In this document: in pieces, positions 1 to 64,000 of the stretch
Layout of the letters: the number at the start of each line of letters is the position of its first letter
How positions within the stretch are numbered: position 1 is the first letter of the stretch
Assembly (NCBI RefSeq): GCF_028641065.1
Contig: NC_073394.1
Coordinates: 14,012,001 to 14,076,000 of the forward strand
Direction of reading: 5' to 3'
From: Leucoraja erinacea
Lineage: Eukaryota
DNA length: 64,000 nt
Program-made: the position numbers and the translations under genes
Notes under the pieces: model-generated
What the model was told of the DNA's origin: nothing
The model's database searches: none
Seen by the model: only the letters and a program-made list of their open reading frames with translations

Positions 1-544
1 TTACTCGAGCACTTTGCGTCTTCTTTTACAAACTAATCTTAATGTAAGAATAAGGAATTGCAGATGCTAGTTTACAAAAAAGGATGCAAAGTGCTGGTAC
101 AACTCCACAGTTCAGGAAGCATCTCTGGTGGACATGGATAGGCAATGTTTTGGGACACTTCTTCAGACTGGTTTGAATAGGAGACATTTCGGGTCAGGAC
201 CGTTCAAAATGTATTTGTAAAATATTGTAAATATTCTTATTGTAAAATATCCTGAAATTCTTACACGCAGCTACTCTCTTATAATTGGTCTAAATGTGCT
301 CTTAATGTTAATAATCAGCACTTAGCAAACTAGATAGCTGAACAATATAGTTTTATTGTACTATCATTCCTTTGACATAAATATTTTGAAATGCCATGGA
401 TTTTGAATAATTATTTTAATCGGTCTTGTTTCTGATATGTCACGTTCTATTTCAATTATGTTCCAATTTATTTAGCGTGCTAGTATTCAAAATGTTAATT
501 ATAAAGATGCATTGGAAGCAGAGATAGATTACTGGACTGATAAA

Positions 545-1000
545 GACACAAAAAAAACAATGAAGTGCCAGAGTAAATCAACGTGTCTTTGGAGGACTTG
601 GATAGGTGATGTTTCAGATCAGGTCCCTTCTTCAGACTGGTTCTAAAAGAGGGAAGAAAAAAGAAGTGGGGGCAGGCCAAAGCCTGACATGTGATCAGTA
701 GTTACAGGTGAGGGGTGGTTTGATCTGCTATTCTAACAGATGGGTGAACAAAGACTAGAGATGAGGATCCAAAAGGATGTCAGGTAGGAGAGAAGAGGAG
801 TGAAATGTAAAGCCAGAAGGAGGGCTATGGGGAGGGCCAGATAGTGGGAGAAATGGGAGCACACCAGGGCTGAGCATTGGAGAGAGGTGGTAAAGAGGGG
901 TGGGTTGTTACTAAAATTGGAGAATTTAATGTTTATACCGTCGGGTTGTAAGCCACCCAAGCAGAATATAAGATTCTGTTCTTCCAATTTGCACATGGCC
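545..1000 (-). mobile_element. Penelope-like element 3' fragment (GIY-YIG C-terminus, 3' UTR, hammerhead-like terminal repeat)
   Basis: ORF 733..996 reads CKLEEQNLIFCLGGLQPDGINIKFSNF, matching the PLE endonuclease C-terminal pattern; downstream on the same strand is the ctgaagaaggg...gaaac repeat (610-635). Confidence 0.8.
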
Positions 1001-1009
1001 TCTCTCTTG

Positions 1010-1356
1010 TCTCTCCCCGTTGGATTGCAACCTTGTTGTGGTCGGGGAGCTTGTGTGTCTCAGTGACCTTTAGAGCTATGCCAGCGGGTGTCTCAGTGAC
1101 CCTTAGAGCTATGCCAGCGGGTGATTTGTCTCCTGTTAGGATCTCCGATGCTGGACAGGTCGAAGGGTAAAGGCGAGACGAAGAGCGATCCACTGGTCCT
1201 CCAGGTTGGAGGTTGAGCACAGGGCTCACAACCCTGTCTCGTAAAACAAATATGTTCCAGAAACAGCAATTGAAGTAATCAACACTGCTGAGTGGAGGAC
1301 CTTCGTTGCTGCTCTACATGCCAGGAGGCATAATAGGCAGTATGTAAGTAAGTAAG
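1010..1356 (+). mobile_element. Bipartite non-autonomous RTE-clade retroposon (RTE 5' UTR joined to RTE 3' end)
   Basis: 5' part ccttgttgtggtcggggagcttg...gagctatgcc...ggacaggtc...tccactgg resembles RTE/BovB 5' UTR; 3' part encodes WRTFVAALHARRHNRQ then (TAAG)n tail; approximate TSD tctctcttg 1001-1009 / tcactcttg 1357-1365. Confidence 0.7.
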
Positions 1357-1392
1357 TCACTCTTGCCTATGCCTCTTATCCCTATCATGGTC

Positions 1393-1660
1393 TAGACTTT
1401 AGACTTTAGAGATACAGAGTGGAAACAGGCCCTTCAGTCCACCAAGCCGGCACCGACCAGCGATCACGCCATGTATCAACACTGCCCTACTCTCTGGGGA
1501 CAATTTACAATTTTACCAAAGCCAATTAACCTACAAGCATCTTTAGGTGTGTGGGAGAAAACCGGAGCATCTGAAGAAAACCCACATGATCATAGGGAGA
1601 ACATGCAAACTCAATACAGACAGCACCTGTAGTCAGGTTCAAACCTGGGTCTCCGGCATA
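1393..1660 (-). mobile_element. tRNA-derived V-SINE (HE1-like), head truncated
   Basis: Reverse complement of V-domain core (gagtttgcatgttctccc...ggtttctcccacac) and (aagtct)n tail. Confidence 0.85.
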
Positions 1661-1923
1661 CTTTACTTTTGATTTTTTTTCCCCACAATTGTCTTGTCTT
1701 TGCAGTCTTTTTCTTTTCTCTGTCTTGTATAATTTATGTTTTGCGTGCTGTCTGAATCCGTCCCCGTGCCCTTCACTGTATTTCTGCAAATGACAATACA
1801 TTTGCTGATTGACTCGAATCATTTAGACAATCTCACTGCTGCTAGCTGCTACGCACCTTTGACCTGATGCCTGATAGCATCGGGCATCAGAAGTGGGTGG
1901 GGGGTGGGGGGGGGGATTCTCAC

Positions 1924-2098
1924 CACAAGGATTGCAAATCTTTGTCTGGTGCTCCTTCTCTGATCAGTGGCAAGCCCAGTTGCTTTAGTGCCAGCTGTAA
2001 ATCCTGCACCATTAAATCATCAAAATGTTCACGTTCCCGGTCGTAAGATAACAAGCTGCCAACATGATGCAAAATACAGATCAGTAATGTTTCTGAGC
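1924..2098 (-). CDS. Candidate internal coding exon of unknown host gene
   Basis: cattctAG acceptor, GTGAGA donor, open frame GSETLLICILHHVGSLLSYDREREHFDDLMVQDLQLALKQLGLPLIREGAPDKDLQSL in non-repeat DNA; no homolog recognised. Confidence 0.25.
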
Positions 2099-2429
2099 CT
2101 AGAATGCTGATCCTCGGATAAGAACCATACGTTATTGTTGTGAATGAAGCATTAAATAGATTAAACGGCATTAGTAAAGTGCCTTGACCGGAGGTCATTC
2201 AGAAAGCATGAAGTGCAAAGAAGAAATAAATGAACAGGTTTCACAATAATATCATGGTTTCCACTGGCAGCAGTGAATCTTTTTATTTGAACACAAGAAT
2301 AATGATAAATAAACTGCTATAGCATGGATTGAAAAAAGCAGATTGATTTGACCCAAGGAGAATAGTTATGGAAATAAAATTATTAAAGCAGGATTACTAA
2401 ACAGTAATACAACATTAGAATAAATGAAA

Positions 2430-3390
2430 AAGGGAATATGCTTTTCAGTGCCTAATGTCTGCTATGACATTCAACAAGGTCATAGCTTATCTTTTACCTT
2501 AGTGCCATTTGCCTCTACCAACCCCATTTCCCTTAAATCTTAAAAGTCCAAACATCTATTGATCTCTTTCTTAAATGCAGTTCATGAGCCTTCACAGCCC
2601 TCTTTGGTAGAAATTTCCAAAGACTTTAATTAAACTATGGGTGAAGAAATTACTTCTTAACTCTGTCCTGCATTAACCCCAGCCTTCCCCCTCCCCCCAT
2701 TGCCCACCACTACACCCTCCCATTTCAGTAATCAAACTGGTGAGCCTTCTCTGAACTCCTATCCTAATATTATCTCTTGCTGGATTGGGAGAACAGACTC
2801 AATGATAATATTTCAGACCTCTTTCATCGGGGCACATATAATTTGAACTAACCATCTCTTGGACCCAAATGCTCTTCACGAACAGGTAGATTTCTCCAAC
2901 TATAAACATTTCAGACTTTCATCACAATTAATAATCAACGCTTCTATTTTCTTCTACTAATCTCGTATTTTCTGCACCAAACCGCCTACATTCACTTCAT
3001 GTGTATAAATCTCCCTGTGGCTTCACTACATCCGCATCACTTCCCACGCTATCAGCCAGCTTTGTATCCTCAGTAAGCATGGATATATTGCATTTGATCC
3101 CTTAATCTAATCATTGATATAGATTGTGAGCAGATGGAGATGCAGTACAAATCCCTGTCTCACCCGATTAGTCACAGCTTCCCAATCTGAAAATAACCTG
3201 TATTCCCCCACTCTTCCTTTTTCTGCCCATTACCCTCAACCCCAACACTATTCAATTTAATGCTGTTTAATCAACTCTTGTTGAAGGCTTCCTGAAAGTT
3301 CAAACACATCGATTGCTTTGACCTGATGCATTCTGTGAGTTATAAACTCAAAAAAATCTAACAGGTTTGACAAACATCACTTCCCCATCA
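2430..3390 (-). mobile_element. Old, highly diverged CR1 LINE 3' portion
   Basis: Degenerate versions of CR1 RT and 3' end motifs (gtgaagaaattacttctt, aaggcttcctgaaagttcaaa, tttgacaaacatcacttcccc). Confidence 0.6.
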
Positions 3391-3433
3391 TAAGTCCAAT
3401 AAGGGCCAGATAGAAACCTCCAAAATTGCAAGA

Positions 3434-3560
3434 CTGAAGAAGGGTCTCAACCCGAAATCGAGTCTGATGAAGGGTCTCAATCCAAAACGTCACCCATTCC
3501 TTCTCTCCAGAGATGCTATCTGTTCCGCAGAGCTACTCCAGCTTTTTGTGTCTATCTATA
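3434..3560 (+). mobile_element. PLE-derived short element with two tandem hammerhead-like cores
   Basis: ctgaaga-agggtctcaaccc-gaaa at 3434 and ctgatga-agggtctcaatcc-aaaacgtc at 3464, followed by family body. Confidence 0.75.
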
Positions 3561-4183
3561 CGATTAATAAGATTTACAAATGTCATTTGAGTATGAAGCA
3601 GTAAGATGTTTTGATGATGGGATGTGATTTTCATGCTGGTAAGTGTTCAAATTCAATGGACCCACTCATTCAACCTTTTTTTTTAAAATCTTGTTTCATG
3701 GTTCAGATATCCTCACTGCAGCATGCACTCCCTTTTACTTTTGTGTCAACAGCACTTGGTTACATTACTCTCTGCCCTTTACATAGGTCATTAATATAGA
3801 TAGCAAATCTTTGAGTACCAGCAACTGTTCCCAGAGCACGTCACAAGCTACATAAAAAACCCCAGCATTGCCGGGTAAAAAATGCGGCCAAATTTAATGA
3901 AATTGTTCAAATAAAAATAAAATAATTCATAAGATTATTGTGATACAATCTTTCATAAGATTTCTTTCAGCTTCAGTATCCTGGGAGATATGTGCCTCAT
4001 CATAAATATCACGTAACAGTGAGTAAAAACAACATATCAGTGTGAATGTCTTTTAATGCACAGTTCCATTAACTATTACATGCGTTGAAACCTTTTGAAA
4101 TGTAATATGATTTTTAAGAGCAAAAATATAAGGGTTCTATATTCTAAGATTATATTTCAAGCGTATTTCAGCATTTACCCATA

Positions 4184-4372
4184 GGGTGGCACAGTGGCAC
4201 AGCGGTAGAGGTGCTGCCTTACAGCGCCAGAGACCCAGGCTCGATCCTGACTACGGGTGGCGTCTGTACGAAGTTTGTACGTTCTCCCGGTGACCTATGT
4301 GGGTTTTCTAAGAGAACTTTGGTTTCCTCCCACACTCCAAAGACATACAGGTTTGTAGGTTAATTGCCTTCG

Positions 4373-4458
<86 letters not shown>

Positions 4459-4620
4459 TTGGCCAAGTATTCACATACAAGGAATTTGCCTTGGTGCTCC
4501 GCCCAAATGTAAATTCTCCCTAATGTGTGTAGGATAGTATTAATGTGTGGGGATCGCTGGTCGGTGCAGACTCCATGCTATATCTCTAAACTAAACTAAA
4601 CTAAACTAAACTAAACTAAA
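4184..4620 (+). mobile_element. V-SINE (HE1-like) with nested LINE tail
   Basis: tRNA-like head (A box tggcacagcggt, B box ggctcgatcc), V domain, (taaac)n tail. Confidence 0.9.
4375..4506 (-). repeat. (TAAG)n microsatellite that is the expanded tail of a short L2/Rex1-type LINE 3' end nested in the SINE
   Basis: About 20 taag units joined to ttggccaagtattcacatacaaggaatttgccttgg; SINE resumes at tgtaaatt. Confidence 0.7.
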
Positions 4621-4875
4621 AAGAAATAGAAAATGTTTTAGAAGATAGACACAAAATGCCAGAGTAACTGAGCAGAAGAGGCAGTATCTCTGGAGAGAAG
4701 GAATGGGCGACGTTTTGGTTTGAGACCCTTCTTCAGATATTAAACTTGAATGTATTTTATATAATAACATAATTACCAAAGTGGTCATAGACGATAGTTA
4801 GCTGGTGTGGAACTTGCCAAATCTTGCCATTGGTTTCTCATTGATTGCAAATAGCATTTTTTTTTCTTTAGTAAT

Positions 4876-5129
4876 TAGAAACATAGAAATTAGGTGCAGG
4901 AGTAGGCCATTCGGCCCTTCGAGCCTGCACCGCCATTCAATATGATCATGGCTGATCATCCAACTCAGTATCCTGTACCTGCCTTCTCCCCATACCCCCT
5001 GATCCCCTTAGCCACAAGGGCCACATCTAACTCCCTCTTAAATATAGCCAATGAACTGGCCTCAACTACCCTCTGTGGCAGAGAATTCCAGAGATTCACC
5101 ACTCTCTGTGTGAAAAAAGTTCTTCTCAT
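4876..5129 (-). mobile_element. Young CR1 LINE 3' fragment
   Basis: FFTQRVVNLWNSLPQRVVEASSLAIFKRELD; (tttctatg)n tail. Confidence 0.92.
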
Positions 5130-5574
5130 TGTTGAATGAGTCCCAGTCATTAAAGTGAACCTCCAGGACAGAGCTTGGCAGGACACTTGACAGATGTTCC
5201 ATTTCAAGAGAAAGTTTTTAAAAACACACTCAAGAGGCAATTAGAGAGTAAAAGACTGTGAGAAGGTTGGAGAATACAATCACTAGCAAAACATCCGCAT
5301 TTAAAATGTTGGCTTGAAATTTGTACTCCGTGACCTGCTGTGAACTTCCAGATTGTTTCACTTAAGTTGAGAAATGATCTTCAAGCCAAATATAAAGACC
5401 AACTCATGTGGAAAGGGATCAGAATATAAACATTCTAAGAGAAGAAAATTCAAGCAAAAGTTGCTGCGGATGGCACTTTAGTTGCCTTCTTCCTCGGCCA
5501 TGGGAAATAATTATCTCTTGCATCACGATGCACAGTTTGTTTCGCCAACACTTTAACCCAATTGCAAGGAATAA

Positions 5575-5876
5575 AGTTTAGTTTGGAGATACAGCGTGGA
5601 AACTGGCCTTTTAACCCATTTAGTCCACACCGACCAGCAATCTCCACATAGTAACACAATTCTACACACACCAGGGACAATTTACAATTATACCAAGCCA
5701 ATTAACCTACAAACCTGTATATCTTTGGAGTGTGGGAGGAAATCGAAGCTCCCGGAGAAAACCCACGCAGGTCATGAGGAGAATGTACAAACTCCGTTCA
5801 AACAAGCACCCGTAGTCAGTATTGAACCCAGGACTCTGGCGCTGTAAGGCAGCAATTCTACCGCTGCACCACAGTG
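5575..5876 (-). mobile_element. V-SINE (HE1-like)
   Basis: Head, V domain and tail on minus strand. Confidence 0.88.
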
Positions 5877-5879
5877 TGA

Positions 5880-6510
5880 TATAAAGTACTGGAGAAACTT
5901 AGGAACGAAAGTAGGGCAGGTGCCAAAACCCAATAGACTGCCCACTAGGATGTCACAAGAAATGGATGCAGAAAAAGCCAACCAAATTTTACAACCAAAA
6001 TTACTAATTGGTTGTAATTTTGGTAACTTGTTAAACTTGGGGAGGGTATAAGAAAATTTGAAAACAGCTAATGTAACACATTTGCTGAAAAAAGGACAAA
6101 GGCGGAAGACTGGGAACATGTGTCCAGTTAGTTTAATAACTATGATTGGCAAGATGTTAGTCACCAATCAAAGAGCAACCAACTAATCGTTTGAAAGCTG
6201 AATATAATTGAACTAGTCAACGTCATTTTACGAAAGGTAAATCAGTTTTGACAAATGTGATTGAATCATTTGCGGATGGAATAGGGAGTGTTGATCAAGG
6301 GTAAACTGCAGATCTCATGTATTTACATTTCCAAACGACATTTGACAAGATGCCACATAAAAGATTATTAAATTAAAAGCTTATTGGTATCAGAGGAAGA
6401 ATGTAATGGATTGAAAACTGTCTGTCTCCTAGAAAATGGAAAGTTGGTATAAAGGAGGAAACTAACTAAGTACTACAGAGCTCAGATCTTGGCCCACAGT
6501 TACTCACTAT
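5880..6510 (+). mobile_element. Old CR1 RT fragment
   Basis: Degenerate ANVT..FKKG, PVSL, YLHFQTTFDKMPHKRLL motifs. Confidence 0.7.
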
Positions 6511-7865
6511 TTTTCTAATGCTAATTTTCTTTCTCAACACTATTTTCCCACCCTTTCCACATATCCCTTGACTTCTGTAGTATCCAGAAACCTATTGATC
6601 TCTTATGTGAATGCAATCAATGAATAAGCCACACAGTGTAGAGAATTCTGAAAATTCAGCATTTCTTGTGCGAAGAAATTTGTCTTAATTTCAGGTTTCA
6701 TTGATTGGCCTGAAGAAGGGTCTTGACCTGAAATGTCACGTATTCATGTTCTCCAAGGATACAGCATGGTAAAAAGCCTTACAGCCCAACTTGCCTATGC
6801 TAGCCAACATGTCCCATCTACACTAATCCCATCTGCCTGCATTTGGCCCATATCTCTCAAAACATATCCTATCCATGTACCTATTTAAATGTTCCTTAAA
6901 CTTTGTGATAGTACTTACTGAAGCCAAATATAATTGCCTTGAGATGGTGATGGTGTGCCTCCTTCTTGGACTACCTCTGTCTCTCTCGTGATGTTATTCC
7001 TATAGTGCTGTTGGGTATGAAGTTTCAACATTAGACAATTATTGCAACATTGAGGAGCATCAATATGATTTCAAATCAGGTTGGTGTGCAACTCGAAGGG
7101 GAGCCTGCAGGTGGCGGTGTTCCATTGCTTCTACTGATCTTGCCCCTGTTGGTGGTAGGGTTTGGTTGCAGCTGCCAGAAAGCCTTGGTGAGTAACTGCA
7201 GCATATTTTGAAGGTGGTAAATACTGCTGCCAAAGTGAGGGAGGAAATGAAAGCCTAATGAGGTCCACAGGATTCCATCAAGTGTGCGGCTTTATCTAGA
7301 ATTGTGTTGAACTTCTTGAGAGTTATTGAAGCTGCACTTAACCAACAAATGTCCTTCTGACTTGCACCAAGCTGAAAATACTTTCTTCAGACTGCTTTGT
7401 TTTGCATGTGGAAATAATTTCAGCTGGGCACAGAAGCAGACAGAAACAATGAGCCGGAACCCAGTCTGAATAAGGGTTGCAACCCGAAATGCACCTATTC
7501 CCTTTCTCCAAAGGTGCTGCCTGACCCATTGAGTTACTCCAACATTTTGTGTCTTATACATTTTGTGTACAAGCCAGCATTTGCAATTCCTTCCTATAAA
7601 TCCAATTATTTCAGCCAGAGATGAGTAAGAATTGATTGTGGCTTGCCATCTTATAGTAAATAAGCAGGTTAGATTCTTCTTGAAGAAGATACAAGCAGGT
7701 AATAGCAAGACCAGTATTCCTAGAGTTATTGACAGTCATCTAAGCCTTCATGGGAACACACCATTTACTTTGGTTGAAGAAGACACAGAATACTGGGGTC
7801 AAGCAATATCTCAGGAGAACATGGAAAGGTGATGTTTCAAGTTGGGACCTTTCTTCAGACTATTT

Positions 7866-8267
7866 ATAGAAACATCGAAAATAGGTACAGGAGTAGGCCA
7901 TTCGTCCCTTCGAGCCTGCACCGCCATTCAATATGATCATGGCTGATCATCCAACTCAGTATCCTGTACCTGCCTTCTCTCCATACCCCCCGATCCCTTT
8001 AGCCCACAAGGGCCCCATCTAACTCCCTCTTAAATACAGTCAATGAACTGGCCTCAACTACCTTCTGTGGCAGAGAATTCCACAGATTCATCACTCCATG
8101 TGTGAAAAATGTTTTTCTCATCTCGGTCCTAAAAGGCTTTCCCCTTATCCTTAAACTGTGACCCCTTGTCCTGGACTTCCCCAACATCGGGAACAATTTT
8201 CCTGCATCTAGCCTGTCCAACCCCTTAAGAATTTTGTAAGTTTCTATAAGAATTTTGTAAGTTTCTA
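7866..8267 (-). mobile_element. Young CR1 LINE 3' fragment
   Basis: IETYKILKGLDRLDAGKLFPMLGKSRTRGHSLRIRG...NLWNSLPQ; CR1 tail. Confidence 0.92.
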
Positions 8268-9049
8268 TCTTGAAACTTACAAAATTGTCTTTATCTTGCC
8301 AATGCCCACATTTGTCTATAACTGCCTCCAATGATTCAATCTAGCTTTTTAAAGCAGCACTATTTGGTCTGTGAGGGAACTATAACATTAGCAAAGACAG
8401 TTATTACTTGACATCTTGGAAATGAGGTTGACAACCAAATGAAAGTATGAAAAACAATGCATGGTTGTTTAAAGCAAAGTCTGGCAATACCTTTGTACAA
8501 CATTGTGTTAATGATGATTTGCTGCTCTTACATCATTTTTTGCCAGGCGTTTGTTTCTACTACATAGCTATCAGTCATCTATTTTGGTTTCTAGAACTGC
8601 TTTGAATAAATATGGATCCCGATCACCACTAAAAGGAAATTCTTACACCCCCAATTGCTTTCCTCTGCCTTTGCTTCTCCATAAAGGTTTGATTTTCCAA
8701 TGGCCTGGTGCAAGTTGTCTTAATTACTTCGTAATAGAATGAGTACAAAATGTGGGATTTACGGGACACATGAATATAATATAGTTCTCATTTGAAGATA
8801 TTCTTATTGTATTCCTATTATAAGTTCATTTATTCAAGCTTATAATGAATGATGCCTGTGCAAAGCTGCCATGCCTAACCATTGCCTTGCCAGCAGCACA
8901 GTCTATTAGTTGGAGAAGTCAATTGCTGGTTTATATCTTTGGTATTCACTGGAAATGTGGGCATAAAAGATCACTATAGAAAATGTGTGTAGTATTGTAA
9001 TATATTTGTTAAGATTGAAACTATTTGAGGTACTATACCTCTCGTAGTG

Positions 9050-9730
9050 TCATATAGTTATAAAGTGATACAGTGTGGAAACAGACTCTTCAGCCCAACT
9101 TGCCTGCACCGGCCAACATGTTCCAACTACACTAGTCCCACCTGCCTGCGTTTGGTCCATATCCCTCCAAACCTGTTCTATCCATGTACATGTCTAACAG
9201 TTTCTTAAATGTTGGGAGAGTTTCTACCTCAGCTACCTCCTCTGGCAGCTTGTTCCATACTCCACCACCCTTTGTTTGATAAAGTTACCCCTCAGATTCC
9301 TATTAAATCTTTTCCCCTTCACCTTAAACCTATATTCACCTACTCTGGGCAAGAGACTCTGTGCATCTATCCGATTTATTCCTCTCATAATTTTATACAC
9401 CTTAATAAGATCACCCCTCTATTCAAGGAATAGAGTCTCAGCCTACTCAACCTCTCCCTATAGCTCAGACCCTATAGCCCTGGCAACATCCTTGTAAATC
9501 TTCTCTGTACCCTTTCGAGCTTGACAACATCTTTCCTATAACATGGTGCTGAGAACTGAACACAATACTCTAAGTGTTTAAGAAGGAACTGCAGATGTTG
9601 GAAAATCAAAGGTACACAAAAAAGCTGGAGAAACTCAGCGGGTGCAGCAGCATCTATGGAGCGAAGGAAAAAGGCAACGTTTTGGGCCGAAACCCTTCTT
9701 CAGACAATACTCTAAGTGCAGCCTCACCTC
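9050..9730 (-). mobile_element. CR1 LINE 3' fragment (second subfamily) interrupted by PLE-derived element
   Basis: Reverse strand has [10 protein letters not shown] and RLYSLN-like motifs plus CR1 3' UTR. Confidence 0.8.
9577..9703 (-). mobile_element. PLE-derived short element with hammerhead-like core, 15-bp TSD
   Basis: TSD acaatactctaagtg at 9562-9576 and 9704-9718; core ctgaagaagggtttcggcccaaaacgtt on minus strand. Confidence 0.85.
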
Positions 9731-10186
9731 CGCTTATGCTGTGTGCCCTAGGGATTCTCATACCCCGCTGTGATGGCTGTTTATGTTTAATCCTTGTGTA
9801 GTTTTATATCTTGTTGCTTTTTTGGTATGACTGTTTTGCAAATCAAATCTCTCTGTACCTCGGTACACGGGAATGTAAAGGACCATTGACCATAGAACCA
9901 TTGAACCAACACCTTGTGCAACTGCAACTTGATACAACTTATACAACTCTCCCTACACAAATTCTGATCGTGCAATGATGCTCTGAAATCTGTTGGATCA
10001 GTGCCAGCTGTGTCCCAGATTGAAATACTGATTTTGGTCAGGCTTGGCAATAACGTGAAAACTGTAGTTTTTTAATTTTTGGTCTTAAACCCCACAATGT
10101 GCACACAATGCCTTTTTAGCAATATTGTTGATGTGTTTACTGCATTTTTGGAACAGTGGTTACATGAAGGAAAGTGAATCTATTCA

Positions 10187-10428
10187 CGGGCCTGTCCCTC
10201 TTGGGCGTCATTTGCACGTCACGCAAGTGGCACGCGAGGATTTTGAGAATCCCAAAATCCTGGGGCGCTGCATGCTACCGCTCGTCACTGCCTGCGCCAC
10301 CACATCTTACAATGCGCCATGCGCACGTAACGCACGGCATGTGGGCATTACGCACGCATCGTGCATGTTGACATGTAAATGATGCCATGTAAATAACGTG
10401 CAAATAAAGCCCAAGTGGGACAGGCCCT
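10187..10428. mobile_element. PIF/Harbinger-type MITE
   Basis: TIRs gggcctgtccctcttgggc / gcccaagtgggacaggccc; 3-bp TSD tca on both sides; CpG-rich interior. Confidence 0.8.
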
Positions 10429-11025
10429 TCAGGGACTGCTAGTTTCTCACTGTTGTCCACAGCTGCCACACCACCTGTTATCCATTTTCTTTTGGTACCT
10501 GTACAAGTTTAAAATAAAATGTGACTGTTGCAATTTGGAGACAACCTCAGACATGCTTTTGACACAGAGATACATAAATCTGTTCATTTCGTTGGCTCAC
10601 TTATCCCATCCACTCATAAATCTGCAGATTTGAACTAATGCCAGGATACAGTTGCGTAAATAGGATGTTGTGCCTTGAAACACAAAGGGTAAGGTCACAG
10701 CCAGTGTTAAGATCAAGCAATTTAATTCACAGATTGGATTGCCTACGTGCTTTTATATATAGGATTTGGAAGGAATATCCAGAACAGTATTTGTAAGAAT
10801 CAATTGGATGGATTACCGTATTTTAAACTTTCCCTTTCAGTTAATGAAAAAAACTGCAAACTAATGTTTGTAATTATATGTTTCAACGAGGCATCATCTA
10901 CAAGGAAAGACTATAAGCAAGCTGTAAAAAGTTCTGTTATTCTGCTTCTCATGAATAATCCATCTATCTCAGTTTATTTCATTGGAATTATGATGCATCC
11001 AGAGTAAAATCTGGCTGGAACATTA

Positions 11026-11180
11026 AGGGCCTGTCCCACGAGCATGCGACTGCATGCGGCAAGTGCGACCGGCGGTGGGGCCGGGCGGCAATGGGTGACT
11101 CAGCGGCGGTGGGGCCTCTGTGGCAGTAGGGCCTCGCGATCGACCCGAGGTCAGGATCGAACCAGATCTCTGGCACCTCA
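11026..11180. mobile_element. Truncated Harbinger-type MITE (one TIR)
   Basis: tta|agggcctgtcccac terminus shared with other copies; no matching second TIR. Confidence 0.6.
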
Positions 11181-13202
11181 AGGTAGCGGCTCAACACTCT
11201 GTGCTCCTGTGCTGCCCAGGAGAATGAAGATGCTGGAATCTTGAGCATCAGTCTGATGAAGGGTCCCAATCTGAAACATTGTCTATCCCTTTCCTTTCAT
11301 AGATACTGCATTTTTTAGGTAACCGCTAACAACCCTCCACCTCCCCCCACCTTTCTCCCCCTTTCTTTCCCAACCCTTTGGGACATCCCTTTGGTAAAGC
11401 AGCCTTGCCCACAAGTCCTCAATCTTATTTTCTATATATTGGACAGGGACGTGAGAGGTCGTAGCCCCCTGTGCTTCAGTCTTACTTGCAGGCCACCCTA
11501 TCTACCACGTTTCTGGGCACAATGGAGGGTTTCCCTGGTGCTTCCTGGCACTATAGTCACTGTAAGTGCGATCCTCCATGAGGTCAGGATTTCCCTCCCT
11601 TCGGAGATTCCCTTACAGTCAGTAGATTGCAATAGCACTAATCCACTTAAATGGACTAGCAGCTTGTCGGTTACAGCACTGATTTGTGCTCTTTCTTTTA
11701 TCTGTAGAAGTTCAGTACTTTAATTTGATCCTGTCCTGTTGTGCTGCTTGCAATCATGCCGCCAATGTGCGGTGCATTTGTTTTAAATGTCAGTTGACAT
11801 TCCATGTTCCATTCCTTTAACTTCCCTCACATCCTAGATGTTTGGTGAATCTTAGCAATTATTCAACGCTCTATTGCCAAACGAGGAACAAAAGAATCCA
11901 GAGAAATATTTGATATGACAACCTCCCCCATTTAATCACCTCTTCTTCCCCAAACCTACCATTCCATAACTCACCTAGATTCTTGTTTTCAACTAGCACA
12001 TCCCTTTGCTCTTAGTGAATGTACCCAATAAAGCCATTTAATCTTTCAGCTGGTACTATGACCAGTCTATCCTCACAGAATGCTGTTGCCCATCAAGCGC
12101 AACTGTCTAATATAAAATAAGTCATCCTACCAGCAAATTTCACACACATTCATTTCCAATATAGATTGTTATATATATCCCACTCCAAAATAGCAAATCC
12201 CCCACAGTATAAATATAGCCATGTTGCAAAAGATGATCAGGCCCTTTGGTAACATCACTGGTCAAGCTTTCTGGCTGCAGTTTCTGAGGCATCTCTCCAC
12301 TGTATACTAAACTTAGCACATGAATCAGCACCCATATAGAAATTCTAGTGCTTCACCCATGGATGTTAGTTTACTAATGGAAGCTGCCATCTAGCTTGAC
12401 AGTTGCAGACAGGCTTACACGTCATTGACTTATTTTTTAGATAACATTAATTATATTTTCTCCATTATGTTCAGCTCCTTTAGCTGTTTCCTGAATGCAA
12501 AGCTTTTAAATTGAATTAATCGCTTTTCTTCAGAATTACTGCTTTCAAACTAGACATCATGTTTGTTGAATTGAGTCCCATATAATATGATAATCTGTGG
12601 CAGTGACTATGTCAAAAACTATTCATGCCTTCCAGAACCCAATCTATGACTAATGTCCAACTCACAGCTTTAGAAAGAACGGATGCAAAGTATAGCATTC
12701 TAATGAGTATGAACATTTCCCAATTTTAATTGTGCTGTCATATATTTTCTAACACAATGACGGAATTAGACTTTGTTGGCATTATTTAGCAGATGAGCTT
12801 TTAATTGAAAAATAATTATTCTTTCAAACTGATAGCTGATCAATCTAATTGATAATTCTACCAATTTCTAAATAGGTATATCTAACAATTCTTCAAGAAT
12901 ACTATTAATTACATGCTAAATGTTTGTATGCTTTATTTTCTATTGGGATTTATTGAGTGGGTGCAATTCTACATTTGTTTTCTATCTTTAGTTGACACCA
13001 GGATGTTCAAACCATTAAATACACTGTGACTCAACTAGTGATGGCTGAGTGCACTAACCTTTCCCTTTAATGCCAGCTGGAAGAGAGTATTCAACAACTT
13101 TTTGTAGGAGCCCCATCTAAAGCTTTCACATAAGATTAATTAAAAAAAACACATTATTGTTTGCATAACACTTTGCACAAACAGAGTTATTTCAGGTCTT
13201 TA

Positions 13203-13436
13203 TAGAAACATAGAAACATAGAAAATAGGTGCAGGAGTAGGCCATTCGGCCCTTCGAGCCTGCACCGCCATTCAATATGACCATGGCTGATCATCCAACT
13301 CAGTATCCTGTTCCTGCCTTCTCTCCATACCCCCTGATCCCTTTAGCCACAAGGGCCACACCTAACTCCCTCTTAAATATAGCCAATGAACTGGCCTCAA
13401 CTACCTTCTGCGGCAGAGAATTCCAGAGATTCACCA
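13203..13436 (-). mobile_element. Young CR1 LINE 3' fragment
   Basis: Near-identical to 4876-5129; tagaaaca repeats. Confidence 0.92.
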
Positions 13437-14636
13437 TATAAGCTGTGATGTGGTTTTGAAATGTTAGAACAGAAATTTCACCGATAATATTGAATTACTA
13501 CCATCGGCCAGTTAATGTATATTTATGTAACGTTTGTTATAAGCTAATTATAGGTCAAGATGTTAGAGAAATCTCCTCTGCATTTTTTTGAAATAGTGGC
13601 TTGAGATATTTTGTTTGAGAGGATAGATGATCTTGGTAATAACTAAAAACTAGGATCATGTAAAACCATACAATTAGCAGAACACAAAGGAGTTTATTCA
13701 GCCCACTGAGATCATGCTGATCTGTTAGGCCAGTATCTTTAATAATGCAGCTTCTCTCAGTACTGCAGTGGAACATTATCCTATATTTTTTTTGTGATAT
13801 CAACTTAGCTTCTCAACCACTGAGAGTGAAACTTTAGTAGTGATACAAACTAGGCCTTATTGAATTTGGTGGTCTAATCTGTTTAAAGTTAGCATTTCCA
13901 GGAATGGTGAAAACTCACACTGAGTTCATTGCATCATAAAAAAAAACAAAAAAAACAGAAAGACATCTTTCAAAAGAAAAACAGCTATCCAGTCTAATTG
14001 CACTTTCCAGCACCCGGGCAGTGGCCTATAGTCCGCTATACTTCAAGCACACACCTAATTATGTTTTAAATGTGATGAGTTCTTCATTCCTCAATCACCC
14101 TTTGTGGTTGAGCACCAGATTCTGTGGCCTCCATAAAAAGTATTTTCCTCATTTCCCCTCGAATCTCTTCACCAATTATTTTACAATTATTTGCCTAGAT
14201 TTGAACGATGCTGCAAAGCGATAAAGGTCTTCTATCTATTTAAAGCTCCACTTAATTTTATACAACTTAATTAAGTCTCATCTCTATTTTCCCTATTTCA
14301 AAAAAAATAAACTTGGCTTATCTCATCTCTCTTCATCGTTACAATTTTCCACTCCTGGCAATATCGTCATCAATCTATTCGTCATCTGATTCTGTGCTTC
14401 ACATCCCCCCTGACTCATGGTGACTGGAACTGTATGCACAACTCAAACAGATGTCCGATTAATATTGCAGTTTTTTTTCAGCAGAAGAGCACAGTCTCAC
14501 GTAAAACTGCAGTTGCAAAAATTGGGAATGTAATCAGCTACAGATGAAGGAGATTGAATTGATATCCTGGAGGACGCTTTTTTTTTACTTCAATCATTTT
14601 CATTTGCCAACCAATAAGTTTATTTTGATATATCAG

Positions 14637-15676
14637 TAGCAATGTTACAAAATTTTGAGATTTAAAAAATCAAGTCTGCAATTTACCCAATCAGATAAAG
14701 CATAACAATAAGTTTAATTTGACACCTAATTCACTTTCATATCTCAAGTAATAAAAAAGTTATGGCCATTTTCATACTCGGAAATTAGCATCTTGTTCCC
14801 TATTGATTTTCTATGGACATAACAAAAAAGCTGTGATCGTGGACAGTCAAAAGCCCATAACCTTCTTAAAAATTAAGAGAACTGAATGAAATTTTCAGTT
14901 ATCATAGATTGAAGCATTCTGAAACAAATATAAAATAATCTTACTTGGATGACCTGAAATTAAAGCATATAATTAGTTAGTTACCCAATTGTAGCTAATT
15001 TCAAACTTCAATTACTAGATCTAAACATCTATCCATTTCTTAATAAATTATTAACATTTTTAAATAGCCCAAGTGTCCAAATAATATTCACAAATAATTC
15101 ACAATAAAACATGATTTTTAAATCTCATTTACATCAATTTATAGGCCAAATGGAAGGAATTTAGTGTTCAATTGCTGTAAATTAAAGTCAATTTAAATCA
15201 GCTTTCTAGTGGGTTCCTGTGAACGCGCTGGTTTAGAACATTCACATTGCGCTGGATTTGTGCCCTCAAGTGCCCAGAAAAATACTGCGGGATATAAAGA
15301 GCCCAAAATGAACTACTCGCTATAGAAAACTTTTTATACAGGGTTATTTACAAGCCCCATTTAATGTAAAAATAAGGTACATACCTTTAATTGTTTGCTT
15401 TATAAAACCCTGGGGCTGCGAGAGGTTGCGGATTGAGAGAGTGATTTTTTAAACTACTATAACTATTATACAAGGCCATGAAATCTAATAATACCTTTTG
15501 CGACGGGGTCTTTCAGCGATTTTCCGTTAATGATTTACTAGGCTGAACATTTTCGATTGCAACAGCCTAGTAAAAATTGCGTTTTAAACCCGCCCCCTCT
15601 AAACAGTGGCAAAATCACACACACGGGGTGGGGCAGATGCTCAGCCACGATTCAGGTAGGTTTTGTAACATACCTA
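14637..15676. mobile_element. Non-autonomous TIR DNA transposon (hAT-like TAG termini, 7-bp TSD)
   Basis: TIR tagcaatgttacaaaa vs ttttgtaacataccta (14/16); TSD atatcag at 14630-14636 and 15677-15683; partial second copy at 18678-18809. Confidence 0.8.
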
Positions 15677-16747
15677 ATATCAGCAGTGAAATTCTGTTCT
15701 TTTATGAGGTAAAGTGAATAGGAAGGGATTAAAATGGCAATGTTTATAAACATTTAGACAGGTTCATGGATGAGATAGGTTTATTGGGATAGGGGCCAAA
15801 CATAGGCAGGTGGGATGAGTTCGGCGCACACACACACACACTCACACATACATACAAGATATATATATTTGAAAATTGATCCCGACCCAAAACGTCACCT
15901 ATCCCTGTTCTCGAGATATGCTGCCTGACATGAGTTACTCCAACACTTTGTGTCTTCTTTTGTAAACCAGCATCTGCAGTTCCTTATTTTTTTATGATTA
16001 TACAATGATTATTATTCGCACATGAAAATAATAATTTGTTAATTTTTCAACTTTTTATGTACATGTCAGAGAAAGCAGAAAGAAACCAGTATCAGGGAAA
16101 ACTGATAGTAATGCTGTAATTCCAAAATGTTGAATTGAATTTTGCAATCCAAAGAAACATAGGTTAAATTATATGTAGACACAAAATGCTGGACTCGTGG
16201 GACTGATGAGTCTGAAGAAGGGTCTCAACCCGAAACATCACCCATTCCTTCTCTCCAGAGATGCTGCCTGTCCCGCTGAGTTACTCCAGCATTTTGTGTC
16301 TACCTCAGATTTAAATCAGCATCTGCAGTTCTTTCCTACACAATTGTTTAATTATGTTCTAGTTTTAATTGTTTACTGATGTTTGTCAATGCAACGAAAC
16401 AGAACAGTACACTTAAAAACTTTTTTTCTTGTTTATTTTACAATTCAAAAGAGACAGAGCAGCAATATATTGTTATTATGGTTCAATGATAAATGGCAGT
16501 AAGTCCAACGCTAACTCTTCCACACACAGCACCCATCGCTCACAGAAACATCAGCACAATAAATTGAATAAAATATACAGTGGCAGAAAAGGGCAAAAGT
16601 CCTTACTGCTACCCTTGGAGAAAAAAATCAATCCTACGTTGATTGAGTTTTCTCTGCAAACAGGTTCAAATTGCTTACAAATGAGGTTATTGTTGTTACC
16701 CTTAAACTCCCAGCTCTGCAACATGTCCTTTTTTTTTAAGAGAGTTT

Positions 16748-16990
16748 GAGTGTAGTTCATTGTCAAGTGTAGGAGGTACAGTGAAAAGCTTTTGTTGCAT
16801 GCCAACCGGCCATCGGAAAGACAATGCATGATTGCAATCGAGCCATCACCACTGTACGGAAACATGATAAAGGGAATAACATGAATAATGTTTAGTGCAA
16901 GTAAAGTTTGACAAAAGATAATCCGAGGCTCTCCAATGAGGTAGATCGTAGTTCAGGACTGCTCTCTAGTTGTTGGTAGGATGGTTCGGT
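16748..16990 (-). mobile_element. L2/Rex1-type LINE 3' fragment
   Basis: Minus strand reads aaagcttttcactgtacctcctacacttgacaatgaac, resembling a LINE 3' stem-loop and tail. Confidence 0.55.
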
Positions 16991-17138
16991 GGGCAACAAT
17001 AATTATACCATTTAAAGAGTACACTGCTCAAATAAAAATCTGTATCTTTTGGATTGAAGTGAGAAAACCTGAGAAGAAGGTTTCAAAGTTTGATGAGATG
17101 AGACAGGTGTGAATAAAAAAACATGAAGCAGATACACA

Positions 17139-17346
17139 CAAAGATAGACCCAAAAAGCTGGAGTAACTCAGCGGGACAGTCAGTATCTCTGGACATAAGG
17201 AATGGGTGACGTTTTAGGGCGAGGCCTTCTCGACCCGAAACATCACCCATTCCTTCTCTCCAGAGATGCTGCCTGTCCCGCTGAGGTACTCCAGCTTTTT
17301 GGGTCTATCTTCAGTTTAAACCAGTATCTGCAGTTCCTTCCTACAC
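17139..17346. mobile_element. Palindromic (inverted dimer) PLE-derived element, 13-bp TSD
   Basis: Arms ~17141-17213 and ~17236-17311 are reverse complements; TSD aagcagatacaca at 17126-17138 and 17347-17359. Confidence 0.85.
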
Positions 17347-17727
17347 AAGCAGATACACATGTATTCTAGCTCAATGATTTTTACATAAATCATCCAATAT
17401 TCAGTCTCTGGCTTAACAGATATATGTACAGTCAGTCAGGGAGCTAGGTTGTCGAGCATGCAACACAAGCATTTCCTTCATAGCTTACCAAGTCTCTATT
17501 CATGGGCTCAATGTATAACTTATTCTTTGTTTCCTACATAGCTCTAGGGGCCAGAATTAACTTCAGGAACAGTGTGTTTTCCTGATTGACAAATTATTTT
17601 GCATAATTTGCTACAATTTAACTGGAGAATAATACATTTGCTGTGTGCTTGAAATATTGAAAGAACGACACATTTGTACCATGCAATTCATCGTATCCCG
17701 ATGCCCAAAGAGATTCATAGGTAATGG

Positions 17728-17855
17728 TAGGTAGACAAAAATCCTGGAGAAACTCAGCGGGTGAGGCAGCATCCATGGAGCGAAGGAATAGGCGACGTTT
17801 CGGGTCGAGCCTTCTTCAGACTGATGTGTCTAGCATTTTTTTCATATTCCTTTGC
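17728..17855 (-). mobile_element. PLE-derived short element, 14-bp TSD
   Basis: TSD ttcataggtaatgg at 17714-17727 and 17856-17869. Confidence 0.8.
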
Positions 17856-18252
17856 TTCATAGGTAATGGAGTACCTTTGAAAATCAGTCCGTTTTAATGT
17901 AAGATATTAGTTAATGATACCACAGTTTATACGAATTAGAATTCTTTGTCCTCATCACATTTCTAAGGTTATTACTACACCAAAGAAAATGTCAGGGAAT
18001 TGCACTTGGTTTGGATTTTAATATCCATTTCCAAAAACACCAATCCTTCAGCTCAGGTCATCTATCTTCTGCGTAACCTGACAGATGGCAATAAATTACG
18101 TTGTCATTTATGAGGAGAGATCATAACAAGTTGAACTGATGGACTTGAATCAGTAACAAAATGCCACCGTTTGCAGAGGGAGCATAATTTCCAATCTGTA
18201 TCCGGAAGCTTTTTCTTGGAGGCAAAGTCACTTGTACCTGTGAAATTAAAAT

Positions 18253-18950
18253 CATAATTATCATAATCATACTTTATTAGCCAAGCATGTTTTGCAACAT
18301 ACGAGGAATTTGATTTGCCATTCAGTCATATCAATAAAAAACAACAAAACACACAAAATACATTTTTAACATGAACAGCCACCACAGCAACTCCTTCACA
18401 CTCCTCACTGTGATGGACGGCAAAAAACAAAGTTCAATCTCTTCCCTTCTTTGTTCTCCCGTGGTCGGAGGGCCTCGAGCTTTCCGTTAACGGGACGATT
18501 TTGGCTCCCGTAGCCGGCGGTCGGGACCTCCGCATTGGGGCGATCAAACTCCCGTATCGGGGGGATCTCAGCTCCCCCATGCAGGGCGTTTGGAGCCCGG
18601 GTCGGGGCTGGTCAAACCTTCTGCGAGTTTGGAGCCTCCCAACATCAGTCTCTACCCGAGACTGCGAATTCTTCAATTAGCAATGTTACAACATTTTGAG
18701 ATTTATAAAATCAAGTCTTTAATTTATCCCATCAGATAAAGCATAAAAATAAGTTTAATTTGACACCTAATTCACTTTCATATCTTCAGTATTAAGAAAG
18801 TTATGGCCAATAGATTGATTAAAAAGTCCCCCCCCCCACCACCCCCCCAACATAAAACAAACCAGAGAATAAGAAACCAAAATAAGAAAAAAGACGAAAA
18901 GACAGACAGACCGTTGGCGAGACTGCCATCGCCGACGTCGCCACCCGGTG
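18253..18950 (-). mobile_element. CpG-rich non-autonomous retroposon with L2/Rex1-type tail, interrupted by DNA transposon end
   Basis: (atgatt)n tail and aataaa at 18253-18280; GC-rich head followed by T-rich then G-rich tract like the element at 57870; interior 18678-18809 matches 14637-14770. Confidence 0.6.
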
Positions 18951-19594
18951 GAATTGTGCATTGTTCCTTCGCTGATGTTGTCACCTAAACTATTCCAGAT
19001 TAAAACATAGTATTGTACATGAAAAACATGTTGCAGATGGCAGTCACGTACTAAAGTTTTCAATAAATGCACCTTGATTAATTCTTAACAAGTTGCCAAA
19101 CTCATTATATCTTGAAATTCGCTAACAGCTTGAGACGGTTATTGGTTATATATCAGCAAGACAAATTGGAATTTGTGGGTTGCCAGGTCATAGTTCAAAT
19201 TTTATAGCTAAAGTTATTAAATCACATGAGCTATCATAGCAACATTTGGTTATGTGGCACCAGTTACTTGGGCATGATAGGTATCAGAATGTGGCAACCG
19301 GCTCGTGTGCGTTAATAATGAGTGAAAATCATTCTATAGGCCTTTACCAGTCGATTCTGCTCACTGTTGCCGAGCTTTAAATTAAAGAATCACTACTTGC
19401 AAAAGACTGACACTTCTAACTATCGGGGAGGCAAGCCTGTCAGAGCATCCCAACCAGTTACTCTCCTCTGAACCAAGTACCTTTAACTACCTGCTCCAGT
19501 AACCTCTGGGAATGAAGATGTTCATGGCAACATGGATTCTTCTTTTCTCCTATAAATTCCACCTACAAATGACGCTTACAACTTGCAGATTTGA

Positions 19595-19790
19595 AAGTTG
19601 ATCAGCCTTTGTAAATTGCCCCTAGTATGTAGGGAGTTGATGCAAAAGTGAGATGAAAGCAGGTGATCAATGGTTGGCGTGGACTCTGTGGGTCAAAAGA
19701 GTCTGGTCCCATGCCGTGTTTCCAAGCCAAGCCAAGTCAAGCCAAGCCAAGCCAAGCCAAGCCCAGTCAAGCCAAGCCAAGCCAAGCTAA
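19595..19790 (+). mobile_element. V-SINE 3' half with (GCCAA)n tail
   Basis: tgtaaattgcccctagt...ggcgtggactctgtgggtcaaaag followed by ~13 gccaa/gtcaa units. Confidence 0.7.
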
Positions 19791-20335
19791 ATTGCAGCTG
19801 CAACATATGGTTTGTCCTGAAATCTCCATTAAATCTTTTTAAAGATGCCTGAAGGATTCTAATCATTAATTATGTCAATTTTTCAGATGTCCCCAAAGTA
19901 AAACTAATCAAATATATGATTTCACCTTTGGCTTTTTGCTTTGTTGCATGGTTTGTATTATCAGAGCATTCCAAATGGCTGTAGAAGACGTTGGTCATGC
20001 ACAGTGACAGGGTTAATGTAATCCCATATTTTTCATTAAACTCATGCAAATTCCAAGTACAAATTAAATTAGATGACATTGCGGCTGGAAAGTTATACTG
20101 TTGGAGGCATAATTAAATATCAAGGTTTCGGTGAAAGCCTGTAATGATTTTGTACATTTTGGAGCAACATCCAAATGTGATTTTTAGGGTGAAGGGGAAA
20201 GAGAAACAAGAATGCAGGGGCAAGATGGAGACTTTATACTGGGAATGCAATGCTTCAAGTCCCTTCCCTCCCCTGTGCCCCACTCACTACATCCCCCCCC
20301 CCCCCCCCCCCCGTCTTACACCTTCCTTTGTTTCT

Positions 20336-22576
20336 TATAACCATATAACATATAACAATTACAGCACGAAAACAGGCCATCTCGGCCCTACAAGTCCGTG
20401 CCAAACAATTATTGTCCCCTAGTCCCATCTACCTGCACTCAAACCATAACCCTCCATTCCTTTCCCATCCATATACCTATCCAATTTATTTTTAAATGAT
20501 ACCAATGAACCTGCCTCCACCACTTCCACTGGAAGCTCATTCCACACAGCTACCACTCTCTGAGTAAATAAGTTCCCCCTCATGTTACCCCTAAACTTCT
20601 GTCCCTTAATTCTGAAGTCATGTCCTCTTGTTTGAATCTTCCCTACTCTCAATGGGAAAAGCTTGTCCACGTCAACTCTGTCTATCCATCTCATCATTTT
20701 AAAGACCTCTATCAAGTCCTCCCTTAACCTTCTGCGCTCCAGAGAATAAAGACCTAACTTATTCAACCTTTCTCTGTAACTCAGTTGCTGAAACCCAGGC
20801 ACCATTCTAGTAAATCACCTCTGCACTATCTCTATTTTGTTGACATCCTTCCTATAATTGGGCGACCAAAATTGTACACCATACTCCAGAATTGGTCTCA
20901 CCAATGCCTTGTACAATTTTAACATTACATCCCAACTTCTATACTCAATGCTCTGATTTATAAAGGCTAGCATACCAAAAGCTTTATTTACCACCCTATC
21001 TACATGAGATTCCACCTTCAGGGAACTATGCACAGTTATTCCTAGATCCCTCTGTTCAACTGCATTCCCCAATTCACTACCATTTACCATGTACGTCCTA
21101 TTTTGATTTGTCCTGCCAAGATGTAGCACCTCACACTTATCAGCATTAAACTGCATCTGCCATCTTTCAGCCCATTCTTCCAAATGGCCTAAATCTCTCT
21201 GTAGACTTTGGAAATCAACTTCATTATCCACAACACCACCTATCTTAGTATCATCTGCATACTTACTAATCCAATTTACCACACCTTCATCCAGATCATT
21301 GATGTACATGACAAACAACAGTGGACCCAACACAGATCCCTGAGGCACCCACTAGTCACCTGCCTCCAACCTGACAAACAGCCATCCACCATTACTCTCT
21401 GGCGTCTCCCATTCAGCCACTGTTGAATCCATCTTGCTACTCCTGCATTTATACCCAACAATTGAACCTTCTTAACCAACCTTCCATGAGGAACCTTGTC
21501 AAAGGCCTTACTAAAGTCCATATAGACAACATCCACTGTTTTACCCTCATCAATTTCCCTAGTAACCTCTTCAAAAAATTCAAGAAGATTAGTCAAACAT
21601 GACCTTCCAGGCACAAATCCATGTTGACTGTTCCTAATCAGACCCTGTTTATCCAGATGCTTATATATATTATCTCTAAGTATCTTTTCCATTAATTTGC
21701 CCACCACTGAAGTCAAACTAACAGGCCTATAATTGCTAGGTTTACTCTTAGAACCCTTTTTAAACAATGGAACAACATGCGCAGTACGCCAATCCTCGGG
21801 CACTATTCCCGTTTCTAATGACATTTGAAATATTTCTGTCATAGCCCCTGCTATTTCTACACTAACTTCCCTCAATGTCCTAGGGAATATCCTGTCAGGA
21901 CCTGGAGACTTATCCACTTTTATATTTTTCAAAAGTGTCAGTACTTCTTTTTCTTTGAATCTCATAGTATCCATACTCCTCTACTTGTTTCCCTTACCTC
22001 ACATAATTCAATATCCTTCTCCTTGGTAAATACCGAAGAAAAGAAATTGTTCAATATCTTCCCCCATCTCTTTTGGCTCTGCAGATAGTTGTCCATTCTG
22101 TCTCTCTAATAGACCATTATTATCCCTAGTTATCATTTTGCTATTAATATAGCTGTAGAAACCCTTTGGATTTACTTTCACCTTACTTGGCAAAGCAACC
22201 TCATATCTTCTTTTAGCTTTTCTAATTTATTTCTTAAGATTCTTTTTACATTCTTTATACTCCTCAAGCACCTCATTCACTCCATGCTGCCTATAATTAT
22301 TGTAGATCTCTCTCTTTTTCCGAACCGTGTCCAATTTCCCTTGAAAACCATGGCTCTTTCCAATTTTTACTATTTCCTTTCAACCGAACAGGGACATAAA
22401 GATTCTGTACTCTTAAATTTTCCCCTTTAAATGTCCTCCATTTCTCTTCTACATCCTTCCCATAAAACAAAATGTCCCAATTCACTCCTTTTAAATCCTT
22501 TCGCATCTCATCAATGCTAGCCCTTCTCCAATCAAAAATCTCAACCCTAGGACCAGTTCTGACCCTCTCCGTAATT
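20336..22576 (-). mobile_element. 5'-truncated CR1 LINE with frameshifted ORF2 (RT)
   Basis: ORFs 20419-22506: KSPGPD, NYRPVSLTSVVGK, YMDFSKAFDKVPH, PQGSVLGP, YADD, QRDLG, LEYGVQFWSP; tail ttatatg repeats. Confidence 0.95.
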
Positions 22577-22762
22577 GAGGGACACTTTCCCTACTTATTT
22601 GCACATTACCACCAGACACTTCTATTAGAATCAACAGTGCATAATGTCATCCACCTGGGGGACAACCAGTTTGTGGATAACCCCGTAAAACAGCAAATGA
22701 GACCCTATGCGTCAGGCGTGAGCCTGAAAATCAATGATAAGGTGACTCAATAGATCAATGGT

Positions 22763-22894
22763 TGTATAGGAGGGAACTGCAGATGCTAGTTTAAACCGAG
22801 GATAGACACAAAAAGCTGGAGTAAGTCAGTGGGTCAGGCAGCATCTCTGGAGAAAAGGAATAGGCGACGTTTCGGGTCGAGACCCTTCTTCAGA
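22763..22894 (-). mobile_element. PLE-derived short element with intact hammerhead-like core
   Basis: 22866-22893 reverse complement = ctgaagaagggtctcgacccgaaacgtc. Confidence 0.85.
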
Positions 22895-23720
22895 TATGGC
22901 CATTCTGCGCACAGCTGGTTAATGATTCTCATAAGGATTTGTTTCCAGGTGACTTTGCTGGAGATAGAACCTCAGTCTTTTCAGCTGAAAGTAATGTCCC
23001 TTTCCATAACAGCAAGCACAGCTTCTCATTGATGGCATCCCATTGATTGCTGAGAGTCTCTCCAGGGGCCCACATGGAGTCTGAAATATAAAAATTATTT
23101 TGCCTAGCAATTGGCACCAAGTGTGCTTTGTGCTCGTGACTGCTTGTTTTGCTCAGTGTCTAAGATTCACTTCTGTTCATGCCTAGTTCTAGAAAGCAGA
23201 GATGAATTTCAATGCAATCCATTTTTGTACCAATTACGATAATTACTCTAATTTCTTATTGCATCTTCTTAACCATATGCCTCATATGTTAGTAAAGAGG
23301 ATTAGTGGGTGATTGTAGTCATCTAAATAATTGCTGCCAATACTACTTTGAGACCATCTGGAGCGGCAAGAATAAGCTGGAAAGCTTGTTGCTTCTCCTT
23401 ACTATCTCTTTTCGGTCACGTCATAGAGTCATCCAGCACGGAAATAAGCCCTTTGGTCTAATTTGCACATACCAACCAAAATATCTAGTCCCACCTGCTC
23501 ATGTTTGGCCCATATCCCTCTGAATCTTTCCTATCCATGTATCTGTCCAAATGCATTTTAAATGTCGTTATTGTACCTGCTTCAACTTCCTCTCACAAAA
23601 TATATGCAGGTTTCATGGATTTGGATCAATGAAAAGAGAAAGAAAAATTTGAAGAGGACAAACAACTACATTTAACATAGCAACATATGGGAAAATTATG
23701 AATAAAGAAACAAATCTTAC

Positions 23721-23858
23721 GCATCTCTGCACATTCGAGATTCCTGTTTGCGATGGCGGATCTTGAGAACTTGAGAGTCCTGTCACCAGCGCACCACAGT
23801 CAAGACTCTCTTTCTCCTCAAAGAAGATTTTTCCATACAGCTCGGTCAAAGCATGCAC
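23721..23858 (-). CDS. Candidate 138-nt symmetric coding exon of unknown host gene
   Basis: cttattttattataatAG acceptor, GTAAGA donor, only one open frame: VHALTELYGKIFFEEKESLDCGALVTGLSSSQDPPSQTGISNVQRC. Confidence 0.35.
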
Positions 23859-24204
23859 CTATTATAATAAAATAAGCTTGCGTTTCCAGCCTAATCCTAG
23901 AACAACAGCTGACTATGTTTCAAAACAAGCTAACCTCCTTAGTGTCAAAATAACATGTGCTAATTGTGATATCAAATGCGACATGATCTTCTTTGGGATG
24001 TGGGAGGAAACCAGAAAACCTGGTGGTCACAGAGAAAACATGAAATGTCCCATGTAGATAGGACAGGGAAAGGGAAGTGTTAGAGATGCATTATGTGAAG
24101 CTGGGAGCAGGATGGAAAAGTGATGCCTCTTTTGATTTGTGCATAAGTGCAAGGAACAGCACCAATGCAGTCATCAATGTGCTGGAGAAAGAGTCGAGGG
24201 AGTC

Positions 24205-24420
24205 CAATCCTACACACCAGGGATACAATTTTACCGATGGCAATTAATCTACAAATCTGTACACCTGTGGAATGTGGGAGGAAACCAGATCACCTGAAGG
24301 GAACCCACAGTCACAAGGAGAATGTACAAACTCCATACAGACAGCACCCGTAGTCAGGATTGAACCTGGGTCTCTAGCACTGTAAGGCAGCTACTCTACT
24401 GCTGCGCCACTGTGCCGTCC
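24205..24420 (-). mobile_element. V-SINE (HE1-like)
   Basis: Head ggcacagtggcgcagcagtagag and V domain on minus strand. Confidence 0.85.
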
Positions 24421-25744
24421 TTGAAAGCAGTGAATCAGTGGACATATTCAAACAGTTATTTTAACCAATGTTTTTGTAATGAGCTTCAAAAACCTGTCTA
24501 CATCCGTGTTTGAGTGAACATTTTTATTTAATGTGTGTTAAGTATCTTCATCTCAAGTGATTATTAAAAAATATCACATATTACAACTGCGACAAACTTT
24601 GCATTTCAATGACACAAAGCTTTATCAATATCTGCAGCTGTGCATGAAATTGAATTGTAGTTCGTGTACTTGTTTATTGAATGCAAGACACCGCATCATT
24701 CACATGCTATCTGCTGTTTGTAGACAGTGCTACATGTCCTGTTCGTTGGTTGCACACGTCAATAGGAGTGCTGAAATTATAACCTTTAAGCTGCCCTGTA
24801 CATATAGTAATGGAGGAGAGCATTGGTGCTTGGAGTCAGGAAGGAAAATTAGTATAATATGTGAGAGGCCAAAAAGTGCTGGAGTAACTCAAGAGACAGT
24901 GGCCAGTGGACTGTCGAAAACCCAGTTTCAGAGGGTTTTCTCTGGGTTCTCTTGTTTCCTCCCACACTCCAAAGGCATACAGGTTTGTCGGCTAATTGGC
25001 TAGGTTAAATTGTAAATTGTCCCTAATGGGTGTAGGATAGTGTTGGTCTACAGGGATTGCTGGTTGGCGTGGACTCGGTGGGCCGAAGGGCCGTATCTCT
25101 AAACTAAAACAGAACTAAACAAAACTAAACTGAATAGGTCAGACAGCATCTATGGAGAACATGGATAGGCAACATTTTGCATGTGGCCCAAAATGCCACC
25201 TATCCACATTTTCCAGAGATGCTGCTTGACCCACTCAGTAGCTCCAAAACTTAGTGTCCACCTTCGTAAACCTACATTTGCAGTTCCTCTTTTTTGCTCT
25301 ATAACACGTGGGAGAGCAGACTTGGCATAGGAGCTGGTGCAAATATGTTCTATATCCCCAGGGCCCAAGAAACTCTCCAAATGCACATGCAGAAGGCAGA
25401 TAGAACAGATAGGCCAAGCACGCAACCCCAGTGCACAGTTACAAGGAGCTGTTGCAGTGTCCCAAGTAATTCTGTGACTGCAAGCTTGATCAAATTCAGA
25501 GCCTGCATCCTCAATTAACTGACTACACCCACCAACACTCCTTACTTCACTTTCATACAGGACTCATGCATTCAGTGCTACCAGATAATTCAAAGCCATG
25601 CTCACTTCACTCCTAACTTTCCATCTGTAGCAACCAAGCAGATTGCATGACACTCGCAGTTACACAATTACACGATGTCCTCACCTACAGGGTTGCGGAT
25701 TGGCTCAGCAATAAGTGCTGCTCCCTCAAAGCTCGCAAACGTGA

Positions 25745-26070
25745 TTTAGTTTAGAGATACAGCATGGAAACAGGGTTTTCGACCAACGAGTCCACGCCAA
25801 CCATTGGTCTTCAATTCCCACTGGTTCTATGTTATCCCACTTTCATAATCACTCCCTACACACTAGGGGCAATTTACAGAGGCTAATTAACCCACAAACC
25901 CGCACGTCTTGTCTTTGGGATGTGGGAGAAAACCAGACCACCCAGAGGAAACCCATGTGGTCACAGGGAGAACATCCAAACTCCGCACAGACAGCAGCTG
26001 AGGTCAGGATTGAACCTGGGTCTCTGGAGCTGTGAGGCTGTGGCTCTAGCAGCTGCACTCCTGTGCTGCC
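25745..26070 (-). mobile_element. V-SINE (HE1-like), with partial plus-strand copy adjoining to ~26200
   Basis: V domain and (taaac)n tail on minus strand. Confidence 0.82.
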
Positions 26071-26364
26071 CCTGATCTTTGGTGCTGTTTATGTAGAGTT
26101 TGTATGTCCTCCCTGTGACCACATTAGCTACCCCTGAATGCTCTAGTTTCATTCCACACCTTAAAAATGTACTGATTGTAGGTTAATTGACTACTCTAAA
26201 TCAGGATTTGTTTCGGGCACGCACCTTTTGTTCAAAAAGTTGTGAACATGTATACGTTTTTGTATCCTACATTTTAATAGCATTTTTCTATATGTTATTG
26301 TATGTAATTTTAATGGTTAATCAAAAGGGACTGATACGCAGCCATCATTTCTTCCTTTGAGATA

Positions 26365-26665
26365 TAGTTTAGTTTAATTTAGTTTAGAGATAAAATGCGG
26401 AAACAGGCCCTTCAGCCCACCGAGTCCGCACTGACCATCAATTCCCACACATCAATGCTATCCTACACACACTAAGGACAATTTTACATTTACACCAAAC
26501 TAATTAACCTACAAACCTGACCGTCGGAGGTGTGGGAGGAAACTGAAGACCTTGCAGAAAACCGACGCAGGTCACGGGGGGAATGAACAAACTCCGTACA
26601 GACAAGCACCTGTATTCAGGATCGAACCCTGGTCTTTGGCACTGTGATGCAGCAGCTCCATCGCT
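26365..26665 (-). mobile_element. V-SINE (HE1-like)
   Basis: V domain and tail. Confidence 0.85.
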
Positions 26666-26737
26666 AGAACTCATTTCAGAATGAGATTTGTCTTCTCAAG
26701 TAGTGAACACTCGAGGATAATGTTTAACCTACGTGGG

Positions 26738-26970
26738 GAAACATAGAAACATAGAAATTAGGTGCAGGAGTAGGCCATTCGGCCCTTCGAGCCCTGCACC
26801 GCCATTCAATATGATCATGGCTGATCATCCAACTCAGTATCCCGTACCTGCCTTCTCTCCATACCCTCTGATCCCCTTAGCCACAAGGGCCACATCTAAC
26901 TCCCTCTTAAATATAGCCAATGAACTGGCCTCGACTACCCTCTGCGGCAGAGAGTTCAAGAGACTCACCA
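26738..26970 (-). mobile_element. Young CR1 LINE 3' fragment
   Basis: NSLPQRVVEASSLAIFKRELDVALVAKGIRGYGEKAG; CR1 tail. Confidence 0.92.
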
Positions 26971-28429
26971 AGTGAGTGGAACTGGAGACAGGAGTGGGAG
27001 TTCTGCATTCCAACAGTTTGGGTCTTTGTCTTTGGACATTATAGATACGGCATGAAAACAGGCCTTTCAGCCAACCGAGTTTGGACCGACCAGCGATCAC
27101 CCCGTGCACTAACTTACACACACTGGGGACAATTTTACAACTTACTAAAGCCAAATAACCTACAAACCTGCATGCCTTTGGAGTGCACGTCCTGGTGTTG
27201 AAGGTAAATATGTAGCAATCCAGGGCAGGTGGCAATGATAGTGGAGGTGCTTGTATAATTCCTGACAGCTGCTATTTGGATCACAAAATCATATCCATGG
27301 CATCCAAAGCCATTAAACCCAGTTTTCCATCTGTAATATCCTAATGTCTTTTGCACAATTGAGCACACAAGTATGAAATGTAGCAGAACTATGGATACAC
27401 ATATTACTGAGGCATTATTAAAATGCTGGCATCCTTATATTCAAACAGCTTGTGTGATACATCAAACATCTAGTTTAATTCCCAGCCACTGGCTAACAAC
27501 CAAGCCTTCTTGTTCTATGTTTACGTTTAGGCCCCAAGAGAACTGTTATTGAGGTTCTGATCTCATAATGTCCTTCCTCGCTACAGAAGGGTAATGGGGT
27601 CCCCAAGGACATCAGAAATCTTTTGGTAACTGACAACATGGAGGAATAAACCAACCAATTAGTCAAAATTAAAATTACAGAATTGGCTCAGTGGCACATA
27701 CAATTGACACATACAATTGACATTCACAGTTTACAGTAACAGTTTACGGTTTTATCTGCAAACCATCAGAATTATTGCTGAGGCTTTGGTGAAAATAGAG
27801 CCGTAAGACTTTTTCTCTATTATTTCAGGTCTTCTCTGTATCATAATGGAAGTTCATGAAAAGGAGAACAAACCTTCTCCAAAGTGGTAGGTATCCCATT
27901 AAGCACATCCAATTAAGTATATTAAAGCTCTTAATAAATTTCATTCTACTTGAGAAGAATATAGTGCACTGGTGTGCAGAGAGAATGTCTACAGATTGCT
28001 TAGTATACTTGAAGGGACGTGCGTGACAGATTTGCAACATGGCATCAGGCACACTGACTTAGAACTAGTGGCAAAGAACTTTGCCAACTCCAAGTGGTCT
28101 GAGACGCATGGTGTGTGCTTAACACTTGTTTGTCCACTGCATTGCAGGCAACGCATTTGAGTTTTAGGGCCTTCTCTTTTACATGATTTTAACATGACCC
28201 GATGTGATCCATATCTTTCATTGGCATCAACAATCAACACCCATGACAGGAATGACTACAGCTGCTTAAAGGCAGCCTGCAGCTCTAATGTCTGAGGTAA
28301 CAAATGGTGCATCTTCCTCTAAAGGAATTTACTCTTTGGTACGATGGCTGAACGCACACGAAAGATCGAGCATCAATGTTTCAGCAATGTGCTTTGGAAA
28401 ATGAGGAAAGAGGTTCTGTATCCAAGGTG

Positions 28430-28597
28430 TAGGAAGGAACTCTAGATGTTGATTTAAACCGAAGATAGATACAAATAGCTGGAATAACTCAGCAGGACAA
28501 GGGTCTGAAGAAGGGTCTTGACCCGAAACGTCACCCATTCCTTCTCTCCAGAGAAGCTGCCTGTCCTGCCGAGTTACTCCAGATTTTTGTATCTACC
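28430..28597. mobile_element. Palindromic PLE-derived element, 16-bp TSD
   Basis: TSD ttctgtatccaaggtg at 28414-28429 and 28598-28613. Confidence 0.85.
28501..28536 (+). ncRNA. Minimal type I hammerhead ribozyme-like motif
   Basis: gggt (stem I) ctgaaga a gggt-cttg-accc (stem II) gaaac gtc accc (stem I'); activity untested. Confidence 0.6.
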
Positions 28598-29011
28598 TTC
28601 TGTATCCAAGGTGGCATTTTTTTTAGGGAAATGACAGAAAACCGTTCAAATGAATGCCGAGAGAGCAACATAAACATACAGAAGCAGAGATCATGGAGGT
28701 CGGGAGAGCGGCTTCAACACCATAAATGTTTGGATTAAGGTATTTAACAATCACATAAGAGTAACTAAGATGAGTCAGTTCATCTCCAACTCTACTATTA
28801 GTTACATAGACTGTTCATTTCTCTACAGCCTTTTACCTGACCATGATCAAATGAGACAACCCTAACAAATAGATGTATCACAATCAGCAGTGGCCCCAAT
28901 CCGGTACCCACAATTCGCAGCTAATTATCCACCCACAACCAAGTATCATCTAATAAATTGAACGAGAGGATGATGCATAATACTAGAAAGTAGTAAAGAA
29001 ATGGCAGACCA

Positions 29012-29308
29012 TGGGCAGCACGGTGAAATAGTGGTAGAGTTGCTGCCTTACAGTGCCAGAGACTGGGGTTCAATCCTGACTATATAACGCCTATATGGAG
29101 TTTGTACTTTTTCCCCGTGACCTGCATGGGATTTCGCCGGGAGCTCTGGTTTCCTCCCACACTCTAAAGACGCGTAGGTTTGTAGGCTAATTGGCTTTGA
29201 TAAAATTGTAAATTGTAAATTGTCCCTAGTGTGTACAGGATAATGCTAGTGTAAGGGGATCGCTGGTCAACACTGTCTCGGTGGGCCAAAGGGCCCATTT
29301 CTACACTG
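29012..29308 (+). mobile_element. V-SINE (HE1-like)
   Basis: tRNA head, V domain. Confidence 0.88.
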
Positions 29309-29312
29309 CAGA

Positions 29313-29565
29313 TTAGTTTAATTTAGAGATACAGAGCGGAAACAGGCTCTTTGGCCCACTGGGTCCCCGCCGACCAGCGATCCACGTACACCAACACTAT
29401 CCTACACACACTAGGGATAATTTACAATTTACATTTTGTACCAAAGCCAAATCCTTTGGAGTGTGGGAGGAAACCGGAGCACCTGGAGAAAACCCACACA
29501 GTCACAGGAAGAACATACAAACTCTGTACAGACAGCACCCGTAGTCAGGATCGAACCCGGATCTG
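29313..29565 (-). mobile_element. V-SINE (HE1-like), tail-to-tail with previous copy
   Basis: Reverse-complement V domain and tail. Confidence 0.88.
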
Positions 29566-30357
29566 ATCACGTTTAACCCAACCTTCCCTACAATGAAAGA
29601 AAAGGTTGGGGATGGGTTTCTTAAATTTGCACTGAAACTCACTTTGAACACACCATTTTATACCTGATTAGTTTATTGGTATCAGCAGAACTCACTTAGA
29701 AGGTGCAAGTCAGTTATTTAAATGTATATGTGGAGCTGTGTTGCACATCGTTGTGTGCCTTTCGAGTGTAATGGCTGCTGACCTGACTCGTTGATGTTAG
29801 TGAAATCTAGAAGCTAAAGGCCCTGCAGATAAGTGGTTTTACAGCCCTGTTCATATCTTACCAGTTAATGTTTTATATCTGCAAAGCCCAATGGAGTTAT
29901 TACATTGCATGATAGATTCATGAAAATAAATGTGTAAATTGCTATTGTGGAATAAATTATATCTATTGCTGCATGATTGTGAATTCTTGCTATTTTGACA
30001 AATTTGAGCAAATTGGGACATAAAAGGGCAGGGTAAGGAGTTCAAATAATTGATTACTAGATTTTGTGCAGAGTACAAAATCAACACATGCTTTGGGTTT
30101 GATGACGTGTGAGATAAATGACTGTAGAGGAATAATATCTTTCCTCAATCCAGCGGGCAGTGTTCACCATCATTCGTTGCAGTTGAAAATATTGATCAGG
30201 ACTTTTGTCTGCTTTGCACTGGTTTATATGCAAAGAATGTTAGCTTTTCTTACAATCTACTAATTGTGGGACTGGTTTAGCATGGGTACTCTCTGATGCT
30301 GTTTAGATTGTATCACCATGAATTATAGTTCTGTCAATATTTCTTTCAATGTCATAC

Positions 30358-31192
30358 ATTTAGTTTAGTTTAGAAATACAGCGTTGAAATTGGCCCATTG
30401 GCCCACCGTGTCTGCGCTGACCAGTGATCACCTGTACACTAGTTCTACTCTGCACACTAGGGACAATTTACAGAAACCAATAAACCTACAAACCTGCGCG
30501 TCTTTAGAATGCGGATGAAAACGGGAGCACCCGGAGAAAACCCGCTCGGTCACAGGGAGAATGTGCAAACTCCGTACAGACAGCACCCATCATCAGGATT
30601 AAACCCTGGTGCTGTAATACCCCTGTCCCACTTAGGAAACCTGAACGGAAACCTCTGGAGACTTTGCGCCCCATCCAATGTTTCTGTGCGGTTCCCGGAG
30701 GTTTCTGTCAGTCTCCCTAATGGTCGAAAGTGGTTTCTGCTTCTTCTATGTTCCAACGATTATTTCAAAAAATTCAAAACCGGCCGCAACTAAAAATAGG
30801 TTGCTGTTTTAAAAATCGGCATTTTTTTAATCGAAGCCGGTTGCGATGCTAGTTGAAGATGGTTGCTGGAGGTTGCAAGTAGTGGAAGGTCTTATCTTCC
30901 ACTACCTGCAACCACCTTCAACTAGCATCGCAACCGGCTTCGACTAAAAAAATTACCGATTTTCAAAATGAGAACCTATTTTTAGTCGTGGCCGGTTTTG
31001 AATTTTTTGAAATAATCGCCGGAACATAGAAGAAACGGAAACTACTTTCGACCATTAGGGAGACTGACAAAAACCTCCGGGAACCGCACGGAAACCTTGG
31101 GTGGGGCGCAAAGTCTCCAGAGGTTTCCGTTCAGGTTTCCTAAGTGGGACAGGGGCATGCGACAGCAACTCTACCGCTGCACCACTGTGCCC
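30358..31192 (-). mobile_element. V-SINE split by a MITE insertion
   Basis: SINE body 30358-30616 continues as cagcaactctaccgctgcaccactgtgccc after 31158. Confidence 0.85.
30617..31158. mobile_element. Harbinger-type fold-back MITE (~540-bp palindrome)
   Basis: cccctgtcccacttaggaaacctgaacggaaacctctggagactttgcgcccc mirrored at the right end; arms pair almost to the centre (~30890). Confidence 0.9.
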
Positions 31193-31689
31193 ATGATCAT
31201 AAGGTCACATAAGCTTTCCTAACTTTATTCCTGAAGGAGGAGGAAAAGAAGTACTTTGAATACTTTCAGCAACGTCGGAGAAGAGCATGTTACTAAATGT
31301 AAATGAACAATCGTGTTTCAGATGGATTTAGAATATCCTAGCAAATGTGGAACTGTAAACCTATTCAAGAGGATTTGCAACATTCCGTGTACCATTCAAA
31401 GATTATTAGTGCACTCATTTTCTATCCTATTGAAGTTTTCGAAGACCTCTGATTTCTGAAAGCATTGTTTAAATTTATTTGCAAACGTATATCAATGGTT
31501 ACCAAGGATACTTGGGAGAAAGAAACAATGCCCTTGGCTCCAGTGAGCTGCTGATTTGGCCAAACTGCAAATGATAGATGAGACCCTTAAAAGGCCTGTG
31601 AACCCCGTGGGATAGCGTATCTTTAAATAAATAAAAAGGGATGCTCTTTCATTGACACAAAAGCAAAATATAGTGGATGCTGGAAACCT

Positions 31690-33260
31690 ACAGGGATTTA
31701 TCTGAGATTATTATGAGATGCCAGGGAAGAGATTGTGGGGACCTTGTCAAAGATCTCTGCATCTTCTTTAGCCATAGTCAAGGTCCCAGAGGACTGTAGA
31801 GTAGTCAATGATGTTCCTTTGTATAAGACAGGAATTGTAGGCCAGTAGGTCTCACATCAGTGGTAAGGAAGATACGGGAAATGATTCTCCAGGATGGGAT
31901 TACTCCCAGGTGGATGCGAATGGGCTAATCAAGGAGAAGTCAGCTTAACTTTTTTAAGTGGCATGTCATATCTTCATAACTTGCTTTTTTGATGAGGTGA
32001 CAAAGGTGATTGATGAGGTCAGGCTGGTGAATGTTATCTGCATGGATTTTAGTAAGATATTTGATAAAGTCTCCCATGGTAGGCTGATCCAGAAGATTAA
32101 AGCCCCTGTCCCACTTGGGCGACCTCCACCACGACCCATAGTCACGGCAAGGTCGCCACGAGGTCGTAGGAGGTCTTCGTCACTCTCTTTCATGGTCGAG
32201 AGTGGTCTACGCGTAGTCGAGGCTTCAGCGAGGTCGCGGCGTATTTTTCAAGATGTTAAAAATTGACCGTGACGAAAAATAGGTCGCCGAGGGAAAAATC
32301 TATATTTTTTTTAGTGGTAGGTCTAGTCGAAGCCGGTCGTAGTAGGTCGTGATGCTAGTCGAAGGGGGGTCGAAGGTAATAGCTCCGTGGTGAAAAAAAG
32401 GTCAGTAGAAAAAAAAAGGTGATTTAAACGGCAGCATGTCACCTCTTTCACTCCAAGGCACGTTCATTCATAGCTGGAGAATTTTTTGGAGAGGAGACTT
32501 GTGTTTTAGAGATGGCACCAAAAAGGCAGCAGTGCAGGGGGTGGGCACAACCCTAAAAAAAATACTGCCATGCAGGTGTTGCCCACCCAGGAGGAGGAGT
32601 AGCAGAGGTGATACCACAGGAGGTGATTGTGCAGGAGTAGGTAGCCCTGCATGAGAGACCCCTGGAGGAGGAGACCAGGGTGGTAGTATATGTCCCCACC
32701 ACCACCCCACCCTCGCTGCCTCATTTGAAGGCAGCTAAGCAGCCCTTTCGCCTGTGTCTGACACAGAATCAGAGGCAGATGCCCCATTGGTGGTGAGGGA
32801 AGGCTGGAGGAAGGTTATGCCCGACACCTTCACCAGTCAGCAGGAGGGGGACCTTGAGGAATGGTTCCAGCAGAATGCCATCCTGTACGGAAAGGAAAAT
32901 GAGGGGTACAGTGACAGGGACAAGAATGGCATGCTTGCCATCCACTGCCCCACATGTGTGCTTAAAGTTCCATCTTTTGTCAAAGCTCTCTATAAGATTG
33001 GTTAGGCTACATGTAGAGTGCTGCATGCAATTCTAGTCACCTCAAAATTGGAGGGAACGTTTTTTCAGCCGCCACAAACTGTATCTTTTGACTGGTGGCA
33101 GCCAAATCTCCCTTCGGGATAAACAAAGTTATATCGTATTTTATGATAACACAGGAAGGGTGTGGAGGCTTGGAGAGGCTGCAGAAGAGGATTACCAAAA
33201 TGCTGCTTGGATTAGATGATATTAGCTACAAGGAGAGGTTGGACAAACTTATTGATCTTG
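31690..33260 (+). mobile_element. Degenerate CR1 RT fragment interrupted by Harbinger derivative
   Basis: FFDEVTKVIDE...MDFSKIFDKVSHGRLIQKIK up to 32100; resumes near 32988 with LVRLHVECCMQF. Confidence 0.8.
32101..32988 (+). mobile_element. PIF/Harbinger deletion derivative with left TIR, MADF/Myb-like ORF remnant (+) and transposase remnant (-)
   Basis: taa|agcccctgtcccact TIR; plus strand FTSQQEGDLEEWFQQNAILYGKENEGYSDRDK; minus strand FDKRWNFKHTCGAVDGKH. Confidence 0.8.
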
Positions 33261-33769
33261 GATGAAAGAGGATAAGCTTCAGGACCATTTAAATATGTTC
33301 GGGGGTTGGGCAGGCAAGTGAAATTCAATACATGCAGAGACCTTGGACAGGAATATCCAGGATTGATACAGAAATAGAAAGTGTTGCAGGAATCCAGATT
33401 GATAGTAACTTTCACAACAACATGTCGCAACTGTGAAAAAGGCAATTGGGATGTGCTGATGTGGTGCAATGTAACCTGCTCACGATGGACACTAATGCCA
33501 TTGTTTGTTTGTTCTTATTAATCAACACTTCATATTTTTCATTAATATTAATGGTTTTCTGATAATATATCCCTTCCCATCTATTCCCCCCCCCCCCCCC
33601 CCCCCCCCCCCACCCCCCCCCCCCCGCCCCTGTAAAAGAAAATGATCATCATTGATTACTTTTAATTAGTTTTAATGTGTCTCTGAACAGGGTTGATTTT
33701 TTGGAACTGTGTAGTTTGGATACAAGTAATTTGTCAGTATCCAAAATGGTGCTTCCATTTTCATGGCTC

Positions 33770-34020
33770 ATTCAAAGGTGAAACTTTTTCACTCGGACGG
33801 TAATGGGTATGTGGAATGTCCTGCCAGAGGAGTGGTTGAGGCAGGTATTACAAACAGCAACTGAAAGACACTTTGGACAGATTCAAGGATAGGAAAGGTT
33901 TAGACGGATATGAGCCAAATATGGGACAATGGGACTAGCTTAGATGGCGATATCTTGGCTGACATGGACAGGTTGGGCCAATGGACCCGTTTCTATGTTG
34001 TTTGGCTTCATGACTCTAAT
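33770..34020 (+). mobile_element. CR1 3' end
   Basis: FFTRTVMGMWNVLPEE and CR1 3' UTR with tatgactct-like tail. Confidence 0.8.
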
Positions 34021-36318
34021 AGGAAAGAATATGTGATTAAAAAACTATCTTAATGTTTGCCCAGATGATTTACGAGTAAGATGTTCAACGTTATATTTCT
34101 GGGGCAGGGTCTGAACCAACAACTTTCCAACTAAAAGGCGAGGGTGGCAATTTATTTGCTATAGGAAGTCTTTGAAGCGAGTAATGGTAGGAATTACCTC
34201 ATCAGTCATTAAAAGACGACTACTAAGCAAAAGGTGTTCATGGAGGAAATGTTAGCGAGTTAGAGCCGTCAATATAAGGTAATGTAAAGCCACACAGAAG
34301 AGACAAGCCACACTCACTGTATGAAGGGACAGGCAGTGACTAAAGCAATTCCAGAGGGTGCCTTCTATTATCTCCGGAGGTGGACAGTGGCTCTGGGGAC
34401 TATTAACCATCTGGATAAAATCTGTCAAACCCTCTCTGACCGTTGTTGGTGTTAGAAACAAGAAATCACTGCGATCTTTCTGTGACATGTGAATCTGATG
34501 AAAAATATTGCAGGAATACACTTCATATTTAAATCGTCTTGTTGCCAAAGCTCCTGACATGGTCACTTCATTTTTTTTCTTAACAAATGTGACCAGGAAA
34601 GCAACTTGCAGTGTATCTGTTTATTGGTATCTATGAGAGAGCCCTGCCTTGTAAAACCTTCACATGACCATGATCAGCAAAACTTAGTCTCAGTATGGAC
34701 CACGAACAAAATAAATCAATGTATACAACACATTAGATCCATCTAATAAACTACAAATACAAAAACTGTTGACATGATAATATTACATTTGCATACTTCA
34801 TTTCATTTAAATGCTACTGCTCATACCTAGATATCTAACCAGGTTGGTTTGTGTGATGGTCTGGGGTGCGCCGACAATTCTATGAAATTTCTTGCTAGTA
34901 TGGTTCAAGCAAACCATTGCTATATCAAAGGACGAACAATTCAGAATTGGATGCATGAACTAATTAGTACATTTCACATTATTTGGCCACCGGAAACCAG
35001 ATCTATTTTACTACATGTACTTCTTCTATAACACATATTATCGTAATGCTTATTTTCATAATGCGATGGATGAATTTGGTACACTTATTTGCATTACATG
35101 GTTGTGAAGTGATTTTGATTGGAAACTACAGAACCACTTAAGTTACTTTGGCAAAAAAAACATTGTCTTGGAAAGAAAACAGTCCAGGATTTTTCCATGT
35201 AATCTCTGTGCAGCAATAAGACAATCTTATCTCTTAAGAAGGCAGTCTGTAATTTCACCACGAATCATCAAGAATCACTTTGGTTGACACTTGTCTAATG
35301 ATACTCGATATAGCTTTTCGTAATTTTAGCTTGCAGTAATAAAAAAAACCAACGCAGCTAATAAAAAGACCTTTATTTTTGAAAACCTTTTGGGAGAAAT
35401 CGCTTTTTTATTACGAATCTGAAATAGCTTAACCCCTAACCCTCTTTTCCCCAATGACACTATTGTTTTTACAACACAATTTTCAATAAACACAAGTTTG
35501 TTTTTTTAAGAACAAACCTATACTGTCACAGCAGAATTACCTGCGTTAGCTAAAATTTTAATGAAATTTGTAATTTCAAGGTCAAATCAACTTACATGGA
35601 AAATCTGATGATATACTATTATAATTGAAAATACGTGCAATGTTATGCAATGTCATGCCTACTATGTTCTGTTGTGCTGAAGCAACGCAAGAATTTCATT
35701 GTCCTATCAGGGACACATGACAATAAACTCAGTTGAATCTTGAAATGTTTTTAATTTAAGTCGGTAAAATCTAATTGCGAAGAAGAAATTGTGTAGGACA
35801 CAAACGGTGGCAAGTCTGTGAACATATATTTTGGATTTACTACACTGCTTATTGGTTTCAATAAAGTTGTAGAATGTAAAAAACAATGGGAAGAAGCCAC
35901 TTTGAAAAGCCCAGATCTTCTATAAAGCTTCAATATAAGGCTATAATTTCAAGATGCATTTGCCATGCATCAAAACAGACACTGCAGGACACCTTGTTAT
36001 CATTAAAGCATTTCATAGCAAGTTTTGTTTTTTATTCCAGTTTTGGCATCTGTATGTCACTAGCAAATCCAGAATTCTCAACCCAACTCCAATTGCCCTT
36101 AAGATGGTTGATGAGCCAACTTCCTGAACCACTATCGACTCTTTGAACCCAGCAATATACTTAAGGTGGCTCCAGATATGAGTATATAAATTACAAAGCA
36201 GCAAAGACTACAGGTGGGCTTCTGATTTTGATTAAATAAGACCCGAAAGAGCTGGAGTACTTGAACAGGGCAGGCATCATCTCTGGAGACATGGAATAGG
36301 TGATGCTTCAGCCCCCCT

Positions 36319-36532
36319 TAGAAACATAGAGAATAGGTGCAGGAGTAGGCCATTCGGCCCTTCGAGCCTGCACCGCCATTCAATATGATCATGGCTGATC
36401 ATCCAACTCTGTATCCTGTACCTGCCTTCTCTCCATACCCCCTGATCCCTTTAGCCACAAGGGCCACATCTAACTCCATCTTAAATATAGCCAATAAGCT
36501 GGCCTCAACCACCTTCTGTTGCAGGGAGTTCC
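36319..36532 (-). mobile_element. Young CR1 LINE 3' fragment
   Basis: Same 3' UTR as 4876 and 13203 copies. Confidence 0.9.
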
Positions 36533-36627
36533 TTCTTTAGGCTGATTGCAGTAGGATTTCAATGTCTGGTTGACTAGCTCCCACTTGGATTAATTTTTTG
36601 AGGAGACCTTATGCTACATATTTTAAA

Positions 36628-36720
36628 GGTAGACAAAAATGCTGGAAAACCTCAGCAGGTGAGGCAGCATCTATGGAGCGAAGGAATAGGTGACGTTTCG
36701 GGTCGAGACCCTTCTTCAGC
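36628..36720 (-). mobile_element. PLE-derived short element with intact hammerhead-like core, 14-bp TSD
   Basis: TSD ctacatattttaaa at 36614-36627 and 36721-36734; core at 36692-36719. Confidence 0.88.
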
Positions 36721-37139
36721 CTACATATTTTAAAATAACTTGTGGCTAGTCAATATATTATGGAATTTAAAAAGAACTGTTGCCAAATATTCTTTAAAAA
36801 ATCTATTAACAAGTAGAATCAAAGTACTGGAGTAATTCAGCGGGTCATGCAGCATCTCTGTAGAATATGGATAGGTGATGCTTAATATGAGGAGGGGGGG
36901 GGATGATAGTTCTGATGGAGGTTAACAGTTTTTTGCTGCTAAGAATATTTCTGAAGTGGAGATCTACATAAGTGGGGATTTATCATACCTTGTTAAACCA
37001 TCAGATGAGCCTTATTCATGTAGCCTTAAATACATGGAGCTTGATCTTGTTTTGGTGGATCAATAGATTTTTATAGTGACATGAGGGAATAATGGAATAT
37101 CGAAGTTGGTCAATAATCAACAATATCTTCCAAAATGGT

Positions 37140-37430
37140 GGTGCAAGAAGGAACTGCAGATGCTGGTTTATGCTGGAGATAGACACAACAAACTGGAGTA
37201 ACACAGCGGGTCAGGCAGCATCTCGGGAGAAAATGAATGGGTGATGTTTTGGATCGAGACCCTTCTTCAGGCTAAGAGTCAGGGGAAAGGGAAATGAGAG
37301 ATATAGATGGAAACAGGAGTTATAAAAGGTCCATAGAACAAATGAATGAAAGATATGCAAAAAGCAATGATGATCAAGGAAAGGTGGAGCCCACAATGGT
37401 CCACTGTTAGCTGTGGATTAGATAATGCAG
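37140..37430 (-). mobile_element. Penelope terminal repeat / 3' UTR fragment
   Basis: Family body plus purine-rich extension typical of the PLE 3' UTR seen at 640-900 and 40140-40450. Confidence 0.7.
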
Positions 37431-37834
37431 CATACAGACAGTGAATCAGGGTTTCACGAGATAAATAGTTCCTCATGTTCCAATGTCCTTATGCAAAATA
37501 GATTTGTTTAATGCACATTTGAAAAATATCTAATTGACAGGAACTTAATGTGGGCAAAATAAATGGGTTTTCTGATTTTTGCACTAAATTTAATTAATCC
37601 CGATGATAGTTCTTTTCTCCTGCTCATTTTTCTCTCTTCACAACATGAAAGCAATTATTGGTTAATGTTTCAAAAGTATAATAATTTTGCAAAATTGTTT
37701 ACCAATTATGTACAGCTGCTTTTGTTTCTGCCTCAAAACTGATTTTCTCACAGCTGACTCCTTTCGCTCAAATTCAAGAAATTAATTAAAACGACAATCG
37801 GAAATGCTTGCAGAAAAAAGGTTTGTTTATAAAA

Positions 37835-37937
37835 GAAAGCCACAAAGTACTGGAGTAAATCAACGAGTCAGACAGCATCTCCAAAAAACATGGATAGGTG
37901 ACGTTTCGGGACGGGACCCTTCTTCAGCCTGAGTGGT

Positions 37938-38017
<80 letters not shown>

Positions 38018-38290
38018 GGAAAGAAAACTAAAAAAGCTGGAAGAGGAGGTACTGGACAAAGCGTGGCCGGCAATAGGTGGATACAGGAGGTGGGGGAGTA
38101 CTCCAGTAGGGAGATTGGTGGACAAAGGGCAAAGACAAAAAAGCAGAAGGTGTGAGATAAACAGATTGAAGACTTGCAAGTCGTGAAGTTGGAAGAACAG
38201 ATGCAGGTGGAGGGAGAGGGGAGATGTGTGCGAGTCCAGGTGGGGCACAGGGGAGTGGGTAAAAGAAAGTGGGGGATGGGGACAAAGGGG
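37835..38290 (-). mobile_element. Penelope 3' UTR and terminal repeat containing a 78-nt poly-G run (37939-38016)
   Basis: Core gacgtttcgggacgggacccttcttcag at 37900-37927; purine-rich UTR. Confidence 0.7.
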
Positions 38291-38994
38291 TCAGAAATGC
38301 TTCTTTCACTTAATAGGGCTTTCTGGAAACCATACATAAAATATTTTCATCAGATCAGGCAGCAACCGTGGAAAAGAGAAACCGAGTTGGCATTTTAGAT
38401 AATTGTTCATTCACTCACCTATAACATTTACTCTTGTCGTGACTAGTGTAACTCAACTAAAACAATTACTTGTCGTGCCAATTATATCAGGGACACTACT
38501 GACAACTGGCGAAAGATAAACTTACCTTTATTCAAAAACAACGTCCAAGTACAACACTCACAGCTTGTATTGAGCACCTCATATTCCACCCAGGAAGTCT
38601 ACAATCCAACAGCATGAACAATGAATTATTATTTCCTATTTCAGCTCTCTCCCTCTCCCCCTCCCCCCCCCCCCCCCCCCTCTCCCTCTCCCTCTCCCCA
38701 ACCCAGGTCCTCTCACACACACCCACTCTTTCCAACCCCCATCTCTTGTCCAAAGCCTTATCACCCAGTGCCTTTCTCCTTGACCCACCATCTACCAATC
38801 TGCAGTCACCCACACACATTTGCCCCACAGTGTTTCATATCCTCTTCCCCATCATTTCCCATCTGCCTAACACCCCCTCCCTTATTTGGATCCACTGTTC
38901 CTTTCTTATCAAATTACTTTATCTACACTCCTTGGTAGCATCTACTCACCCCCTCCCGGGCTATGTTGCTCTCTCCACCCTGCCCACCCCTTAC

Positions 38995-39090
38995 CAGGAG
39001 GATGATGCGGATGTTCGGCAGCTGTGGCAGGGCTTGCACGCCATCACTTCCTACAAGGCAAAATCAGGGGCCAGCTCTAGCAATAGCGAT
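38995..39090 (+). mobile_element. Rex1/L2-type LINE internal fragment
   Basis: DVRQLWQGLHAITSYKAK, similar to the linker between endonuclease and RT in Rex1-like elements. Confidence 0.55.
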
Positions 39091-39289
39091 AGTTTAGTCT
39101 TGGTACACCTTTCATCAATCTTGGACCCGTAACCACTGGACTGTTGGATGTTACATTGTCATGTCCATCTCCCACTCCAGCATTTTAGTTGTTGGTTGTG
39201 AACCGGTCACGTGTCCTGATGCATAGGCTTGATCACTCCTGACGGCTCCGGTAAGGACTTCACACCTCAAGCAGGTTAGTTCTTCTGAC

Positions 39290-40575
39290 TGACGTCTACC
39301 ATAAACCGACAGACTCCCACAGTTATCTGGACTACACCTCCTCCTTTACAAAGATGCTATTCCCTACTCTCAATTTCTCTGCCTCCAAATGCTAACAATT
39401 TCAACTCCTTCCCATTTCCATCATCCCATCATCTGCTGCCAAGATGAGGCTTTCCATTCGAGGGCATTCCTAATGAACTCTTTCTTTTGTAAGCATGGTT
39501 CCCTCACCTGTGCCTACTCTGTGTCCCGCAGTTCTGTTCTTTTCCCCCTCTCCCAAGATGGAACTGGTTCTTGCCAATCACCGCAACAGACTCTGCATCC
39601 AAAACATCGTCGTTTCTACCACCCTCAATAAGATTTCACCACCAGCCACATTTTCCCATCATCACCAAGTGATGGTGCAGGTGCAGCTCCTTGGCTCACT
39701 CATCCCTTCCCGCCCAAGGCATTCCACCCTGGTACTCTCCCTTGCAACTGCAGGAGATGTATCATCTGCCCCTATACCTCCTACTGCGCTTCCACTAAAG
39801 GACTCAAGAATACCTTCCAGGTGAGACTGAGGATCTCGTGACCCCTCCTCTGACCACATCTACTGCATTCAGTTCTCCCACTGTGGGCTTCTTCACATCG
39901 ACGAGAGCAAGCGTAGACGAGGCAACAGTTTTGCCGAACATTTGTGCTCGGTCTACCAAGCCCTGCTGAATCTCCCGGTTGCTAACCTTTTTAACTCCTC
40001 TTCCCATTTCCATACTGACCTTTCTGTCCTGGGCCTCCTCCATTGCTAGAGAGAGCCCACGTGCAAACTGGATAAAATGCACCTCATATTGTGCATGGTT
40101 AGCCCGATGGTGTGAACATTGAATTCTCCAATTTTAGCTAAACAACCCCCTCCTCTCCACTTTTCTTTTTCGCCTTTCTTCTCTGTGCCCTACCTTCATG
40201 TGTCCCATTTCTCCGTTTCAACTTCCATCATCACCTTCCATCCACATTCCTTCCTTTGGCTTTTAACATTTCATGCTTCTTCTATCCTTATTTCACTCTT
40301 CTTGTGTTTTCATCTCTGGTCTCTGTTCAACTATCTGCCAATCAATACCCCTCCCCCATCACCCCACCCTCACCTGTATCCACCTATCACTTGCCTGGTT
40401 TTGAGCAGTCCCCACCTCCTTTCCAGCTTTCTCTCCCTACTACTATCGGTCTGAAGAAGGGTATCAACCTGAAACATCATCTATCCATATTCTCCAGAGA
40501 TACTGCCTGACCTGCTGAGTTATTCCAGCACTTTGTCTTTTTTTGGTAAACCAGCAGCTGCCAGCATCTCCTTGT
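39290..40575 (+). mobile_element. Degenerate Penelope-like element 3' half: RT C-terminus, GIY-YIG endonuclease, 3' UTR, terminal repeat
   Basis: DVYHKPTDSHSYLDYTSS, DAIPYSQFL, IYCIQFSHCGLLHIDESKRRRGNSFAEHLCSV, NIEFSNF; hammerhead-like core at 40451-40478 in the same sense. Confidence 0.88.
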
Positions 40576-40920
40576 GACTAGCTCTTCCTCCTGCTGTTAA
40601 AGTCGTGAGTGCCATTGAGGTGTTAACCTTGTTACAGCCAGATGGCCTGTTCTTTGCTTACACCTTATTTGGCACCTTGTTGTCCTTTGTTTCGTGCTAG
40701 ATTGGTTTATCATGTGATTAAGTTATTATCAGTTCCTTGCTGGTAATTTCTCAACAGAGCACTTTGTGGACCATTATTCATCCGTGTATGTGCCAGCTGC
40801 CAAATCTTTATTCAAAATTAAATCTGTCCATTCTTCTGTAGTGAATGATTGTTTTTAACTGTTTAGCACCTCACTCCCCACTACTAACCTGAGGCCTGTT
40901 CCTGGAAAGATCATATTACA

Positions 40921-41215
40921 TGGCCCAGTGGCGCAGCAGTAGAGTCGCTGCCTTGCAGCGTTTACAGCACCGGAGACCTGGGTTCGATCCCAATTACAGG
41001 TGCTGTCTGTACGGAGTTTGTACGTTCTCCCCGTGACCTGGGTGTGTTTTCTCTGAGATCTTCGGTTTCTTCCCACACTCAAGATGTATCGGTTTGTAGG
41101 TTAATTGACCTGGTGTAAATGTAAAATTGTCCCTAATGTGTGTTGGGTAGTGTTACTGTGCGGGGATCGCTGGTCGGTCCTGTTTCACAATGTATCTTTA
41201 AACTAAAACTAAAAT
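40921..41215 (+). mobile_element. V-SINE (HE1-like)
   Basis: A/B boxes (tggcgcagcagt, ggttcgatcc), V domain, tail. Confidence 0.88.
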
Positions 41216-41804
41216 AAACCCCTCATATCTCTTCAGATAGCACACTAGAGCAAGGTAAAAAATCAATTAATTACTTAAGTAGGTCAAACATATTTAGTAA
41301 ACAAAATCATTTAACAATTGCATAACATAAAATATGGATGAAATACTACCAAAACATCTGGAAATGATAGATTAATGATTATATTCATGTATGCCTTTCA
41401 TTGTTCATTTTTTTTGTAATTAATATCATAATTCCTACACTTGACTGGTTATTTGACCATTTTTCTTAATTTCCATCTTTTAGAAACATAGAAACATAGA
41501 AAGTAGGTGCGAGAGCAGACCACCAGGTCCATCGAGCCCGCACCGCCATTCGCTCATGGCTGAACACTAAACAGACACACTTACCCACAAACAGTAGACA
41601 CAAGACACAGAACACAAGACACTACCCTCCCCTTTATACCGCTATCACCCCTCTCCACCCCAAGAACCTCGTGATCTCCTGGGGGAGGCAAAAAACCGGA
41701 TAAAAACCCAGGTCCAATTCGGGAAAAAAATCCGGGAAATTCCTCAATCTAGGCGATCGACACTTGTCCAGGAGATCACTCAGGTCTTACTATACTAACC
41801 ATAC

Positions 41805-44696
41805 CTAGGTCCATATCCCTGCCCTCTCCCCGTAGCCCCTTATCCCCTTGGCAGCTAAAAAACCATCTATTTTAGTCTTAAATATATTTAAAGTTTCTGC
41901 TTCCACTGCTCCCTGGGGCAGTGAATTCCATAAATTAACCACCCTCTGGGTGAAGAAGTTCTTCCTCATCTCAGTTTTAAAAGAGCCCCCCCTTATTCTG
42001 CAACTATGTCCCCTAGTTCTAGTTTCCCCGATCATTGGGAACATCCTCGGGGCATCCACCCGATCAAGGCCCCTCACGATCTTATATGTTTCAATAGATC
42101 GCCTCTCATTCTTCTAAACTCCAAAGAGTAGAGTTCCAGCCTACTTAACCTTTCCTCATATGTCAATCCCCTCATTGCAGGAATTAATCTTGTAAACCTT
42201 CGCTGCACTGCCTCCAGGGCTAGTACATCCTTTCTTAAGTATGGACCCCAGAACTGTACACAGTATTCCAAATGTGGTCTCACTAATACTGTGTACAGCT
42301 GCAGCAAGACCTCCGTGTTTTTATACTCAATCCCCCTAGCAATAAAGGCCAAAACTCCATTGGCCTTCCTGATTGCTTGCTGCACCTGCATACTAACTTT
42401 CAGTGATTCATGTACTCATACCCCTAGATCCCTTTGCGTTGCATTACAACGCAGCTCCTCCTCATTTAGAAAATAACTTGCCCTATCATTTTTTTTTCCC
42501 AAAGTGAATGACTTCACATTTATTAGTATTAAATTTCATCTGCCAAGTTGTTGCCCACTCACCTAGCTTATCTATATCCTTTTGCAGACTCTTCCTATCC
42601 TCCTCATCCCCTACTTTTCCTCCCATTTTTGTATCGTCCGCAAATTTTGATATATTACACTTGGTTCCCTCCTCCAAATCATTTATATAAATTGTGAACA
42701 ACTGGGGTCCCAGCACCGACCCTTGCGGAACCCCGCTAGTTACCGGTTGCCATCCCGAGTATGAACCATTTATCCCCACTCTCTGCTTCCTATTTGTTAG
42801 CCAATCCTCTACCCATGCTAATATATTACCCCCAATCCCATAATTTTTTATTTTTAGCAATAGTCTCTTATGTGGCACCTTGTCAAAAGCCTTTTGGAAG
42901 TCCAAGTATACCACATCCACCGGTTCCCCTTTATCCACCCGGGTTGTTACTTCCTCAAAGAATTCGAGCAGATTCGTTAAACAGGACTTCCCCTTCACAA
43001 AACCATGCTGGTTCTGTCCGATGAAGTCATGTTTATCCAAGTGCCCCGTTAGTGTTTCTTTAATAATTGTCTCTAACATTTTACCCACCACCGATGTTAG
43101 ACTAACCGGTCTATAGTTACCCGCCTTCTGTTTACTTCCTTTTTTAAATATAGGTGTTACATTGGCCATTTTCCAATCCACTGGGACCGTTCCTGCCTCC
43201 AGGGAGTTTTGGAAAATTATCACCAATGCATCCACAATCCCCACCGCTATCTCCCTCAAGACCCTTGGATGTAATCCATCAGGCCCAGGGGATTTATCCT
43301 CCTTCAGTCTCATTAATTTCCCTAATACCACCTCCTTGGTGATCTTAATAGTATTTAGCTCCTCCATTCCTACCGCCCCCTGTTTATCCAGCGTTGGAAT
43401 ATTTTTTGTGTCTTCTATGGTGAAGACTGATACAAAATACTCGTTTAATGCCTTTGCCATTTCCATGTTCCCCACCAACAACTCTCCAGTCTCACCCTCC
43501 AATGGACCAACGTTCACCTTAGCCACCCTTTTTCTTTTTATATAGCTATAAAAACTCTTACTATTAGTTTTTATGTTGTTCGCTAAATTCCTTTCATAGT
43601 CTATTTTCCCCGTCTTAATTAATCTCTTAGTTATTTTTTGCTGACCTTTAAATGCTTCCCAATCCTCTACCCTCCCACTATCTCTGGCTACCTTATATGC
43701 CCTTGCCTTCAGCCGAATACTATCCTTTATAGTTTTACTGAGCCATGGCTGACTGTTCTTACCCTTACCCCTTTTTTTCTTCATAGGAATAAATTTTTCT
43801 TGAAGGTTATACAGTATACCCTTAAACGTACACCACTGCTCATGTACCGTCTTATTCTTGAGTCTGCTATCCCAGTCAACTTTGATCAGCTCAGTCCTCA
43901 TACCTTCATAATCCCCCTTATTTAGACTAAGCACCCTAGCCTGAGTTTCAACCTGCTCCCCTTCTATTTGAATATGGAATTCGACCATATTGTGGTCACT
44001 TGTTCCCAACGAGTCCCTAACTATGACATTTTTAATTAATCCTGCTTCATTACACAGGACCAGATCCAAGATTGCCTCCCCCCTTGTCGGTTCTGTGACA
44101 TACTGTTCTAGGAACCCGTCTCTAATACATTCTATAAACTCTTCCTCTAGTCTACCCTGCCCAGTTTGGTTTGCCCAATTAATATGAAAATTGAAGTCCC
44201 CCATGATTACAGCAGTTCCCTTTTTACATGCGTCAACTATTTGCAGATTTATGTTCTGACTAACAGCGTCACAGCTATTTGGAGGTCTATAAATTACACC
44301 CACTAGTGTTTTTTTCCCCTTATTATTCTCTATCTGTACCCAAGCTGTTTCACTATCCTGATCCTTCAACGCAATATCCTTCCTCTCTATTGCCGTTATT
44401 CCCTCCCTTATTAAAAGGGCCACCCCTCCTCCTTTTCTTTCCTGTCTATCTTTCCTAATTGTCGAGTACCCCTCTATATTTAACTCCCAGTCCTGATCCC
44501 CTTGCAGCCATGTCTCCGTAATGGCCACGATATCATAACTATATATACTTAATTGCACCGTTAATTCATTTATCTTATTACGAATACTCCGTGCATTTAG
44601 ATAAAGCACTTTCAGATGATTTTTACTACCCTTCCTTTCCGTTTTTTCCCCTTTTACATCTAAAGCTTTATCTTCACACATTCTGTCTCCTGTCAC
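41805..44696 (-). pseudogene. CR1 ORF2: apurinic-like endonuclease plus reverse transcriptase, disrupted near C-terminus
   Basis: 736 aa open (NARS, ITETW, YRPP, GDFN, LDLV, SDH; KSPGPDG, LDFQKAFDKVPH, GVPQGSVLGP, FADD); +1 in an A-run near 42490, TGA near 42418, 1-nt loss near 42096. Confidence 0.93.
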
Positions 44697-44785
44697 ATTT
44701 TGACTTTCCGCTTCCCCACTGATACCCTGCTCTATTTCCTCTACCCCTGCCGTTATTACCCCCCTTGATACCTCCCCCCCGCTAC

Positions 44786-45200
44786 TTAGTTTAAAGACCT
44801 CTCTACTGCCCTAGTTATATGATTTGCCAGGACCCCAGTCCCAGCACCGTTCAGGTGAAGTCCGTCCTTACAGAACAGATCCCCCCTGTCCCAGTACTGG
44901 TGCCAGTGGCCCAAGAAACCAAACCCATTATTCCCACACCAGTCTTTGAGCCACGCATTTAGCTTTTTAATTTTACGTACCCTCGCCGATTTGGCCCGTG
45001 GCTCAGGTAGCAATCCGGAGATCAGTACCCTCAAGGTTCTGCTTTTTAATTTATTCCCTAACTGCTCAAACTCCTTCAGCAGATCCTCCTTCCTCGTCCT
45101 TCCTATGTCATTGGTCCCCACATGGACCACGACTACTGGATCCTCCCACTCCCTCTGCAAATTTCTCTCCAGCATCGCAGAGATATCCTTAACCCTTTTG
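44786..45200 (-). pseudogene. CR1 ORF1 C-terminal SGNH/GDSL esterase domain, N-terminus missing
   Basis: VVVHVGTND (block III) and KDGLHLN (block V, DxxH); block I GDS absent because of 5' truncation. Confidence 0.88.
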
Positions 45201-45430
45201 CACTTCCTTATCCTGAACAAGGCAAACACTATTGAAAAAACCCTATGACTGAAAAAATTAGATATTGAGGAGTATCTTCATAAATTAATTTCCAATCATA
45301 AATATCTTCCCACTAAACAGTTATCTTAATGCTTGGCCCACAATGACTGTGCCATGCAAGATGCCAAGGTAAACTGATCTAATTTGTCTGCACACAATCC
45401 ATGTCCCTCCATTCCCTGCATTAACCATGC

Positions 45431-45874
45431 AGGGGCAGCAATGTGTCGCAGCGTCAGGGCCAGAGACCCAGGTTTCATCCTGGCAGGTGCTGTTTGTACG
45501 TGACGGTGTGGGCTTTCCCCGGGTGCTCTGGTTTCCTCCCACATTCCAAAGACACACAGGTTTGTTGGCTAATTGGCTTTAGTAAAGATTGTAAATTATT
45601 CCTAATGTGTACGATAGTGCTAATGCCAGTGGATCGCTGGACGGTATGGACTCAGTGGCCCAAAGAGCCTGTTTGCATGCTGTATATCTAAACTTCTTCT
45701 TATTGAGAACACATCACAAGATTAGAAATTGTTGAACCAGAACTGAACAGCATTCTCAGCATCTGCACAGAATTGTGTCTTGCGCCTCTTGTGCATGGTG
45801 GTGGAAAGATTGGCGGAAACAGGGCGGCAACGTGAATGCTCTTTCCTTGATCCCTATCTCTAAACTAAGCTAAA
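45431..45874 (+). mobile_element. V-SINE with a 160-bp insertion in its tail
   Basis: SINE body 45431-45694; tail resumes at 45855. Confidence 0.8.
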
Positions 45875-46399
45875 CCCCCTGCCTATCAAAAACCCTCTTA
45901 AGTGCCTCTATTGTATCTGCCTCCACCACTGTAACAATGCATACCAGGCACCTACCACCTTCTGTATAAATGGAGCATTGCTGCCTCCATCCTTGCCTCT
46001 GCCCCAGCTTCTCATTAGATCAACTAACCATAGATTAGATTTTCTACCCATTGATCGCAAATGGATAGCAACATTTGGCACACAGTATTCATGCCTGGAG
46101 TGTTAATTAGATTTGAATTAGTTGAGCTTGAAGATGACGATGTGGTCTTGTTGAATCATGGACTCAGCTGGGTGAAAAGTTAATTGCCTGCAGCCTGACA
46201 TGTCATATGTTCTGTAAGATAAGTGAATTACTTACTTTGGCCTATGTACTTATAAATTGTTTTAACAATTTATTAAAATGTTAATAAATTCCTGAGTTCC
46301 TACATCTATATTTCATGACTCGTACAAAGCCGGATTAAGGCTGGCCATGAATGCTAAGTGCACAGGACCTCATTTAACCATTTTACTTTGCCTCAGACA

Positions 46400-46670
46400 A
46401 TACTACTTCAGGATGAACGAACCTTTAGAAAGGAGACGAGGAGAAACGTCTTTCGTCAGTGGGTGGCGAATCTGTGGAATTCATTGCCACAGACGGCGGT
46501 GGAGGTCAAGTCAATGCATATTTTTGAGGTGGAGATTGACAGATTCTTGATTAGTAAGGGGGGTTAGGGGTTATGGGGAGAAGGCAGGAGATTGGGGTTG
46601 AGAGGAAAATATAGATCAGCCATGGTTGAATGGCGGACTAGACTTGATGGGCCAAATGGCCTAATTTGTC
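46400..46670 (+). mobile_element. CR1 3' fragment
   Basis: FRKETRRNVFRQWVANLWNSLPQTAVE. Confidence 0.85.
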
Positions 46671-47388
46671 ACTTTGAACATGAGCTTCAGGTGTCACTGT
46701 TACACATTTTCTTCTTTGTTACAGTGTTTAGAGAATATTATAATTATTATCAGGAAGTTATTTTCACACCAAGTTATACATGTTTCCTTGTATTATAGAC
46801 ACAAATAGCTGGAGCAACTCAGCGGGACAGGTAGCATTTCAGGAGAGAAGGAATGTTGCAGGGAGTACACCTAAAGGAGTGCCTTTAAAATAAGTTCATA
46901 AATTGTACATGGTTGGTGAGTCCATTCAAATGGCAGACTTATTCATTGAATTGTCTGGTGTAAAGGTGAGGATCCAATGACAGGTGTATTCAGATTGTGT
47001 TGTCCAGGAGTCGCTGCTCCACTGTTTATGCTCAATGGTGAGTCTAGCAATAGGCATCGGCACCTGTATTTATCATTGGTGAATGTAATGCTCCAGATTC
47101 AGCCTGGATGTTATATTGGGGATATTCTATTTGTGTGAAGGAGTATAATGCAGTAGCTCAAAAATACCTCCTTTGAAACGTAGGGGAACTCACAGTGGGA
47201 AATGAAAAATTGGATTTATTTCCAACTGATGAAGAGGAAATCACATGGCTAATTGAAATAAGGTAATATCTGAGGTCTAGATTTTATAATTTAAAGCATG
47301 AATTGAGACCAGATAATGAGAAAAAAAAGCTATTTAGAAGCTGAAATTCTGCTGCCTAATTAAAGAAAATTAATGATCACACTAACAC

Positions 47389-47931
47389 GGGCAGCCACAG
47401 TGGCACAAAGGTAGAGTTGCTGCATTACAGCACCTGCAGCCTCAGAGACCCTGGTTCGATCCCGACTACAGGTTCTGTCTGTATGGAGTTTGTACATTCT
47501 CCCCGTGACCGCGTGGCTTTTCTCCGAGATCTTCAGTTTCCTCCCACACTCCAAAGACGTACAGGCTTGTAGGTTAATTGACTTGGTATAAGTGTAAATT
47601 GTCCCTAGATAGACACAAAATGCTGAAGTAACAAAAAAAATGCGGGACAGGCAGCATCTCTGGATATAAGGAATGGGTGACGTTTTGGGTTGAGACCCTT
47701 TTTCAGATTGAGGAGACTGAAGGGTCTATCCAGAGATGCTGCCTGTCTTGCTGAGTTACTCCATCATTTTGTGTCAATCTTCAGTTGAAACCAGCATCTG
47801 TAGTTTCTTCCTACAACATGTAAATTGTCCCCAAGTGCGTAGGATAGTGTTTATATGCGGGAATCGCTGGTCGGTGTGGACTCGGTGGGCCTGTTTTGGC
47901 GAGATATCTCTAAACTAAAAACTAAACTAAA
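47389..47931 (+). mobile_element. V-SINE with nested palindromic PLE-derived element (47606-47818)
   Basis: TSD tgtaaattgtccc at 47593-47605 and 47819-47831. Confidence 0.88.
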
Positions 47932-49855
47932 CATTAAAGAAGGAAGATGGGAATGGATAGTATTTTACCTACCGGTACTTTTTTGATACATATATTTCCA
48001 AGGTATTTTATCTGAGAATTAAAGTGAAGGTGAATGGGAATGTTCGGAAGGCTTGAAGGAGAAAGAGCATTTAAAATTCAGATTTCAAAGAGATGAAAGT
48101 AAATAAAAACTTTACAGCTGCGCTGTTGGGTCATTTGAAACTTGAAACACTGAGAGGAAAACTGAGAATAAGATGTGAAGTACAAAGAATAATAGTGGAA
48201 TTTACTTCATAAATGTCAGGAGAAATAGATTCCAATGTGAGGTTTGAACTTCACGTCAGTGTCACTTTTAGATTTCAAACGGGAAGAAAATACATAAATT
48301 ATGGTTTTGTGTTTGTTTTTATTTCTGAAAGAATGAAGGGCGTGAGTGCCTACTATTGCAGGACTATGGAGATGTGTGAATAATGCAGGTGTGTAGAAAG
48401 CCAATGTTATGAAAAAGAGTGAGGTCCCATTGAACAGGCAGCAGCAGTGATGTAAATATAAACTGCAGTCGAAGCACTGAACCAAACTACTGCAGCATTG
48501 GCAGAAGAATAAGAATTTTGAATTAATTGGCTGATATCCCTATTCTGCAACTCCTGAAGGTGTTTGCATTTTCTGTAACTAACTTTTATATCTTGAAAAA
48601 TTCTTCAAAAATGCACAGGAGATTTTTTTGCATAAAGTCGGATATCCACAAATCAGGTTTCCCACAACCCATGGCGATCGTGTACTTGAAAATTCCTCCT
48701 AGTTAGCAGTTTTGGTTCTTACATACAGCATGTTGTTATTATCGTAATGTTAGCTTGAAGCTCCATTCATTCCATCTGTGTTGAGTTTGCTCAAGTTGCC
48801 ATTCAGATAACAATGGGATAGTTGCAATAACTGGCATACTATATGGACACATATAGAGTCACACAGCGTGGAAACAGGCCCTTCGGCCAAACTTGCCCAC
48901 ACAAACCAACATGTCACATCTAAGGTAGACAAATGCTGGAGGAACTCAACGGGTGCAGCAGCATCTATGGAGCAAAGGAAATGGGCAACGTTTCGGGCTG
49001 AAACCCTTCTTCAGACTGATGTGAGGGTGGGGGAGGCGGGAGGAAGAGGAGCCAGAGGGCTGAGGGAGAGCTCTACACTAGTCCCACTTTATATTGCACT
49101 ATAAAAGATTATTCAATTTTCTTGAACAGGCTGATGAAGTTGTTGTACAAAGTCAGCTCGATAAGGAAACTGGTGTAACCTGACAAAGTTGATGTATATC
49201 ATTTGATGAATGATGTGCTTTTTGCTAATTATCATTCAATTATAAATAAATTTATCTCACAGATTGAGGATTTTCACTGCAGGCAGAATTCAGAGATTTT
49301 CTTTTTTCCCTTCATATACTCTAATTAAGCATCATAAGCATTGTCATGTAACATAAGCCATCTCTGTGATATAGAAGATTGCATCCCACCTTTTAATGTA
49401 ATTTTGTAGTCTGTAGCTTCTAATATCCGTGGGCAGCAAGAACAAGTAAACAGCATGTGAAAATGAATGGTGAGCTCCTAAAATTGATTCCTCCCACAAA
49501 GCTTAAAATGGTCATGGAATAAGCTCCAGGCGATCTTTTACTGGTGTGCCTAACTACATAGGAGAACCCAACCGCAGAATATTAAAACAGAGCAATTTAA
49601 GCATCATTACCTAAGCAAAGTACAATGGAAAGTAATGATATTTGAACAGCAATGGACAGCGACCAACTGCATCTTTATCCACTCACGATTGCTGAATGCT
49701 TAATTGCTCATTCCCACATGTAAATAAGATCATCAAGTGTACCAGCGAGAGAAGAAACATTTTCTCAACAAGAACTGAGAGGTGAAAGCAACAATTAGCA
49801 TTAAGATAAACAATGCAAATTAAGTGGTGAGCATGTTTTTACTTATTTTTCTTTT

Positions 49856-50540
49856 TTAAACATTTTTTTTAATTTTATTTTTATTAGAAGTACGGTAAGT
49901 TACAATATTACACAACACATATATCTTAATACATTTTTTGTACCGCTTCATTTTTTGAGCTTTAAGAAAAAGATAGAAGTAAAGAAAGTGCGCAAGAGTC
50001 GTGAAGGTGCAGGAGAATGTTGAGAAAAGAAAGCCCCTTAGAAAAGAAGTTAGAGAAGGAAGTAAAGATAGAAAGTAGACCCTAGAAAAGAAGGAAAATG
50101 AAAGGAGAAACAATCGCTCTATTATAACATTAAACTCCGCAGAAAGGGGACTACCAACCAAGTCTGTTTTTGTTGGTTTTTTTTGTATTGGTACCTTTTA
50201 TTTATTTATTTATTTATTAAATTATTATTGCACCTTATAGTTCCAAAAACGTAGACCACGTCTTTTGGAAGTGGTCTGCTTTGCCTGCCAAGAGGAATCT
50301 CATCTCTTTCAGATGTTTCAAACATATTTGATATCCACATTTTTATTGTTGGTGTAGGCGCATTTTTCCAGAATTTGTATGAGCTTTTTTCCCCATTATT
50401 AGCCCGTAATTGAGTAAATTCTTCTGAAACACGTTTAGTTCAGGGTTACCTTCTGATATTCCAAAAATAATCCATTCTGGTTTTGTTACCAGTTTTATTT
50501 TAATTAATTTTGTAAAGATGTCTTTTACTTCCTTTTCAAT
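49856..50540 (-). mobile_element. L1-clade LINE 3' end (ORF2 C-terminus, U-rich 3' UTR, A-rich tail)
   Basis: KEVKDIFTKLIKIKL...IIFGI...LLNYGLIMGKK...WKNAPTPTIKMWI pattern; aataaa then A-rich end. Confidence 0.75.
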
Positions 50541-51664
50541 TAGTCCAGGCATTTACTACTCAAGAATGCAGTGAAGTGGAAAATTATTGCACTTGATTTT
50601 CCATTCGATTTGTTAATATTGATTAAGTGTATTTTGAATTTATTCTGCTCACAAGGTAAGAAAGTCGAAGGTAATAGGCTGTACCAGAATTGATTTTCGA
50701 AAGAAATAACTGCATTGATATATTAAAACTTGTTACAAGTAATTCGATGCTTATACGAGTTGCACAAATTAATATTTTATGGCTGCAATAAGCCCACAAA
50801 GTTTTACAGAGTTCTCTCAGGACAGAACTTTTCTCTTGACACTGTTGTTAATAAACCTCTTGCCGCTTGGCTTCATCTAACGCCAGCAATGTATCCAACC
50901 ATTTTGTCTTCATTGGACATTGGTGGATCAGTGCTATTTGGGGAATATGACAAAAGACAGTGAACACTCCCTAGACTCTGCTAGCATTTATTGTCCAAAT
51001 TTCCAAAGCCTGCATTATTTTACACATATGGAAAGAATATCACCAAAGTTCACATACACTGTAGTATCGTACAAGATTTATCATGGGCTCTCACCATTCA
51101 GTAGTCCAGGTGTTTTGGATTTCCATGGGGCACTTAAAAGACTTGTTCAATCCACCAAAACATGAAATAATACATTTTGGGAATAAAGTCTTGCCACTTT
51201 GTACTGAATAACAAATTTACAGCATGTGCAAATAATTTTCCAAGCTGCTGTAACCAATGAGGGGACATGAAGGAACTGATTTGTAAAATAAAAAATCATC
51301 AAGGCTTGGTGCTAAAAATTATGAATGTATATGTTTTTTTTAAATTTTTATTTGACTTTCGGAAACGTTACTGAACATATCTTTTCGTGGTTGTTTAGTT
51401 ACAGCTGCAGGACAAAAATAGCATATTCCACGTGTTCCCCAGTCAGGTTTGCTCAAAGTGCCAAAGGGAAATAATTGTTGCTTGGTGCAAGAGTGCATGA
51501 TATCTGCATAATATCCTCAAATTCTGAAATTTCAGTTAGTTTCAATGGAGCTGAATTTCAGGAACAGGGAACCACCTGTGAACGAGAAAAACCATCAGTT
51601 TTCAGTTATTTGTGTCAATATATGCAACTGCACAGTGAAATTATTTTTGCATGTATTACACATA

Positions 51665-51935
51665 CTGGACATATAGGACCAGAGGTCGTAGCCTCAGGAT
51701 TAAAGGACGCTCTTTCACAAAGGAGGTGAGGAGGAACTTCTTTAGTCAGAGGGTAGTTAATCTGTGGAACTCATTGCCACAGAGGGCTGTGGAGGCCAAG
51801 TCAGTGGATATTTTTAAGGCAGAGATAGATTAGAACGGGTGTCAAGGGTTATGGGGAGAAGGCAGGAAAATGGGATTAGGAGGTAGTGATCAGCCATGAC
51901 TCGATGGGCTGAATGACCTAATTCTACTCCTTGAA
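51665..51935 (+). mobile_element. CR1 3' fragment
   Basis: RTRGRSLRIKGRSFTKEVRRNFFSQRVVNLWNSLPQ. Confidence 0.88.
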
Positions 51936-52729
51936 CCTTTGGATTCTTGGTCCCGTCGACCGCTGAGCCTTCCAGGCGGGGAGATTAAGTGTTTAAATGC
52001 ACAAGGCAGATACCTTTGATACACCAGTGAAAATCAGCTTGAGGATTTTCAATCAATTGTAATGATAGTTATCATTATAATACAGGATATAAAAACAATA
52101 AGAACAATCACACAAATTGGAGGCATCTATTCCTATTCAGGACGAATATCAAAAAATATTATGGCAATGGATTTAATGTTGGGGGTTATCCAAGGGCTAT
52201 AGAACTATGTGGAAGTAGCAGCCATGAACTCAAAACAAGGACGGGTCTACAGAATATTTGTTCTAATGTACATTGACAGCAATCATCAGTTTGAAATTAA
52301 AAGGACAGCTTTGTAAACAGACAGAGCTGTCTACTAAGACAATTGAATACGTGAATTGAGCTTCCATCAAACCAGAAATCTTCAGCCTGAAGAAGGATCC
52401 TGACTCAAAATATCACCTCTTCATCTCCTCCTGAGCTACTGCCTGATCCCTCCAGCACTTTTTTTTTTTTTTTTTTTTTAGTAAACCAACATCTGCAGTT
52501 TCTTACGTTTCAATCTTCAGCTTCAATTATTTTGCACCATTGTGATAGAAATGAAGGAAGCTTCCTGACCAGATATATTTATTAGAGACAATGATGCTGG
52601 GTTACAAATAAAGACACAAAATGCTGGAGCATCTCTGGAGAACATGGATAGGTACCATTTCAGGAAGGGACCCTTCTTCAGATTTATTTGTTAATTGGCA
52701 CATGAAATATGGCCATAGGGATATGAGGA

Positions 52730-53522
52730 GGGGGGTGAGAGAGAGTGCCTTTTTACTTCAACCCAAACCCAAACAACTATTTGCAGGCTGTGCTTTTTTA
52801 CCTCTAACCATATTTTCATTTTCAAACCAAATTAAGTCAGGGGAGGAGGGGAGGGGGGGGGAGAGGGGGATGGGGGGGGAGAGGTGGGGAGGAGGAGAGG
52901 GGGGGGGGGGAGGAGAAGAGGAGAGGAGGGGGAGGAGAAGGGAGGGGGGAGGGGGGAGGGGGGAGAGGGGAGAGGGAGAGGGAGGGAGGGGAGAGGGGGA
53001 GGGAGGGGGGAGTGGAGAGGGAGGGGGGGGGGAGTGGAGAAAGGGGGGGGGGGGGGGGTGTGAGAGAGAGTGCCTTTTTACTTCAACCCACACCCAAACA
53101 ACTATTTGCAGGCTGTGCTTTTTTACCTCTAACCATATTTTCATTTTTAAACCAAATTAAGTGTACTCGCAGTGCTGTAGACATTTGTCAGTGTCATTCA
53201 AAGCTCTGATTGAGGCACACCACTTGCAGAGACTGATTGAGGCACACCACTTGCAGAGACTGATTGAGACACACCACTTCCTGGTTTTATAGTCGCCCCC
53301 CCTCCCTGCAGCAGGGGCAGCAGAGAGAATGGGGAATGTTGTAAAAACGTTAATATCTCTGTCAATTTTCATCAACGGGAAAAATCCTGGGCACACACGC
53401 GGCGGAGGGGGGGCTCTGAGCGAGGTGGCCAAAAATGACGGCCGTAGGTGGTGGCGTACTCTCAGAAACTGCAGCACAGAAAGCCGAAACCGGTCAAGAA
53501 CAGAGTTTTAGTAATATATAGA
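52730..53522 (-). mobile_element. Non-autonomous Helitron-like element (5' end intact, 3' end not found)
   Basis: Minus strand begins A|TCTATATATTACTAAAA; internal 27-bp tandem repeats, ~100-bp direct repeats and GA-rich tract; no TIR or TSD; no CTAG 3' end seen. Confidence 0.55.
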
Positions 53523-55023
53523 TATGTAGACACAAGAGACTCGATTTACTTGGTGTTTAAAGATTCTACCAAGTGGGTTCCAAGAAAATGCTTGTTTCCC
53601 TTGACGAATAAAGACTTTTATATCAACCAGCTTCAACCTCCGAGTGACTTCAGTTCAAAAGGTCACAACACGCAGAAAATTGAGTTTTGTCTCATTCGGC
53701 ATTTGGCAGATTCAGTTTTCCTACTGTAATACTGATTGATGGGCAATGATTTGCCTAAGCAGAAGACAAATGTGTGTCCTTTGCTATTTGCAGATCATTT
53801 CTTCTATTACTCTCAGAAACAATTACATTTACACAATAAATTCTGGCTATCGTCTATCATGCAGTTGTTAACTTAGAATGAAAGTGACAAATCTATAGTC
53901 AACTACTAATAGCACATTCTAGAATAATAACCATAATATCTTATTAATGGTATAATAGCAAGGCGTCTATATATGCAATTTATTTGTTTCTCATAAAAAT
54001 TTATATATATTAAACGTTTGACCTATTTATTTTAAACTCTTTTGACTCAATTTGTTGACATAGCAGGGGAATTAAATGCTAAGTAGACACAATGCTGGAG
54101 CAATTCAGCGGGACAGGCAGCATCTCTGGAGAGAAGGAATGAGTGGCGTTTCGGGTTGAGGCCCTTCTTCTGACCAATAGAAGCTTGCAGGCATGTTCTT
54201 CTCCAATATGGCAAAGCAGTGTTGACCCTATTACTTCAAGACGGTATCAACTGAGAAACCGGTCAAGAACAGAGTTTTAGTAATATATAGATATGTAGAC
54301 ACAAGAGACTCGATTTACTTGGTGTTTAAAGATTCTACCAAGTGGGTTCCAAGAAAATGCTTGTTTCCCTTGACGAATAAAGACTTTTATATCAACCAGC
54401 TTCAACCTCCGAGTGACTTCAGTTCAAAAGGTCACCACACGCAGAAAATTGAGTTTTGTCTCATTCGGCATTTGGCAGATTCAGTTTTCCTACTGTAATA
54501 CTGATTGATGGGCAATGATTTGCCTAAGCAGAAGACAAATGTGTGTCCTTTGCTATTTGCAGATCATTTCTTCTATTACTCTCAGAAACAATTACATTTA
54601 CACAATAAATTCTGGCTATCGTCTATCATGCAGTTGTTAACTTAGAATGAAAGTGACAGATCTATAGTCAACTACTAATAGCACATTCTAGAATAATAAC
54701 CATAATATCTTATTAATGGTATAATAGCAAGGCGTCTATATATGCAATTTATTTGTTTCTCATAAAAATTTATATATATTAAACTTTTGACCTATTTATT
54801 TTAAACTCTTTTGACTCAATTTGTTGACATAGCAGGGGAATTAAATGCTAAGTAGACACAATGCTGGAGCAATTCAGCGGGACAGGCAGCATCTCTGGAG
54901 AGAAGGAATGAGTGGCGTTTCGGGTTGAGGCCCTTCTTCTGACCAATAGAAGCTTGCAGGCATGTTCTTCTCCAATATGGCAAAGCAGTGTTGACCCTAT
55001 TACTTCAAGACGGTATCAACTGA
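53486..55023. repeat. 769-bp tandem direct duplication
   Basis: Copy 1 53486-54254, copy 2 54255-55023; three substitutions noticed by eye. Confidence 0.95.
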
Positions 55024-55444
55024 TGTGTCAAAACAACTAGACTCCGAATCAACGATTAGTAAATGTAATCTTCATTAGCACTTGAGTTACTTAAGCAGGT
55101 ATGCAAACCACTGACTTATTTTAGATTTCCAGCATCTGCAGTTTTTCTGATTAGTCTTGAAAGTAAGTAATGTACGTAAATAGTTAGTTTTCAAACTGCA
55201 AGAGTTCTGGTAGTGGACACTGATTGCAGTCTTACTAATGACCATTTAGCCGGCAGCTCAGAATGATAAGCTATTTCTGAGAGAGCCTCTGCCTTTTTAT
55301 ATACCTTCAAAGAGCTGACTCTCTATCAGGCTCATAATCATGGTGAAATATGAAGGAGTGAGAACCTCTGGATTTATTATCTTCTCTGATAGCATAACTT
55401 CTCAGCCTGAAGCATATCTGGTCAAATGGTATTCCAGACATTCC

Positions 55445-55746
55445 AGGTGCAGCAGTAGAGTTGCTGTCTTACAGTGCTTGCAGCGCCAGAGACCCGGGTT
55501 CAATCCTGACTATGGGTACTGTCTGTAGGGAGTTTGTACGCTCTCCCCGTGACCACGTGGGTTTCCTCCGAGATCTTCGGTTTCCTCCCACGCTCCAAAG
55601 GCGTACAGGTTTGTAAGTTAGTTGGTTTGGTGTAAGTATAAATTGTCCCTAGTGTGGGTGGGATAATGTGCTGGGATCGTTGGTCAGTGTGGGCCTGGTG
55701 GGCCAAAATACCTGTTTCCCCACTGTATCCCTAAACTAAACTAAAC
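55445..55746 (+). mobile_element. V-SINE (HE1-like)
   Basis: B box ggttcaatcc, V domain, (taaac)n. Confidence 0.88.
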
Positions 55747-55754
55747 ATGTGCAC

Positions 55755-56312
55755 GCAAGTATCTAGGCTGATGCTCTACTGCGATACTAAAGAAATGCTA
55801 CCTTGTCTTTTGGATAAGATGTTAAACCAAAGGCCAGTTTGCTCTGTCAGGTAGATGTTGAGTGAATCAAACATACTCACTGACGTGATACAACAGTATT
55901 TATTGAGCAAAGCTTACAGCATGTAACATTTACTGTATGGCAGCACTGACTGGCAGCACATGTCGGATTGCAATAGTATGAATAGTGTGGTAGTAGTAGG
56001 AGATTATTATAATAATAATAAAGCATTACATTGTAAGTAAAGTAACCAATCTACAGTAGACATAGAATGCTGCAATATTTTGAAGAAGCACAGTGGAGTC
56101 ATTCCTGGCGTCCCATCCAATATTTTTCCTTCAGAACATTTCGCTGAAAATCAGATTATCTCATCATTATCATTGTGCAGGTTCCAATACAATGCTGCAG
56201 CCAAACTATCTGTTGCACTACATGGACAATAGCGACAATGCCCTGAATGTACTTCATTGTCGTAAATAGATTGGAATTTCAAGAAAATGACATGAAAGGT
56301 GCAATATAAGGG
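55755..56312 (+). mobile_element. Ancient DeuSINE (SacSINE1/AmnSINE1-like) interrupted by a solo LTR
   Basis: gtcttttggataagatgttaaaccaaaggcc...caggtaga, tttgaagaagcacag...gtcccatccaatattt, cagattatct..tcattatc, gtacttcattg, tgaaaggtgcaatataa follow the Deu-domain order. Confidence 0.75.
55856..56055 (-). mobile_element. Solo LTR (200 bp, TG...CA, 5-bp TSD)
   Basis: gtaga|tgttg ... ctaca|gtaga; aataaa on minus strand near 55900 (orientation tentative). Confidence 0.7.
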
Positions 56313-56768
56313 TTAAAATGTCCCAACAAAAATGAAGAAAAGTACATGCCAAAGTCATAGAAAATGAGTTCACATCACAAGGGAATGCTGCTGTATTGCA
56401 TTTGGTAATGTGTCAATAAAATGATGCTGCGCAAACCAGCACTAAACCAGTCTGAAGAAGGGTTCCGACCTGAAACATCACCTGTCCCTTTTTTCCAAAG
56501 ATGCTGCCTGACCTTATTAAGTTACTCCAGCAATTTGTGTCTCTCTAATGTCACTTAAGCCATCAAGCGCTTATCGGTAAATCTAGGGAATTTTTAAAGG
56601 CCAATTGATAAATGGTTATCTGCTCACCACACCTTGTACTCTGGTGATGGACTACACTATGTACTGCAGATTTCATGCTCAACAATGTCTCTGCAAAATA
56701 TCTTCTATCCTATCTGCGCTTAGGAGTAAAAGTGGCATTTATTTTGGACTGCATGGAAACACTGGCAT

Positions 56769-56988
56769 GTGTAGGAAGGAGCTGTAGATGCTGGTTTAAA
56801 CCGAACATAGACACAAAAAGCTGGAGAAACTCAGCAGGACATGCAGCATCTTTGGTAAGAAGGAATGGGTGATGTTTTGGATCGAGACCCTGAGGAAGGG
56901 TCTAGACCCGAAATATCACCCATTCCTTCTCTTCAGAGATGCTGCTTGTCCCGCTGAATTACTCCAGCATTTTGTGTCTATCTTCAGA
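56769..56988. mobile_element. Palindromic PLE-derived element, 12-bp TSD
   Basis: TSD aaacactggcat at 56757-56768 and 56989-57000. Confidence 0.85.
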
Positions 56989-57037
56989 AAACACTGGCAT
57001 ATCCAATCTAACGATTTAAAGCAACTACAACAGATAT

Positions 57038-57402
57038 TAGAAACATAGAAAATAGGTGCAGGAGTAGGCCATTCGGCCCTTCGAGCCTGCACCGCCATTC
57101 AATATGATCATGGCTGATCATCCAACTCGGTATCCTGTACCTGCCTTCTCTCCATATCCCCTGATCCCTTTAGACACAAGGGCCACATCTAACTCCCTCT
57201 TAAATATAGCCAATGAACTGGCCTCAACTACCTTCTGTGGCAGAGAATTCCAGAGATTCACCGCTCTCTGTGTGAAATTTTTTTCTTCTCATCTCTGTCC
57301 TAAAAGATTTCCCCCTTATCCTTAAACTGTGACCCCTTGTTCTGGACTTCCCCAACATTGGGACGAACCTTCCTGCATTGAGCCTGTCCAACCCCTTAAG
57401 AT
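57038..57402 (-). mobile_element. Young CR1 LINE 3' fragment
   Basis: LKGLDRLNAGRFVPMLGKSRTRGHSLRIRG; CR1 tail. Confidence 0.92.
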
Positions 57403-57869
57403 TGAAATACATATTAAATACATATTAATACATATTAAGCCTTTTTTAGCTTGGAAATGTGAATAGCACGAGAGGAGAATGCCTTTCTGAATGCCTACCA
57501 GGTGTACTACATGGAAACTACAAAGGGAGTCGTTTATAGCAGTGCTTATTTAAATAACCTTTCTGCAACGTTCCAGAATGAAAGTGTAGGTGGGCTGATT
57601 GGTAAGTTTGCAGGGTACAGAAGAATTGTTGAAGTTAAGGAGAGGGAGGATGGTTGTCAAAGGATTCAGCAGGATGTAAGCCAATTGAAAATATGGGCAG
57701 AGAAATTGAAGATGGAGTTTAATTCTGACAAATGTGAAGTGATGCACATTGAGTGATCAAATGTAAGAGGGGTGTATATAACAAATGGCAAGGCTCTCAG
57801 GAGCATTGATGTGCAGAGGGTTCTTGGAGTCTAAGTCCATAGCGCCCTGAAAGTGACAACACCGGTAGG

Positions 57870-59019
57870 CGGCGCGGCTCTGGCCAGCAGCGGCCTCTGC
57901 AGCCTGTCCGCGTTTTTATTATTTTTGTCTGTGTTTTTATGTAGTTTTTGTTATTTTATGTCGGGGGGTGTGTGTGTGGGGGGATGGGGGTGGGGTGGGG
58001 GGGGGGGGGGGGGAACTTTGTGAATCTCTCCCTGCACTGGAGACCCGACCTTAAACTCGTCGGGTTGACCCATTGTCGTTGAGGCCGCAACCGGCCTCCA
58101 ACAGGAAGAGACCGGGGACTCAGGTGCCGACTCACCGTTGCCGTCGCGGAGCTGGCCGGGTCCGGAGCGGTGGAGGNNNNNNNNNNNNNNNNNNNNNNNN
58201 NNNNNNNNNNNNNNNNNNNNNNNNNNNNNNNNNNNNNNNNNNNNNNNNNNNNNNNNNNNNNNNNNNNNNNNNNNNNNNNNNNNNNNNNNNNNNNNNNNNN
58301 NNNNNNNNNNNNNNNNNNNNNNNNNNNNNNNNNNNNNNNNNNNNNNNNNNNNNNNNNNNNNNNNNNNNNNNNNNNNNNNNNNNNNNNNNNNNNNNNNNNN
58401 NNNNNNNNNNNNNNNNNNNNNNNNNNNNNNNNNNNNNNNNNNNNNNNNNNNNNNNNNNNNNNNNNNNNNNNNNNNNNNNNNNNNNNNNNNNNNNNNNNNN
58501 NNNNNNNNNNNNNNNNNNNNTCTCTACAGGTCTGTGGACGGCGGCGCCGGGAGCCCACGGCTCCTTGGAAGGAGACCGCTTCTCAGGGCTCCTGCAACGG
58601 CGACTTCTCCCGCCCGAGTTGCGGGGTTGAAGAGCTCCTGGAGCGGGGCCTGACACCACTGCCCCGCGCGGCTGGAATGGCCGCGGACTCTGCGAGCGCA
58701 CACCGGGGGCTCCAACATCAAGACCCGGTGTGCGACCTCGCACCACCCGGCGTGGCTTTAATGGCCGCGGGACAATCGCCATCGCCAGCCGGGGGCTATG
58801 ACTTTGACTCTGACATCGGGGGGGAGGAGAGTGCAGTGGAGAGATAAGTTTATTTGGCCTTCCATCACAGCTATGTGATGGATGTTTATGTTAAATGTAA
58901 TTATTGTTGTGTCTGGGGTCTATTTGTATGTAATGTATGGCTGCAGAAACGGCATTTCGTTTGGACCTCCAGGGGTCCAAATGACAATTAAATTGACTCT
59001 GACTCTGACTCTGACTCTG
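57870..59019 (+). mobile_element. CpG-rich non-autonomous retroposon with (GACTCT)n tail
   Basis: Near-TSD accggtagg (57861-69) / accagtagg (59020-28); terminal hairpin ttggacctccaggggtccaa before tail; spans the gap. Confidence 0.7.
58177..58520. other. Assembly gap (344 N)
   Basis: Run of n. Confidence 1.
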
Positions 59020-60300
59020 ACCAGTAGGTAGGATGGTTAAATCGATACACAGCATGTTTGCCTTCATTGGTTGAATTGTTGAGTATAAAAATTGGGATGA
59101 TGGACACAAAATGCTGAAGTAACTCAGCGGGTCAGGCAGCAGCTCTGGAGAAAAGGAACAGGTGACGTTTCGGGTGGGAACTCTCCTTCAGACTCGGTAT
59201 AGATGCTGCCTGACCCATGAATTACGGCAGCATTTTGTGTCTATCTTCAGTATAAACCAGCATCTGATGTCCCTTGCTGCACATAAAAGTCGGGAAGCCT
59301 TGTCGAAGTTGTAGAAAGCTTTCTTTAGGCCACCTTTGGATAATTGTGTGCAGTTCTGGTCCCTGCATTACAGAAAAAAGGTGGAAGCTATGGGGAAGAT
59401 GCAGAAGTTACTAAGATATTGCCGGGATTAGAAAACATTCGCTTTCTGGAGAGGTCAGACAAACTTTTATTGCTTCCTCATCAGAGGCTAATGGGGAAAC
59501 TTGATAAAAAAATATATAAATTAGTGAGATGCATAAACAGTGTCAATAATCAGGGTCGTTTTCCCAGGGTGGAAATGTCAAATATAGAGGTGAAAGGGGA
59601 ATTGTTTCAAGGAGAATTACAAAGCAAGTTTTTTTCATAGAAAATCATCAATGCCTGGTGCATGCTGCTGGGGGAAATGGTGAAAACCTAATAAGAAGAC
59701 ACCATGTAAGAGGCATTTGTGCAGACATGTGAACAGGAAGATATAGACCATGTGCAGGCAGATGAGTAATTTAAATCGGCATGAAGGTCAACACCCACAG
59801 ACACCGAAGGGCTTGTTCCTTAGCTGTAATGTTCGATGTGCTTTGTACACGTATAAACGAATGAATGGAGACGGAGAAATTTTGTGATACTTTTGCCGAT
59901 GATTTTACCGGGAAATGTCCTAGTAAACAGAACAAGTGTTGTGTTCTTGTGCGAAAGCACCAGTCTACCTATTAGTAATCTTCAGAGATTATCTTCATTC
60001 TTTTATCACGTCCTATCTTTAGTAGATACTAATGAGGTCACTGGAAATGAGCATGAGGGAAAGCCAGGGGCATAAGAATTGAACACAAAAAAAATAGACA
60101 AATTCCCTTTCTCTAAAATTATTGCATGCACCTTTCATGATTTTAATAGTGATGGATAGTGGATATATATAGATGTACTCTTTGGTTTCAGAAAGTCATC
60201 AGACTGGGATGTTCTATTAAGGCTTTCCTCACCGGCATGGATTTTTAATCTGAGAGTGGGTCTTCCTATTGTCACGGCTAACGAGGCTCATTCTCATTAC

Positions 60301-60466
60301 CTTCAGCAGTTCTTTATACAGAAACGGGTGACACGTGGGAAAGGTTGTTAGAAGTATGCTGCAGTCCATAATGGAGGCACAAATATGTACTGTATGCAGC
60401 TTTGGTATATTTAAAGGCAGTGATGATCTCCAAACACACCGTTCTAAATCATCCAACAAAGAATAA
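60301..60466 (-). CDS. Candidate coding exon of unknown host gene
   Basis: ttctctgtatctAG acceptor, AAG|GTAATG donor, single open frame YSLLDDLERCVWRSSLPLNIPKLH...HPFLYKELLK. Confidence 0.28.
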
Positions 60467-61189
60467 CTAGATACAGAGAATTAATTGATTAGGTGGATGC
60501 ATGAAATCTTTCCCTTTTATATGGCTGTAGCCTATGAAATATTAATTCATCACCAGAATATGAAAGTTGACCCATCCTTGTTTCAAGAATGGAAAAACGC
60601 AGATTTACAAATGCAAACATTTGATCTTATGATTGTGTGAGTTTAACAGTGATACAATCTGAATCTTGTTTTCATGCTACTTTAGACTGGCTGATAGAAG
60701 AAACAAGGAACTGCAGATGTTGGTTTACTCGTGATGTGCCTCAGGTGTCAGTGCTGGGCCCATTTCTGTTTGTGGTTTATATCAATGATTTGATACAATG
60801 AAAAAATACCAGGCATGATACATAAGTTTGCAGATGGCATGAAAGTGGGTGGCATCGTAGAGCGCGTGAAAGGTTATCAAAAACTGAAGCAGGATCTTGA
60901 TCAGGTGGACTGAGGTATGGTTAATGAAGTTTTGGATTGAGCTGGAAAGTGAACGAACGCAGGGACAGAAAAAAATGAATCTGAATCTGAAATGCTGGAG
61001 TAACACGCAGATCAGGCAGCAAATTTGGAGAACATGGATAGGTGACATTTCGGGCTGGGATCTTTCTTCCGGCTGATTCTTCAGATTTATCCCCTCTATA
61101 TGTGTGTCTTCTTTTATAGACCGTCTGAAACCTTGGCTTTTCTACGGGTTTTTTTTGTCCCATCAACAGTATCCAAAACTGTATACCTC

Positions 61190-61485
61190 TGTTGAAGGGG
61201 AATGGCCATAGGGGTCAGATGCACATTCTGCCTACTGCCCTTCTTAGTGGCCATCCACCTACTCTCTTACTAGAACTTAGGCATGATCACCTCACTATAA
61301 ATCTTATTCAAGAAGTCCTCCTTTTTTCCCGATGACCCTTATGCCATCCAGTTGCAGCTCCAATTCCCTAATGTGGTCTGTGCAGAGCTGAATCTGGACA
61401 CAATTACTGTAGGTTTAGTCATCAGGGATACAGACAGTTCCCCTGACTTCCCAATATGTTGCAGGAAGAGCATTGCACCATTCTA
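61190..61485 (-). mobile_element. Degenerate CR1 ORF1 N-terminal zinc finger / leucine zipper fragment
   Basis: Minus strand VQCSSC...PDD...CVQIQLCTDHIRELELQLD. Confidence 0.65.
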
Positions 61486-62104
61486 CCTGCCATCACTACT
61501 GCACTGAAACAAGAAACACAAAGCACCAGAAGCACACACAACAAGTATAACAGACTTTATATTTACCTCCGACCCCATCTCCTCAGACTCCCTGCTGAAG
61601 GCACATTTGCCCTCTGCATAGCCTCTCTCCCACCATGGCTGCTCCATATAGGTCACTCCGCTACACCATGCCTTTTTATTCGCTTGATCCAACCAATCCA
61701 ATCCGTCTCCCACTCCGGCCTAACATTAATGATGGTTGCCGTGGACTTCATGATCCAAAGGACCTGTTTCCAAGCTGTATGTCTAAACTAAACTAATATT
61801 CCTGTTTTGATGTTGCTTTATCCCCTTTGCTGGTCGATATCTATACCTCTGGCATTTTCATTCTTTCTTGCTCTGCCAATGTTTGCTATCTTCAAACGAT
61901 GAAACAATGAGGGAAAGAGATGGTAGTGAAGATTTCCTTTCAATCAAAACAAGAATAAAACCATTCATCAGCTACTCTTGGAGATTATTTAATCAAAAAG
62001 CTAAAATGTTTCACAGGAAAAATTACCTCGTGAAATACAATCTTGCAATTGTCAGAAAAAAACGTAATTTTTGGCTGCATGTTTTGCTCCTCAATGTGGT
62101 TTCA

Positions 62105-62445
62105 TCAGTAGTAGTGGGAGAAATGGGATGGGGGAAGGGATGGAAAGAGAAAGCAAGGGCTACCTGAAGTTAGAGAAGTCAATGTTCATGCCGCTGGGGT
62201 GGAAGCTACCCAAGTGAAATATGAGGTACTGTTCCTCCAATTTGTGCCTGGCCTCACTCTGACAATGGAGGAGGTCCAGGACAGAAAGGTCAGATTGGGA
62301 ATGGGAGGGGGAGTTCAAGTGCTGGGCCACCGGGAGATCAGTTTGGTTAATGCAGACTGAGCGGAGGTGTTCAGCGAAACGATCGCCGAGCCTGTGCTTG
62401 ATCTCGCTGATGTAGCGAAGTTGACACCTGGAACAGCAGATGCAC
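62105..62445 (-). mobile_element. Penelope GIY-YIG C-terminal fragment
   Basis: Minus strand ISEIKHRLGDRFAEHLRSV...DLPVAQHLNSPSHSQSDLSVL...KLEEQYLIFHLGSFHPSGMNIDFSNF. Confidence 0.88.
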
Positions 62446-63795
62446 TTGGAAACACACTCTGAAAGCTACAGCTGTTAGTTGACTACCACTGAACTCCATA
62501 TGTTGTGCAATCTAGCATTGCACTCAAGAATCTCCTCAGATTCAGTGTCAATCCAAGGCCATGTTAATTTTAATGGAGTTTGTAGGACAAGGATTTAGAA
62601 GAAAAGGATGGTCAGCTGTCTTCTTCTTCAAAAAAAAATAGTTTAAAAGAGAAAAAAAACCCAAACGATTTTTAATTATGTCAGAGACATCTCTAAGGTC
62701 TAAAAATCATTGACAGCAGACTAAGGCCCATCCTTTGTTATCCTCCGTCCAAGGGCTATCGGAGCTATTTTAAGTGTAGGAAGGAACTGCAGATGCTGGT
62801 TCAAACCAAAGATAGATGCAAAAAGCTGGAGTAATTCAATGGAACAGGCAGCATCTCTGGAGAAAAGGAATAGGTGATGATTTGGGTCAAGACCCTTTTT
62901 CAGACTGTGAGGCGGGGAGAGGGAAATGATAGATAAAGGATTTGGAGAGTTAGTGAGATGGAATCTCTGCATTCTTCCAAGGCCATGGCAGTGATTCTGG
63001 TGATGGAGTAATTCAATGAACGTCAACCTGGTGTCTCTGCAGCAGTTGATGGAGAGGTGCTCAAGCAGCACTGTAACAATTTAAAGAAAAGTAATAGACA
63101 ACCAAGGATGAAAGTTAAGATGGGTATTGGTCGGGCGAAGGAGGATTCAATAATGCTTGGCAGCTGAGAGCAGAGTTATACATCAGATGGTTCAATCATG
63201 AGCTTCAAACAGAAGCAGCTTCTCCTCAAAATAATAGGTTGGAGAGGGAAAGTTGTGAAGGGAGATTTTTAATCTCAGCAATTCTGAACTTTTTATATGG
63301 CTTATTCATCATTTAAATGAAATGTTTACATAATTTGCATGCAATAGTGTTGTGTAATTCAGACTTTGGTGAGGTAAAACAGTAGTTTTAACTTGGAGAG
63401 TGAATGCCTTACAATATGAGTAGTCTTCCTGTCAGCCAGAATTGGACAATTAGTACTTCATAGCGTAGCCAGACTGTGTACTCATGTGGGTCATAAAGCA
63501 CTAGTTAACTGTTGTCCCCGGTGCCCTATCATTCCATCACCTAGTTCAAACAAGTGGAGGGAAATGTTAAAGAAAATGCACATGGGAAGCACCTCTGTGT
63601 CTTGCTACACTAAAACTAGTGTTTTGTTACATTTGAACTCCCTAGTGCTAACGTGTGCAAATTCTCAGCGGGCTATGCGAATGGCAGAAGCTGGACCAAG
63701 GTAAACGTGTTCCATCTAAATCTACTGTCAAGCTTATTACTATTTGTATTCTACTTCCACTCACATTGGAATCCTATTCAGTTTAAAGGGAATGA

Positions 63796-64000
63796 TTTTA
63801 GTTTAGAGGTCCACTGAGTCTCTGCCGATCATCAGTACTCTGGTTCTCTGTTATGCCAGTTTCGCGTCTCACACACAAGGGGCAATTTACAGAAGCCAAT
63901 TAACCCACAAACCTGCACATCATTGGAATGTGGGAGTAAACCAGAGCACCCAAAGCAAACCCATGCAGCCACACACAAACTCTGTACAGAGAGCACCTGT
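63796..64000 (-). mobile_element. V-SINE (HE1-like), cut by window edge
   Basis: Tail and V domain on minus strand. Confidence 0.8.

Follow-up and report, generated by a model that had tools for sequence, protein, structure and literature searches.

PLE (Penelope-like element) insertions are marked by an inverted copy at the 5′ end, a 30-40-bp tail at one end, and target-site duplications (TSDs) (PMC8557442; PMC3846280). A Cys linker before the GIY-YIG domain is a feature of Neptune-type PLEs (Craig et al. 2021, PMC8557442), and in the anole PLE both DNA strands are nicked and reverse transcription starts at two internal RNA sites about 35 nt apart (PMC11167929). A survey of minimal hammerhead ribozymes (min-HHRs) described activity that was low, even as dimers, and thousands of single copies across genomes, about 4,000 in coelacanth and 9,000 in Xenopus, that were read as truncated PLEs (Cervera & de la Pena 2014, PMC4209133). 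Retrozymes are characterized by tandem arrays, a complete and mostly canonical hammerhead per unit, and circular RNA (Cervera & de la Pena 2020, PMC7229834; Li, Clavereau & Pollet 2026, 10.64898/2026.07.22.740005).

Here we analyzed a 64-kb stretch of skate DNA (the window). Its short repeats are mostly broken end-pieces of a known Penelope-like retrotransposon with a known minimal self-cutting motif.

The repeats and their association with PLE remnants

A profile built from the copies detected 44 arms at E<0.01 and 48 at E<1 in the window, and none in the reversed window. The arms grouped into about 33 insertion sites, or 1 per 2 kb, in line with the approximately 30 to 35 copies at that density in the original prediction. 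The core pattern matched 25 times at ≤3 mismatches, compared to 0 in each of 100 shuffles. Single arms were about 95 to 140 bp long and head-to-head pairs about 160 to 235 bp.

In tblastn searches, skate and ray PLE proteins matched 39282-40129(+), 62163-62462(-), 913-1008(-), and 24070-24199(-). The proteins closest to the GIY-YIG ORF remnants came from skates and rays, longer relatives were 650-1000-aa proteins with RT and GIY-YIG, and a Cys linker preceded GIY-YIG in 43 of 57 relatives tested. A long broken copy at 39282-40572(+), placed by tblastn and sequence, contained an RT C-terminus, the Cys linker, and GIY-YIG (39846-40103), followed by a pyrimidine-rich 3′ UTR, a decayed hammerhead (40451-40478), and a tail. 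A PLE 3′ end at 537-1017(-) contained a GIY-YIG C-terminus (913-1008), a 3′ UTR, and a decayed hammerhead (608-635). As predicted, the motif was sense to and 3′ of the GIY-YIG remnants, by about 310 nt at 40451(+) and 275 nt at 635(-) as measured from tblastn, and the two 3′ UTRs were 66% alike over 385 nt. The remaining matches were a GIY-YIG remnant without a hammerhead end (62163-62462(-); 74% identity to a Leucoraja erinacea protein) and a small RT remnant (24070-24238(-)). No full-length or tandem ORF-bearing PLE copy was found within the window, and the ribozyme could not be assigned an ORF start.

The repeats divided into several subfamilies, and in every one of them long members extended into a PLE 3′ UTR. 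Upstream 3′ UTR was present in a second-subfamily copy at 48915-49070(-) (about 55 nt, pyrimidine rich), in tailed copies at 62773-62965(-) (about 60 nt; broken core) and 37140-37405(-) (about 135 nt; G12 to A), and in a copy at 37800-38300(-) (about 370 nt including a stretch of poly-C; its core was intact but stem I was absent).

TSD scores of at least 9 were obtained at 10 of 33 sites, compared to 6 of 300 random intervals, and all 7 of the 7 head-to-head pairs carried a tail of about 35 nt on just one of their two arms. Copies had two 3′ ends, at about C3+97 and C3+133. At 28414-28613, a tailed arm (28427-28501(-)) was joined head-to-head to a tailless arm (28502-28600(+)) between 16-bp TSDs (28414-28429 and 28598-28613). 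The tail was also on the minus arm at 56768-57003 (tailless plus arm; 14-bp TSD). Pairs with a tailless minus arm and a tailed plus arm were located at 17139-17348 (both arms beginning inside the core; 13-bp TSD), 47603-47817 (15-bp TSD), 59096-59283, and 16161-16343 (short minus arm, near-consensus plus arm); at 25128-25288, both arms began in stem II and the plus arm carried the tail.

Because of the ORF continuity together with the TSDs, head-to-head arms, and one-arm tails, we read the repeats as PLE terminal fragments rather than a separate SINE or retrozyme array, and the ORF and 3′ UTR continuity and insertion marks bear out the predicted mobilization by PLEs. The repeats are probably 3′-terminal (pseudo-LTR [pLTR]) fragments of Neptune-type PLEs, a clade assigned by linker motif rather than by a tree with named references, that carry a minimal hammerhead, mostly broken and expected to cleave solely in dimeric form.

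The hammerhead motif

The core consensus, the inserted A (24 of 24 copies), the G10.1-C11.1 pair, and the palindromic 15.2/16.2 positions agreed with the description of min-HHRs, and thus with the prediction that the repeats carry the type I min-HHR of PLE termini, in which an extra nucleotide separates A9 from G10.1. The predicted motif matched exactly at 22866-22893(-), 28505-28532(+), and 36692-36719(-). At 9676-9703(-), the predicted stem II (GGGU-UUCG-GCCC) was present, but G12 was A and the core was dead. The short palindromic stem III that had been proposed was absent (A15.1-C-G-U16.1, no loop). Stem II of the consensus was short (4 bp), and stem I was only 2 bp. We judge it highly probable that the repeats are PLE terminal fragments bearing a true min-HHR motif.

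The best-preserved motif, at 28501-28536(+), had a 4-bp stem II, an ACGU palindrome, and a 4-bp stem I that arises where the copy joins its inverted partner. Rfam returned no hammerhead match at gathering score in the whole window or at E≤10 on 28400-28650. When four copies were folded, the cleavage-competent dimer was never the lowest-energy dimer.

5′ ends of the copies

By hand assignment, in which upstream subfamily differences could mimic an end in 15 arms without a junction, 23 of 44 arms began at C3-10 to C3, none began at -11 to -50, and 6 were long. An automatic measure did not separate true ends from subfamily divergence; among arms whose end was fixed by a duplication, junction, or continuation, 14 of 29 began at C3-10 to C3. 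TSDs set the 5′ end of a tailless copy at 36625-36722(-) (core intact, no stem I) to C3-3..0 (14 bp), of a tailed second-subfamily copy at 9575-9705(-) to C3-2..0 (15 bp), and of an old tailed copy at 52384-52504(+) to C3-4..0 (12 bp). A tailed copy at 22762-22895(-) (core intact, 1-bp stem I) began at about C3-1. The pile-up lay about 30 nt before the predicted cut site, near which only 1 of 44 arms started (46788-46855(-), 3 nt after the site). The pile-up is therefore not a general feature: copies ending within 10 nt numbered only 6 of 44 and 4 of 28 in two families from metagenomes.

The unusual trait of this family is that most pieces begin at the front edge of the motif, likely because the element RNA starts there. 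An extra G preceded 3 of 3 junction-fixed arms that started at -3; a copied cap would give such an extra 5′ G, as in L1. The spread of ends, from -10 to 0, exceeded a single start site. We infer a transcript start at C3-10 to C3, at an initiator-like TCAGTCT. Following published anole PLE work, the PLE protein would nick both strands and prime at two internal RNA sites, which would give the two 3′ ends (C3+97 and C3+133) and one tail per pair. Priming in the upstream repeat would run off at the RNA 5′ end after 100 to 135 nt and leave a SINE-sized "solo pLTR", and priming in the downstream repeat would leave the few long, randomly truncated copies. The RNA template was uncleaved, since most copies include the whole core. 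We give about an even chance that run-off at the transcript start causes the fixed 5′ end.

A template jump after run-off could produce tail-to-ribozyme tandems. Same-strand tail-end-to-C3 joints, called from their two sides of 19 to 30 nt each, were found in 246 contigs of DNA and, among three putative RNA runs, in 13 contigs; in one case a single TSD enclosed a tail-to-C3 dimer. None occurred among the window's 33 sites. The window held partial tandems at 3432-3560(+), where a core stub (3434) directly preceded a copy (3464; G12 to A) and neither was complete, and at 50-205(-) (two decayed arms), as well as a decayed copy after a 9-nt core stub (60990-61086(-)).

A tentative alternative, which we consider rather unlikely, is that reverse transcription is stopped by splicing factors or the C/U tract itself, with a retained intron having its 3′ splice site at the CAG after the pyrimidine tract. 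In 6 of 6 long copies, pyrimidines made up 80 to 93% of the 40 nt preceding the motif, and 5 of 6 had AG at -3/-2; the commonest end, -1 (8 of 44 arms), directly followed AG; and there is precedent in D. virilis, where the end of an intron lies at helix I (Cervera 2014, PMC4209133; Schostak 2008). In contrast, 0 of the 6 arms that passed this point stopped within the 40 nt of tract that follow, arms ending at -1 shared no upstream exon, and AG was absent from the matching place in two large metagenome families. No spliced joint into the site occurred among the RNA-contig joints listed, although the donor may lie outside the stretch.

Decay of inserted copies and selection on the source motif

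All elements were kept in 2 of 24 copies, with cores at 28505-28532(+) and 48987-49014(-) (the latter with a 2-bp stem I). Catalytic G12 was lost in 8 of 27 copies, and other CpG positions had changed in 43 of 133; a copy duplicated in place (54071-54174(-), broken core, and its identical duplicate at 54840-54943(-)) entered the tallies of integrity and of ends only once. Since G12 loss runs at the CpG rate, the copies decay neutrally after insertion, beginning with CpG sites, and are very probably neutral relics. Non-CpG core positions were off consensus in 9 of 269 cells compared to 124 of 756 downstream in the window, a core conservation that is overstated because the majority of copies were initially chosen by core pattern.

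Other tailed copies were located at 7463-7600(+) (broken core) and 15877-15985(+) (core cut or decayed), and tailless ones at 4639-4738(-) (G12 to A), 56449-56545(+), and 17725-17860(-) (inverted scraps, 2-nt stem II deletion, 14-bp TSD). Short copies lay at 6708-6767(+) and, with a small inverted arm, at 11250-11310(+). A CR1 3′ end adjoined the copy at 7775-7861(-) and replaced the 5′ part of an old copy at 36218-36313(-). The copy at 36808-36883(-) lacked most of the core, that at 52593-52683(-) had an internal deletion, and a profile search found a weak old fragment at 38347-38398(-).

No two-sided compensatory change was found within the window. In a metagenome set, the same core was present at 120 loci, with PLE protein matches at 21 of 120. 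Pair 2.1-1.1, seen as three pair types, was retained in 26 of 26 clusters, pair 2.2-1.2 in 21 of 26, and pair 2.3-1.3 in 19 of 26; position 17 was never G (121 of 121). Stem I covaried across unrelated PLE families, with a score of 0.458 versus 0.149 for shuffled data and 0 of 500 shuffles reaching it, from a search pattern in which the core was fixed and clusters that were not all independent. Because of this covariation, the source-element motif is under selection. The ribozyme may serve the source element, through weak, dimer- or protein-assisted cleavage, rather than the host.

An unlikely alternative is that source elements keep the motif for protein binding or as a promoter, with cutting lost in this lineage. 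The 2-bp stem I, the lack of stem III, the more stable competing folds, and the uncleaved template of the window copies fit such a vestige, and so do findings on the anole PLE, whose ribozyme mutants remained able to transpose in vitro and for which RNA-seq showed no ends at the cut site (PMC11167929). On the other hand, the anole motif cuts in the presence of its own protein (PMC11167929), a 2-bp helix I is also published for D. virilis (PMC4209133), and the core and stem II were the least variable part across subfamilies.

Proposed retrozyme-like and host roles

The original prediction described a SINE/retrozyme-like family. On this account, a short ribozyme master RNA is self-excised by hammerheads and copied by PLE proteins, which we regard as improbable. 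The uniform 100/135-nt units with a sharp 5′ edge held up as SINE-like, upstream extension was limited to 6 of 44 arms, tail-to-ribozyme joints exist in the genome, and pLTR-derived retrozymes, one chondrichthyan included, have been published. However, a cleaved monomer would begin at C17+1, where only the single arm at 46788 lies close. The copies lacked a Pol III head, with the ribozyme itself forming their 5′ end and 0 tRNA genes present, PLE ORF/UTR continuity was present in 2 long copies and long members of several subfamilies were joined to PLE 3′ UTR, and copies bore PLE-specific tails and inverted arms. The retrozyme-like part did not hold in the window, which contained no tandem array and no two consecutive complete units, and the hammerhead is minimal, not canonical as in retrozymes.

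It is very improbable that scattered copies regulate host pre-mRNA by serving as latent sites of cleavage. In favor, copy density is high, 2537-3697 repeat-bearing contigs occurred in three putative RNA runs, and the arms are mildly skewed (28 minus, 16 plus). Against it, G12 is lost no more slowly than CpG positions in general, and long hairpins formed with an inverted partner hold many of the arms. Moreover, only 2 of 24 copies are intact, separated by 20 kb and lying on opposite strands, no host gene or exon was identified in the window, and published dimer activity is low, so the many dimer-dependent cleavage sites once envisaged in intronic transcripts are not supported.

Comparison with known systems

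As in the min-HHRs of metazoan PLE terminal repeats (PMC4209133), the skate motif has no loop III, palindromic 15.2/16.2, G10.1-C11.1, an extra nucleotide between 9 and 10.1, and a pLTR position. It differs in its 4-bp stem II and in a 2-bp stem I, as in the D. virilis variant there, and its density of 1 site per 2 kb sets it apart from that survey, whose searched parts and supplement yielded no chondrichthyan example. Like Neptune-clade EN+ PLEs, the element has RT, a Cys linker, and GIY-YIG at its C terminus, and it shares their heavy 5′ truncation, inverted 5′ copy, one-end tail, and TSDs (PMC8557442; PMC3846280), although 5′ truncation here is nonrandom and peaks at the ribozyme 5′ edge. 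As in Anolis Poseidon PAc (Frangieh et al. 2024, PMC11167929), two internal RT starts would bound the tail, both strands would be primed, the RNA template is uncleaved, and the ribozyme lies at the pLTR-ORF junction; the skate element belongs to another clade. Finally, the copies resemble animal non-LTR retrozymes in being short, non-coding, type I hammerhead bearing, and related to PLE pLTRs (PMC7229834; 10.64898/2026.07.22.740005), but they occur scattered, as monomers or inverted pairs, and their cores are minimal and for the most part broken.

A short repeat family carries a minimal hammerhead motif

A profile built from the repeat copies detected 44 arms (single copies in one orientation) at E<0.01 in the window and none in the reversed window, which confirmed the short repeat family of the original prediction. 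The arms had a median identity to the consensus of 85% and were distributed over about 33 insertion sites; the family occupied about 6% of the window. The hammerhead core pattern matched the window 25 times and was absent from 100 shuffles. In the three copies that had been named as best preserved, the motif was exact; a fourth named copy, at 9676-9703, had kept stem II and lost G12.

Outside the PLE (Penelope-like retrotransposon) repeat, the window contained a CR1-type LINE and other repeats. The CR1-type LINE at 41805-45277(-) was nearly complete, with a 774-aa open stretch encoding an APE endonuclease and a reverse transcriptase (RT), and a frame with a GDSL/esterase domain lay upstream of that stretch. 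A second CR1 was located at 20419-21980(-). At 7775-7990(-) and 36218-36520(-), the 5' sides of two PLE copies adjoined CR1 3' ends in the same orientation. The intervals 54071-54174 and 54840-54943, 769 nt apart, were identical both in their PLE copy and in its flanks; either the region was duplicated locally not long ago or the repetition is an artefact of assembly. A 344-N assembly gap lay within a GC-rich repeat at about 58170-58510. Viral contigs that were searched for the repeat gave no matches.

Across 24 copies, the type I core (C3-U4-G5-A6-N7-G8-A9 / G12-A13-A14-A15.1 / U16.1-H17) was the majority at every column, and an extra A preceded G10.1 in all 24. Stem II was closed by G10.1-C11.1 and had 4 bp in the consensus and three to four pairs in 23 of the 24 copies; its inner pair varied on both sides across families. 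An ACGU palindrome (15.2/16.2) replaced helix III, with no loop III. Its C was kept in 19 copies and its G in 14, and the losses were CpG transitions. Stem I was only 2 bp long in the consensus of the window family. Judged by sequence, the motif is the minimal type I hammerhead (min-HHR) of Cervera & de la Pena (2014, PMC4209133), with which it shares the core, the extra nucleotide, and the palindromic 15.2/16.2. Rfam returned no match at the gathering score on the whole window and no hammerhead on 28400-28650 at E<=10. Weak psbJ, mir-3718, and SNORD65 rows were far below gathering and were rejected as reflections of the inverted-arm hairpin.

The repeat is the 3' end of a Penelope-like element

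A frame at 62163-62465(-) had seven protein matches, the best of which were from Leucoraja erinacea (74%) and Hypanus sabinus, and the matched proteins carried a PLE RT C-terminus, a Cys linker, and a GIY-YIG endonuclease domain. Judged by these matches, the window comes from a cartilaginous fish and most probably from a skate. Longer relatives of 650-1000 aa contained RT (RVT_1) and GIY-YIG, and the linker (CX2-5CxxC) preceded the endonuclease in 43 of the 57 relatives tested. A CNCRRCIIC-type linker was also present in the window remnant at about 39.7 kb. The Cys linker is described as a mark of Neptune and Nematis elements (Craig 2021, PMC8557442). By this motif, the source element is probably an EN+ PLE of the Neptune type.

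The window contained four broken PLE ORF remnants, whose identity rests on tblastn; Pfam found no PLE families in the four pieces. One of them, at 39282-40129, spanned the RT C-terminus through GIY-YIG. Two remnants continued through pyrimidine-rich 3' UTRs into the repeat, at 40451(+) and 635(-), with the hammerhead sense to and 3' of the GIY-YIG ORF as predicted, and the two 3' UTRs were alike (66% over 385 nt). Because these ORF remnants run via related 3' UTRs into the repeat, we concluded that the repeat is a PLE 3' end; the family thus includes long, ORF-linked members. Many copies also contained a short ATG-led frame of about 15 to 17 codons between C3+49 and C3+100 (numbered in nucleotides from core position C3; for example, 16261-16312), which in more than one subfamily closed close to where the tailless arms end. 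No protein that begins with this conserved frame was found.

Stem I covaries across PLE families

Metagenome contigs were scanned with the core pattern, which fixed the core, and at least 120 loci were found. These contigs represent host-animal DNA within a prokaryote-oriented collection. PLE proteins matched at 21 of the 120 loci listed, and among those listed the short core was common, letter for letter, to many otherwise unrelated PLE ends. For the pairing test, 121 motifs with full flanks among the matches listed were grouped into 26 clusters, some of them related. Within this set, the unfixed pair 2.1-1.1 held in all 26 clusters (shuffle mean, 13.6), pair 2.2-1.2 in 21, and pair 2.3-1.3 in 19; pair 2.4-1.4 held in nine, which is the chance level. 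Position 17 was never G among the 121 motifs listed.

An alignment of 26 rows (four window copies and 22 metagenome loci) gave a covariation score of 0.458 versus 0.149 when shuffled (0 of 500 shuffles), and slid controls reached at most 0.172. In other families with the same core, covariation extended over 2 to 3 bp of helix I. Since the clusters were partly related and the pattern had fixed the core, the metagenome test backs stem I, not core conservation. In the window, non-CpG core cells were off consensus in 9 of 269 cases versus 124 of 756 downstream, a difference inflated by how the copies were first picked; the low core divergence fits selection on the source elements.

Few copies are intact

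G12 was lost in 8 of 27 copies, like other CpG positions (43 of 133). We scored integrity in 24 gap-free copies, a set that excludes the segmental duplicate and three copies with indels. The core was kept in 13 of the 24, the core plus stem II and the palindrome in six, and all of these plus a stem I of at least 2 bp in two, namely, 28505(+) and 49014(-), which lie on opposite strands 20 kb apart. Min-HHRs are reported to have no activity as monomers and low activity as dimers (Cervera & de la Pena 2014, PMC4209133). Folding of four copies always gave some other dimer as more stable than the cleavage-type one, and long hairpins formed from inverted pairs. No host exon rose above the cut-off in an exon scan of the window or in Pfam searches, which covered 142 of the 343 candidate frames. 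With two of 24 copies intact and no host exon found, the suggestion of many latent intronic cleavage sites was left without support, and the same count warns annotators that motif numbers overstate active ribozymes.

Many arms share a 5' end

The 3' ends of the arms fell at about C3+97 in 18 of 44 cases and at about C3+133 in another 18, and eight arms were cut short. Head-to-head pairs occupied seven sites, and exactly one arm carried the 3' extension, or tail (about 35 nt), in all seven. Target-site duplications scored at least 9 at 10 of 33 sites versus 6 of 300 random intervals. PLEs are known for inverted copies, a tail on one side, and target-site duplications (Craig 2021, PMC8557442), and an anole PLE protein is reported to use two internal RNA sites, one at either boundary of the tail, when it primes both strands (Frangieh 2024, PMC11167929). 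At 17725-17869(-), two short inverted element scraps preceded the main arm inside one 14-bp target-site duplication, which we read as repeated template switching in a single insertion.

The 5' ends, assigned by hand curation, were located at C3-10 to C3 in 23 of the 44 arms, further 3' in 15, at -11 to -50 in none, and far upstream in six. In the 29 arms fixed by a duplication, junction, or continuation, the corresponding numbers were 14, 9, 0, and 6. The stopping rate in those 11 nt was 26-fold higher, a ratio inflated by under-detection of very short fragments. An automatic measure of upstream extent was uninformative on the window because the long copies came from different subfamilies. In two metagenome families, no more than 6 of 44 copies in one and 4 of 28 in the other had ends within 10 nt, so the peak is specific either to this genome or to the gathering of the copies. 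No 5'-end peak at the ribozyme is described in the literature that we covered.

Tail-to-core joints occur elsewhere in the genome

We aligned to 36500-37500 the contigs of one DNA run and of three further runs that were guessed to be RNA. The DNA run contributed 173,449 aligned contigs, a summed depth that gives no copy number and shows only that there are very many; contigs likewise give no starts, ends, strand, or level. Loose ends piled up most at C3, with 2941 contigs at one copy and 996 at the other. These piles began with five consensus letters, followed by 0.35 agreement, a pattern that fits true ends as well as differences between subfamilies. Among the joints listed, those with the best support linked a tail end to a C3 of the same strand, in 246 DNA contigs and 13 contigs of the three RNA-guessed runs, and are known from their two 19- to 30-nt sides; opposite-strand joints among those listed comprised 38 DNA contigs over three rows. 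The tail-to-core joints hint at tandem units elsewhere in the genome.

A tail-to-C3 tandem was found at none of the 33 window sites, and shorter partial tandems were found at three. At 3432-3491(+), in one case with an ambiguous alignment, a core stub ended at about the predicted cleavage site, with a second copy directly after it. A metagenome locus from another animal (L032:785-935) held a head-to-tail dimer of a hammerhead unit of about 69 nt, with both cores intact, inside one 13-bp target-site duplication.

Run-off at the transcript 5' end as a candidate mechanism

Our preferred model is that reverse transcription is primed inside the upstream repeat and runs off at the transcript 5' end. 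Such run-off would explain the fixed-length and long populations and why the template was uncleaved, and the tail-to-core joints would be template jumps. The motif TCAGTCT agrees with the initiator consensus. All three junction-fixed arms that start at C3-3 had a G at a position that is C in most long copies, a number too small to prove cap copying, which is known from L1. PLE promoters are reported to sit in the terminal repeat, or pLTR (Schostak 2008).

The chief competing explanation is that a putative 3' splice site of a retained intron, located at the same position, acts as a block. The PLE stop codon at 62160-62166(-) overlaps a splice-donor-like CAG/GTAG, and, with an AG before the ribozyme, the PLE 3' UTR could be an intron. 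Stalling at stem II was rejected as the cause of the main peak, as ends would then fall 3' of the stem; arms ending at +1 to +21 numbered 10 of 44. Copying from cleaved RNA was also rejected because only one of the 44 arms begins near the predicted cut site (C17+1), which indicates uncleaved templates.

Building on run-off, we tentatively propose, as a possible but rather unlikely scheme, that skate PLEs mass-produce fixed-length solo pLTRs by 5'-repeat priming and run-off at the 5' edge of the ribozyme, and that template jumps there create head-to-tail dimers whose two hammerheads, about 135 nt apart, would be cleavage-competent retrozyme seeds. If true, this would lay out the passage from PLE to retrozyme step by step, with hundreds of thousands of genomic copies to read it from. 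Should the fixed 5' end mark where transcription begins, and should the joints be real dimers, the copies would preserve a record of the way PLE reverse transcription, a step in PLE mobilisation, terminates and jumps; they would also put to the test the 2026 proposal of a pLTR origin of retrozymes (Li 2026, 10.64898/2026.07.22.740005).

Comparison with retrozymes, SINEs, and PLE terminal repeats

Retrozymes are recognized by two consecutive complete units (Li 2026, 10.64898/2026.07.22.740005; Cervera 2020, PMC7229834). Within the window, units with a complete hammerhead never followed one another in tandem, and the retrozyme-like reading failed there on that count. A retrozyme unit is also bounded by the cleavage site and expressed as circular RNA; in the window, genomic ends did not track the cut site, with one of 44 arms starting near it. 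As for the SINE reading, the arm 5' ends were the ribozyme itself or PLE 3' UTR, and a Pol III head derived from tRNA, 5S, or 7SL was absent, with no tRNA genes and no Rfam matches in the window.

No description of the repeat family in skates was found in the literature and the one supplement that we covered, and the supplements of Li 2026 may list it; that study already reports one chondrichthyan with retrozymes and PLEs (10.64898/2026.07.22.740005). Vertebrate genomes are reported to contain thousands of single min-HHR copies, read as truncated PLEs (Cervera & de la Pena 2014, PMC4209133). In its workings the repeat resembles a PLE terminal repeat with a min-HHR, and it is classified as one. 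The association of min-HHRs with PLE ends, scattered as truncated single copies, was already described, and our results add a skate-like genome to it. There it accounts for about 6% of the window, which is of use for repeat annotation.
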